Notes under the pieces: model-generated
Told to the model about the DNA's origin: nothing
What the model saw: the letters and a program-made list of their open reading frames with translations, nothing else
Database searches by the model: none
Origin: Monocercomonoides exilis PA203
Taxonomy: Eukaryota > Protista > Preaxostyla
DNA length: 64,000 nucleotides
Direction of reading: 5' to 3'
Assembly (NCBI GenBank): GCA_001643675.2
Contig: LSRY02000055.1
Location: 310,001 to 374,000 of the forward strand
Made by a program: the position numbers and the translations under genes
Shown here: positions 1 to 64,000 of the stretch, one piece after another
How positions within the stretch are numbered: the first letter of the stretch is position 1
How the letters are laid out: every line of letters starts with the position of its first letter

Positions 1-18
1 ACCCAAACCACATGTCCG

Positions 19-1326
19 ATGAGCAGTTGCTCCTTTTCATCAGTTTGCGATATGTATGATGGTGGGATTGTTCATTCCCTCAACAATCCCTATGCCTCTT
101 TGTCTGTTTCAAATACATCATTCGTTGGGTGTTGTCGGACAAGAAACGTTGAATGCATTGGAACTGCAGATAGAAAGTTGACTCCTGGGAGACAGAATGA
201 AACATTCAACGGAGCTAATACATTCACTTGGTGTGAATGGGATGGTTCGAGAACAACAGGAGAAAATGATTCTGTTTCAGATGGAAAATCGAGTGGCGGG
301 GCTATCTGCATGTTCAGTCAATCATCTGCCTCTGTGTCTGTTTCTCATTGCACTTTCAGCAACTGCTATGCTCATTATGCAGGCGGCGGAATAAATTGCT
401 ACAATATTAAGTCTGTTGAGATTGTGAATAACACATTTGATTCATGCACTGCGCAAAGTTATCGAGGGGGTGGAATGTTCATTTTGACGATTTCATCGTG
501 TGTTCGGATCAGCGGATGTGAATTCAAGGATTGCAAAGCAGTTAATTATGGAGGAGGACTTTATCTTGATAATTTTAATGTTTCAGGAACAGGATGCATT
601 CCAACAGAAAATGAGGGAGGAGAGAGTGCGTGCGTGTTTGACTGCTGTTTCACATCATGTTCGGTTACAAATAATTTTGGTGGAGGCATGTATTGCGCTA
701 CTGTTCCAGCTGCATTCAAAATGAGGAGCATTCAGTTCATTTCTTGCTCTGCAACTGCATATGGTGGAGGAATGAGATTGTATCCATACAGACAAACCGC
801 ACCCGATGATGGAATCTATTGTTATTTCCTTTTTTTCCACGAGTGCAAATGTTCTAACAACCCATCTTACGGCCATGATGTAATGTATCATGATCACTAC
901 AGTGTCTTTTTATCTTCTAATAATCCGTTCTATGAATGTTACACCACAAATGCAGATGAGAAGAGAGTGTGCTACGGATATGATTATACGGATTCCAAGG
1001 GTTGGTCGTTCTATCACACAGAAAAGTGGGATTGGCTGAAGAGAGGGATTCTCAATCGATTTGTGGCAGTGAGTGGTGGTGGCGAAGACGATCTGTGTGG
1101 ATTGGATGAGTCAAGTGCATGCCGAACCATCGGTGTTGCAGTTGAAAAGAGCGTGATCCAGGTGAGCCTGTCAGTCACGCTGCTGGAAGGGGATCACATA
1201 AGCGAGACAACAACGATTGATATTGGAGAAAAGAAGATTTCAGTCATTGGGAAAGAAAGGACGGAGAGTTTGATTGGAACAGGAGCACTTTCATCATCAT
1301 CTTCTTCCTCATCATTTTCATCATGA
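19..1326 (+). CDS. Cys-rich GGG/GGAI-repeat beta-helix-like surface protein, copy A (5' end runs off window; 3' end appears truncated)
   Basis: 435-aa ORF with repeated (F)xxCxAxxxGGG[aliphatic] turns (SSGGAICM, AGGGINC, RGGGMFI, YGGGLYL, FGGGMYC, YGGGMRL). These resemble pectin-lyase-like / Pmp-type right-handed beta-helix repeats. Paralogous to ORFs at 2305, 34565, 48862 and 59338. Ends in a Ser-run just after GTGALSS. Confidence 0.75.
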   Translation: MSSCSFSSVCDMYDGGIVHSLNNPYASLSVSNTSFVGCCRTRNVECIGTADRKLTPGRQNETFNGANTFTWCEWDGSRTTGENDSVSDGKSSGGAICMFSQSSASVSVSHCTFSNCYAHYAGGGINCYNIKSVEIVNNTFDSCTAQSYRGGGMFILTISSCVRISGCEFKDCKAVNYGGGLYLDNFNVSGTGCIPTENEGGESACVFDCCFTSCSVTNNFGGGMYCATVPAAFKMRSIQFISCSATAYGGGMRLYPYRQTAPDDGIYCYFLFFHECKCSNNPSYGHDVMYHDHYSVFLSSNNPFYECYTTNADEKRVCYGYDYTDSKGWSFYHTEKWDWLKRGILNRFVAVSGGGEDDLCGLDESSACRTIGVAVEKSVIQVSLSVTLLEGDHISETTTIDIGEKKISVIGKERTESLIGTGALSSSSSSSSFSS

Positions 1327-2304
1327 ACTTCTCCCTATTTATTATTTATCCTCGAGAAAAAGTGATTCAACAGCTTCAATTCTTTTCATAACAATTTTAA
1401 ATCTTCAAGAATCTTATTTTCAATATCTCTTCTCTTGTTATTTTTTCCGAACAGATATTTGAGATAACGAAGAAGGAGGAGCAGTAAGACAGAATCAGAG
1501 CATTTGTTGATACTTCAAATTGTGAAGGCAGTGCTAAATGCGTATTTATCATCACAAACTTTTTCATCATAACTTTTTTATCATAACCTTTTTGTCAAAC
1601 ATTAGCTAAAATACTTTTTTTGGTCTTCATCATCATCGTCTTCGTCTTCGTCTTCGTCTTCATGTGCTTTGTCAATATTTATATTTTTGTTATTGGAATT
1701 ATTCTAATGGAAGTTGAGCAGAGGATTAGTAATAAGCAATATTTTTTGAGCAGAAGGGAAGTGATGATAATGGCAATAAGATAGACAGCGGAGGCAGATC
1801 AGCTGGATGTTGTTGGCAGAAAGTAACAATACTTGGAGAAGGAGAGAATTAGGAAAGTGAAAATGTGTGAAGAGTTGACATATTTAATGCAAAGGTTTGG
1901 TTCTTGTATTATTTTATTAATATTTTTTTTTCAATATTTCTAATATTATATTTACGAAGTTGGAGTCATTGCAAGAATATTGAATGCAAATGTTTCAATG
2001 CCAATGCATGGATATGGAATGAGGAGAGATGGCTTTTGAAGAGAATCTGGAATGGAAAAAAGGAGGCGATTGCAACAGCCAAAAAGGGATGTGGGGAAAA
2101 ACAGACGACAAATAGCATTGGAGATCCGTTTGCATTTGGTGGAACTGAAGGAAAAAGATACTTTTCTTTTGGGGATATGCATTTCAGAAGCAGGAGAAGA
2201 TGCAGGAAAAGGGAGCTCAGGCTCATTTGAATCTTGATGAATAACTCGTTGAGAGGCATAGTAGGCTTATGGAAAATGAGAGAGGGAAAGGAAATGTTCG
2301 GTGA

Positions 2305-3886
2305 GTGAATCAAGCCCTATTTCTTTCAACTCCCTCAATGCTCCTTGTTTCCTCCTCACAACTCACATTTTTCAACGTCTCAACAGCAAATGATGCATGT
2401 TCACCTCCAACCACAATGTCAACCCAAACATCATGTTTTATGAGTAGCTGCTCATTCTCATCAGTATGTGATGCATATGATGGAGGGATTGTTCATTCCC
2501 TCAACAATCCCTATGCCTCTTTGTCTGTTTCAAACACCTCATTCGTTGGATGTTGTCGGACAAGAAACGTTGAATGCATTGGAACTGCAGATAGAAAGTT
2601 GACTCCAGAGAGGCAAAACACAACAGATAATGGAGCAAATTCATTCACTTGGTGCGAGTGGAACGGATCGAAGACAACAGGAGAAAGCGATTCTGTTTCA
2701 GATGGAAAATCGAGTGGCGGGGCTATCTGCATGTACAACAAGGGAAATGGAGAACTTTCAGTTTCGAATTGTCTGTTTAATAACTGTTTTGCATACAGCC
2801 GTGGGGGTGGGATTATGTGTCATACAATCAAGACTGTGCATATCGAAAATAATGTGTTCAATGCCTGTACAGCACAAAATCAATATGGAGGAGGAATGTA
2901 TATCAGCTCTGTTTCAACATGTGCTCGGATCAGCGGTTGTGATTTCCAGAATTGTAAAGCTAGTGGCTTAGGAGGTGGACTTCTTTTTGAAAATTTTCAG
3001 GTTTCAGAAACAGGATGCATTGGAGAAGAAATAGGAGAAGGGGAGAGTGCGTGTGTGTTTGACTGCTGTTTCACTTCATGCTCTGTTGCAAATACTGCTG
3101 GTGGGGGCATGCTTTGTCAATATGTTCCTGTTTTATTGAAAATGAGGAGCATTCAGTTCATTTCATGTTCAGCATTAAGAGAAGGCGGAGGATTGTTCTT
3201 CAAGCCAGAAAAAACAGAAAAGCCCAGCAATGGAACTTATTGCTATTTTTTGTTCTTTCACGAATGCAGATGCAGAGATGCAACTAATCCATACGGGCAT
3301 GATGTTGAGTATGTCGATACATACAATCTGTATTTGGGTTCAGGAAATCCGTTTCATGAATGCTACACCACAAACACAAACGATAAGAGGATCTGCTTTG
3401 CATACAATTATGCTGATGCAGGTGCCTGGACATTTGATCAAACATCAAAAAAAGGATTGGCTGAAGGACAAGACGATATTAGTTTCTGTGAATGGGAATG
3501 ATCTGAATGAGCTATGCGGGTCAAATGAGTCAAATCCGTGTCTGACAGTGAAGAAAGCGTTTGAGATGTGTGAGGTGCAGATTAGCTTGACAATCACTCT
3601 GATGGAAGGGGATCATCAAAGCGAGGCAACAACAATTGAGATTGGGTCAAAGAAGATTTCGGTCATTGGGAGAGGAAGGGAAACAAGTTCGATTGGAACA
3701 GGAGCACTTTCATCACCATCAGCAGCAGGAGCGTTGTTCAGTGTGTCAACAGGAAGCCTTGGCTTATTGCACATGAAGGTTGACTGCAACTCAAATGCAA
3801 ATCCTTCTTCGCCGAGTGTGGCTGTGGTGCCTGATAAAAGTGGGACATTTCCACTTTATTCAAGAAGCAAGTTAGTCATATTATAA
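2305..3886 (+). pseudogene. Beta-helix family copy B, frameshifted
   Basis: ORF 2305-3501 switches to the frame of ORF 3230-3886 at an A7 run (3447-3453). An A6 run would give TSKKDWLKDKT as in the paralogs. No recognisable N-terminus. Confidence 0.75.
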
Positions 3887-6800
3887 ATGGAGAAAAATAT
3901 TAAATTAAAAAATTTACAATTTTATTACAAAAACGATTTGATTTGCAAATTTTTGTTATTTAAATATTTGGAGTTTTGTTTTCAAATGCATATTGTTTTC
4001 ATTTCATTTTGATTTTTATGGATTTTTTGTATGATGAAAAAAAGAAATAATTTTTCAAAAATTCAAATATTTATTATTTTTAAGAATAAATGAAAAAGGA
4101 AGGAAAGAAGAAAAAACCTATTCAGTGCCATTTTTTGAGTTCAAGAAAAGAGAAAAAATTGTTGAAAAGAAATATCCCAAGTTGTTCTTTTTTTATGAAT
4201 TTTTCATCATCTTGTGAATATTACACATAGGTATAAGAATTTCATACTTTGACAATTATTCTTGTTCATCTTCAACAGAATTGTCTTATTTCTTGAATTA
4301 TTGTTTTCATCATTGTCTTTATAACTCATTTGTTTGCTTGTTTTATTGAATTTTCAAATGTGATCTTTCATTCCTTTTTTATCAAAGAAGAGATATTTGA
4401 AAAAATTATTTCTATTTTCGATTACAAATAATAAATGAATTGGTTTGATTCTTGTTTCTTATATTTTTTTAACAAGTGAATTCAAAGAAGGATTAAAATA
4501 AAACAGACGATTCGATGAAAGAATGTAAATTAGCAACATTTTCAGAATGTTGATTATTATTTCAGACTTAATGACATGTTATTGTTTTGTTCAAAAAAAT
4601 ATACGCATATTACGAGTTTTCTTTTTTCTTTTTCTTTTTTTCAAATCATCAATTGAATTGTGCCTGAAACAAAAAAAAATTTTTTTTTTTAAAACACATT
4701 CAAAAAATTTGAAAAGAAATGTCAGGTGTTCATTCGAATGAAGCTGTTTTTGTTGAATAACAATCATGGATGAGAATTGTGATATCAAAAATAATCATCC
4801 ATACGACCTGGCTGAATCTCTCATTGAGTTGAAAATGATCTTTGTTATTTGTTTGTTATTTTTTGAATGGATTGAGTGTTTTTGTTTTCTCACTTCTTTT
4901 CGAACACTCAACTGAAACACAAGAGTTCAATCAATATATAAACGGTTAAATAGAGGAAAACATTCAAATGAAAATTTGAGTGATTGTTTTTGAAATCAAA
5001 ACATTTTTCGGGGAATGTGTCATATTCTGATTCACAGTTATTTGCACTAGAATTTTCAAAAAAGCGTAACATGTTTTCAAATCATTATCTTCCAAACACA
5101 CATTGTCATTGAAAGACAGAAAAGTTCATTTATGATTTTCATTTCAATATTAGATAGATTCATTTGTATTTGCGACAAATTGTTGATTCCAATATTTTGA
5201 TAGGAAAAATATGAAATCAAAAGAATCACACATATTCAAAATAAAAAAAAAAATCAATTTGTTTGAAATGATTTTCTCTTTCAAATAACTAATGTGTGAA
5301 TATGTGTTGAGTTCATCCAAAGGAAATCTTCATTTTCTGTGAAACAATCATTTTTTGTTGAAACCACCAATATTTCCAGAAATTAATTCGGGTGCAAAAC
5401 AAATATCCGAGTTCAGAAAAAAGATTGATTTTCAAGCATTTTTTTTTCACAATTCATCAAAAGCTCTTTTCTCCAAATAAATTCAATATTCTGGCTGGAA
5501 CTCATAAATAAATCGACTTTTCATGTTTGTTATGAAATACAAGAACTGTGATGAAATATTGTTTGGAAACAAGAAATATGTGTTTTTCAAACAATTTTTA
5601 TCAGAAGTGTTTTTTTAAAAACTATAAATTTTATTCACTATTCGTATTTTTTATAAAAAGTGATTGAAGTTCCATATTTTATCTCATATTTCTTTCTGTC
5701 ATTCATTCTCCTTGTCATTGACTGAACTGAAATAATGTTTCAACCTTGAAGAGATAATACTACTGAACTCGACGGAGTACAAAATTTCAATTTCTAATGG
5801 ATTTTTATCAGGAAATATGTTCTCAGTTCAATAAATCATTCAAATCAAATATTTCATTTTTTCAAAATTAAAATTAGTTTATTCTTCTTGTTGAAGAATG
5901 TTTTATTTTCTGAATCACTGTTATTCTTTCAAATCAAAAAATGAAAAATATGATTTTTTTGTTCAAATCAACAAAATATTTAGACAAAGAGTTTTTGATA
6001 TCACGGTTTGCGGATTCACTGTTATCTTGTCCAAATGAAAAGAAATGTTATCTATTTCTAATTTTTCAAATATATTTTTTTTTTCACAAAAAAGAAACCA
6101 ATACAAAACTCGCTTTTTGCAACCAAACTACTATCAACAATAATCACAATTAATAATAATTTATTATCTTTATTTTTTGTTGAATTCAAGTGGATTGATT
6201 ATTTTTTTCGAATTTATTGATCGAAATATAAGTTGGAATGTGATTTGGTGAGAACAAAACTTATTTTTTTTCTCCAGAAACACCGAATACTTCTTGAGCA
6301 ACGACGTGACATCGCGAGCAGAATGGAGAGGTTTGCCAGGTGCTTCATTACCGAAAATGTCATGTCTTCTTTCAAACGAACAATAAACAGTTTTGTATCG
6401 AAATCACTGAATTTCCTCATTCTGTTTGTTTCTGCAGTTGTTCCACAATAAGACACTCACAGTTACTGGGCATCCACCAACAGAGTCTGGCGCATGAGCA
6501 GCTTCAGCGAACCTTTCCAATTTGTATTTTTGGATGAAAGGAGGGGAAACTACAAGAAACGAGATATTTTCACGAACACTCAAGATTGTGTGCGATTGTT
6601 CGAAATACTGGTTGCATATCGCCAAACATGAATTCTGCCGCATGGATTTCAAATACTTTTTTTTTTGGACAACAACCGATGCTGTATTTGAATTTATTTT
6701 TTTTTTTACAAAACATCGCAGAACAGAATCTCTCACAAACCACGTGGAATGAGAATATTTGGAGTATTGCTACATGATCAAGCGTATATCCGATATTTTC

Positions 6801-7821
6801 TCTTCGAAGCCTTTGCCGACTTGTGCCAATGACGATTTTTTAGTTGCTTGCCACAATTTCTCCGTTGATTTGAACAAAGCGATTTGTTTGTCCTCACATA
6901 TGAGCGAAATGCAATAATTCGTATCACGGATTGAGCTGATGAAGCTTTTCGCAAGCATTTTTGGAGATTGGTTCTTGATGATTTTTCACTGATCCTTTTT
7001 GAGTAATTCTCCGTTCCCTCCAAAGAAGCCTTGTTGGAGCCTCGGAACATGATTTTCGACCAAGCATATTATTGTCCTCCTACAAAGAAATTCTACATAT
7101 TTCTTCACCATATTCATTGCTCAACCACCTATTTCAGCCTCAATGGAGAAACTTTTCCAAAGAAACGATATGAAAAGACAAAGAGACTGCCATTTGCCAT
7201 TCAATCAATGATAAATATCCTTCCCCTGCCATCATTGGTTCTATTTGATTGCTGCATTTTTTGGAATATGAGGCCATCTTCAACAACAACATCATCATTC
7301 TTCACTGATTCACTCAAAAAAGTTCTTATAACGAAAATGAAATTATTTCTTCGTTGTTTGTTTCAATCACATTTCAATGACAGATCAGAAGAAGGCGACT
7401 GAGGCAGAGAGATGGATGAAGAGTGTTATTCGCCAATTGTTTTCTTTATTGAGGAGGAAGCAGCCAAGCAATTTGGATGAAGAAATGAAGATGGGACGAA
7501 ATATTTTGCTTTTATGAATTTTGTTTAACGAAGTATTTTCAAACATTTTTTTTCTCAATTTTAAAAATTTTCTGTGTTTTTTTGCATTATTATGGAAGAC
7601 TTTTTATGTTATGATTGCAGAAAAAGTTTTGAACAAATCTCAGTTATTTTCATAAATGCAAATATTTAACCACAAATGCGAAAATTTTGTACCATTTATG
7701 TAAAAAAAAGAATACAATGATTTGTTCAAAACTTTTTTCTTCTTTCATATCTTTTTGAGTTAAACATTCTCATGTCAAAAAAAAAGTGTAGAAAAAAGTG
7801 TAGAAAAATGAAAAAAATAAA

Positions 7822-7900
7822 AAATAAAATAAAATAAAATAAAATAAAATAAAATAAAATAAAATAAAATAAAATAAAATAAAATAAAATAAAATAAAAT
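7822..7900. repeat. (AAAAT)n microsatellite
   Basis: About 16 perfect AAAAT units. Confidence 0.95.
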
Positions 7901-7961
7901 AAAAAAAATCGTCCCATTTCCTTATTTATTAATTAATTTTGTTTCATTCTCCACTTTCGGA

Positions 7962-9300
7962 ATGGAGAAGCAGATAAGAGAAGAGAAAAGCAGAGAAGAG
8001 GAAATAGAGAAGAGTATAATGTTGCTTTATATACTAGAGATTAATGAGATTAATGATATACATTTTATGGATGATAAAATGAGAAAAAAAAAAAAAAAAA
8101 AAAAAGAGAGAGAGAGAAAAGAAAAGAGAGAAAAAAGAAAGAGAAAAGAGAGAGAGAAAAGAGAGAAAGAAAAAAGAGAAAAAAGAGAAAAAAAGAGAGA
8201 AAAGAGAGAAAAAAGAAAGAGAAAAGAGAAAAAAAAAAGAGAAAGAGAAAGAGAAAGAGAAAGAGAAAGAGAAAGAGAAAGAGAAGAGAAGGAGGGGAAT
8301 AAACAAATAAATGAAGGAGAAAGAGAAAGAGAAAGAGAAGAAGAAGAAGAAGAAGAAGAAGATGATGATGATGACATTATCATGGCAACCGGAGGGGAAG
8401 ATACAATTCTCAATATTGTTCGGTTCAACAAGATGAAATCTTCTTCTTCTTCTTCTTCTCTTTCTCTTCATTCCTCTTCTTCTTCTTCCTCCTCCTCCTC
8501 TTCTTCTTCTGTTAATTCTTCTTCTTTCTCTTCCTTCCTCTCTCGTCTTCTTCTGTGTGTGTTTGGCAATTCGGGTGGAAACATCTTCGCCTGCTTATTC
8601 GATCCATTGGGAAGATTGAAGAAGAACGAAAAGAAGAAGAAGAAGAAAGAAGAGAAAGAGAAAGAGAAAGAGAAAGAGAAGAAGAAGAATTCGGAGAAAT
8701 AGAAGAGGGAGAAGAAGAAGAAGAGGAAGAAGAAGAGGAAGAAGTAGAAGAGGAAGAGAAAAAGATGGATTTGAAGCAACAAAAAAGATGAAATGAGAAG
8801 AAGAAGATTGAATTCTTTGCAAAAACACAAATTTTACTGAAGAAAAAGAAGAATTGTTCGAAAGAATCAAATTTTAATAAAAATAAAAAATAAAAAATCC
8901 CTCTTTCTCCCTTCTTTTGCGAATTGCGGAATTATTTTTTGACGGAGAGGCAAAGAAGAAAGTTATTTCTTAATTGAAAGAAAAGAAGAAGAAGAACGAT
9001 GAGGAGATGTATTAATAGAAGAAGAATATAAATTCGAATAAGAAGAAGAAGAATAAAAATTGGTAGAAGAAAAAGAAGTTAATTGAAAAGAAAAGAAAAA
9101 TGAAGAAGAAGAAGAAGAAGAAGAAGAAAAAATAAAAGAAGAAGAAGAAGAAGATGATGATGATGATGAAGATGAAGAATAAAACAAAAAGGAAGAGGAA
9201 AAGGAAGAAGAAGAAGAAGATGATGATGATGATGAACACTGTGAAACAGACGAATTTGAAGATGAAGAAAAATAGAAGACATCAGCTTTTCCAAGTCATG
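7962..9300. repeat. Low-complexity (GAGAAA)n/(GAA)n/(TCT)n region with small islands of possible coding sequence
   Basis: Simple repeats dominate. The islands IIMATGGEDTILNIVRF and LLCVFGNSGGNIFACLFDP look WD40-like but are too short to call. Confidence 0.7.
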
Positions 9301-10688
9301 TTGCGCGTAGAAAAAAACTGAATGTGTTCTGAATGTGAATGCTTTAAGAATATATCAGCTCCAGATAAATATTATGCTTCTTCCAAACTCTCTCAACAAA
9401 TAAGTCAAACAAACTGCTTTTCACTTTCAAGCTCGAGTCAAGCATTGTCTGGTTATGCAACATGCAAGACAGATTGCAGAAGGACGAATGTTATCGTTGA
9501 ATGCAATCCAAACGAGATTAATTTCCAAACTTCTGAATCTTTTGAAAAAGGATAAAATGGCTTCTCTCTCTTTGCGGTATTCCTGTTCGTAACCAATCTG
9601 TATTCATTCATAGAACATCTTAAAAGAAAAATGAACAAAACAAAAAAAGTCAAGCCATCTTTTTGGTCTTGTAATATTTTCCCATCACCAAGGGATTGGT
9701 AATTGTCTGTCAAACTGGTTTTCTTGTTTTTAGAATCCATTGTGAAGTTGGCTGTGATATCTGATGAAAACACATATCCTCCAAATTAACTCCTTTTCAA
9801 AACCCAATTCAACGACAAGTCTTTGCTGATAGATTTCTTGCAGGATTCGTGCAAAATGCAAATGAGATTGTTGTTGAGGCCTGCTGAGTGTTTCGCTCAA
9901 CTCGTTTCCTCCATTGTCCAACCCCCAATTCCCTATCCTTTTCCACAAAACCAACCTTCCCCCCAAAAACCATGTTAAACAAATCCTGCTCAAATGATAT
10001 GCCAAGTACACTGCACTTCCCTGAAATGACAAAGCGGTTCAATTCAATCTTTCTAGCATTTTAATCGCTTTTTTTGTATCTTGCTTTATTCATTTTTCAT
10101 TCAAAATATAGCATTTGACGATATGTCACACATTTTGCAATTTTTCACCATGTTCAAATTTCATGCAACTTCCCACACTTATTCACTTTTCGCAAGCAAT
10201 CGATGCAAACAGCCACTCTCTCCTCCATCTGCAAGAAAAGTACCTGTTCTTCTGCAATGCTATAACTCGCATGGTTGCATCCGTGGAAGTTAACCTAAGC
10301 AGCTCAAACATACTTTTATCTCAACATATCATCAATCAAAAATCTTCACTTATAAAATTATGGGTTGTGAACCCTTATTAATTGTTCGATTTGGAGATCT
10401 GTTTTTCTTCTTTATGATTTGCTTGTTTTGAAGCAAAAATCATGATGACAAAAGAGGTTTCGAATCCTGTATAATTTAAAAAATTTTGATTTGGTGCTTT
10501 TTATTCATTTGATTTGAACAAAACACGAATATTTCGAAAATGAATTTATTTATTTTTTTGATTCACTTTGTGATTTTTCAGCCACCTTCAACGAAACATG
10601 TATTCCTTGGTATGTCAATATTTTGAGAAAACGATTGCTCGGATGATTAATTGTTTTATTTTCCAATTTTTCAGAAAAACTGCTGCAA

Positions 10689-12087
10689 TTGGAAAAATGC
10701 ACTGACGCTGAGCAGAAACAGAAAATCGAAGAAATGAGCAATACATTTGAAGAAATGGAGGAAGAAGAGGATGAAAATGTTTTCAGCAAAGAACTGTTCG
10801 ATGAAATTCACAAAATGATTGAAGAAAAGAAACTGACTTTGGAGAATGCCATTCTATTGTTGAAATACGTTGGATGTTGGAAAGAAATGAAAAGAATATG
10901 GAATCTGCACTTTGATGAATCTGCATTGAACAGAAGATTTGAGAAGATGATTATTAATGAAGAACAAAAAAAAGAGGGAAAAGTCGAAAAGCTTCTTTTC
11001 GTTCTTTGCGAATGCTACGCTTCTTTGAGCTTCTTTTTCCCATCAAAATTAATTTCAGTCTGTGTGCCTTGCCTTCTGAAAGTTGCATTGAGGAAAGAAG
11101 AGAACAGGGAAATGCAAAAAGAAGTAGAAATGGATTTGTTGGAGTTGAGCAATATGGGATATTGTATATGAGCACTTCTTTTTGATATTTTTTATGTTTT
11201 TCACATTTTTCATTAGTATTTTGTACAAGAATTATATTTGAATGAGACCAAAGAAATAATTGAATATCATCAGAAACATCATAATCTGACTCAACTTGCC
11301 TATCAGTCTGCTTGGGAGTTTATGATGAGCCAACCTAATTTTGACGATGATGAAAGCTTGGAAGAAGTGATGGTGAATGAGTTGCATTTTGCAAGAGCAG
11401 CAAGAGAATTGGAAGAGCTGACAAGATGTGTTGATTGGAAGAAGAAAGAAGAGGAAATGAACAAAGATGAAGGGAAAGAAGTGCATATTATCATGAGATT
11501 ACTCTTCGTATTATTTGATTTCTTTCACTCATGCAGATCATGGAATGAAGAACTTGTCAAACTTATCCGCAGCATTGTTCAGGTTTTTCGTGCAACCAAG
11601 AAGAATTATGGAGAAATGAGCATTGAATGCATCAAATTAATAAGAAGTGCAGCAGAGAGCGTTAGTGTGAAAGTTGAAGACTTGTTGAAAGGGGGAGCTA
11701 TTAATGCTGTTTTGGAGGAGATTCAAAGGCAAACATTGAATAAAGGTGTGGCATATGAATGTTTGCAATTCTTCACAAATGTTTCGGAAAGATTGAAAAG
11801 GAAGACAGATGATGAATTGGAAGAAGAGGAAGAAGAAGAGGAGTTTGATGAGGGGGATGAAGAGAGAGATGATGAGAAGGAAGAAGAGAAGGATGGAAAG
11901 AAGAAAGAAGAAAGAAGAAAAAGGGGAAGCGAAAAGAAAGGGAACAAAAAAAGAGATTTTTGAAAAGATGGAAGAAGAAGGATACGAAGATATCATTGCA
12001 AGCTTTCATAAAATGTTTTATAATCTCTACACAAAATATTGTTTTAAAACATCGTTGAAAATTTCAAATTATTTTGAAAATGTTTAG
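10689..12087 (+). pseudogene. Acidic alpha-helical (ARM-like) lineage-specific hypothetical protein, interrupted
   Basis: Consecutive ORFs 10689-11171 and 11238-11963, plus a C-terminus in the frame of 11809-12087 (KKEIFEKMEEEGYEDII). Separated by a ~50-bp AT-rich gap and a frameshift near 11940-11960. Paralog at 46.1-47.1 kb. Confidence 0.6.
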
Positions 12088-12295
12088 CCTAATTCTTTTC
12101 ATTTGGCTTTGTTTCTATAATTTTCAATTTTTCTATTTTTTCATCATTTCGCATGCACCAAAGATTATTCAAAATAAAAATCTTTCATTCAAATTATTTA
12201 TTTTTCTTACAAATTTTGTTTTCAAACAAACAAATAATGCAAAAATCTTGATAACGGTTGAAATATTCTCATTTTGAACGGAAAATTTTTTTATA

Positions 12296-14584
12296 GGGTC
12301 ATATTTATATTAGTTCACATTTTTATATTAGTACCCAAATTTTTCGAAATGAATAATTCTTAAAAAAATTCAAAAAAATACAAAACTCGAATCAAATTTG
12401 CGAATGATTTTTCTTTTCCCCTTTCCTCTTTCAATTTCATCAGATGATTCTTTTCTCAATATCGTTTTCAATTTGAATGATTTTGAACTTTCTTATCAGC
12501 TTTTTTGTTTAATTTGTTGTTTCATCATATTCTTCATCAGATTGTTTTCTTTTTCTGTTTCCATTTCGCTTTTCTTTTTCAAATAATCATCCCACTCATT
12601 AAGCACCTTTTCTTCTATTATTTCTTCACGGAAGAAGTCAAATCGATTTTTATGTGAAGGAAGAGGATAAGTCGATGATTGAGGAAGATTTATCAGAACT
12701 GGCCCAGACGAGTCTTTCAGCACGCCGCTGCATTTGAATGCTCTTTTGATGACAGAAGGTGATAGCACCGAATGAATTGATTGTTGAAGAGCTTCACCAG
12801 AACTATTCTTTTCGCTGCTGAAGACGACGATAAAATGTTTTGAACTGTGAACTCATCTCAGACTTCATGACTGCAAATACGCCTCGGTCAAGTGGTTGGC
12901 AGATGTGTGCAGTGAGGGACGAACGTCACAACATCCACATTTTCTTTTTTGAATTCTTGCCAGATTGTTTGATCTGCACGAGAAACGTGTGAGTCGATAA
13001 GAAGCAAGCAGTGTGATTCGTCGAGTGATATGTGTTGTCTTATTTCTTTGATCAAAGGGAGAAGAATTGTGAGTGCATATTTTCTGAACGAAGAAGATTC
13101 CATCCATCGGCATTTGTCTGGCCATATCTCAAGATTTGAAGACTGAAGAGGCTTCAAGTCATCAGGAAGTTTGGGGCTCGGCCACAAAATCACTGAAGGA
13201 AGTGATTGTCCATCAACTGCGACCGCCGCAATCAGTGTAGAATTCTCCATTCGCGCCGCAGATTTAGCGAAACCAGGTTTTGCATTTGCTGGATGAACAA
13301 TATTCCGATTGGAGCTGTCGGGAACCCTGAGTGACGACTAGTCCACATTGAAAATCAGTGCATTGTAGTAATTATTTGTTTGATGCAATCCATTGAGCAT
13401 ATCATACCAGGGCTTTTGAACTTGTTGGCATGATACGGCAAGCCTGTTCGCATCAACAATTTAAGGCTTTGAAGTTTTCAGCTTGTGGTGTCTTTTGATA
13501 AAATCGTAGGCAACTGACGCAGAAACTCTAACATCTGGAGTGTTTTCTGGTTTCAAATCATTAACAACGTTTTCAATCTAATTAATATTAATTAATACAT
13601 TTCAAAGAATATTTATGCAAACCAGTTCACGCATTTTCTTGATGGTTAGGCTAGCTCCAGATAGTGATTCAATTTTTATTTCGTCCTGCACTGTTTGTTC
13701 TTTTTCGCCAATGACCACAGCGTGTCTTCCAATTTTTGAAACTAGTCTGCCTTGCTGAACAGCCTTCATCGCACGCTTGATTCGAATTTTGTTATATTTT
13801 TTGATGTTGTTTTCATCCGCCAAACGCACTACTCCATCGTTTTCAATTTTTTCCATTCACTCATACAGATTCATTAATTATCTCCATTCGAACGATAGCA
13901 TTTCCTCCCACAGCTTCAGCTGACCAATAGTAGATTTCCTTGTAACTTCATTTTTCATTTTTTATTTTTTGTGTTATGATCATTATGCCAATTTATTTAT
14001 TTTATTATTATAAATTTCAATTTTCATGGAAATTAAATTTTTAAAAACATTTAATGCATATTTTTTGAATTAAATTCATTGGAACCAACCTGTGACTGAT
14101 AGAATTTCAACGGGAGGATTTTTGCCCCCCCCCCCCCCCCCCCCCATTTTCTCCCCCATTTGAAACAAGTTGTTCATTAAAATGTATTTATTCAGTTGCT
14201 AATATTTTTCTTATATGGGTGATTATTTCCAAAATCATATTTTTTTCTGTCTAAAATTTCGGTTTGAACATTTAAAAAGAATATTCATAAGCGGACCAAG
14301 AAAAGTGATAGATTTTTTAAATGATGCAGCTTCAATCATTTCAAGTCAAATCTTGGTTGTTGAAACTAATAATGAACATTTGATGTTAAAATGACGATTA
14401 TTCAGCAAATGAAAATGAGTTTTTTAAAGAATAATAACACCGAAAAAAAGTAATGATTACAAAAATAATTACCAAAATACTAAAAAAAACTTCGAATTAA
14501 CCGAAATGTATGTGGCTAAATATGAGATTTTTTTTTGTAAAAATTGGATCATATAAGAAAATTGGAACCAAAAAAATATGACCT
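12296..14584 (-). mobile_element. Decayed pogo/Tigger-like DDE_1 DNA transposon
   Basis: Minus-strand motifs in order: SASVAYDFIKRH (CENP-B-like HTH, ~13490-13525), LIFNVD*S (~13337-13359), TLIAAVAVDG, WM, CLLLIDSHVSR, NVDVVTFVPHCTHL (ORF 12888-13250). Candidate ends TA|GGGTCATATTT (12294-12306) and AAATATGACCT|TA (14574-14586) match 12/13. Boundaries tentative. Confidence 0.75.
14216..14474. mobile_element. ~260-bp MITE, GGGTGATT subfamily
   Basis: Left end TGGGTGATTATTTCCAAAATCAT. The right end reverse-complements to TGGTAATTATTTTTGTAATCAT. Size matches the other copies. Confidence 0.5.
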
Positions 14585-15899
14585 TATTAAAATACAAAAG
14601 TTATCTTTCAAAATAATTTTTTGAGCACTTGTGAAAAAGAAAAAGAGAGAGCAAAATAATGACTTTTATTTTCCTCTTTTCCTCTTGGATATTTTTTTGT
14701 AATCATTTGTTTGCTCAAAATAATCATAAAAAATCGATAACAACTTGTTCATTCATCTGCTTCAAAGACTCTTTTAAACTTTATTTGAGAAATCTTTTGT
14801 TACTCCAGCTTTTTTTCGAGATAATTTTTCATTTCACATGTTCTCATTCCAACTAAAGAAAAGATTCGAAATTATAAAACTTTTTTTTAAATAAAAAAGA
14901 GCAATTGAGACAAAAGCAAAAAGTCTTATACTTTTTATTTATTAACTAAAAAACAACAATTTTTCCTGAATATTTTCTTTGATCAAAATTTTGGTTGTTT
15001 TTCATGCTTGTGCAACAAAAATACCATGTATTGAAAATCAGGAAGTTAGTGGAACACCCTGTTGTTGTGGACAGAAAATTTGCATTATTTTTTTCGATAT
15101 TTTTATCAGCCAAATGTTTTTTGGACGTTTTTGTTTACGATTTGCTTGATATTGAAGGAGTTTAAAAATTGAATTGAACAAAAAAAGAAACAACGAATAA
15201 TGCACATTTGTTTGATATTGAATTAGTGAAATTCAAAAAAATAAAGAACAAATCAATTTCATATGGCTGATCCTTCTTGAAATCACACTTTCTTGCGAGT
15301 TTTTATCTAATTTTTTATCTCAATTGGATTTTGAAAAAATGAACTTTAACGGTGTATGCAAACTGCATATGATAATGTTTTAAAGAATAATTTTTCTTTT
15401 TCAAAATTCCATTGAGATGAAAAACTTGATAAAAACTTGAACAAAAGTTTGATTTCATAAGAAGGATAATCCATAATTTTAATAAGTTTTCCAATAATTT
15501 CAAAAACTGCAAAAACAATGAAATATATCAAATTGTTCCATTGCTTCACACAGATTTTGACTCATCATAAGTTGTTCTTTGTTTGCATGATCCATTTTTT
15601 GAATGGCGTTCGAATGCTTCTTTTTCTTCAAAGTCTCACTATCCATTTCGCAACGTTTATCAAACATTCGATTTTGTTGCCCTCTTCTCAAACTTTTTCT
15701 TTTTCTTTTGGAAAAACAAGTTTTTCACTCATTTTTTCTTTTTGGTTCAAATTCATCGATAAAATTTTTTTGTTTTTTCTCTTTCAATTTGTGTTTTTCA
15801 TTTGGAGAAAAATCTCCATACAGACTTTGCTTTAAGAAATTTGAAGATAAATTATCTGAAGATGATTATTTCTGATAGACCTAACAAACACTTACACAA

Positions 15900-17050
15900 G
15901 AAAATATTGGTCCAGCTTCCTTTGGAATTATCACTGTGTTCAGAAATGCTTGTTTTTAAACAAAAGGAGATGTCACCACGATAAAGCTTCTGAAAAGATA
16001 TTTTACAAAGATCTGAAAAACGAATAAGTCTAAAAATGAGAGGGTGCAACAAAAAAGTTATGCAAAACTTGTTCAAAACTGGAGAGTACGCAGTAGTCTC
16101 AATGTCAGAAAAAATGTGAAATATTCATGGGAAAAAATATGATGATTACATTGTTTTCTTCAACATAAATTCATTTATTTATTTTTTGGTCGCAATGATA
16201 TCTGTGATTGTCTGATAAAAGAAGAGCCTTTTTTAATAGGTACAATTTCAGTATTCTTAATAGAGATGGACCACATTTTTGAACCATTGAAAAAATTGTT
16301 CAATTTCAGTTGTAATCCATCCTGAAGGTGCAGGGATTTAATGAATATTGATATATATCAAATAAGATAACTCTTTAGTCGATTTTTTCTTTGGACAAAG
16401 AAAACAACGATAAAGATAATAACCATCAGAACACACGCAAACGCAATAAGTTGCGGTGGAAGTTTTTTTTAAGGTTCGACAAGAGAAGGAGGGATCTGGT
16501 CTATTAAACAGATCACCAATAATGAAGAATTCTCTCCGATTCTCACAGAAGATTCGTCAAAATTAAAAACATTGGAAACTTCGATATTGTTATTAAAAAC
16601 GATTCCTTTCACTTCTCAAAACAAACTGAAAACATTTTCCGAACTTTGAAATCAAATTTTTGATATATAAAGAAGTCTCACCATGGCTCCCTTTAAGATG
16701 GAGCTTCTTTGAACCAAATAAAAAAAATTATTTTATGAAATTGTTTTTTTTCTGTTTCGTTTGAAACTTCCATGTTCAAAATATAAATTGCAAATAAAAA
16801 CAAACAAAATAATTTTGATATAGAAAAATATCAATATCATTTCCTGTGTGTGCTTCATTCGATCAATAACTCCTTCTGATAAAAAAGATAAAACCTGATT
16901 ATCTATTTTTCAGTTTCTCAGAATGTTTAAACAATGACTTTCCTTCTTTTCTCTCATCTCTGTTTTTTTTTTTCTGTTGGTTTGTCTCCGCACCAGTATC
17001 ACCTTGTGATTGCTTTCGCTTTGACTGCAACGTTCACTGTAAATGAATAT
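15900..17050 (-). mobile_element. Second decayed pogo/DDE_1 transposase remnant
   Basis: Minus-strand fragments in the expected order: HGETS (~16675-16690), TATYCVCVCSDG (~16420-16460), PSGWITTE (~16305-16330), ALLLSDNHR (~16200-16230), NNVIIIFF (~16135-16160). Heavily frameshifted; limits approximate. Confidence 0.55.
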
Positions 17051-17196
17051 GTTTTCTTGATTTCAAAAATTTTCCTCGATCTGGAAAGGACGGTTCGATA
17101 TTCTTTTGTTGCAGCTTGAATTTTATAGTTTTTCAAAAGAATACATTTCTTTTCCATTGCAAAAAAGTGAACGATCTAATGTTCAAAACTTCGAGA

Positions 17197-17443
17197 TATG
17201 GGTCATTCTTTTTGAAAAGTCGTAAATGTTAAATTTTCAAATAAATCAAAAATTTCATATCTTGATCAAATTTCGGTTCCCGCTTATGCAACTTTACATG
17301 AATGTGTGAAATAGCATTGTCAAATTATATCTTCCACTTTCGTGAATTTGCATGAATGGAAACCGAAATTTGATCAAGATATGAAATTTTTGATTTTTTT
17401 GAAAATTAAACAAATGTGACTCTTCAAAAAAAAATTACCTATA
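17197..17443. mobile_element. ~245-bp fold-back MITE
   Basis: Long imperfect terminal inverted repeats TGGGTCATTCTTTTTGAAAAGTCGTAAATG ... GTGACTCTTCAAAAAAAAATTACC. Contains a perfect 35-bp inverted core AATCAAAAATTTCATATCTTGATCAAATTTCGGTT. TA at both ends. Confidence 0.8.
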
Positions 17444-17749
17444 TGTTTTATTATTTTGGACTAATAAAAAAAACTTTTCGAAGATATTCACAGATATGAA
17501 GTGATGATTTCTTTTTTCTTTGAATTAGCTGTATTTCATATTGGATTTTCAACAACAAACAAGGAATATTGAATGTGCACAAAATACAACAAAAAAAATC
17601 ACAATATGTTCATATTAAGTGTTTTTAGAAAAACAGAAATATTTTATCAACAAATACACAAATTGCATAATTTTCAATTCGAATTTTGACTCTTTTTTGT
17701 TCATCAAAAAATTTATAATTGATCATAAAAATCCTATTTTATCTGAATC

Positions 17750-19140
17750 ATCAAAAATTTAAGAACAACGGAGGAAGATTCTGGAGTGAATGGAAGCTCA
17801 TTATTGCAAAAATCAAAACTGTAGGAAAAACTAACTGAAAATATCGATTACGACATGGCAATGATTATATTCAATGAATTGGAATCACTTCATCCAGAAA
17901 ATATACCAATCATGCCGAAATATTAACAAGAGCTTCTCATTTGTTATTTTCCGAAATTCTCAACATCGAGAGGATTGCAGTTGTTTGTGAATTTAAAAAA
18001 ATCAAGAATAGATGAATTAATTAAAATGGCAAATAAAGAGCTGAATGATTGAGAAAGACTAAGTTCCGTATCAAAAGAAAATGTTGAAGAACTGGTTGAG
18101 CTTTGCGTTGATAAATATAACAAAGGATATCCATTCACTATTTCTTCATTACAAACCTTCATCAACTCAACCAATTATTTTGACTATTCCAACTCTTTTG
18201 TTCAAAAATTTCTTTTGAATCACGATTTTCAAATAAAAAAATGGATTGCTCAACCAACATAAAAAAAGGAAAGAGCTAAATAATCAATAGGAAGAGAAAA
18301 TACAAAAACATTAGAAAAATGGTTGGAAAATGAAAAATGACAACTAATGTTTTGAGTTGATGATACTAAAATACAAGCATACGTAGACGCAAAAAAAATG
18401 AAAGTCATTTGCCCAAAAGAAGTGGATGATAAGAATGTTTCATATACAGTTGTTAGAGATGGAAAACTTGTTTCTTTGATTGGGTGTATTCCTCTTATTG
18501 GTCCTTCAGTTGTTCCCATGCTAATAATTAAAACTGCTACTGTTCAATCTATTATATTTGGAGATTTGCTTGATGGAGTGGATGTAGTTTTCAAAAACTC
18601 ATCCAAGGGTTATTGAAGTTCGCATATATTTTTGGAATTGATAAATATTTGTTTCATTTCACATATAAATAGGCTGAAGGATGAACCAAATTAAAAAAAA
18701 AAAACGGTTCTTATTACAGATGGATTCAGAACACATTCTGGTACAGAAGCCCTTCATGAAATGGAGCAAAACAAGATATGCATTATTTTCATACCACCAA
18801 ATTCGTCGCATTCGTTCTCTCCTTTGGATTTGGTGACATTCTCAAATCTGAAAAATGAATAAAAAAGTTACGATCTTTGTTCACATCAAGACAACAAGCA
18901 CAAGTCCATGCAGGTATAATAAAAACCAATCAATTATGCGCAATTCCGATCATAAACAGAACACCATTCAGAAAAGCTGGAATCATCAACAAGAATGAAG
19001 ATGACAAACAAATAGAAATAGTTGATTTGTTTCGGAAGGCTCAACATATAGAAATAATGTCAAAGGATGAAAATTCATCTCAGTCAATTAAAGATCAAAA
19101 AGATGAAAAAGAAGAGATCAAGAAACAGGATAAATAAAAG
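17750..19140 (+). mobile_element. Third decayed pogo/DDE_1 transposase remnant
   Basis: Motifs VDDT (~18355), VSLIGCIPLIG...PMLIIK and SSKGY (ORF 18398-18616), VLITDGFRTH (~18706) and IIFIPPNSSHSFSPLDLVTFSNLK (~18782-18853) fit the DDE_1 consensus LLxxDGHxSH...LPPxxSHxxQPLDxxxFxxLK. Multiple stops. Confidence 0.8.
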
Positions 19141-20287
19141 GAAGATGAAAAAGGAGATGAAAAAGAAGAAAAGAAAGAAGAAGAAAAAAAAACGAAAAGG
19201 AAGATGAAATGAAATATTGGAAGGGATGGATAGATGATCATTCATCGTATGTTGTCGAAATGTTGATGAAAAAGAGAGACATGATTAAAAAACGTGTGGA
19301 AGATTTTGAGTAATTTAAGAAAAGAAAATATCCATCAAAAAAAGAAAAAGATTAAGATTCTTCACTAGAAGATGATGAGGATGAATGTATTTTTAGTATA
19401 TAGAGAAAAAAGAAATGTGATCCCGCTGATAGAAAACCAAAACGACTGATAACAAAACTGTGCCAGAAGTCAGAATGTGATTTTGAGAGTGCTTTAAAAA
19501 TAAATCAATTTCTCTGAACAAGATCTGTCAATACATAGAAAAGAATTGACATGTTTTTTGATGAAGATTCATAAATAGAGTCATGCACCTTTCATGATAG
19601 CAGAACCACAGAGAATTGCGAATATGGGTAATTATTAAAGAAATCATAAATATTTCTGGGGTGTTTGTTTTTCAAAGGTTGTTTATTATTGTATCGACAT
19701 TTTGTATTTAAGTAATATTTTTCTTTCAATTGTTTTCAAAACGAATGATTCTGCATAAATAATGATGAAGATGTCTTTTGCAAGCCTTTTCATTTTTCAA
19801 TAATCTTTTTTTTTTTTTGATATTCAAGTGAAATATTCAAACCGAAATATTTGAACGCAAAATTGTGATTTAGAAAATAATCACTCATATTCTCAAATTG
19901 AGTTTAAATCTTTTTCTTTTGAAAAATAAATTCTTTATCAAGTTGTTATCTTCACAAAGATAGTCGTCTTTAATGTCAAATAAATGTGATTTATAACGCA
20001 ATCAAATTTTCACTATTTTTTCATTCTCATTCCATAATTTCGAGTTTTGAAAAAAAAAAACCCTCATCAAAAGATTTTCCATTCTTTTTCTGAGAAGATA
20101 AAGTTTGAAAGGTCTTTTTTTTTCCATTTTTTTATGTGATCATTCAAACAATTATTTGTTTTTTTGAACGTTATTCCTCAACGTTTATTCATTAATACTC
20201 CTTTTCAAAACAGTCCATCTCCTTTTCTCAAAAGTTTAAATTATTTTTTCATTCCAAGCACGCTCTTTTCTGAGATCCCATCTCAAA

Positions 20288-20533
20288 TATGTCTTAATTT
20301 TTTTGAAAAGTTCCATTTGTTTAATTTTCAAAAAAATAAAAAATATCATATTTTTATCAGATTTCTGTTTTCACTCACGAAACCATACCCAAACGGATAA
20401 AATAACGTTGTCAAGAATTTGTTTAAATGACAGCAAAATTTGGTGAGTGGAAACAAAAATTTGATAGAAATTCAAAGTTTTTTATTTTTTTGAAAATTAA
20501 ACAAAAGGAACTTTACAAAAAAATTTCACCTTA
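20288..20533. mobile_element. ~245-bp fold-back MITE, same type as the 17.2-kb copy
   Basis: TTTTGAAAAGTTCCATTTGTTTAATTTTCAAAAAAATAAAAAA on the left is mirrored by TTTTTTATTTTTTTGAAAATTAAACAAAAGGAACTTTACAAAA on the right. Confidence 0.7.
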
Positions 20534-20790
20534 TGGGTTAATCTTTTTGAAAAGTCGCAAATGTTCAATGTCTGAGTTTTATTAAATTGAAATATGAAAG
20601 ATAATATTTTTTTTGAATCCATCAAATTTCTCCGTTGTGCACATATTCATGCATTTAATAGGTTTGTTTATTCTAAATTTCGAAATAATCAAGTTTGAAG
20701 AATTAATTGTTTAAAGAGATCAAATAATGTTCAATTATTGTTTAACACAAATATTGAACATTTCCGACTTTTCAAAAAATACAACCCATA
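20532..20790. mobile_element. ~259-bp MITE abutting the previous copy at a shared TA
   Basis: TATGGGTTAATCTTTTTGAAAAGTCGCAAATGTTCAAT ... ATTGAACATTTCCGACTTTTCAAAAAATACAACCCATA: ~38-bp imperfect TIR with TA ends. Confidence 0.8.
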
Positions 20791-23203
20791 TGAACAAAAT
20801 ATTTTGATATATTCATTTTGTTTATTTTTCAAATAAAAAAAATGCCATATTTTGATCAAATTTCTGTAATCAGTCAACAGATTATACTGTAAAGAAAACA
20901 AAATCTCGACAATGTTTGTATTTCCCTCTTTGTGCAGTTTCTTGGGTGGGAACAGAAATTTTATCGACATGTGAAATTTTTATTTGATTTGAAAAATTTA
21001 AAAACAAAACTTTTCAAAAAATATTCAGATAAAAAGTTTGTAATAAAAGAGGGAATAACTGGGTTAATTGTCAAATAGCTGCTGTAAATAGTTGTTGAGA
21101 TAATTCCGATGCACACAGTTATTGAAAGTTTCCACCATTTTCAACACTAACTATCTATCCTTATTTTAAGTATTTTTATGAGTGTTTAATAAACTATTTG
21201 GCATTGCAAATTCTTGATGAGGAAAAAAATATAAAAATGTATTTTTTTTCAGAAAATGACAATTTAGAAATCGCGTTTTTCATGTTCATCTTTTTATTCA
21301 CAAGAAATTTACAAAGGTATTTTATAAATATGATATTGCTCATAATATTCAATAATTTAAATACAAGTTAACTTGCTTCCAATAATTTCTCTTGTTGATT
21401 TTTGAGTTTTTTTGAAAAAAGGGAAAATGAGAAAACAGTTGAAATAATGAGTTTCTAAAAATTTCAAATTATCAAAAATGTTGAAAAGAAAAGTTCAAAA
21501 ACAATTCGAACAATGAAAACGCTTGATTTCAAAAGCTCGTGGAAACACGAGCAAAACATTGATTAAAAAATAAAACTTAATAAAATCAGGACTTTCTTTT
21601 GAAGAATTAATTTTCAAAAATATTTGACATGCAACATAATAATAATATATTATTTGTTTTTAAAATTATTTTCAATGAACACAAGCTTCTATTTGTAGCA
21701 ATATTTGTAAAAAAAATATTGAATCTTTTAAAAAACGTGGTGCTAATAAAAATTTGAACCTATCCAATTGTTATCCTTCCAAGTAAAGAGCATTTAAAGT
21801 GAAGAAATCAATCGAAGCAATTAAAAAATGTTTTGATTATCCAACTTTCGACGTTTTGAAAGAAAAAATTATATTATTAAAAAGAAAATGTTATCACGAA
21901 AGAAAGGAGTTTTTATTTTAAGGATAGAGTTCTAACTTATTTAATTCATTGATTTTCGTAATAATTCAAATTGCGACAATGAATAAGTTTGATCAATGAA
22001 ATAAATAAATCAAATTATTTCTTATTTGTCACAAAATATTAGACTTCAGGAATTTTCATTGAATAACTATTCATATAAGATTAAATTTTTGAGATTAATG
22101 CAACAAAATAAAATTAGTTTCTTTTTTGAAATGCATGTGAGGTCACAAAATATTTTGTTATTTCATCAATGATGTTTGTAAACAAATGTGAAAATCAAAT
22201 TTTTTTTGTAATCTGTGAAGGTTTATAATGCTATAAGTGAAACAATTTTTTATGCTTTGTGCATAAAAAGCTTGAAAATCCATAATTATACCCCAAATCA
22301 GAAAAAAGAAGTATGCTGGATATTCTTCAATATGATAAATATGCATTTGAAGAAGATGAATTAAAAGAATCAATCACAAAAATCAAGGGTAAAGCAAAAC
22401 TTTTGACAGCTTCAAGAGTGAGACATTTTGTCAAGATGACAGTTCTAATATCTCCAATAATTATTCAAAAAGAAAAGGAGGCTCATGAAAACTACTTCTT
22501 GAAAAAGAAAAAGCAAACAGAAAAAGAATATGAAATGAAAAGCTATTTATCACTTGTTCAATTAGCTGTTGACTGTATTCTTATTATTGTTCAGAAGTGT
22601 TTTAAATATTCAAAGAAACATATAAAAACAGTTTTCTATATCGTTGAATTGTTTTTCTATCATTTCATCAGTTTTGAGACCGTAAGAAAACGAACATGCA
22701 AGAACTTTTAAATTTATTGTCCAACAAAGGAGAATTTCAATAAAAAAATCCATTTATAGAAAAATATCATCAATATTCAGTTTCATAAAAAGTTCCCGGT
22801 TTTGGAACCAATGGATGATATTAAATTTTTTAAGTAGTGTAATTGGGAGCAAGAAAACTTCGGTCCGAGTTTTGAAATTGTGGAATATTAAATTACTGAT
22901 CCTGTGTGAAAGCGATAGATTTCTAAATTTTTTTTGTACATTGACTTCAACACATTTTTTGTTTAAGATATAAACGTTATTAAATAAACAAATAATATTT
23001 CATATATACGTTATTTCATTGATTTGAAATTTGTTGTATAAGATAAGTATGCTTTGAATAATTATGTCATATTTTTTCTTATTTGTTCATTGCCTAAAAA
23101 GCGTTATTCATTGAAAAGAGATTTTGAAACTATCTCTTAGATCAATTTCAAAGTTATATAAACATTGATCAAAATAGTGTTTTATTGAAAAGTGCTTTTG
23201 AGA

Positions 23204-24350
23204 ATGTTTTTGGGATTAATTCTTTTTCAAATTTTGACATCGATTTACTCGCAAGAGGAACCATCTGAATCAATTACAACAGTGTTTGTAAAGCAAAGCG
23301 GGAAAGATGAAAACAGCGGATTGGCAATCGATCAGGAAAAGCCATCATTGAACGGTGCATATAAAAAGTTGGAGAATGACATTGCGTGCAACATGAAAAT
23401 TGTTTATGACGATAGCCCATTGACTGAAGATGGAATCACTTTCAACAAATATCAAGAAATATCTATTAAAGGAGTGAATGGCGATGGAAATGGAAACACT
23501 GAAGTTGCAATAGATTGTGACATTCATCCAGGAAGTAATCTATTTGAATTCCGAATTGATGCGGAAATCAAAAACTTAGCGTTTCACTTCCCAACAACGT
23601 TGAGAAATGAAAGCCAAGAGTATGGATCGTATGATTTGATAAGTGGATCAGGTGCAAAGCCATCAATAAGCAACTGCAGATTTATTCGACCAGAAGTTGA
23701 AGGATGTCTCACTGATATTTATCTTGTGTACTCATCTGGAGGATCATTAACATTGGACTCAGTTGAGTGCGCGGATGAAACATATGCATTAACATCGGAG
23801 AACGAACTCTTTTATTCCATTGACACTCAAACAGTGATATTGTCAAATTTAACTTTGAAGAATGTTAAAACAAATGCATATGCTGTTTTCGATGTCTCAA
23901 GTGAAGGAAAATGTGATGTCACATTGAATGGAAGCAATTTTATTGAATGTGAAGCATTTCGTTACGGATCATTGTATGTTAGCTTCAAAAATGGCGAAAG
24001 CACATTTACCGTTGGAGATGAAGGCGTCACCACTTTTTTATCTTGCAGTTGCAAGAATAATCAAGGTTCTGGAGGAATATATCTTCAAATACAAGTTATT
24101 GAATCAGCAAGTCAACTTAACTGGCCCGAAGACGGAACGAATCTGATATTTGACAGATGCACAGCTGGAGAAGGCGAGTCAAAAAGGAATATTGGAATAT
24201 GTTTGGAGATAGCTGATGATTCATTAAAATTATGAATCATTATTTGCAATGAAAATGAGTTTTACAGCTGATTACACGCAAAGCAGAAATGGTGGTATGC
24301 CGCTGGAATTGAAGACAATAACTTCAATCAAAGCACATATTTTTTGATTT
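23204..24350 (+). pseudogene. 5' half of a type I membrane protein gene (signal peptide + first beta-helix-like domain), interrupted by the DIRS element
   Basis: ATG at 23204, then hydrophobic MFLGLILFQILTSIYSQ. The domain is homologous to ORF 28822-30069 (IKGVNGDGNGNTEVAIDCDI vs IEGVNSNGNGNAEATVNCDV; LAFHFP vs LAFNFP; SISNCRF in both). Frameshifted after ~24230. Confidence 0.7.
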
Positions 24351-24831
24351 AAAAGAAACCATTCTCTCACTTCCTTCTCTTCTATTCACAAAGAGATCAT
24401 CACTTTTGGTTCTTTCATGATCACTGATCTTGGAAAAAAATAATTCCGAACAATTTTCTGGGAACGGGACCTGCGACAGAACTGAATCGCAGCGGAGCTG
24501 CCCGGTGGTTAGCAATAGGGTTTGTGACGTTTTCCGGAAACTTTTCATCCTCCAAACCTTCTTCTTTCTCAACCTTGCAACCTTCATCTTCTATCACTTT
24601 TGATGAAGTAAAATAAGATGATGATACACTTTTGGAAGATTCATTTTTAGAAATATATGTTAAACCATAGAAATAATCCTTTAAAGATCTGCCTTTACCG
24701 GAGCTAGTGATAAATGATTAAATTTCCTTCTTAAAAACAGAGGATTAATCACCATTCTTATCCAGCACACCTCCACATTTTGTGAGGATTGCAGATCCTT
24801 TCAAAGATTCATTCGACCAAGCAGGCGAAAG

Positions 24832-25281
24832 ATGCGAAACGTTTTATTCCATGTTATGAAATTGCTATTATTTGCTCATTCAAAGACTCAAAAGGAAGAT
24901 GCAGCTCATGAACCAATAGCTCGAACATGTTTTCTTCTCTCCCAATCACTGAAGAAAGCCAGAAACGCTAGCATCCAAGTGAGATTTGGATTTGACGAAG
25001 CCGCCAGAATGAAGGAGGATTCAGCATCCACACTTCCAACCAAAAGACAATGGGATCATCTCGAAGAATCCAGACAAACAGTGGAGACAACATCCAAAAA
25101 ATGTGCACAAATATCTTTTAATTCGAAAGCCTTTGGCAAAAGTGGATATGGAAAACATGAAAGCAACCAACGTCGTCAGTTTATTCGTTCGGGTCCTTGG
25201 ATGCATGAATGGAGAAGATCAGCAAGCACATTCAAAAGAATCTTTTCGCAGAAGCGATCCAGGGGAGCGAGAACAAATTAA
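24832..25281 (+). pseudogene. DIRS gag-like ORF fragment
   Basis: Lies upstream of and overlaps the RT ORF, as gag does in DIRS elements. No diagnostic motif seen. Confidence 0.4.
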
Positions 25282-26279
25282 GCCAGTTGCATTCGACAGT
25301 TGGAGGAAGAACGGCATTTTTTGGAAATGCATGGATAAGGATAGGTGGGGAAAGACTGATAAAGAGATGTGTTATTCCAATTTGGAAAAGCAAAAAAACC
25401 AGAGAGAGACTAATCAATGCAAAGAATGTAGCTCATTGTCCACAACAGTCACTGGAAGCAACGATTGCGATGGAAAAGCTTATACAGGAGCAGCTCGAGA
25501 CGAACATTAATCAAAAGATACCAAAAAGAGAAGTGAAACACTTAAACCCAGTGTTTGTCATAAGGAAAAAACAAGGTGGATGGAGGCAAATAATCGATTG
25601 CAGAAAGCTAAACGATTCAACAAAGTCTTTTCATTTCAAATTGGAGGATTACAGGTCAGTGGAACGAATTATTACAAAAGGAGATTACGCGACAACCATC
25701 GATCTAAGCCAAGCCTATAACTTGGTAAAGGTGGACGACAATTTCAAGCCTTTTCTTTCTTTCGAATTCGACAAGAATTACTACTGTTTCAACGGAATGC
25801 CATTTGGATACAAAGAAACTCCAAGAATCTTTACAAAAATCATGAGAAAAGTGATAACATTCATTCGTCAGAAATGGAACGAAAGAGCAATCGCTTATCT
25901 GGACGATATTATACTTCTTCACTGAGATCAAAGAAAACTCAAATGGATAACTGTGAAAGTCGTCTTTCCCCTAAAAAGTTTTGATTTGCTTGTGAACGAA
26001 GAAAAGAGTCACCTGATACCATCGCAAAGCTTCACATGTTTAGGATTCGACTGGGACACAGGCCATTTTCATGAAGCGTTTGAAAGAAAAATAATGAATC
26101 ATTTAACAAAGGAATGTCTCAAATGGAGGAAGATGTACCTCAAAACACAAGAAGTGAGAGTGAGAGACCTAGCAGCCTTTATTGGAAAACTGAACGCCAC
26201 AAGGTTCGTATTTCAGGAAGCTTCTCTTTTTCTTTCAACTCTGTATCGAACTTTGAACGGCATGGTTTCGAGAACATGA
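25209..26279 (+). pseudogene. DIRS-type reverse transcriptase, one in-frame TGA at 25923
   Basis: NPVFVIRKKQGGWRQIIDCRKLN, FKLED, TIDLSQAY, FNGMPFGYKETPRIFTK, AYLDDII. Continues in the same frame as VNEEKSHLIPSQSFTCLG...VRDLAAFIGKL. Confidence 0.92.
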
Positions 26280-26379
26280 TGGAATGGGAGGATGAAGATC
26301 AACCATTCAATCCTCCCAAGTCTTACAAAATGGATATCGAAATTGAAGGCCAATATTCCCAGACACCTTTGTCCTCTGT

Positions 26380-26810
26380 TCCTTCCAGAAGCTTCACTCA
26401 CAACGGATGCATCGAGGAAAGCAGTTGGAGCCAATTAATGAACAAGAAACAAGGAATTCGATTTCCATTGCCCACTCCCACGTTGGCAACAAAACAAAAG
26501 TTCCAGTTATCGAGAAATGTGGACGATTCTTCAATCGTTCATTTATTTCACTTCCACACTGTCATCCAACCACATCAGCAAACTTCTTTAAAGATCGGAC
26601 AACTCAACATCGGTCTTCAACATAAACAGATGGCACGCAGGGACAAACCTTCGAAGGCTGCTTACGAAGATATGGAGGCTTTCGAAAGCGATGAAAGTGT
26701 AAGTGATGGCTCAAAACATTCCGTGCAAACAAAATTGTTGCCCAGAATCCCTTTCAAAATAAGAAAGGGGAGGAAACTATCAAATAAGACAAGAAGCCTT
26801 TCGAGAACTT
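26380..26810 (+). pseudogene. DIRS RNase H domain remnant
   Basis: LPEASLTTDASRKAVGA (TDAS motif) at ~26382-26432; frameshifted downstream. Confidence 0.65.
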
Positions 26811-26819
26811 TCAGAGAAG

Positions 26820-27191
26820 ATGCAAGTGAAAATAACACTGGATGCGTTTGCCACTGCGTCTAACAAGAAAGCTTATCGATGGTGCGGTCCCAGAAGCCAT
26901 ATAAACGAAGATGGCCTTCAACAGCCTTGGGATGGAGAAACCGTTCTCGCTCACCCACCCATTCCACTCATTCTCCCGACAATCAGGAAAACGATTCTCG
27001 AACAAGCTCGAGTTCTTCTCCTTCTTCCCGATTGGAAGGGCCAAATATGGGAACCGCTGTTGAGAGAAACGAATCATGTCGAATGGACATCGAAGAACCT
27101 GAGCAATCTTCTAATACCAGGACCACTGATGAAGAAGATGGATGCTTGTCTCCCACCAGGGAAACTGCGTGCAATCTTGATAAATCCTTAG
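26820..27191 (+). CDS. DIRS-associated DNA N6-adenine methyltransferase-like (Dam-like) domain
   Basis: LDAFATASNKK...DGLQQPW....VLAHPPIPLI...LLLPDWKGQIWEPLL matches the DxFAxxxN / DAxxxxW / xxPP / PxWxxxxW pattern of DIRS MT domains. Confidence 0.75.
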   Translation: MQVKITLDAFATASNKKAYRWCGPRSHINEDGLQQPWDGETVLAHPPIPLILPTIRKTILEQARVLLLLPDWKGQIWEPLLRETNHVEWTSKNLSNLLIPGPLMKKMDACLPPGKLRAILINP

Positions 27192-28135
27192 CATCAAACG
27201 GAGAAGTTTGGTTCAAAGCCATCCTTCAGACGAAAGGATATCCCATTGATATGGTTAATCCGTGCGAATCCAGCTTCTCGCCATCAACATGGAACGGATA
27301 TTTCCTAAGTTTCGCTCGTTTTGGAGAAGAGTGGGCTGCGTGCAACTATGGTCCACCTCCAAGTGATCGGTTTGACTGGGTAATAAAATGTGCGGATATC
27401 TTTCTTAGACTTCACGACAAGGGACAAAAATGGTCTTCGCTATGCAAAACACGTTCAGCAATCTCTCTTGTGTCTCAACTGTCATTCGAAAAGCAGTTAG
27501 AAGATTATCCACTAATGAAGATTCTTTTCCGATCTTTCCAAAGACTTGAAAGAAGAAAGAAGAAAAACAAGCCTCCGATTTGGATTCCAAGAGTTCTTTT
27601 GGACTATATAGCAACCGTAGGAAAGAACAAAGACCTGGATAATGACGCACTCATGAAAAAAACAATCTGCCTATTCATCTTATTTTCAACCTGCCGTTTC
27701 ACTGAACTCAAGCGAATAAGTCTCACACATTCCACAAAAAAAAAGAGGACTCAATAGCCCTTGACACACCACTGAAGACCGGAACGGAAAGAACTGATAT
27801 CATCATACCATTCCTCCAAGAAACACCACTGATTTGCTATACATAAGCTGTGAAGGAAAAGTTGTGAAGAGCAAAAAAGATACAAATAAAATCTGACTTC
27901 TTGTTTCTGAACGAAATTACAAAAAAGCCATTGTCTTCCAGAACTCTGAGAAAACTTGCATCTGAAATCATTCACAAGTCAGGTGTTCCTAAATGTTTCG
28001 GACCATAATCACTTTTGCACTCTTCAATATCTGCCTTTACGATGTCTAAAATACACATTGCACAAGTTGCCAAGTTCGCAAGGCTATCTTCGCGAAGTGA
28101 TACGAATTCGAACTACTATTTTCAATCAGATGTTT
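27190..28135 (+). pseudogene. DIRS tyrosine recombinase (SAM-like N-domain + catalytic domain), frameshifted
   Basis: FSPSTWNGY, KTRSAIS, PPIW, KKTICLFILFSTCRFTEL (first catalytic Arg), then degenerate P*SLLHSSISA...KFARLSSRSDTNSNYY (box II and Tyr). Confidence 0.75.
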
Positions 28136-28714
28136 CTTCCTCTTGTGCAAGAACTATCGCAGTTCAATCAACAAAAAGCAATGTTCAAAGTGAATCACAA
28201 GGTAACTCAGCTTATCCACATTTAGTCAACTTGAGAAGCTCAGAAGAAAGATATGCAAGTAGAAATGACGATGATGATTCGACCACAGCTGACAACGAAC
28301 AGGAGGAAGTGAACGGAAGTTGAGATTCAGGATCTTCGCACATGACAAAGCGCTCACGAATAGTGAAGAAAAAAAGGAAAAACGCCAGATATCACAGCAA
28401 TCAGGGAAAAGATGTTTTGAATTTAACATATGATTGTCTTTTTTTTAAAAAGTCGAATTGAGGAATCAGAAAACGACATCGTTGAACCATAAGAGAAGAA
28501 CCAGATTGAAAGAAAGATCGAACAAGAAATCATCAAAGAGATATACATTCAGTTCATTACAAGCACCAGACCACTAGCCAAGCAAGAGTTTTTAGAATAA
28601 ATGTTGAAAAATGGAGATCTCAAAATCTTCTTAATTTTTTTGATGCTTCACGTCTTCCCAATTAAATATTTCTCTCAAAACTGAAGAGAAAGAAGTGAGA
28701 GAATGTTTTCTTTT

Positions 28715-30069
28715 CAAAAGAAATTGATTTTATATCCAAGTATTTTGATCCTTTGCTGCCTCCATCGCAAGATGCTTCAAAGATTTATGTTGAGTCCAGA
28801 GGCACTGGGAATGGTTAAAGTTTGGAAAGGCCAATCTTCAGTTTGAAGGAGGCCAATGAATTATTGGGAATGATCGCAAGAGAAGACATATTTGGAATTG
28901 CAATATTAAAGTCTGATGATCCTATCCAAGCCGAAGAAATTTCTTTTTGCAAGAGCCGTGGAATAATCATTGAAGGAGTGAACAGCAATGGAAATGGAAA
29001 TGCAGAAGCGACTGTCAATTGTGATGTTAGAAGAACGTATAATTTATTCACATGTGAAAAAGAGGTGGAATTCAAGTATTTGGCATTCAATTTTCCTATT
29101 TCTGAGAAAATGTGGGATTCTTTAATTTTAGGAAATAAAAGGTCAACGTCACTTTCGATCAGCAATTGCCGATTTGTCAGGGTTTGTTCGCAATCTCCAG
29201 ATGAAATGGCAACAAATGATTATGAAGATGATTTCGTTGTAGGCAATCTTGTAAACGTTTGGGGGGGAAAAGTTGCAATGAACACTGTCACATGCACAGA
29301 TAACAGTAATACAGTTTCGTTTTTGTCATCGATGTTTTATTTCAACGGAACAAGGGAAGTGTCTTTGAATGGGGTGGAGATCAGTAATGTTAAATTTTCA
29401 TACGATTCTGCAATTTACATTTCGGGTCCAGAAGACGAAGCTGTGAAAATTTCTATTGAGGGATTGAATATCAAAGATTCAAATACAGAGTTTGGAGATA
29501 CAGCTGGCTTGGAAATTATTTTAAATTCGAAAGAGTCAACAGTGGCTATCGGAAGAAACGATAAATGTTCATTCAAGTCATGCACAGCGTCAAAGGGGAA
29601 AGCAGGGGCAATGTCCATAAAAATGCCAAAGGCAGCATCATATCTTCAACTTCCTTCTGCAAACAATCTTGAGATTGATAGCACAAACACAGCGAATTCA
29701 ACAGCGAGATCAATATTCATTGTTGCCACAGATTTTGATGAGTTCTGCAAACAAGAAGGCTCATTTGAGTTTGAGAATGATTATGACAATTCAACAGCTG
29801 GGTGGATTGTGGGAGCAAAAGATGAAGAAGCAAAGCCGGAGGATGTGTATGAGAAGAACGTGAAAGTGAGACAAGATCGAATCGCTGAGCAAAACAGAAA
29901 GCAAAAAGAAAAGAAAAGAAGGATGGTGATTGCTATTGTTGTCCCTATAGTTGTTGTAATTGTTGTTGCAGTTGTTGTGATTGTGGTTGCTTTTGTGATT
30001 GTCAAGAAAAGGAAGGTCAAGCACAATGCAGATGAAAGCAAAGAACAAGAAATGAGCACCCAGGAGTAG
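28715..30069 (+). pseudogene. 3' half of the type I membrane protein gene (second beta-helix-like domain, TM helix, short tail)
   Basis: The frame is open from 28714 (SKEIDFISKYFDP...GTGNG), has one TAA at 28816, then runs through ORF 28822-30069 with a Val/Ile-rich TM segment and the tail KKRK...EQEMSTQE*. Confidence 0.75.
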
Positions 30070-30507
30070 AATTGAGATTTCCTATTCTTTCAGAGCAATT
30101 TAACATTATTTTTTGTTTCATAAAGCATATATTTGTGAATATCATAGTATTTTTCTTATCTTTTCTTCCTCATTAATCGCATTGAAAGTGTGATTATTTG
30201 TTGAAATGTAATTCAAAGATTTGTTTCATTTCACACACCAATTATAATTCACCATCAACCTTTTTTCGTTCAATTCAGTTGATTTTTTATTATCAACATG
30301 CCATTTTAACTTTTTTTGGTATGCTTTAATAACTTATCAAAAGGAACATCTTATAATGTAAAAAATATTTTTTTTTATTGAATTCTTTTATTTCGATCAA
30401 TTTTTCAACAAATAATTAAACATTCAATTCAATGAACATTCCACTTTCATGGAATTCACAACAAAATAACAAATACTTTGAAAAAATGACTTCAAGTTTT
30501 TGTTATA

Positions 30508-31090
30508 GATTCAATGATCATCAGAAATGAAAAAACGGAATATTTCATTCACAGAATGAGAAATCCGTGAGGGAGCATGACCTGTAGAGCTAGAAATATT
30601 ATTTCCTGTGTGACAACAGACAATGGTGGAGATTCAAAAATTCTGAAATTCTGCCTGATGATTGTTGGAGATTGGATGGCCAAGGGGAACACAACAGTTT
30701 CATCAATAACACAAAAAGACAGAATGTATGTAATTTATATTGTTCAATTGATTGTGAAGATATTTCCGTCTGTATCCTCTCCAAAGTGCAGGAATGTGAG
30801 TTATTGTTGAAATGGCCAATCTCCGCTTTGTGGAGCAATGCGATGTAAATGGAGCTGATTACTATATAGAAATTGGGAAATAAAGGAAGTTACGGAAGAT
30901 ACATGATTTTTATTTGAACAAGAGATGAAAACAAATTCGACTGATGTTTTATTGAATGAAGATGAAAAGAAGGAATTGTGTGAAGAACAAAACCTGCACA
31001 AAACTATGTAGAATTGTGGAATTAAATGCAGGGAGAGCAGTTTTTTGTCAAGGAAAGTGGCTGGCAATATCGAGGGAAAGACATTTATTA
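30508..31090 (+). repeat. ~580-bp dispersed repeat R (degenerate coding-like) at the outer end of P1; mirror at ~45265-45847
   Basis: A third, diverged copy lies at ~57365-57950. All three share the end GATTCAATGATCATCAGA. Confidence 0.85.
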
Positions 31091-32290
31091 CTTAAAACAG
31101 GCAAGAATTCAATGGAAAAAAGGAGAGCCCCAAAATATCAGTTTTATTTAGAAGGTTTTCCTGTTTCTCTGAATGCACAAGGCAGATATGCAAATGGATC
31201 TATTCCATTTGGCTTCAATGAATTAGAAATTCGACAAGTTCACCGATTTTGACAAGTGGTTTATTTTGCTTCGATTTGGAGTTGGCAGAGATTGACTGGA
31301 AGATAGAGTTTGGATGTTCTTTCGTTTGAGGGTCTTTCGTTTTTGCTCTGTTTCTTGGAAGCTTTTTGAAGCATCGGGTGTTTTGAAGGGCCAGCGATGG
31401 GAACCAGGCAACAGACAGGCAAGCCGAGTGTCAGAACTGCATTGGAGGTGGCTGCCCTTCCGTTTGTGCTTCTCTGCAACCACTTTTCAACTGCAAGCAT
31501 CAGCCTTGCTCTTCATTTGTCCTCATCTTCGTCTTTGCCTTCGATATCCATTATTCAGGACGACCTGCAAATATCATCTGGGGAGCAGTATTCTTTTGGG
31601 CAAGCGGAGCAGCTGGAGGTGCCCTTCCATCAGCTTCATTTTGTCGTGCATCAAATGTGGCTTAATCTCAGAATGTTGTGTGTGCAGAGGATACGAACGC
31701 AGGCGAATCACAAGAAAATGCGTGTGGTGGCGGAGTGTGGGTGCACAGACGAAGCATGCACACTCGGCAAAAGAGGCACTTGATCGGGGGTAGCGCTTCA
31801 TGCCCAGGAACGCACAACGAGGCGAATGTTTAGATGAAGATATATGTGTGTGCACATAACGGAAGAAGCTGGGCAGAGTGGCGGGCTGGTTGAATGGGAA
31901 CAGGGAAAGGAGAGGCAGGACAGGAAGATGTGGCAGGGCGTTGTGAAAAGAGAGGTTGGGAATGGAGGGGGAGGTGAGAGAGAAGAGAGAAAGGATTTGA
32001 GGAATAAAAGAAAAGGAGGAAGGGGAAAAGTGCAGAATGAGGCATGGCTATTTAGCGTTTGGGGTGCCTTCTTTCCATCTTATTGAGGGTGCGGCATGGC
32101 AAGGTGGGGGAATCTCCTCTTCTGGTGGGGTCGAGGAGAAGGTGGAATTCTTCTGTTAAGAGCGGGAATGCTATCTTTATTGCAGTCTTCTGTGCGCGTA
32201 TCAGTTGAAGTGGACAGGGCTTGGAGCTAATTGAGATGACAGTGATGACGCCGATGAAAAGAAAAAAGAAAAGAAAAGATGAAGGATGAA

Positions 32291-32384
32291 GGAAGAAGGA
32301 AGAAGGAAGAAGGAAGAAGGAAGAAGGAAGAAGGAAGAAGGAAGAAGGAAGAAGGAAGAAGGAAGAAGGAAGAAGGAAGAAGGA
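32291..32384. repeat. (GGAAGAA)n heptamer microsatellite; mirror at ~43968-44061
   Basis: About 13 tandem 7-mers; these generate the spurious EEGRRKK / PSSFFLL ORFs. Confidence 0.9.
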
Positions 32385-34029
32385 ACTGGGATGACTATGA
32401 TGAGATGGATGAAGAAACATTTGCAAATTGTCCGACACGAGGATACATGTCTCAGGAGAGATGTTTGCAGTTTGCACAAGTTGTGAACGCTTTCTATTCT
32501 GAAAGAGACTGTGGGAATTCTTCTGGACAACGCATGTTCTGGAGACAGCTGTGTATTGTGCTCTTCATGTGGCAAAAATGGATGCTGCCGCCAAAATTGC
32601 TTAATCATCCATCCCTCATGCTTGCCATCTCTGTATTCCTTGTTTCACACGACCGCTCACATAGCTTTTCGCAGGTCTTGTCATGCGTGATTGTCAGATA
32701 ATCCGAGAGCCGACCTTCAAACAACTTCCAGCATATTCTGCTTCTCCATTTTCGAAGCGTGCTTTTGCGTTGAGAGTTCTGTGGGCAGATGCTGTTTGCA
32801 GCTGCACTTCAAGAGAGAAGCACGGGCACTCTTGAAGCACTTGGCTCCTTTGCCTGATTCTTGATCTACCCGAGACAGATTTTCGAAGATGTCTCTCTTC
32901 GAAAATCGCGTTCTTCCTCTTTCAAATGGCACATATGCCTTTGTTATTTTGGCATATATTATTATTCGCCTTCTTCGCATATATCAACTTTTTCGCCTTT
33001 TCTGTTGTGATCATCTTTTTTACGCTCATGTTTCCTTGTTCTTCATCCATTGCTTTCCAGATGAAGCCAACAAATATGGCGAGTGCCTTCGGGAAGAAAA
33101 CCTCTTCAGGCGAATAACAACTGAATCCCAATGCTCCTTGATTGAAAGAGCATCTCCTCCCTATCCATTTCTCTTCCTGGTCTTTATTCTTGTTTTTGTT
33201 TCTGATTGTGGGTATTTCTTGTTCGGCAGCCAAGATTGGCAAAGAAGAAAAAGAGGAAGAAAGAGTCCATTTGATATTTTGGCAGGTGATGTTATTTTGT
33301 GAGAATCTTTTCATTGTTTCGATGGAGGATGTGCTGCATGGTGGAATCGATTTGGGAGGGAATTGAAGAGAAGAAAAAGAAAAGAAGAGGGGGGATGACA
33401 AAGATAATGATTTTTCCTGGTGATCTACCAAGCAAAGCACAGTTTGATTCTTCTTTGTTTCACCAAGCAAGCATTTGAATGAAAACTTCTTTCCTTCCAA
33501 TGTTATCCACATTCTTGTTCGAATTATTCTTTCTGAAGAATTCAAACTGAAGAATCCATTCCTGGTTGCAACAAGCAAATTATTTATATGTCTATGCTCG
33601 TTTTGGCAATGATCGATATTTCTGAGGGAGGAGCGATCTGGATGGAGTGCCATGACGAGTGTGGTTTCTGAAGCATCAGGAGAGTGGAGCAGTCTTTTGC
33701 TGTGGGAAGGTCGAATGATCAGATTCAGATGACACTTGCTGTTTAGTGTTGCAAGCAGAGGAAGAAAATGAAAGAAGAAGAGAAGAAGAGAGGAGGAGGA
33801 GGAGGAAGAACATTTTGAGGGAAAGAGGAAGAAATGGGAAAGAAGATTTTGAGAAAATTGTTAATGTTGAGTGGAGATGTGGGGAAAGAAGAGGAAGCCA
33901 AAGACAGAAAATGAAATTTCGTGTGAGGAGCGAGGAAAGTGCGAGAAGGAAGAGAAAGACGCATGAGCGTTGCATCCGATGAATTTATGAACAGAGGATT
34001 TGAGTTTTCTCGTTTGATCCATTGCAATC

Positions 34030-34102
34030 ATTTTATTTTATTTTATTTTATTTTATTTTATTTTATTTTATTTTATTTTATTTTTTTATTTTATTTTATT
34101 TT
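34030..34102. repeat. (ATTTT)n microsatellite; mirror at ~42250-42321
   Basis: Visible tandem pentamer. Confidence 0.9.
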
Positions 34103-34564
34103 TTTGGTGTGTATGTGAGAAATATTTATTGATTTATATGATTTGGTTTTGGGAGATTTGAATTTTTGAGGGAACATTCAGCACCCATGCCAGCACATGG
34201 AGTTGGGAAAAGACAGATCAGGAGATGAGTGTGAAACGATGACAGAAGTGAGAAGTGAAATGAATATGATTGGGGATATTTGAAGGATTAATGAGGCGGA
34301 TTGAAAAGAAGGGGATGATGAGACAGAAGAGAGAGAGGAAAATTGAAGAAATGGCTGAAGAAGGAGTCTGACAAGAATTTGAAAAAACGAAGGTATGAAT
34401 TAGAAAATTGATTGAAAAGGAATGAATAGAGAGGAAAACGAGGAAAAAGGAATTTGAAGAGAGAATGTTTTGAGGAACATTTGAAGAAGAGTGGGAAAAA
34501 GGGAAGATGATGAATAATTTTTGAGGGGAAGTGGAAGTCATAAGTTGAGTTAAACCAAATATCA

Positions 34565-36493
34565 TTGGAGAATGATGATAATTGTTGTTTAGTGTGTGGA
34601 AGGAAGGGGAGCGTGGTTGTGGTGAGAGGGTGCGTTGTGGAGATGGGGAAGGACAATGAGGGAGGGGCATTTGATCTGAGTGGGAGCATTGGGGTGTTGA
34701 CAAACATCACATTGAAGGGGTGGAGAAGAGGGGGAGAAATATACTCTGGAAGGCTGTTTGGAGGGAAGGGATATGGAGGGGAGAAGGGTGGAAGTGAAGG
34801 CAAAGAAAAAGGAGGAGAAGGAGGAAGAGGAAAAGGAAGAGAAGGAGATGGAGATGGAGAAGGCATTGAAGGGAGTATTTCGGTGAGTGAATCACGATTC
34901 TCTTCTTTTTGTGTCTCATCAGCCCCATTCCTCTCATCGCCTTCCATTCCCCTAATATCCCTCTCTCATTTGACATTTTTCAACATCTCAACAGCAAATG
35001 ATGCATGCTCACCTTCGACCGCAATGTCAACCAAAACCACTTGTATGATGATCAGTTGCTCATTTTCATCGGTTTGCGATGCATATGATGGAGGAATTGT
35101 CCCTTCTCTGAACAATCCCTATGCCTCTCTGACAGCCTCAAACACATCATTCATTGGATGCTGCCGGACAAGAAACGTTGTTTGCGAAGGAAATGCAGAT
35201 AGAAAATTGAAGCCAGACAGACAGAATGAAACATTCAATGGAGCAAACACATTCACTTGGTGCGAATGGAGTGGCTCGAGGACAACAGGAGAAAGCGATT
35301 CCGTTACGGACGGGGTATCGAGTGGAGGGGCCATCTGCATGTACAATCTCAATTCTGGAGAACTAACAGTTTCGCATTGTCTGTTTAATAACTGTTTTGC
35401 ATACAGCCGTGGGGGTGGGATTATGTGTCATACAATCAAATCTGTGCGTATCGAAAATAATGTGTTCAATGCCTGTACAGCACAAAACCATTACGGAGGA
35501 GGATTGTATGTGTATGGAATTTCAACATGTGTTCGGATCAGCGGATGTGAATTCCAGAATTGTAAAGCAAGTTATTATGGAGGAGGGCTTTATCTTGATA
35601 ATTTTCAGGTTTCAGGATCTGGATGCATTGGAACAGAAAGTGGAGGAGGGGAGAGTGCGTGTGTGTTTGACTGCAGCTTCACTTCATGCTCAATAACAAA
35701 TACTGGTGGTGGAGGTATGTTTTGTAAAACTGTTCCTGCCACGCAATTCAAAATGAGGAGCGTTCAGTTTATCTCATGTTCAGCATTTAGAGAGGGAGGG
35801 GGATTATGTTTGCATCCAAATCGAGCAACAGCACCTGATAATAAATTATATTGCTTCTTCTTATTTTTTCATGAATGCAGTTGCAGGGATGCAACTTATC
35901 CACGTGGACACGATGCAATATATTACGATAATAACAATTTGTACTTAGATTCTGGAAATCCATTCTATGAATGTTACACAACGAATGCAGATGACAGAAG
36001 GATGTGCTATGCCTACAACTACTCGAATGCAGGTGCCTGGACATTTCAGCACACGGAAAAGAAGGATTGGCTGAAGGATAAGACGATATATGTTTCGGTG
36101 AATGGAAATGATTCATATGAGTTGTGTGGGGCAAATACAACATTTCCGTGTCTGACAGTGAAGAAGGCGTTTGAGATGTGCGAAATACAGATAAGCTTGA
36201 CAATAACGCTGATGGACGGGGATCATCAAAGCGAGGCAACAACAAATGAGATTGGAGAAAAGAAGATTTCGGTCATTGGGAAGGGAAGTGAAACAAGTTC
36301 GATTGGAACAGGAGCACTTTCATCACCATCAGCTGCAGGAGCGTTGTTCAGCGTGACGACAGGTCATTTGAGAATGAATCAGTTGAAAATTGATTGCAAC
36401 TCAACAGAAGGAACTTCACCGAGTGTGGTTGTAGTGTCGTATAGAAGTGGAACACTTTCACTTGTGTCAAGAAGCGAGTTGGGCAAATTATAA
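34565..36493 (+). CDS. Beta-helix family copy C
   Basis: 642-aa ORF with a Gly/Glu/Lys-rich linker followed by the conserved family core. No signal peptide or TM. The stop context matches copy B (TCAAGAAGCxAGTTxGxCAxATTATAAATGGAGAAA). Confidence 0.75.
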   Translation: MENDDNCCLVCGRKGSVVVVRGCVVEMGKDNEGGAFDLSGSIGVLTNITLKGWRRGGEIYSGRLFGGKGYGGEKGGSEGKEKGGEGGRGKGREGDGDGEGIEGSISVSESRFSSFCVSSAPFLSSPSIPLISLSHLTFFNISTANDACSPSTAMSTKTTCMMISCSFSSVCDAYDGGIVPSLNNPYASLTASNTSFIGCCRTRNVVCEGNADRKLKPDRQNETFNGANTFTWCEWSGSRTTGESDSVTDGVSSGGAICMYNLNSGELTVSHCLFNNCFAYSRGGGIMCHTIKSVRIENNVFNACTAQNHYGGGLYVYGISTCVRISGCEFQNCKASYYGGGLYLDNFQVSGSGCIGTESGGGESACVFDCSFTSCSITNTGGGGMFCKTVPATQFKMRSVQFISCSAFREGGGLCLHPNRATAPDNKLYCFFLFFHECSCRDATYPRGHDAIYYDNNNLYLDSGNPFYECYTTNADDRRMCYAYNYSNAGAWTFQHTEKKDWLKDKTIYVSVNGNDSYELCGANTTFPCLTVKKAFEMCEIQISLTITLMDGDHQSEATTNEIGEKKISVIGKGSETSSIGTGALSSPSAAGALFSVTTGHLRMNQLKIDCNSTEGTSPSVVVVSYRSGTLSLVSRSELGKL

Positions 36494-37578
36494 ATGGAGA
36501 AATATTTATTTATTTTATTAAAATTTCTTTTTGCTCGTTAAACAAAAAGAAGTGACTTATTTATTTTGTAATAATCAATTTTGTATGAATTTTATTTTTT
36601 TCTCCTGCATATTTAACAGGAAAATAGTTTTTGTTTTCTGTTTTAGTGATTGTGATTGTGATTGTGATTCTATTTTTGTTTTTGGAATTCTTTCTTTTCT
36701 TGATTATGCTCCATTTCCACTTTTTTGTTTCGTGTTGAAATGCTTTGTGCAGCGGGGGGGGGGGGAAAAAAAGCAAAAATAAAAAGTAAAACAGAAAGAA
36801 AATGTGTTGAAGAGCTCTTATGGCATTCACCAGAATCAAACATTGAAGATCTAGATTGACTTGCTCCAGTGATTTCTTTTCAGTGTCCATTTGTTGAACA
36901 CAGAAAATGGTGATGGCTCTTTGTGTGTGAAAACCTGTGGAGCATGAGATGGCAAAGCTCCCAGCTGTGAAAAGACAAAGCTCATTCAAATTCGAATGGA
37001 GAATGAAAAACGCATCAGCGTTGGCAAAATGGTTTCCAATGTGAAAATGAAGTTTTTGTCTTTGACAACAAAATGGAAAACAATGAACAAACACATGCAA
37101 CTTCTAATTAGAGTATATTTTCATTGAGTCCTCAAATATCACTTTGACATTTTTTTTTTTTGTTTGATTTTTTTTGAAACTTTGAAAATCTTTTTCTGTG
37201 GTCTTCAATTATTTGTGGTTTGAATCAAAAAAATAAATATTAACTTCTTCATGACAATTATTCACCACACTCTCACCTGTGATTTTTCGAAAAATTTATA
37301 AGTGTGAAAAGAAAATAGTAATAAGTTTTATAATAATTTTGGCTCAAGATCAAAGATTTACTTGTTTTCCCACTTATTTTTTATATCGGAGGTTTTGAGA
37401 TTCAACATAACAACGCATCGTTTCATTTTCATAAACTGGATTTGTTTCTTGACTTTTTTATTGTCATTTCATGATTTACGCAAAATATCTGGGAGATTCT
37501 TTTTGAAATCATAAACATGTATTAATTTTTGAAGAGTTTGGATCAAATCCTAATTTCGATGTCGCTGACGTTCTTTGT

Positions 37579-37685
37579 TTTATTTTATTTTATTTTATTT
37601 TATTTTATTTTATTTTATTTTATTTTATTTTATTTTATTTTATTTTATTTTATTTTATTTTATTTTATTTTATTTTATTTTATTT
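37579..37685. repeat. (TTTTA)n microsatellite; mirror (TAAAA)n at ~38677-38775 is slightly shorter
   Basis: Visible tandem pentamer; copy number differs between arms. Confidence 0.9.
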
Positions 37686-38054
37686 TTTTCAAATGAATGT
37701 CCATTGTGCTTTTATTTGTGAACAACAACCAAAAATTACATGCAATCATCACTTTGATATTCTTTTTTGAAATAACTCGCCCTTTCAAGTTTTTATCTTC
37801 ATTTTATTTTTCTTCATGAGAATATTGAAAATACTGCAAAAGAACATGACTTTTGTTTTGTGAAGAAAACACCAAAAATAGTTCACGATGACAATTAATT
37901 TATGCAGGTGAAATGATGATTTCTCATATTTTCTATGACAAAGAAAAGCAACATGTGAAGAAACACTTATTGTTATAAAAAGCTGACTGATCGAGAAATA
38001 TCATTCTCTCACATTTAATATGTTTGAAAATACTGGTTTTGATATTGATGTGCA

Positions 38055-38308
38055 AGGGCTATTCTTTTTGAAAAGTCGCAAATGCCCAATATTTGGGTTT
38101 GATTAAACTAAATAGGAAGTTTTATTCCCATGTTGCAATTTATCTTGTTTCATCCATGAATCAAACTTGAACAAAATACCCATTTGTTGAAATAATATTG
38201 TAAATATAATAGTGAGAAAACAACAATGTTCAAATGTGAATAGGAAAATTGTTCTGTTTTTCAAGCCCAAATATTGGGCATTTGCGACTTTTCAAAAAGA
38301 ATAGCCCT
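38055..38308. mobile_element. ~254-bp MITE forming the exact centre of palindrome P1
   Basis: Ends are AGGGCTATTCTTTTTGAAAAGTCGCAAATGCCCAAT and its reverse complement. Homologous to the free MITE at 20532-20790, including into the non-palindromic spacer (GATTAAACTAAATAGGAAG vs TATTAAATTGAAATATGAAAG). Confidence 0.8.
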
Positions 38309-39857
38309 TGCACATCAATATCAAAACCAGTATTTTCAAACATATTAAATGTGAGAGAATGATATTTCTCGATCAGTCAGCTTTTTATAACAATAAGTGT
38401 TTCTTCACATGTTGCTTTTCTTTGTCATAGAAAATATGAGAAATCATCATTTCACCTGCATAAATTAATTGTCATCGTGAACTATTTTTGGTGTTTTCTT
38501 CACAAAACAAAAGTCATGTTCTTTTGCAGTATTTTCAATATTCTCATGAAGAAAAATAAAATGAAGATAAAAACTTGAAAGGGCGAGTTATTTCAAAAAA
38601 GAATATCAAAGTGATGATTGCATGTAATTTTTGGTTGTTGTTCACAAATAAAAGCACAATGGACATTCATTTGAAAAAAATAAAATAAAATAAAATAAAA
38701 TAAAATAAAATAAAATAAAATAAAATAAAATAAAATAAAATAAAATAAAATAAAATAAAATAAAATAAAATAAAACAAAGAACGTCAGCGACATCGAAAT
38801 TAGGATTTGATCCAAACTCTTCAAAAATTAATACATGTTTATGATTTCAAAAAGAATCTCCCAGATATTTTGCGTAAATCATGAAATGACAATAAAAAAG
38901 TCAAGAAACAAATCCAGTTTATGAAAATGAAACGATGCGTTGTTATGTTGAATCTCAAAACCTCCGATATAAAAAATAAGTGGGAAAACAAGTAAATCTT
39001 TGATCTTGAGCCAAAATTATTATAAAACTTATTACTATTTTCTTTTCACACTTATAAATTTTTCGAAAAATCACAGGTGAGAGTGTGGTGAATAATTGTC
39101 ATGAAGAAGTTAATATTTATTTTTTTGATTCAAACCACAAATAATTGAAGACCACAGAAAAAGATTTTCAAAGTTTCAAAAAAAATCAAACAAAAAAAAA
39201 AATGTCAAAGTGATATTTGAGGACTCAATGAAAATATACTCTAATTAGAAGTTGCATGTGTTTGTTCATTGTTTTCCATTTTGTTGTCAAAGACAAAAAC
39301 TTCATTTTCACATTGGAAACCATTTTGCCAACGCTGATGCGTTTTTCATTCTCCATTCGAATTTGAATGAGCTTTGTCTTTTCACAGCTGGGAGCTTTGC
39401 CATCTCATGCTCCACAGGTTTTCACACACAAAGAGCCATCACCATTTTCTGTGTTCAACAAATGGACACTGAAAAGAAATCACTGGAGCAAGTCAATCTA
39501 GATCTTCAATGTTTGATTCTGGTGAATGCCATAAGAGCTCTTCAACACATTTTCTTTCTGTTTTACTTTTTATTTTTGCTTTTTTTCCCCCCCCCCCGCT
39601 GCACAAAGCATTTCAACACGAAACAAAAAAGTGGAAATGGAGCATAATCAAGAAAAGAAAGAATTCCAAAAACAAAAATAGAATCACAATCACAATCACA
39701 ATCACTAAAACAGAAAACAAAAACTATTTTCCTGTTAAATATGCAGGAGAAAAAAATAAAATTCATACAAAATTGATTATTACAAAATAAATAAGTCACT
39801 TCTTTTTGTTTAACGAGCAAAAAGAAATTTTAATAAAATAAATAAATATTTCTCCAT

Positions 39858-41786
39858 TTATAATTTGCCCAACTCGCTTCTTGACACAAGTGAAAGTGTT
39901 CCACTTCTATACGACACTACAACCACACTCGGTGAAGTTCCTTCTGTTGAGTTGCAATCAATTTTCAACTGATTCATTCTCAAATGACCTGTCGTCACGC
40001 TGAACAACGCTCCTGCAGCTGATGGTGATGAAAGTGCTCCTGTTCCAATCGAACTTGTTTCACTTCCCTTCCCAATGACCGAAATCTTCTTTTCTCCAAT
40101 CTCATTTGTTGTTGCCTCGCTTTGATGATCCCCGTCCATCAGCGTTATTGTCAAGCTTATCTGTATTTCGCACATCTCAAACGCCTTCTTCACTGTCAGA
40201 CACGGAAATGTTGTATTTGCCCCACACAACTCATATGAATCATTTCCATTCACCGAAACATATATCGTCTTATCCTTCAGCCAATCCTTCTTTTCCGTGT
40301 GCTGAAATGTCCAGGCACCTGCATTCGAGTAGTTGTAGGCATAGCACATCCTTCTGTCATCTGCATTCGTTGTGTAACATTCATAGAATGGATTTCCAGA
40401 ATCTAAGTACAAATTGTTATTATCGTAATATATTGCATCGTGTCCACGTGGATAAGTTGCATCCCTGCAACTGCATTCATGAAAAAATAAGAAGAAGCAA
40501 TATAATTTATTATCAGGTGCTGTTGCTCGATTTGGATGCAAACATAATCCCCCTCCCTCTCTAAATGCTGAACATGAGATAAACTGAACGCTCCTCATTT
40601 TGAATTGCGTGGCAGGAACAGTTTTACAAAACATACCTCCACCACCAGTATTTGTTATTGAGCATGAAGTGAAGCTGCAGTCAAACACACACGCACTCTC
40701 CCCTCCTCCACTTTCTGTTCCAATGCATCCAGATCCTGAAACCTGAAAATTATCAAGATAAAGCCCTCCTCCATAATAACTTGCTTTACAATTCTGGAAT
40801 TCACATCCGCTGATCCGAACACATGTTGAAATTCCATACACATACAATCCTCCTCCGTAATGGTTTTGTGCTGTACAGGCATTGAACACATTATTTTCGA
40901 TACGCACAGATTTGATTGTATGACACATAATCCCACCCCCACGGCTGTATGCAAAACAGTTATTAAACAGACAATGCGAAACTGTTAGTTCTCCAGAATT
41001 GAGATTGTACATGCAGATGGCCCCTCCACTCGATACCCCGTCCGTAACGGAATCGCTTTCTCCTGTTGTCCTCGAGCCACTCCATTCGCACCAAGTGAAT
41101 GTGTTTGCTCCATTGAATGTTTCATTCTGTCTGTCTGGCTTCAATTTTCTATCTGCATTTCCTTCGCAAACAACGTTTCTTGTCCGGCAGCATCCAATGA
41201 ATGATGTGTTTGAGGCTGTCAGAGAGGCATAGGGATTGTTCAGAGAAGGGACAATTCCTCCATCATATGCATCGCAAACCGATGAAAATGAGCAACTGAT
41301 CATCATACAAGTGGTTTTGGTTGACATTGCGGTCGAAGGTGAGCATGCATCATTTGCTGTTGAGATGTTGAAAAATGTCAAATGAGAGAGGGATATTAGG
41401 GGAATGGAAGGCGATGAGAGGAATGGGGCTGATGAGACACAAAAAGAAGAGAATCGTGATTCACTCACCGAAATACTCCCTTCAATGCCTTCTCCATCTC
41501 CATCTCCTTCTCTTCCTTTTCCTCTTCCTCCTTCTCCTCCTTTTTCTTTGCCTTCACTTCCACCCTTCTCCCCTCCATATCCCTTCCCTCCAAACAGCCT
41601 TCCAGAGTATATTTCTCCCCCTCTTCTCCACCCCTTCAATGTGATGTTTGTCAACACCCCAATGCTCCCACTCAGATCAAATGCCCCTCCCTCATTGTCC
41701 TTCCCCATCTCCACAACGCACCCTCTCACCACAACCACGCTCCCCTTCCTTCCACACACTAAACAACAATTATCATCATTCTCCAA
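39858..41786 (-). CDS. Beta-helix family copy C' (mirror of C)
   Basis: Translation identical to 34565-36493. Confidence 0.75.
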   Translation of the reverse strand: MENDDNCCLVCGRKGSVVVVRGCVVEMGKDNEGGAFDLSGSIGVLTNITLKGWRRGGEIYSGRLFGGKGYGGEKGGSEGKEKGGEGGRGKGREGDGDGEGIEGSISVSESRFSSFCVSSAPFLSSPSIPLISLSHLTFFNISTANDACSPSTAMSTKTTCMMISCSFSSVCDAYDGGIVPSLNNPYASLTASNTSFIGCCRTRNVVCEGNADRKLKPDRQNETFNGANTFTWCEWSGSRTTGESDSVTDGVSSGGAICMYNLNSGELTVSHCLFNNCFAYSRGGGIMCHTIKSVRIENNVFNACTAQNHYGGGLYVYGISTCVRISGCEFQNCKASYYGGGLYLDNFQVSGSGCIGTESGGGESACVFDCSFTSCSITNTGGGGMFCKTVPATQFKMRSVQFISCSAFREGGGLCLHPNRATAPDNKLYCFFLFFHECSCRDATYPRGHDAIYYDNNNLYLDSGNPFYECYTTNADDRRMCYAYNYSNAGAWTFQHTEKKDWLKDKTIYVSVNGNDSYELCGANTTFPCLTVKKAFEMCEIQISLTITLMDGDHQSEATTNEIGEKKISVIGKGSETSSIGTGALSSPSAAGALFSVTTGHLRMNQLKIDCNSTEGTSPSVVVVSYRSGTLSLVSRSELGKL

Positions 41787-44700
41787 TGATATTTGGTTTA
41801 ACTCAACTTATGACTTCCACTTCCCCTCAAAAATTATTCATCATCTTCCCTTTTTCCCACTCTTCTTCAAATGTTCCTCAAAACATTCTCTCTTCAAATT
41901 CCTTTTTCCTCGTTTTCCTCTCTATTCATTCCTTTTCAATCAATTTTCTAATTCATACCTTCGTTTTTTCAAATTCTTGTCAGACTCCTTCTTCAGCCAT
42001 TTCTTCAATTTTCCTCTCTCTCTTCTGTCTCATCATCCCCTTCTTTTCAATCCGCCTCATTAATCCTTCAAATATCCCCAATCATATTCATTTCACTTCT
42101 CACTTCTGTCATCGTTTCACACTCATCTCCTGATCTGTCTTTTCCCAACTCCATGTGCTGGCATGGGTGCTGAATGTTCCCTCAAAAATTCAAATCTCCC
42201 AAAACCAAATCATATAAATCAATAAATATTTCTCACATACACACCAAAAAAATAAAATAAAATAAAAAAATAAAATAAAATAAAATAAAATAAAATAAAA
42301 TAAAATAAAATAAAATAAAATGATTGCAATGGATCAAACGAGAAAACTCAAATCCTCTGTTCATAAATTCATCGGATGCAACGCTCATGCGTCTTTCTCT
42401 TCCTTCTCGCACTTTCCTCGCTCCTCACACGAAATTTCATTTTCTGTCTTTGGCTTCCTCTTCTTTCCCCACATCTCCACTCAACATTAACAATTTTCTC
42501 AAAATCTTCTTTCCCATTTCTTCCTCTTTCCCTCAAAATGTTCTTCCTCCTCCTCCTCCTCTCTTCTTCTCTTCTTCTTTCATTTTCTTCCTCTGCTTGC
42601 AACACTAAACAGCAAGTGTCATCTGAATCTGATCATTCGACCTTCCCACAGCAAAAGACTGCTCCACTCTCCTGATGCTTCAGAAACCACACTCGTCATG
42701 GCACTCCATCCAGATCGCTCCTCCCTCAGAAATATCGATCATTGCCAAAACGAGCATAGACATATAAATAATTTGCTTGTTGCAACCAGGAATGGATTCT
42801 TCAGTTTGAATTCTTCAGAAAGAATAATTCGAACAAGAATGTGGATAACATTGGAAGGAAAGAAGTTTTCATTCAAATGCTTGCTTGGTGAAACAAAGAA
42901 GAATCAAACTGTGCTTTGCTTGGTAGATCACCAGGAAAAATCATTATCTTTGTCATCCCCCCCTCTTCTTTTCTTTTCTTCTCTTCAATTCCCTCCCAAA
43001 TCGATTCCACCATGCAGCACATCCTCCATCGAAACAATGAAAAAGATTCTCACAAAATAACATCACCTGCCAAAATATCAAATGGACTCTTTCTTCCTCT
43101 TTTTCTTCTTTGCCAATCTTGGCTGCCGAACAAGAAATACCCACAATCAGAAACAAAAACAAGAATAAAGACCAGGAAGAGAAATGGATAGGGAGGAGAT
43201 GCTCTTTCAATCAAGGAGCATTGGGATTCAGTTGTTATTCGCCTGAAGAGGTTTTCTTCCCGAAGGCACTCGCCATATTTGTTGGCTTCATCTGGAAAGC
43301 AATGGATGAAGAACAAGGAAACATGAGCGTAAAAAAGATGATCACAACAGAAAAGGCGAAAAAGTTGATATATGCGAAGAAGGCGAATAATAATATATGC
43401 CAAAATAACAAAGGCATATGTGCCATTTGAAAGAGGAAGAACGCGATTTTCGAAGAGAGACATCTTCGAAAATCTGTCTCGGGTAGATCAAGAATCAGGC
43501 AAAGGAGCCAAGTGCTTCAAGAGTGCCCGTGCTTCTCTCTTGAAGTGCAGCTGCAAACAGCATCTGCCCACAGAACTCTCAACGCAAAAGCACGCTTCGA
43601 AAATGGAGAAGCAGAATATGCTGGAAGTTGTTTGAAGGTCGGCTCTCGGATTATCTGACAATCACGCATGACAAGACCTGCGAAAAGCTATGTGAGCGGT
43701 CGTGTGAAACAAGGAATACAGAGATGGCAAGCATGAGGGATGGATGATTAAGCAATTTTGGCGGCAGCATCCATTTTTGCCACATGAAGAGCACAATACA
43801 CAGCTGTCTCCAGAACATGCGTTGTCCAGAAGAATTCCCACAGTCTCTTTCAGAATAGAAAGCGTTCACAACTTGTGCAAACTGCAAACATCTCTCCTGA
43901 GACATGTATCCTCGTGTCGGACAATTTGCAAATGTTTCTTCATCCATCTCATCATAGTCATCCCAGTTCCTTCTTCCTTCTTCCTTCTTCCTTCTTCCTT
44001 CTTCCTTCTTCCTTCTTCCTTCTTCCTTCTTCCTTCTTCCTTCTTCCTTCTTCCTTCTTCCTTCATCCTTCATCTTTTTCTTTTCTTTTTTTCTTTTCAT
44101 CGGCGTCATCACTGTCATCTCAATTAGCTCCAAGCCCTGTCCACTTCAACTGATACGCGCACAGAAGACTGCAATAAAGATAGCATTCCCGCTCTTAACA
44201 GAAGAATTCCACCTTCTCCTCGACCCCACCAGAAGAGGAGATTCCCCCACCTTGCCATGCCGCACCCTCAATAAGATGGAAAGAAGGCACCCCAAACGCT
44301 AAATAGCCATGCCTCATTCTGCACTTTTCCCCTTCCTCCTTTTCTTTTATTCCTCAAATCCTTTATCTCTTCTCTCTCACCTCCCCCTCCATTCCCAACC
44401 TCTCTTTTCACAACGCCCTGCCACATCTTCCTGTCCTGCCTCTCCTTTCCCTGTTCCCATTCAACCAGCCCGCCACTCTGCCCAGCTTCTTCCGTTATGT
44501 GCACACACATATATCTTCATCTAAACATTCGCCTCGTTGTGCGTTCCTGGGCATGAAGCGCTACCCCCGATCAAGTGCCTCTTTTGCCGAGTGTGCATGC
44601 TTCGTCTGTGCACCCACACTCCGCCACCACACGCATTTTCTTGTGATTCGCCTGCGTTCGTATCCTCTGCACACACAACATTCTGAGATTAAGCCACATT

Positions 44701-46139
44701 TGATGCACGACAAAATGAAGCTGATGGAAGGGCACCTCCAGCTGCTCCGCTTGCCCAAAAGAATACTGCTCCCCAGATGATATTTGCAGGTCGTCCTGAA
44801 TAATGGATATCGAAGGCAAAGACGAAGATGAGGACAAATGAAGAGCAAGGCTGATGCTTGCAGTTGAAAAGTGGTTGCAGAGAAGCACAAACGGAAGGGC
44901 AGCCACCTCCAATGCAGTTCTGACACTCGGCTTGCCTGTCTGTTGCCTGGTTCCCATCGCTGGCCCTTCAAAACACCCGATGCTTCAAAAAGCTTCCAAG
45001 AAACAGAGCAAAAACGAAAGACCCTCAAACGAAAGAACATCCAAACTCTATCTTCCAGTCAATCTCTGCCAACTCCAAATCGAAGCAAAATAAACCACTT
45101 GTCAAAATCGGTGAACTTGTCGAATTTCTAATTCATTGAAGCCAAATGGAATAGATCCATTTGCATATCTGCCTTGTGCATTCAGAGAAACAGGAAAACC
45201 TTCTAAATAAAACTGATATTTTGGGGCTCTCCTTTTTTCCATTGAATTCTTGCCTGTTTTAAGTAATAAATGTCTTTCCCTCGATATTGCCAGCCACTTT
45301 CCTTGACAAAAAACTGCTCTCCCTGCATTTAATTCCACAATTCTACATAGTTTTGTGCAGGTTTTGTTCTTCACACAATTCCTTCTTTTCATCTTCATTC
45401 AATAAAACATCAGTCGAATTTGTTTTCATCTCTTGTTCAAATAAAAATCATGTATCTTCCGTAACTTCCTTTATTTCCCAATTTCTATATAGTAATCAGC
45501 TCCATTTACATCGCATTGCTCCACAAAGCGGAGATTGGCCATTTCAACAATAACTCACATTCCTGCACTTTGGAGAGGATACAGACGGAAATATCTTCAC
45601 AATCAATTGAACAATATAAATTACATACATTCTGTCTTTTTGTGTTATTGATGAAACTGTTGTGTTCCCCTTGGCCATCCAATCTCCAACAATCATCAGG
45701 CAGAATTTCAGAATTTTTGAATCTCCACCATTGTCTGTTGTCACACAGGAAATAATATTTCTAGCTCTACAGGTAATGCTCACTCACGGATTTCTCATTC
45801 TGTGAATGGAATATTCCAGTTCTTTCGAATCTGATGATCATTGAATCCATTATAAATAAAGACAAGAGAAAAAGTGTTGATTTGCTTGAAAATTTCTTTT
45901 CAAAAACATTAACATAAAAAGGATGGAGTGTGGGGTCCAATTTTTGTATTGACAAAGAGATTTTATTGCTGCTCATTATTGTTTCTATCTGGTTGTGTTT
46001 TGTTTTTCATGCAAATGTTCAAAATGAGAATTTTAGCTGGTTGCGCGATGGTTGTGGAAATGCAGGAGATGGCTGTCACCGAAAAGGACACTGGTTTGTT
46101 CACGTTGGATTTGTATTTGAGCATGTGATGAGTGGATTT

Positions 46140-47080
46140 ATTTCTTTGTTTTTTTTAATAAAGAAGAATTATTTTCTGAGCTGGAGCATTGCACCGAAAT
46201 TGTGCAGAAACAGAAAATTGTTACAATGGATGAAATGATCAGCGAAATGAATGGGGATATGTTTGAGTCCATTTTCACGACAGAACTGTTGGACAGATTG
46301 GACAGAATGATGAAAAAAGGGAGAATCGGAATGGAAAATGCGTGTGTTTGTTCCTGAAGCGAATGTCTTTCCTGGAAAAGTTCAAAGAGATAATGCTGTA
46401 TCATCAGGAACATTGCAATCTGACACGACTTGCCTGCCAATCTGCCTGAGGTTTTTTGATGAAAAGATTGAAATAAGAGGAAGGCTTGGAAGAAGTGATT
46501 GTGGATGAGATGCATTTTGCAAGAGCAGCAAGAGAATTGGAAGAGCTGACAAGATGTGTTGATTGGAAGAAGAAAGAAGAGGAAATGAACAAAGATGAAG
46601 GGAAAGAAGTGCATATTATCATGAGATTACTCTTCGTATTATTTGATTTCTTTCACTCATGCAGATCATGGAATGAAGAACTTGTCAAACTTATCCGCAG
46701 CATTGTTCAGGTTTTTCGTGCAACCAAGAAGAATTATGGAGAAATGAGCATTGAATGCATCAAATTAATAAGAAGTGCAGCAGAGAGCGTTAGTGTGAAA
46801 GTTGAAGACTTGTTGAAAGGGGGAGCTATTAATGCTGTTTTGGAGGAGATTGGGCGACCGACATTGAATTACAAGATGGCATATGAATGCCTGAAACTTT
46901 TCTGAAAGTTTTGAGGAGATTGAAAGGAAAGGGGGTGACGAAGAGGAAGAAGCGAAAAGAAAGAGGAAAAGGAAGATGTTTGAGAAGTTGGAAGAAGAAG
47001 GATACGAAGATGCCATCACTTGTTTTCACTAAAGACTTAACTTTTTTTGTCGACATTTCCTTTTTGAAGCATCGCCAATA
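46140..47080 (+). pseudogene. Decayed second copy of the acidic alpha-helical hypothetical family
   Basis: ORF 46486-46905 matches 11238-11963. The flanks are homologous but contain stops, frameshifts and an internal deletion. Confidence 0.7.
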
Positions 47081-48861
47081 ATTTCTGATTATTTTGTGCA
47101 ACTGTGAGACAAGATTTCGAAAGTGTTTGATGCATTGCTTCTTCGTTTCAGAAAAGAGGAAAGAGTTGGAGAATGGATTTGAAGCAAAGATTTGAAGAAT
47201 AAAGAAGGGAATAGAGCATGCTCTGAGCACAACAAAGACAAACAGCACATTCTTCATTCACATTTGTTGATTCTCTCTTCATCGATTATTTTCTACAGCA
47301 TCTTCATTTTCTTCTTCCTCATCCACCAATTCAACAATAATTGCCATTTCCATAAGATTCCTCTTTCTCTTCTTCTTCTTCAATTGGTATATTTTTTGCC
47401 TTCTCGCAGCAGCACAGCCAGAGTTGGGATCAGCTGTTTCCCAAATGTTGAAGTCTGAGGCAAGGCCGGAAATCCAATGTTTGTCCTTCTTGATATTTTT
47501 TCAACAATTAAATAATTTCTTTTTGTTGGAATCTTTTATCTTCTGCTCTTTTTGCGATGCTTGGAAAGAAGGGATGTTATTTTTTTTATTGTTTATCTTG
47601 TCTTTTCACTTGAGGTACGCGACTTGCTGCTCGGTGTTTGAGAGGCAGAGAATTGAGCAGAAACAGCAGAATGGAAGAACAGAGGAGATTCTCTCTGAAT
47701 CTGAATCTGAATGCGAGAATGGGGATGGGGATGGGGATGAGAAAGGCAGCAAACTTCATTTGCGTCATGAAATGCATGGGTTTTTATTCGCCTTTTGGGG
47801 AACAGTTAAATGGAAATGCTGTGCTTGTTTTTTTGTTTCGGCTGTTCTGGCAAGGGAAGAGGCAAAGAAGGAAGGATTGGACAGAAAGAAAGGACTGGCA
47901 GATGGGCTAATGGTCAATAAGTGTTTTTTTGAAGGTCTGATTCCAAATGCACGGAACGGAGAAATACAGTCATGGAGCATGTTTTCAATTCTGGGATGTG
48001 CTTCGATTTTTGGCAAGGCTAAGGCAAGAGAAAAAGAACCTTTGAACTTGTTTGATTTATCAATCAACGCTCATGAGTTTTGAAGGCAGAAGTGTTTTTC
48101 AAAAAATTTCAATCAGATGAATGTTTGGCAAAAGAAGAATAAGGAGGAGAAGATTGAATTGGAACATCGAAAATGACATTGCCATATTTAAGGTTTATTA
48201 TCAATGTGCGTAATTACTTTCTTTTTTCAATTCCGATTTTTCAAAAACAAAAAGTGTTTAATTTTCTTTCAGATATTTTAATTTTTGCGGGGATGCTTAA
48301 CGCCAGCACACAAACACGGAATGCTGAAAGATTGCCGAAGGCAAACGAAGAGACGTATTGATAAATGAGCTGGATGAAATCAATGAAATGAATGTGAGAG
48401 GAGGGATTTGAAGACTTGTGCAGCGATTTGAAAAAGAAGAAGGCGAATCAACAGAAAAGAATAATCGGAAAATTGAGGAAATGGCTGAAGAAGAAATATG
48501 ACAAAAATTCGAGAAGAATACGAAAAACTGGAATAAGGGATTGGCGAATCAGAAGATTTCGAAAAGAAAATGGTACTGATTTGTTACATTTCATATTGGA
48601 TGTTTTTATATTTTTTTAATATTTTTTCTTTATGTTTTTATGATAATAGGGGTTTTTGCATGTGCATTCAAAAGCGATGAAAGAAAATGGATTTTAGGAA
48701 AAAAAGCAGAAGATTGCAACAGAAGAAAAAGGGATTTGGGGAAAGCAGACGATAAAGAAAGAGCAAAATGCAGGAAAAGGGATTCAATCATATTGAGATA
48801 TTTTTTGGCATGGTGCTAAGAGGCAAGGGAAAGAGAAGGATGCACAGAAGGAAGTGTTTCA

Positions 48862-50376
48862 GTGAGCGAATCACACTTTTCCTATTTTTTCCAATTTTTC
48901 TCATCGCCTTCCATTCCCTTAATATCCCTCTCACATCTGACATTTTTCAACACCTCAACAGCAAATGATGCATGCTCACCTTCAACAACTATGTCAACCC
49001 AAACCACATGTTTTATTAACAGTTGCTCATTTTCATCAGTCTGTGACGCATATGATGGCGGAATTGTTCCCTCTCTCAACAATCCCTTGGCCTCTTTGTC
49101 TGCCTCAAACACCTCATTTATTAAATGTTGTCGAACAAGAAATGTTGTATGTGAAGGAACTGCAGATAATAAAAAACAGCTAGGGAGGCAGAATACAACA
49201 AATAATGGAGCGAATGCATTTGTTTGGTGCGAATGGAATGGATCAAATACAACAGGAACAGAAAATTCATACACTGATGGGATATCAAGTGGAGGGGCCA
49301 TCTGCATGTATGGCCAATCAAGCGCATCGGCTTCAATTAAGCACTGCTCATTCAATGATTGCAATGCTTATTGGGATGGAGGGGGAATCATGTGTGCAAA
49401 TATTAAATCGGTTGAAATTGAAAACAATACGTTCAACTCTTGTTCCACAAAAACTAATGAAGGAGGAGGAATGTGTATCGTGTCAGTTTCATCGTGTGTT
49501 CTGATCAGTGGGTCCGAATTCCAGAATTGCAAAGCAAATTATAATGGAGGAGGACTTTATCTTGAAAGTTTTCAGGTTTCAGGAACAGGATGTGTTGAAG
49601 CAGAAAATGAAGGAGAGGAGAGTGCGTGTGTGTTTGACTGCAGCTTCGCTTTATGCTCAGTTGTAAATACCGTTGGTGGAGGTGTGCGTTGTTACAATAT
49701 TCCTAATCAATTCAAAATGAGAAATATGAGGTTCATTTCATGTTCTGCCAGGCAAGAGGGTGGAGGGTTGTCCTTCAGACCAGAAAAAACAAAAAAGCCA
49801 GACAATGGGATTTATTGCTATTTTCTGTTCTTCCACGAATGCAAATGTTCGGCCAATCCACCATATGGGCATGATGTGATTTATATTGATTATTTTGATG
49901 TTTATTTGGATTCGGGAAATCCATTCTATGAATGCTACACCACAAACACGGATGACAAAAGAATATGCTACTTGTACAACTACTCGAACGCAAGTGCCTG
50001 GACATATGATCAAACATCAAAAAAAAATTGGCTGAAGGACAAGACGTTATATGTTTCTGTGAATGGGAATGATTCATATGAGCTGTGTGGGGCAAATACA
50101 ACATTTGCATGCAAAACAGTCAAGAAGGCGTTTGAGATGTGTGAGGCGCAGATTAGCTTAACAATCACGCTGCTGGAAGGGAATCACACAAGCGAGGCAA
50201 CAACGATTGAGATTGGGACAAAGAAGATTTCGGTCATTGGGAAAGGCAAAGATAAGAGTTCGATCGAAATAGGAGCCCTTTCATCGGGAGGAACGCTGTT
50301 CAGTGTGACGACAGGAAACCTTGGTTTATTGCACATGAAGGATGATTGCAACTCATCAGTAAGTCCTCATTCATGA
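48862..50376 (+). CDS. Beta-helix family copy D
   Basis: 504-aa ORF from a GTG start with the family core. Decayed upstream sequence; ends DCNSSVSPHS*. Confidence 0.72.
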   Translation: MSESHFSYFFQFFSSPSIPLISLSHLTFFNTSTANDACSPSTTMSTQTTCFINSCSFSSVCDAYDGGIVPSLNNPLASLSASNTSFIKCCRTRNVVCEGTADNKKQLGRQNTTNNGANAFVWCEWNGSNTTGTENSYTDGISSGGAICMYGQSSASASIKHCSFNDCNAYWDGGGIMCANIKSVEIENNTFNSCSTKTNEGGGMCIVSVSSCVLISGSEFQNCKANYNGGGLYLESFQVSGTGCVEAENEGEESACVFDCSFALCSVVNTVGGGVRCYNIPNQFKMRNMRFISCSARQEGGGLSFRPEKTKKPDNGIYCYFLFFHECKCSANPPYGHDVIYIDYFDVYLDSGNPFYECYTTNTDDKRICYLYNYSNASAWTYDQTSKKNWLKDKTLYVSVNGNDSYELCGANTTFACKTVKKAFEMCEAQISLTITLLEGNHTSEATTIEIGTKKISVIGKGKDKSSIEIGALSSGGTLFSVTTGNLGLLHMKDDCNSSVSPHS

Positions 50377-50694
50377 ATGTTTAAGTGTTGTCAATGAGGT
50401 GTGCCTTTGAGATGCTTGAGAAAAGAAGAAGAAATTAATTTTTTCTTATTCGACACGATGTTCCCTTATGCAACAAGTTATGTTAACAGTCACAAGTATT
50501 GAGACATTTTCGGATATTTTTTTGTTTGTTAGTTTGTTTTGAGGAATTATAAACTTCAGTTTATCTATTTTTGTTTGAGAAATCAATGAAAATATGAACA
50601 CAAAGTTAATTTGATAACAATGTGAAGGCATTATTTTTTGTTTCTTATTGAATCCATTCAGAAAAGAGGGGAAATATCTATTTGATGCAAAAAA

Positions 50695-50816
50695 ATAAAA
50701 AATATAAAATATAAAATAAAAAATAAAAAATAAAAAATATAAAAAAAAAAATATAAAATATAAAATATAAAATATAAAATATAAAATATAAAATATAAAA
50801 TATAAAATATAAAATA
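50695..50816. repeat. (ATAAAAT)n-like AT microsatellite; mirror at ~53548-53670
   Basis: Tandem ATAAAAT heptamers. Confidence 0.85.
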
Positions 50817-50855
50817 TTATAAAATGAATTGAAAATAAATTATTAAAAAGATGAG

Positions 50856-51113
50856 TTGGGTGATTATATTTGAGACATATTTTTAAATGCATTGTTTTTG
50901 GTTCGAAAAATTTCCTTGAATGCAAGAAAATGAACACTGAAAAGTGCACAGACATTTTCAAGGCATATTCATCTTTATTTCAGATAATACATTTGTTTTT
51001 GAAACAGTTGTGATAATTTTATCATCTGAATACAAAAACACATCCCATTGACAAACAATCTTCTAAAAATCAATACTCCGAAAAAAGTTATGACTTCAAA
51101 AATAATCACCCAA
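50856..51113. mobile_element. ~258-bp MITE, GGGTGATT subfamily; mirror at 53250-53508
   Basis: TTGGGTGATTATATTTGAGACATA ... TATGACTTCAAAAATAATCACCCAA. Confidence 0.7.
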
Positions 51114-51477
51114 TTGAACAATTTTATTTTTTGTTTTTTGCTGTTTTTGTCAAAGAACTTGGAAAAGAATATATTTATTTGAATTGATAAGAAGTTTGAA
51201 AAATGTTCAGCTTGTTCGATAATTTTGTAATCATTTTTTTCATAAATAATCATCCTTTTTTATTCATATCATATCAGTTGTGAGATACCGTCATTTCTGA
51301 AATTCTTCCTTCATAATTTAAATACAATCATATAATTCGAATCGAGTTTGTGAATCTTCAAGAAAAACAAAAAACACTCAACATTATTAATAATAACAAT
51401 TTAGTTACTGATTTATGAGCTAATGATTTTTGACAACATTTGTTGAGTCAAATATTCATCAACTCCCCCATCCTCAT

Positions 51478-51749
51478 ATGGGGGAAAATACGGACTTTCA
51501 AGCTTTTTTTGCACAAAGCACGAAAAAATTGTTTCACTCATAACTTTATTTTTTATTTAGAGATTTCAAAATAAATTTGATTTTCATATCGGGAAACAGG
51601 CATCGTTGAAATCAAAACAAAAAGCATGGTGACATTTCACAAATGTCAAAAAATCGACCCATTTTTAAAATATTTTTTAATCTCAAACACTCAATGAAAA
51701 GTGCATAATTTTTCAATGAAAATGCCTGAAGCGAAATATTTTGCCCCAT
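51478..51749. mobile_element. 272-bp MITE present only in the left arm of P2
   Basis: TIR ATGGGGGAAAATA / TATTTTGCCCCAT (12/13). The empty site is in the right arm (reverse complement CCTCATTTTTT at ~52882-52892). 2-bp target duplication: AT, or TA if the empty site mutated. Confidence 0.85.
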
Positions 51750-52251
51750 ATTTTTTATTATCGAAATCCTTTGTTATTTTTGTCAGTCTCATATAATTAT
51801 CAAGACATATTCTTTGAAACATGAAATGAATGTCCGATTAGTTTGGAAATGTTATTGTTATTGGGAAATGATTTCTGTGAAGTTCTGTTTTTCATTTGTT
51901 GATGTCTCAAACAGATCTTGAGTTGTGTTGTTATGTTCTTGTGATCAAAGACTTGCTCGTATTTCCATTGACATTTTTGAGACCAGTTATTTTTCCTGTG
52001 ATGAATTAATCCACCATTCACACATTTTTATTTCATTTCTCCAAACAGTTCATATCTTTCAAAAACACTTTTCCAATATTCTTTGATCAATTTGCCAATT
52101 ATTCGTCTTATCGGATTCTCTCTTTTTTTGAAAAGTCACAAATGTTTTGTTTTCATATTTTATCAATCATTCCAATGAAGGAATAACTTCTCCATTCAAT
52201 CAAAATATTTTTTGTTGTTGTCATAAATGTTCACAAATGTGTTTTTCATTA

Positions 52252-52470
52252 TGAAAAGTCGCAAACGAATAATTTTCTGTTCAATCGAAAACTGCATTGT
52301 TTTATCAGATTTCGTGACAAATGCTTCAAATTTGGTTATTGATACATCAAATTCAAAACAAAGAAATTTGATTTGCTTGGCTCGTATTATTGAGATAAAT
52401 AAGGTGATGTGAAAGCTGATGAAATAACTCAGTTTTCGATTGACCAGAAGATTATACGTTTGCGACTTTT

Positions 52471-52472
<2 letters not shown>
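52252..52472. mobile_element. MITE in the spacer of P2 (43-bp imperfect TIR), with an additional family TIR at ~52121-52144
   Basis: TGAAAAGTCGCAAACGAATAATTTTCTGTTCAATCGAAAACTG vs the reverse complement of 52430-52472 (3 mismatches). TTTTTTGAAAAGTCACAAATG marks the left inner arm end. Confidence 0.75.
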
Positions 52473-52521
<49 letters not shown>

Positions 52522-53989
52522 TACGATCAGAAGAACAATTGGTGAATTGATCGATGAATATTGGAAAAGTGTTTTTGAAAGATATGAACTGTTTGGAGAA
52601 ATGAAATAAAAATGTGTGAATGGTGGATTAATTCATCACAGGAAAAATAACTGGTCTCAAAAATGTCAATGGAAATACGAGCAAGTCTTTGATCACAAGA
52701 ACATTACAACACAACTCAAGATCTGTTTGAGACATCAACAAATGAAAAACAGAACTTCACAGAAATCATTCCCCAATAACAATAACATTTCCAAACTTGT
52801 CGATCATTTATTTCATGTTTCAAAGAATGTATCTTGATGATAATATGAGACTGACAAAAATAACAAAAGATTTCAAATACAAAAAATGAGGATAGGGGTG
52901 TTGATGAATATCTGACTCAACAAATGTTGTCAAAAATCATTAGCTCATAAATCAGTAACTAAATTGTTATTATTAATAATGTTGAGTGTTTTTTGTTTTT
53001 CTTGAAGATTCACAAACTCGATTCGAATTATATGATTGTATTTAAATTATGAAGGAAGAATTTCAGAAATGACGGTATCTCACAACTGATATGATATGAA
53101 TAAAAAAGGATGATTATTTATGAAAAAAATGATTACAAAATTATCGAACAAGCTGAACATTTTTCAAACTTCTTATCAATTCAAATAAATATATTCTTTT
53201 CCAAGTTCTTTGACAAAAACAGCAAAAAACAAAAAATAAAATTGTTCAATTGGGTGATTATTTTTGAAGTCATAACTTTTTTCGGAGTATTGATTTTTAG
53301 AAGATTGTTTGTCAATGGGATGTGTTTTTGTATTCAGATGATAAAATTATCACAACTGTTTCAAAAACAAATGTATTATCTGAAATAAAGATGAATATGC
53401 CTTGAAAATGTCTGTGCACTTTTCAGTGTTCATTTTCTTGCATTCAAGGAAATTTTTCGAACCAAAAACAATGCATTTAAAAAATATGTCTCAAATATAA
53501 TCACCCAACTCATCTTTTTAATAATTTATTTTCAATTCATTTTATAATATTTTATATTTTATATTTTATATTTTATATTTTATATTTTATATTTTATATT
53601 TTATATTTTATATTTTTTTTTTTTATATTTTTTATTTTTTATTTTTTATTTTATATTTTATATTTTTTATTTTTTTGCATCAAATAGATATTTCCCCTCT
53701 TTTCTGAATGGATTCAATAAGAAACAAAAAATAATGCCTTCACATTGTTATCAAATTAACTTTGTGTTCATATTTTCATTGATTTCTCAAACAAAAATAG
53801 ATAAACTGAAGTTTATAATTCCTCAAAACAAACTAACAAACAAAAAAATATCCGAAAATGTCTCAATACTTGTGACTGTTAACATAACTTGTTGCATAAG
53901 GGAACATCGTGTCGAATAAGAAAAAATTAATTTCTTCTTCTTTTTCTCAAGCATCTCAAAGGCACACCTCATTGACAACACTTAAACAT

Positions 53990-55504
53990 TCATGAATGAG
54001 GACTTACTGATGAGTTGCAATCATCCTTCATGTGCAATAAACCAAGGTTTCCTGTCGTCACACTGAACAGCGTTCCTCCCGATGAAAGGGCTCCTATTTC
54101 GATCGAACTCTTATCTTTGCCTTTCCCAATGACCGAAATCTTCTTTGTCCCAATCTCAATCGTTGTTGCCTCGCTTGTGTGATTCCCTTCCAGCAGCGTG
54201 ATTGTTAAGCTAATCTGCGCCTCACACATCTCAAACGCCTTCTTGACTGTTTTGCATGCAAATGTTGTATTTGCCCCACACAGCTCATATGAATCATTCC
54301 CATTCACAGAAACATATAACGTCTTGTCCTTCAGCCAATTTTTTTTTGATGTTTGATCATATGTCCAGGCACTTGCGTTCGAGTAGTTGTACAAGTAGCA
54401 TATTCTTTTGTCATCCGTGTTTGTGGTGTAGCATTCATAGAATGGATTTCCCGAATCCAAATAAACATCAAAATAATCAATATAAATCACATCATGCCCA
54501 TATGGTGGATTGGCCGAACATTTGCATTCGTGGAAGAACAGAAAATAGCAATAAATCCCATTGTCTGGCTTTTTTGTTTTTTCTGGTCTGAAGGACAACC
54601 CTCCACCCTCTTGCCTGGCAGAACATGAAATGAACCTCATATTTCTCATTTTGAATTGATTAGGAATATTGTAACAACGCACACCTCCACCAACGGTATT
54701 TACAACTGAGCATAAAGCGAAGCTGCAGTCAAACACACACGCACTCTCCTCTCCTTCATTTTCTGCTTCAACACATCCTGTTCCTGAAACCTGAAAACTT
54801 TCAAGATAAAGTCCTCCTCCATTATAATTTGCTTTGCAATTCTGGAATTCGGACCCACTGATCAGAACACACGATGAAACTGACACGATACACATTCCTC
54901 CTCCTTCATTAGTTTTTGTGGAACAAGAGTTGAACGTATTGTTTTCAATTTCAACCGATTTAATATTTGCACACATGATTCCCCCTCCATCCCAATAAGC
55001 ATTGCAATCATTGAATGAGCAGTGCTTAATTGAAGCCGATGCGCTTGATTGGCCATACATGCAGATGGCCCCTCCACTTGATATCCCATCAGTGTATGAA
55101 TTTTCTGTTCCTGTTGTATTTGATCCATTCCATTCGCACCAAACAAATGCATTCGCTCCATTATTTGTTGTATTCTGCCTCCCTAGCTGTTTTTTATTAT
55201 CTGCAGTTCCTTCACATACAACATTTCTTGTTCGACAACATTTAATAAATGAGGTGTTTGAGGCAGACAAAGAGGCCAAGGGATTGTTGAGAGAGGGAAC
55301 AATTCCGCCATCATATGCGTCACAGACTGATGAAAATGAGCAACTGTTAATAAAACATGTGGTTTGGGTTGACATAGTTGTTGAAGGTGAGCATGCATCA
55401 TTTGCTGTTGAGGTGTTGAAAAATGTCAGATGTGAGAGGGATATTAAGGGAATGGAAGGCGATGAGAAAAATTGGAAAAAATAGGAAAAGTGTGATTCGC
55501 TCAC
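53990..55504 (-). CDS. Beta-helix family copy D' (mirror of D)
   Basis: Translation identical to 48862-50376. Confidence 0.72.
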   Translation of the reverse strand: MSESHFSYFFQFFSSPSIPLISLSHLTFFNTSTANDACSPSTTMSTQTTCFINSCSFSSVCDAYDGGIVPSLNNPLASLSASNTSFIKCCRTRNVVCEGTADNKKQLGRQNTTNNGANAFVWCEWNGSNTTGTENSYTDGISSGGAICMYGQSSASASIKHCSFNDCNAYWDGGGIMCANIKSVEIENNTFNSCSTKTNEGGGMCIVSVSSCVLISGSEFQNCKANYNGGGLYLESFQVSGTGCVEAENEGEESACVFDCSFALCSVVNTVGGGVRCYNIPNQFKMRNMRFISCSARQEGGGLSFRPEKTKKPDNGIYCYFLFFHECKCSANPPYGHDVIYIDYFDVYLDSGNPFYECYTTNTDDKRICYLYNYSNASAWTYDQTSKKNWLKDKTLYVSVNGNDSYELCGANTTFACKTVKKAFEMCEAQISLTITLLEGNHTSEATTIEIGTKKISVIGKGKDKSSIEIGALSSGGTLFSVTTGNLGLLHMKDDCNSSVSPHS

Positions 55505-57364
55505 TGAAACACTTCCTTCTGTGCATCCTTCTCTTTCCCTTGCCTCTTAGCACCATGCCAAAAATATCTCAATATGATTGAATCCCTTTTCCTGCATTTT
55601 GCTCTTTCTTTATCGTCTGCTTTCCCCAAATCCCTTTTTCTTCTGTTGCAATCTTCTGCTTTTTTCCTAAAATCCATTTTCTTTCATCGCTTTTGAATGC
55701 ACATGCAAAAACCCCTATTATCATAAAAACATAAAGAAAAAATATTAAAAAAATATAAAAACATCCAATATGAAATGTAACAAATCAGTACCATTTTCTT
55801 TTCGAAATCTTCTGATTCGCCAATCCCTTATTCCAGTTTTTCGTATTCTTCTCGAATTTTTGTCATATTTCTTCTTCAGCCATTTCCTCAATTTTCCGAT
55901 TATTCTTTTCTGTTGATTCGCCTTCTTCTTTTTCAAATCGCTGCACAAGTCTTCAAATCCCTCCTCTCACATTCATTTCATTGATTTCATCCAGCTCATT
56001 TATCAATACGTCTCTTCGTTTGCCTTCGGCAATCTTTCAGCATTCCGTGTTTGTGTGCTGGCGTTAAGCATCCCCGCAAAAATTAAAATATCTGAAAGAA
56101 AATTAAACACTTTTTGTTTTTGAAAAATCGGAATTGAAAAAAGAAAGTAATTACGCACATTGATAATAAACCTTAAATATGGCAATGTCATTTTCGATGT
56201 TCCAATTCAATCTTCTCCTCCTTATTCTTCTTTTGCCAAACATTCATCTGATTGAAATTTTTTGAAAAAACACTTCTGCCTTCAAAACTCATGAGCGTTG
56301 ATTGATAAATCAAACAAGTTCAAAGGTTCTTTTTCTCTTGCCTTAGCCTTGCCAAAAATCGAAGCACATCCCAGAATTGAAAACATGCTCCATGACTGTA
56401 TTTCTCCGTTCCGTGCATTTGGAATCAGACCTTCAAAAAAACACTTATTGACCATTAGCCCATCTGCCAGTCCTTTCTTTCTGTCCAATCCTTCCTTCTT
56501 TGCCTCTTCCCTTGCCAGAACAGCCGAAACAAAAAAACAAGCACAGCATTTCCATTTAACTGTTCCCCAAAAGGCGAATAAAAACCCATGCATTTCATGA
56601 CGCAAATGAAGTTTGCTGCCTTTCTCATCCCCATCCCCATCCCCATTCTCGCATTCAGATTCAGATTCAGAGAGAATCTCCTCTGTTCTTCCATTCTGCT
56701 GTTTCTGCTCAATTCTCTGCCTCTCAAACACCGAGCAGCAAGTCGCGTACCTCAAGTGAAAAGACAAGATAAACAATAAAAAAAATAACATCCCTTCTTT
56801 CCAAGCATCGCAAAAAGAGCAGAAGATAAAAGATTCCAACAAAAAGAAATTATTTAATTGTTGAAAAAATATCAAGAAGGACAAACATTGGATTTCCGGC
56901 CTTGCCTCAGACTTCAACATTTGGGAAACAGCTGATCCCAACTCTGGCTGTGCTGCTGCGAGAAGGCAAAAAATATACCAATAGAAGAAGAAGATGATGA
57001 ATGCGATTGCAAAGCATTCTGCAGGTCCTGATGAAGTTGAAGCAGATCAAAACAAAATGACAACGCCCCTGCTCCTTCCTGTTCAATATGCCCCTAATAC
57101 AAATGATGAGAAAACAGCATTGCCTTTTGTTCCGCCATGCAATTTTATTTAAAAATTCAGTCAGACAAATGACTGAGCCAGAACCCAAAGAAATCCTTCA
57201 TATTCTGTGTTGAGGAAAAATGAGTTGTCTTCTTCGATGGTCGACAAAAACTTCACAAAGCTTCGTTCATTTCTTCTAATTGTAGAAAATAAGTTGATGA
57301 AATTATACGTTGAAATATCGAGCTCAACTCTCATTGCTTTGTTATATTTTCCTTCCTTTTATGT

Positions 57365-57950
57365 GATAAATATCCTTCCCTCGATATTGCCAGCCACTTT
57401 CCTTGCCAAAAAAGCTTCTCCCTTGCCTTATGCTCCAAAATTCTACATAGTTTTGTGCAGATTTTGTCCTTCACAGAATTCCTTCTTGTTATCTTCATTC
57501 AATAAAATGACAGTTGAAATTGTTTTCAACTCTTGTTCCAAATAAAAATCATGTAACTTGCGTAACTTCCTTTATTTCCCAATGCCTATATAATAATCAG
57601 CTCCATTCTCATCGCATTGCTCCACAAAGCGGAGATTGGCCATTTCAACAATAACTCATATTCCTGCACTTTGGAGAGGATACGGATGGAAATATCTTCA
57701 CAATCAATAGAACTATATAAATTACAAACATTATGTCTTTTTGTGTAATTGATGAAATTGTTGTGTTCCCCTTGGCCACCCAATTACCAACAATCATCAG
57801 ATAGAATTCCAATAATATTGCATCTCACCATTGTCTGTTGTCACACAGGAAATAATATTCCTAGCTCTACAGGTAATGTTCACTCACGGATTTCTCATTC
57901 TGTGAATGGAATATTCCGTTTTTTCAAATCTGATGATCATTGAATCCATT
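57365..57950 (-). repeat. Third, diverged copy of repeat R
   Basis: Direct repeat of ~45265-45852 with scattered substitutions. Confidence 0.85.
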
Positions 57951-59337
57951 ACAAAAAAGACTCAGACCAACAAATCATTTTCATATTTTCTTTTTCTCGG
58001 CAATGGCTGAGTGAAAAGGGACGTGGTTGAGAAGGGTGTGTGGAAACAAAAATTAAACTTGTTTTGGGTATATATTTTATTCATTTTCTGAATTTCATGT
58101 GTTTGGCAGTGTTTGATTTCTAAGCGAGTTTGTTTGTGGGGAGCAGGGTTCAGCTTGTGGCTGATCAGAGGAGCGGATGCGCACAAGAGAAAATGGTGCT
58201 TGCAGCAGCTATGCTTGATGGGATGATTTTTCAGCAGTTCGTTTTTTGGAAAAGAAAGGCAAACGAGGGAAACAATGTTTGTGAGAAGGAGCAGGAAAGG
58301 GGAGGGGAATGGAGAGCGTGTGGTGGAGTGCATGTTTAGTGGAGGAACACATTGCAGCTGGGATTTTCACACATATTTTTTATTTTAAAGGGGGTGACAA
58401 AAGCGATTTGGATGTTGTATTTTGGCAGCTGATGGGTGGGGATGTTTGGGGATGCAGTCATGCTCATCTGGGCAGTCGAGGCAGCACAGGAAAGGGAATG
58501 TGCGATTGTTTTGTGAGCCTTTCATGGTGAAAGAGGAGACAGGTTTGATGATTTGTTTCATAAGAATTTATATATATTTTTTATATTTTATTTTATGATT
58601 ATTTTTTTTTTTTTATTGAAGATATTGAGTGAATTGCCGAAAGATGCATGGAAAGCCATCACATGTTGCCTGAGGGATGGCGATGGAGCGCAGAGTGTTT
58701 TTTAAGTCTTGCTTGAAGAATGAGAAGAAGAGGGGAAGAAGAAATATTTCATATTTTTTTTTTTTTGGTCGAGGGCCGGATGGAGAAAGATGGGAAGAGA
58801 AGAATGGTGAGAGTGAGGTTGAATGGGCAATGGAAGAGCGGATGAAAACAATATTTTATTTTTTCTTTATTTGAAATTGGATATGAAAGGCGAAGGCGTG
58901 GTGTGTGTGGTGCTTGGAGTGGATGATGTTGGGGTGAGAGGTATTTGGAGGGAGGCAAACAGGGGATGAGTGGAGTGAAGGGAAATGAAGATTTGTGGAG
59001 GTATTTTATTCTTGTTTGTTCATTTTCTTCATGTTCCATTTTTTATTTTTGTTTGTATTTGCATTTTTTATTTTTTGATTTGATTGATGTGTAATGCGAT
59101 CAGGTGTTATGAGAAGCGCTGGGGGAGCATGAAACATGGGATGTGGAAACACTGCTTTTTTTTCTGGGCATTCCTGGAAGAAATTGGGAGAAATTAGCAA
59201 CTGAAGAGCGTTTGGCAGAATGAGCCAGGCGGAAAAAACTGAAGAGAATGAGGAAAGAAATTTTTGTGGAATTTTTCTAACAAAAATCTTTTTGGAAGCA
59301 GCAGCAGAAGAGGCGGAATAAGGGGAACTCAAGCTCA

Positions 59338-61050
59338 ATGGGATATTTTGCGACGCTTTGCCAAGATGCGTGGGGAAGAGAAGGAAAAGGAAGAACTTCT
59401 GTGAATGAATTTTATTTCTCTTCTTTTTGCCAATTTTTTTCATCCCCTTCAATACCCCTAATATCCCTCTCCAAATTATCATTTTTCAACATCTCAACAG
59501 CAAATGATGCATGTTCGTCTTCAACCACAATGTCAACCAAAACCACATGTTTGATGAGCAGCTGCTCATTCTCGTCTGTTTGCGATGCATACGATGGAGG
59601 GATTGTTCCTTCCCTCAATAACCCTATAGCCTCTTTGGCTGTTTCTAATACCTCATTCATCGGATGTAGCAGAACAAGAAACGTTAATATTAATGGAACT
59701 GCAGAGGTACCATTGAAAACAGACAGACAAAATGAAACATTCAATGGAGCTAATTCATTCACTTGGTGTGAGTGGAGCGGTTCGAGAACAACAGGAAACG
59801 GTGAGACATATTCCGATGGCGCTTCGAACGGTGGTGCGATATTCATGTATGGTCAATCGTCGGCCACTGTTTCAGTTTCGCATTGTGCATTCAATGAATG
59901 TGTCGCGCATTGGTGTGGCGGAGGAGTTCATTGCTATAATATTAAATCGGTTGAAATTGTGAACAACACCTTCGATTCGTGTACTGCGCAAAATTATTTG
60001 GGAGGAGGAGTGTTCGTTTATACGATTTCAACGTGTGTTCGGATCAGCGGATGTGAATTCCAGAAATGCAAAGCGACTTACAATGGAGGAGGACTTTTTC
60101 TTGAAAATTTTCAGGTTTCGGAAACAAACTGTATTGGAACAGAAAATGGAGGAGGAGAGAGTGCGTGTGTGTTTGACTGCAGTTTCACTTCATGTTCACT
60201 TACAAGCACAGGCGGTGGAGGCATGTATTGTTACAATATTCCTACAGCATTCAAAATGAGGAGCATTCAGTTTATTTCATGTTCAGCATCGTCATATGGT
60301 GGAGGATTGCGATTATATCCTTATAGACAAACATCGCAAAATGATATTATTTATTGTTTCTTCTTATTTTTTCACGGATGCAAATGTTCGGCCAATCCAC
60401 CATACGGGCATGACATTGCATATGCAGATCATTACAGTCTTTATTTAGAGTCAGGGAATCCGTTCAAAGAGTGCTATACAACGAACACAGATGAGAAGAG
60501 AATGTGCTATGCCTACAATTATACTGGGAGCAGCTGGACATATCAGCACACAGAAAAGAAGGAATGGCTGAAGGATAAGACGATCTATGTTTCGGTGAAT
60601 GGGAGTGATACAACTCCACTTTGTGGAGCAAATGAATCAAATCCGTGTCTGACAGTGAAGAAGGCTCTTGAGATGTGTGAAATACAGATTAGCTTGGTAA
60701 TCACGCTGATGGATGGGAATCATGTGAGTGAGGCAACAACTATTAAGATTGAGGCAAAGAAGATTTCAGTCATTGGGAAAGGCAAAGATAAGAGTTCGAT
60801 CGAAACAGGGGCACTTTCATCAACCGGATCGCTGTTCAGCGTGTCAACAGGACATCTTGGAATGAGTTATTTGAAAGTTGATTGCAACTCAAATATAAAT
60901 CCTTCTTCACAGAGTGTGGTTGTTGTATCTTGTAGAGGTGGGTCACTCTCGTTGGAGGAAGTTATAATGTATTTATTACATTTTTTTTTTATTTTTTTCA
61001 TGTTTGATAATGAAAATAAAGCAAATATAAATGTGGTGGTTTTTTTTTAA
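59338..61050 (+). CDS. Beta-helix family copy E
   Basis: 570-aa ORF. Family homology runs from ~59400 to ~60965 (GGSLSLEEVI), then reads through into AT-rich sequence. Confidence 0.72.
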   Translation: MGYFATLCQDAWGREGKGRTSVNEFYFSSFCQFFSSPSIPLISLSKLSFFNISTANDACSSSTTMSTKTTCLMSSCSFSSVCDAYDGGIVPSLNNPIASLAVSNTSFIGCSRTRNVNINGTAEVPLKTDRQNETFNGANSFTWCEWSGSRTTGNGETYSDGASNGGAIFMYGQSSATVSVSHCAFNECVAHWCGGGVHCYNIKSVEIVNNTFDSCTAQNYLGGGVFVYTISTCVRISGCEFQKCKATYNGGGLFLENFQVSETNCIGTENGGGESACVFDCSFTSCSLTSTGGGGMYCYNIPTAFKMRSIQFISCSASSYGGGLRLYPYRQTSQNDIIYCFFLFFHGCKCSANPPYGHDIAYADHYSLYLESGNPFKECYTTNTDEKRMCYAYNYTGSSWTYQHTEKKEWLKDKTIYVSVNGSDTTPLCGANESNPCLTVKKALEMCEIQISLVITLMDGNHVSEATTIKIEAKKISVIGKGKDKSSIETGALSSTGSLFSVSTGHLGMSYLKVDCNSNINPSSQSVVVVSCRGGSLSLEEVIMYLLHFFFIFFMFDNENKANINVVVFF

Positions 61051-62128
61051 ATCCGGATATTTTTTAATAAGCGTAGGAAAACAAAAACAAGTTAAAAATG
61101 AACAAAACAAATTGTGACAAGTTTTAATATATTTTTTGAGTCATTCTTTAAAAAAAAATATACCCTCTGATTTTAATTTTGTTTTGTTTCGAATAAAGAT
61201 CTCCAGAATTTACGTTTGGTTAATTTTCAAATCATTTATTTATTCATTTTTTTTCCATATTCCCCCATTCCGTTTGTCTTTAACAATTTGTCTCAGAAAT
61301 ACAAGCAATTGCCTGTTATTGTTATTTCAATATCATTTTTTTTAATTTAATAAGTTTGAACGAAAAGTGTGAAAAGTTCCAATTTCTGATTTATTATTTT
61401 CTAAAAAAGAAAAGAAAAGACTGAATGAATGTTAAATATTGACAATAAAGAAGTTCACTAATTTTATCAAAATTCAATGCAAATAGAAGATTTGTGAAAA
61501 AATCAATAAATATTTCATTTTGCAAAAGCACGAATATTTTTCGATTTTAATCATGTGGACTTTCTTGAAAGTCACATTGTTCTTATCATCTCATCTGTTC
61601 AGTTATTAACAGGTGCCCCCTTTTCTTTTATCCAAACATAAATGTTTTTCAAACCAAACATCATTCTTTTACAAAAATAAAAATTGTATTTAGAAATCCA
61701 AGTTATATTTTTTTGAATTATTGTGTCTGAGATTATTTCATTTTATTTTATTTTATAATAATTATTATTTTTGATCAAAGACTTGTTCGTGGGATAAGAG
61801 CACTTGAGTGTTGAAAGTTATGATATGGGTGATTGTTTTTGAAATCATAACTTTCATACAGGGGTGTGGTCATTGACATTTCATCCTTTGACATGAACAT
61901 TGTTATTGAAACCAAGTTGATCAGAACATTGAATTTCCGACTTTGGTGAACAATCAAAAGCCAAAAAAATGACAATCAACTTCATATTTTTTTCTGCTCA
62001 CCTTTGTTATCAAACAAACTCAAACAATCAAAATCATTGATTTTCACTGAGACTTCCTGAATGAAAATCAATGATTTTGAAAAGATTGAATGTTCAAAAA
62101 GGTTCAAATTATATTTCAATGATTGAAA

Positions 62129-62362
62129 TTTTTGAAGAGAACTCACAAATTATTGATGATGATTTTTTTTTTTAATTTTGTGTTTCTAAAATAACAAAAG
62201 AATATTCAAAAGAGAATTTCATCCATCATTAAACACTCTATTTTTGAAGCATGTTGAAAGAAAATATTATCTATTCCAATTTCATTTTTGTCGAAATCAT
62301 CAATTTCATTAAAAATCAAAAAAACATAATAACATCAATAATTTGTGAGTTCTCTTCAAAAA
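62129..62362. mobile_element. Probable degenerate MITE at the centre of P3
   Basis: TTTTTGAAGAGAACTCACAAAT resembles the family TIR TTTTTGAAAAGTC(G/A)CAAAT with a 3-nt insertion. The G-to-C span is 224 bp, the same as in P1. Confidence 0.45.
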
Positions 62363-63481
62363 TTTCAATCATTGAAATATAATTTGAACCTTTTTGAACA
62401 TTCAATCTTTTCAAAATCATTGATTTTCATTCAGGAAGTCTCAGTGAAAATCAATGATTTTGATTGTTTGAGTTTGTTTGATAACAAAGGTGAGCAGAAA
62501 AAAATATGAAGTTGATTGTCATTTTTTTGGCTTTTGATTGTTCACCAAAGTCGGAAATTCAATGTTCTGATCAACTTGGTTTCAATAACAATGTTCATGT
62601 CAAAGGATGAAATGTCAATGACCACACCCCTGTATGAAAGTTATGATTTCAAAAACAATCACCCATATCATAACTTTCAACACTCAAGTGCTCTTATCCC
62701 ACGAACAAGTCTTTGATCAAAAATAATAATTATTATAAAATAAAATAAAATGAAATAATCTCAGACACAATAATTCAAAAAAATATAACTTGGATTTCTA
62801 AATACAATTTTTATTTTTGTAAAAGAATGATGTTTGGTTTGAAAAACATTTATGTTTGGATAAAAGAAAAGGGGGCACCTGTTAATAACTGAACAGATGA
62901 GATGATAAGAACAATGTGACTTTCAAGAAAGTCCACATGATTAAAATCGAAAAATATTCGTGCTTTTGCAAAATGAAATATTTATTGATTTTTTCACAAA
63001 TCTTCTATTTGCATTGAATTTTGATAAAATTAGTGAACTTCTTTATTGTCAATATTTAACATTCATTCAGTCTTTTCTTTTCTTTTTTAGAAAATAATAA
63101 ATCAGAAATTGGAACTTTTCACACTTTTCGTTCAAACTTATTAAATTAAAAAAAATGATATTGAAATAACAATAACAGGCAATTGCTTGTATTTCTGAGA
63201 CAAATTGTTAAAGACAAACGGAATGGGGGAATATGGAAAAAAAATGAATAAATAAATGATTTGAAAATTAACCAAACGTAAATTCTGGAGATCTTTATTC
63301 GAAACAAAACAAAATTAAAATCAGAGGGTATATTTTTTTAAAGAATGACTCAAAAAATATATTAAAACTTGTCACAATTTGTTTTGTTCATTTTTAACTT
63401 GTTTTTGTTTTCCTACGCTTATTAAAAAATATCCGGATTTAAAAAAAAACCACCACATTTATATTTGCTTTATTTTCATTA

Positions 63482-64000
63482 TCAAACATGAAAAAATAAA
63501 AAAAAATGTAATAAATACATTATAACTTCCTCCAACGAGAGTGACCCACCTCTACAAGATACAACAACCACACTCTGTGAAGAAGGATTTATATTTGAGT
63601 TGCAATCAACTTTCAAATAACTCATTCCAAGATGTCCTGTTGACACGCTGAACAGCGATCCGGTTGATGAAAGTGCCCCTGTTTCGATCGAACTCTTATC
63701 TTTGCCTTTCCCAATGACTGAAATCTTCTTTGCCTCAATCTTAATAGTTGTTGCCTCACTCACATGATTCCCATCCATCAGCGTGATTACCAAGCTAATC
63801 TGTATTTCACACATCTCAAGAGCCTTCTTCACTGTCAGACACGGATTTGATTCATTTGCTCCACAAAGTGGAGTTGTATCACTCCCATTCACCGAAACAT
63901 AGATCGTCTTATCCTTCAGCCATTCCTTCTTTTCTGTGTGCTGATATGTCCAGCTGCTCCCAGTATAATTGTAGGCATAGCACATTCTCTTCTCATCTGT
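63482..64000 (-). CDS. Beta-helix family copy E' (3' part; mirror of E)
   Basis: Matches the C-terminal ~165 aa of 59338-61050; the tail differs by homopolymer indels. Confidence 0.7.
   Translation of the reverse strand, partial: TDEKRMCYAYNYTGSSWTYQHTEKKEWLKDKTIYVSVNGSDTTPLCGANESNPCLTVKKALEMCEIQISLVITLMDGNHVSEATTIKIEAKKISVIGKGKDKSSIETGALSSTGSLFSVSTGHLGMSYLKVDCNSNINPSSQSVVVVSCRGGSLSLEEVIMYLLHFFLFFHV

Follow-up and report, generated by a model that had tools for sequence, protein, structure and literature searches.

A stretch of 64,000 nucleotides of the 566-kb Monocercomonoides exilis contig C53 (the window) contains three consecutive inverted structures, each with two copies of one gene facing each other across a short centre. 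Are these structures real, and if so, what keeps their arms so alike? The initial annotation had interpreted them as products of a recurrent fold-back duplication acting on a family of surface proteins. We mapped them by a minus-strand self-comparison of the window, which bore out three large palindromes that share one architecture. P1, P2 and P3 are real structures of the M. exilis genome: all are near-perfect palindromes and contain convergent twin genes of a beta-helix family, with a different family member in each. As for their history, we put at roughly 80% the probability that the arms of these genuine palindromes are homogenised by arm-to-arm and inter-locus gene conversion, with fold-back as the probable seeding event. 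The palindromes and their arms are as follows.

P1: 30508-45847, axis 38177.5, 15.3 kb, 99.2% identity with gaps counted
P1 left arm: 30508-38055, plus strand, mirrors 38309-45847
P1 right arm: 38309-45847, minus strand, from self-comparison and per-arm alignment
P2: 47365-57001, axis ~52183, 9.6 kb
P2 left arm: 47365-52129, plus strand, outer part equal to the right arm, inner part 51750-52129 93% identical to its mirror
P2 one-arm insertion: 51478-51749, 272 nt, in the left arm only, without a right-arm counterpart
P2 right arm: 52508-57001, minus strand, from self-comparison and per-arm alignment
P3: 57323-67179 (367323-377179 of C53), axis 62249.5, 9.9 kb, 97.8% identity
P3 left arm: 57323-62179, plus strand, outer ~900 nt ~94% identical to the mirror, inner ~4 kb identical
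P3 right arm: 62312-64000 within the window, minus strand, extending to 67179
X repeat: 30497-31097, plus strand, ~600 bp, outer end of the P1 left arm, with a mirror copy at ~45250-45856

With an inverted identity of 99-100% on the kilobase scale, chance is not an issue. Per-arm alignment gave a single substitution between the P1 arms across 31008-37507 and seven in the outermost 500 nt, and none between the arms of P2 across 47865-51364 or those of P3 across 58215-62161. Most of the residual differences are indels, for example in microsatellite length, (TTTAT)22.6 versus (AAAAT)20.6. The outer boundaries are abrupt and the adjoining sequence is not a copy of the arms, in agreement with the earlier statement that mirroring stops at the outer ends. 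The start of P3 had been placed at 60487, leaving a gap of 3.5 kb after P2. Its true start is 57323, the mirror of 57323-60486 lies past the end of the window, and the actual gap is 321 nt. The gapless arms are separated by 158 nt in P1, 378 nt in P2 and 132 nt in P3, and their lengths of 7.7 kb (P1) and 4.8-4.9 kb (P2 and P3) are below the 8-kb cut-off that is the convention for primate X palindromes. The insertion in P2 is a copy of a dispersed high-copy ~280-bp repeat, for which there were 1279 candidates and, on many contigs, at least 40 scored copies with 84-87% identity. A further copy of the X repeat, 89% identical and oppositely oriented, makes up the outer end of the P3 left arm (57357-57957); over this copy the summed contig depth is high and RNA contigs are present.

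The arms carry the following genes.

Gene C: 34565-36493, plus strand, 642-aa ORF of the beta-helix family, family match at C53:344856-346469
Gene C': 39858-41786, minus strand, mirror of C, 100% identical (1584/1584 nt)
Gene D: 48862-50376, plus strand, 504-aa ORF, to which the annotated model P0048 maps at 48991-50373
Gene D': 53990-55504, minus strand, mirror of D, 100% identical
Gene E: 59338-61050, plus strand, 570-aa ORF, model P0002
Gene E': 63518-64000 (3' part), minus strand, mirror of E, continuing past the window

As had been described, both copies face the centre and end 1.2-1.8 kb short of it (1.68 kb in P1, 1.81 kb in P2 and 1.20 kb in P3), and the family member differs from palindrome to palindrome, with C, D and E being 73-74% identical at the nucleotide level (dS 0.84-0.90). 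Genes that share a type of centre show a dS of 0.66-0.87 and a dN/dS of 0.24-0.30, and the genes of separate doublets are old paralogues under purifying selection. The family comprises at least 155 proteins, with one to three genes per palindrome arm. It is lineage-specific and its core is a right-handed parallel beta-helix, which matched 4nk8_A (Z 18.8, rmsd 3.5 over 235 residues) and dozens more parallel beta-helix proteins. Its description as a surface-protein family was not supported: an N-terminal hydrophobic segment is present in one of 120 gene models and a C-terminal one in six, and the family proteins have no Pfam match. A surface location is possible, for instance for the ~3000-aa members. 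At gene E, upstream of which lies a GT..AG intron (58999-59101), RNA contigs cover 59132-60515, and none were found across 61.1-62.65 kb, so that the hairpin RNA that had been proposed is not supported.

The centres fall into three types, two of which contain a MITE.

P1 centre: 38056-38308, no strand, complete ~250-bp MITE-like element with GGG...CCC ends and ~47-nt TIRs, exactly on the axis
P2 centre: 52130-52507, no strand, with a MITE of the P1 family at ~52239-52485
P3 spacer: 62180-62311, no strand, 132 nt, AT-rich
Type A centre: P1, C80:1280108 and C80:1322226
Type B centre: P3, C53:277221, C80:1195785 and C80:1183224
Type C centre: P2 and C53:401313
Type-A core module: 36400-39955, no strand, the last ~30 codons, 3' flank and MITE, then the mirrored 3' flank and last codons

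The MITE is ~250 bp long and noncoding, has TIRs of ~45-47 nt and occurs in dispersed copies, including those at 20535-20778 of the window, C53:246340, C53:262418, C80:1300387 and on at least 11 other contigs. As single-stranded DNA the P1 copy would form a 47-bp stem (-68.7 kcal/mol, z -13), and the mirror symmetry of P1 starts at the first base beyond it. The sequences flanking this copy are inverted, with no direct target-site duplication (TSD). At three ordinary copies the flanks share merely 2-4 A/T-rich bases and an 8-bp TSD was not seen; Merlin elements have TSDs of 8-9 bp and 5'-GG ends (PMC8101967). An extra solo TIR (52116-52154) straddles the left edge of the P2 centre. The MITE TIR pattern was not found in the P3 spacer, the other type-B centres are likewise without a MITE, and the sequence of this spacer is confined to four palindrome centres genome-wide.

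Each palindrome had been taken for a separate new duplication. This is not supported, as the centre types are common to palindromes elsewhere, and their recurrence implies that copying or conversion also affects the units as modules. The type-A core module is common to P1, C80:1280108 and C80:1322226 at 96-100% identity. At ~36400 the identity jumps from ~76-80% to 96-100%, and the type-A loci agree at 95-100% across the 1.7 kb nearest the axis, with a sharp switch ~90 nt before the stop codon. Doublets on different contigs have nearly identical axis cores of ~3.5 kb, and at three loci this young core adjoins genes with a dS of ~0.8. Such a combination of old genes (dS 0.7-0.9, dN/dS ~0.25) with a core that is 96-100% identical between loci argues for recurrent arm-to-arm and inter-locus conversion.

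P1-P3 are part of a long array of family genes with alternating orientation. Among 37 pairs of neighbouring family genes surveyed within 264 kb, 31 are inverted (16 convergent and 15 divergent) and 6 are tandem. An identity of 99.7% or more is seen in ten of the 16 convergent pairs, whereas none of the 21 divergent or tandem pairs is above 87%, the head-to-head and tandem neighbours being just 72-87% identical. At least seven additional convergent pairs of equal score occur elsewhere on contigs C53, C80 and C71, and the ORF-to-ORF distance in doublets is 2.3-4.0 kb. Positions 1-7505 of the window are the right-arm end of another palindrome, which spans 28 kb (C53:289450-317505) at 99.5% identity and has three family genes in each arm; overlapping palindromes at 373-421 kb of the contig are 85-94% identical. 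The arms of P1-P3 show 100% identity from 1 to ~4-6 kb off the axis and an outward decay. Nine of ten profiled palindromes, which are the better-preserved ones, follow the same profile; the exception, an 85% palindrome at C53:396260-406367, never reaches 100%. For types A and B, the arms are 97-100% identical within a palindrome versus 84-87% between palindromes of a common centre, a pattern of concerted evolution as read from one genome. The arms of a doublet are kept ~100% identical across the gene and several kilobases around it.

Could each palindrome nevertheless be a separate, very recent inverted duplication, made by fold-back or break-induced replication (BIR), with arms that are identical through youth rather than ongoing conversion? 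The essentially zero arm substitutions, the abrupt outer boundaries that differ among palindromes of a common centre and the hairpin-forming MITE exactly on the axis would all agree with such an origin. The same core beside genes with a dS of ~0.8, with its breakpoint in the last codons, could also be accommodated if a broken end in the conserved 3' end of a gene first copied an existing core and afterwards turned back to copy itself. However, a single fold-back at the centre is excluded by P2, because its outer arms are 100% identical around a 93% inner layer with an insertion in one arm. This layering also makes arm-to-arm conversion the best supported of the three consequences that the initial annotation had proposed. 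At C80:1280108, the identity is 99.9% at 1-2 kb off the axis but 96.4% at 2-3 kb, and in the larger palindromes (26 and 19 kb) the graded decay of the outer layers to 80-90% is impossible to obtain from one event each. As later homogenisation or layered events would be required anyway, we regard this explanation as unlikely. Repeated re-formation of palindromes via fold-back or BIR could explain many of the same patterns.

Far less probable is an assembly artefact, in which Canu would have incorporated template-complement fold-back chimeras of Nanopore reads or amplification chimeras. The nearly substitution-free arms, with mostly small indels of the kind left by a Nanopore consensus, are what such an error would produce, and polishing could have slightly inflated the perfect arm identity. 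Furthermore, no contig was found on the P3 centre in the 2016 run (X3). This explanation is nonetheless largely refuted. The source DNA was native and unamplified, as the Canu assembly was made from native sheared DNA with an ONT ligation library and a PCR-free MiSeq library (PMC8767320). Each palindrome is flanked on both sides by unique sequence inside the 566-kb contig, and conserved counterparts of the centres occur at other loci with 78-97% identity. The arms do differ by substitutions, at the outer end of P1, in the outer 900 nt of P3 and in the inner layer of P2; the insertion of a dispersed repeat into one P2 arm and the 2-15% arm divergence of many related palindromes also count against a chimera. 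Finally, a 234-nt contig of run X2 crosses P3 from arm through spacer to arm (62129-62362) with 0 differences, and another bridges the right outer boundary of P2 (56953-57175); this bridging support is thin, as it covers these two places and is from contigs and not raw reads. Run X2 is short-read-like, as taken from its high depth and long contigs, and is probably the library used in polishing the assembly, hence not fully independent. The contig depth of the P3 spacer, 46.8, is under half of that of the adjacent arm contigs (~158), with depth values being unreliable.

It is hardly credible that the palindromes are each a giant mobile element with the gene as cargo, be it a foldback-type transposon or a DNA transposon whose TIRs span several kilobases: a MITE-like element occupies two of the three centres and M. 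exilis has >100 Merlin copies (PMC8101967), but the centres of 130-380 nt do not code for a transposase or anything else, the arms vary in length and outer end among palindromes of a common centre, the outer ends have no common terminal sequences or TSDs, and the arms carry ordinary family genes under purifying selection.

Homogenisation by gene conversion, which we infer from the identity patterns, would operate on a tail-to-tail doublet, consisting of a gene, ~1.2-1.8 kb of 3' flank, an asymmetric centre of 130-380 nt, the mirrored flank and the mirrored gene. A break in one arm would be repaired from the nearby inverted arm, possibly with BIR running outwards, and cores or coding segments would be exchanged between loci too, with a breakpoint among the 15-30 conserved codons at the end of the gene. 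The near-identity limited to tail-to-tail neighbours, the arm gradients and the common young core support a recurrent recombinational process acting on the family, and to this extent the original proposal of recurrent fold-back duplication stands. Its other part, the fold-back origin, is inferred: a 47-bp MITE stem without a direct TSD lies on the P1 axis, whereas P3-type centres have no MITE. A short inverted repeat probably seeded the first palindromes through fold-back; for the P1 and P2 types it would be the 250-bp MITE with its stem on the axis. The order of MITE first and palindrome second is tentative, as no TSD could be defined for the MITE. Type-B centres exist without it. The palindromes are probably stabilised by their diverged, indel-rich innermost few hundred bases.

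Short inverted repeats seed the formation of the Tetrahymena rDNA palindrome and of palindromes in origin-dependent inverted-repeat amplification (ODIRA), and palindromic amplification in yeast and mammals follows a break beside such a repeat. The hairpin-forming MITE TIRs exactly at the P1 axis resemble these systems. In contrast to them, the M. exilis palindromes are stable, germline-like and interstitial with both outer flanks unique, and type-B centres have no short inverted repeat. No third, direct arm copy, as in a forward-reverse-forward triplication of the ODIRA type, was found beside P1, P2 or P3.

The initial annotation knew of no description of such structures in metamonads, which goes too far: 14 identical inverted VSP pairs exist in Giardia lamblia, 10 tail-to-tail and 4 head-to-head (PMC2996952), and 7 in G. 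muris, of which 5 are tail-to-tail (PMC7641422). These pairs are a metamonad precedent: they also belong to a large variable gene family, are mostly tail-to-tail and have identical ORFs, an abrupt outer divergence and an ORF spacing of 2.2-3.8 kb, versus 2.3-4.0 kb in M. exilis. However, their identity ends ~0.3-0.6 kb past the stop codon and leaves a unique spacer of ~1.5-2 kb, whereas the mirror in M. exilis reaches to ~65-190 nt from the axis and several kilobases upstream of the gene. In addition, M. exilis has nested palindromes with several genes per arm, and its beta-helix family is unrelated to VSPs and lacks CXXC and CRGKA motifs.

The human Y palindromes P1-P8 and the primate and mouse X palindromes are maintained by arm-to-arm gene conversion (PMC8327919, PMC8600007; bioRxiv 10.1101/800185). 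As far as these accounts describe them, they have in common with the M. exilis palindromes multi-kb inverted arms of >99% identity around a spacer, arms that bear members of multi-copy gene families, concerted arm evolution while paralogues and orthologues diverge, and a spacer and inner boundary that are less conserved than the arms. M. exilis differs in its shorter arms (~3-14 kb) and far shorter spacers (130-380 nt), in a core module shared between loci and a MITE on some axes, and in having dozens of palindromes packed into alternating arrays; these lie on ordinary chromosomes, in a protist without known sex chromosomes. With kilobase-scale arms of at least 99% identity, multi-copy genes and what appears to be concerted arm evolution, P1-P3 would, at the level of sequence, be palindromes of the sex-chromosome type.

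Minus-strand self-alignment, followed by arm-by-arm alignment, delimited three giant palindromes in the window (C53:310001-374000, in an assembly of 82,301,135 bp and 101 contigs).

Palindromes of the window
Window 30508-45847: P1, 15.3 kb, arms 99.2% identical
Window 47365-57001: P2, 9.6 kb, outer arms identical
Window 57323-67179: P3, 9.9 kb, axis at 62249.5, arms 97.8% identical

Each arm carries one ORF of the beta-helix family (642 aa in P1, 504 aa in P2 and 570 aa in P3), which is directed toward the axis and ends 1.68, 1.81 and 1.20 kb from it, respectively. The self-alignment and the ORF positions thus bear out the convergent arrangement described in the initial annotation, as does the divergence between genes C, D and E of P1, P2 and P3 (nucleotide identity 73-74%, dS 0.84-0.90) its statement that each palindrome contains a different family member. 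P3 was correctly recognized as a palindrome, but its start was placed at 60487 instead of 57323, because the mirror of 57323-60486 falls past the end of the window. As P3 extends from 57323, the gap between P2 and P3 is only 321 nt. The outer boundaries of all three palindromes are abrupt.

The arms differ mostly in their outermost few hundred bases and in the few hundred bases flanking the axis. The arm bodies contain a single substitution in P1 (31008-37507) and none in P2 (47865-51364) or P3 (58215-62161), while the outermost segments contain seven in P1 (30508-31007) and 50 in P3 (57323-58214). The gapless arms are separated by 158 nt in P1, 378 nt in P2 and 132 nt in P3. Near the P1 centre, the indels between the arms are mainly due to a pentanucleotide microsatellite, which is two units longer in one arm (22.6 copies at 37574-37686) than in the other (20.6 copies at 38677-38779). 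Also of note is a 300-nt direct repeat (98% identity) found in the family-free part of the window (11349-11648) and in the gap between P1 and P2 (46477-46776).

Palindromes this long and nearly perfect, around spacers of just 130-380 nt, are as a rule unstable and difficult to assemble. An artefact of assembly or amplification was rejected because the arms are internally diverged, the centres are conserved elsewhere in the genome, a contig bridges one centre and the DNA was native. The arms are distinct loci, as their substitutions lie in defined layers and a 272-nt copy of a dispersed repeat is inserted in the left arm of P2 only (window 51478-51749). A genome search with this repeat returned 1279 first-look candidates and at least 40 scored copies at 84-87%. 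The repeat is ~280 bp long and is present on most contigs at that identity; among MITE- or SINE-like elements it is probably the principal one in M. exilis.

The centres recur at other palindromes. Diverged versions of the P1 centre are found at C80:1280108 (96.7% over 800 nt) and C80:1322226, the P2 centre at C53:401313 (81-87%), and the P3 centre at C53:277221 (83-89%), C80:1195785 and C80:1183224 (both 78-79%) and nowhere else in the genome. Random fold-back chimeras could not strike the same base in paralogous loci. Several further palindromes have diverged arms.

Further palindromes with diverged arms
C53:271666-282776: 97.7% identity
C53:373596-399799: 93.9% identity, 1340 mismatches
C53:402782-421493: 94.5% identity
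C80:1276955-1283262: 96.3% identity

The Nanopore assembly (read N50 8.9 kb, about 150x coverage) was built from native genomic DNA, sheared to ~20 kb and sequenced with a ligation kit on R9.4.1 flow cells, using Canu 1.8, and was polished by Nanopolish and ten rounds of Pilon with a PCR-free MiSeq library (PMC8767320). Whole-genome amplification is absent from this protocol. The initial annotation had allowed that the fold-backs might appear only in WGA/MDA libraries; they are present in this assembly of native, unamplified DNA (PMC8767320).

Read support was taken from Logan contigs, not raw reads, of four DNA runs of one sample and one RNA study, aligned over one ~6-kb stretch (5951 letters) around P2-P3. 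A 234-nt contig of DNA run X2 matches 62129-62362 with no differences and comprises 51 nt of the left arm, the 132-nt P3 spacer and 51 nt of the right arm. X2 is probably the polishing library, in which case it places the junction in accurate short reads but does not represent an independent sample. No contig of the 2016 run covers the P3 centre. A second X2 contig, at 56953-57175, crosses the outer boundary of the right P2 arm. The loose contig ends at this boundary do not match the left flank of P2 and therefore derive from paralogous copies. The depth of the X2 spacer contig is 46.8 against about 157-160 for the arm contigs (61182-61383 and 62360-62499), and this ratio of ~0.3, compared with 0.5 expected for a simple palindrome, is computed from contig depths that the tool itself flags as unreliable. 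The low value could be due to composition bias, extra copies of the arms or a subpopulation lacking the P3 spacer. The contigs are uninformative on the two arm alleles of P3. Its inner arms are identical, only one of the 23 listed variant letters matches the opposite arm, and the remaining letters represent paralogues or residual consensus errors. At 57145, 57149, 59988 and 61445 all the aligned contigs of runs X1, X2 and X3 differ from the assembly letter, which is either a residual consensus error or the result of coverage by paralogous contigs only.

The palindromes are thus a real and extensive feature of the genome that is unreported for M. exilis. We found no literature on them, and the text of the assembly paper contains neither 'palindrom' nor 'inverted' (PMC8767320).

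Over 264 kb of DNA, the family genes form an alternating array. Its 37 adjacent pairs comprise 16 convergent, 15 divergent and 6 tandem ones, which for random orientation has a binomial probability of 4e-5, the pairs being mutually non-independent. Most convergent 3' ends are ~2.3-4.0 kb apart and most 5' ends ~3.5-3.8 kb. In the convergent class, 10 of 16 neighbour pairs reach at least 99.7% identity and one more is at 95%, whereas no divergent (0 of 15) or tandem (0 of 6) neighbours exceed 87%. As near-identity is confined to convergent neighbours, the tail-to-tail doublet is the unit that is kept identical. The genome search showed at least seven further convergent pairs of equal score on C53, C80 and C71, and one head-to-head pair (C80:1257051/1262503).

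Larger structures are present as well. With its first 7505 nt, the window takes in the right-arm end of a 28-kb palindrome (C53:289450-317505, 99.5%, axis at C53:303477) with three family genes per arm in the order - - + | - + +. The palindromes C53:373596-399799, 396260-406367 and 402782-421493 overlap, with the right arm of one lying within the left arm of the next, and their axes follow at intervals of 10-15 kb in a chain whose orientation alternates. This chain looks like the product of repeated inverted duplication, for which breakage-fusion-bridge cycles and template switching are candidate mechanisms.

A single duplication event predicts even divergence along the arms. The observed identity is not uniform, which argues against such an event. 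In the nine better-preserved of ten palindromes it follows the same profile with distance from the axis: the innermost kb is at 95-99%, the arms then match completely (100%) from ~1 to 4-6 kb or beyond, and in the large palindromes there is a stepwise fall to 80-90% at the outer ends. The exception is the 85% palindrome C53:396260-406367, which is diverged along the whole arm. In P2 the layering is reversed, as the inner 380 nt are 93% identical and contain the one-arm insertion, while the outer 4 kb are identical. A fold-back at the centre cannot yield this pattern, but an interstitial arm-to-arm conversion tract can. For centres of the P1 type (type A) and the P3 type (type B), the arms of one palindrome are 97-100% identical, compared with 84-87% across palindromes with the same centre in the same stretch. 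For the P2 type (type C), the values are 95.6% within P2, 82.5% within its older partner at C53:401313 and 76-80% between the two. In this one genome, the arms thus appear to be homogenized by conversion.

The P1 centre (38056-38308) is a complete MITE-like element of ~250 bp with ends GGG...CCC and a 47-bp perfect stem (-68.7 kcal/mol, z -13). Ordinary copies of this MITE are found at window 20535-20778, at three other sites in the 264 kb and on at least 11 other contigs. The window copy and a solo terminal inverted repeat (TIR) at 17208-17228 both lie in the non-palindromic part. In P1 and its two relatives, the mirror symmetry starts at the first base outside the MITE, and the flanks are inverted, not direct. 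A fold-back primed by the hairpin of the TIRs would leave this arrangement. In three ordinary copies of the MITE the flanks share only 2-4 A/T-rich bases, with no 8-bp target-site duplication. The P2 centre combines a solo TIR with a MITE of the P1 family, and its relative at C53:401313 retains one TIR. The P3-type centre contains no MITE and is not a dispersed repeat, so that the family is found in two of the three centre types.

P1 and P3 are marked at their outer ends by a different repeat of ~600 bp (repeat X, 85-89% between copies), whose orientation to the genes in P1 is the reverse of that in P3 (window 30497-31097, ~45250-45856 and 57357-57957). Further copies are at C53:376530, 396260, 405765 and 417818 and at C80:1316882 and 1326966. 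Its summed contig depth is ~50 times that of the flanks and RNA contigs are present, including an RNA joint 57654/57729-57730 (CT..AC) that may be a minus-strand intron.

The three type-A palindromes are 95-100% identical between loci from the axis to ~1.75 kb, whereas their coding regions are only 60-80% identical. In gene C the switch falls near window 36400, ~90 nt ahead of the stop codon. A weaker version of this pattern is seen in type B, where the switch precedes the gene E stop by ~50 nt. The genes adjoining the shared cores have dS of 0.66-0.87, which is as large as across centre types. Judging by these divergences, a young shared palindromic core of ~3.5 kb adjoins old genes. Such a combination requires exchange between loci, either by conversion of the core via the conserved gene ends, by replacement of coding segments from other family members or by formation of new doublets through an existing core. 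The initial annotation had proposed recurrent fold-back duplication. The young cores beside old genes agree with recurrence, but they do not show each palindrome to be a fresh fold-back.

In the protein database the family numbers at least 155 proteins, which all bear the name 'uncharacterized protein MONOS_... [Monocercomonoides exilis]', and the 120 listed are all from M. exilis; the genome search gave 2181 first-look candidates. A Pfam search of ten ORFs and seven family proteins returned nothing relevant. An AlphaFold model built from 35 homologues is confident for residues ~110-400. Foldseek found no match for the full model in the PDB at E <= 0.001, but the confident part, searched after trimming, aligns to many right-handed parallel beta-helix proteins, the best being AlgG (4nk8_A; Z 18.8, rmsd 3.5 over 235 residues). 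The predicted structure thus supports a beta-helix fold. For the proposed surface location the gene models give no support: an N-terminal hydrophobic segment occurs in only one of the 120. The dN/dS of 0.24-0.30 between paralogues indicates that the ORFs are protein-coding and constrained. Gene E is covered by RNA contigs, with a GT..AG intron upstream (58999-59101). RNA run X5 has no contigs at 61.1-62.65 kb and gives no support for the suggested hairpin RNA or for read-through RNA, contigs being unable to exclude such RNA.

A ~530-aa family segment is also embedded, unpaired, in uninterrupted ORFs of ~2900-3100 aa on dispersed loci (C8:1307271, C14:2252380, C1:1866264, C1:2084904, C62:257035, C7:1275006, C26:784982, C19:143978, C19:630543, C19:666695 and C80:1156243). 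The palindrome genes, with models of 450-650 aa, may be short relatives or partial copies of these giant proteins.

A reading of the palindromes as giant transposons was rejected, as the 130-380-nt centres encode no transposase and the outer ends show neither common terminal sequences nor target-site duplications. The features observed are real palindromic doublets, homogenization specific to tail-to-tail pairs, layered arm identity, cores common to several loci and purifying selection. In the most likely mechanism, a short asymmetric centre with long perfect arms would favour use of the nearby inverted arm as the template when breaks are repaired. Where this repair is non-crossover, it would result in gene conversion between the arms, and outward break-induced replication would extend them, leaving outer ends that are abrupt and specific to each locus. 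Hairpin or cruciform formation would be limited by the 130-380-nt spacers and by the few hundred innermost bases, which are diverged and rich in indels, and the structure would thus be stabilized. Short inverted repeats such as the MITE would have been the sites of the founding fold-backs. For the organism, the benefit could lie in dosage, in back-up by duplicate copies or in diversification of the family.

A more far-reaching reading, to which we assign a probability of only about 15%, is that the palindromes are working parts of a cassette system, in which a few core modules serve as recombination hubs of a self-propagating archive for the diversification and back-up of giant beta-helix proteins. 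A hub module would consist of the conserved last codons, the 3' flank and the axis, seeded in some types by the MITE. From any family gene it would generate new doublets, by break-induced copying that passes through an existing core and then returns along the broken end. Furthermore, it would allow coding segments to be swapped across loci and then fixed in both arms. If this is true, the archive would serve ~3000-aa beta-helix proteins of a eukaryote without mitochondria.

Mechanistically, the palindromes come closest to the large ones on mammalian sex chromosomes, and taxonomically to the VSP genes of Giardia lamblia and G. muris that occur as identical inverted pairs. G. lamblia has 14 such pairs, 10 of them tail-to-tail, with 2190-3847 bp between the ORFs and abrupt divergence of the flanks (PMC2996952), and G. 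muris has seven (PMC7641422). Given these pairs, the remark in the initial annotation that no description was known in metamonads goes too far. Unlike these analogues, the M. exilis palindromes are symmetrical nearly to the axis, have arms of up to 14 kb with up to three genes, include nested and overlapping ones, have core modules common to several loci and in some types carry an axial MITE.

Twin genes and mosaic paralogues matter for the annotation of M. exilis, and the palindromic regions also for read mapping and expression work. Dozens of palindromes are apparently tolerated and actively homogenized in the genome of a free-standing protist. With centres that are asymmetric and in part hold an axial MITE, arm identity that decays outwards and inter-locus core modules, M. 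exilis is a natural system for studying how palindromes are seeded, stabilized, extended and copied. Identical tail-to-tail pairs of a variable family, as in Giardia, occur in a stronger form in Preaxostyla, a distant metamonad lineage, and this parallel hints that large gene families may be maintained or diversified by a common means.
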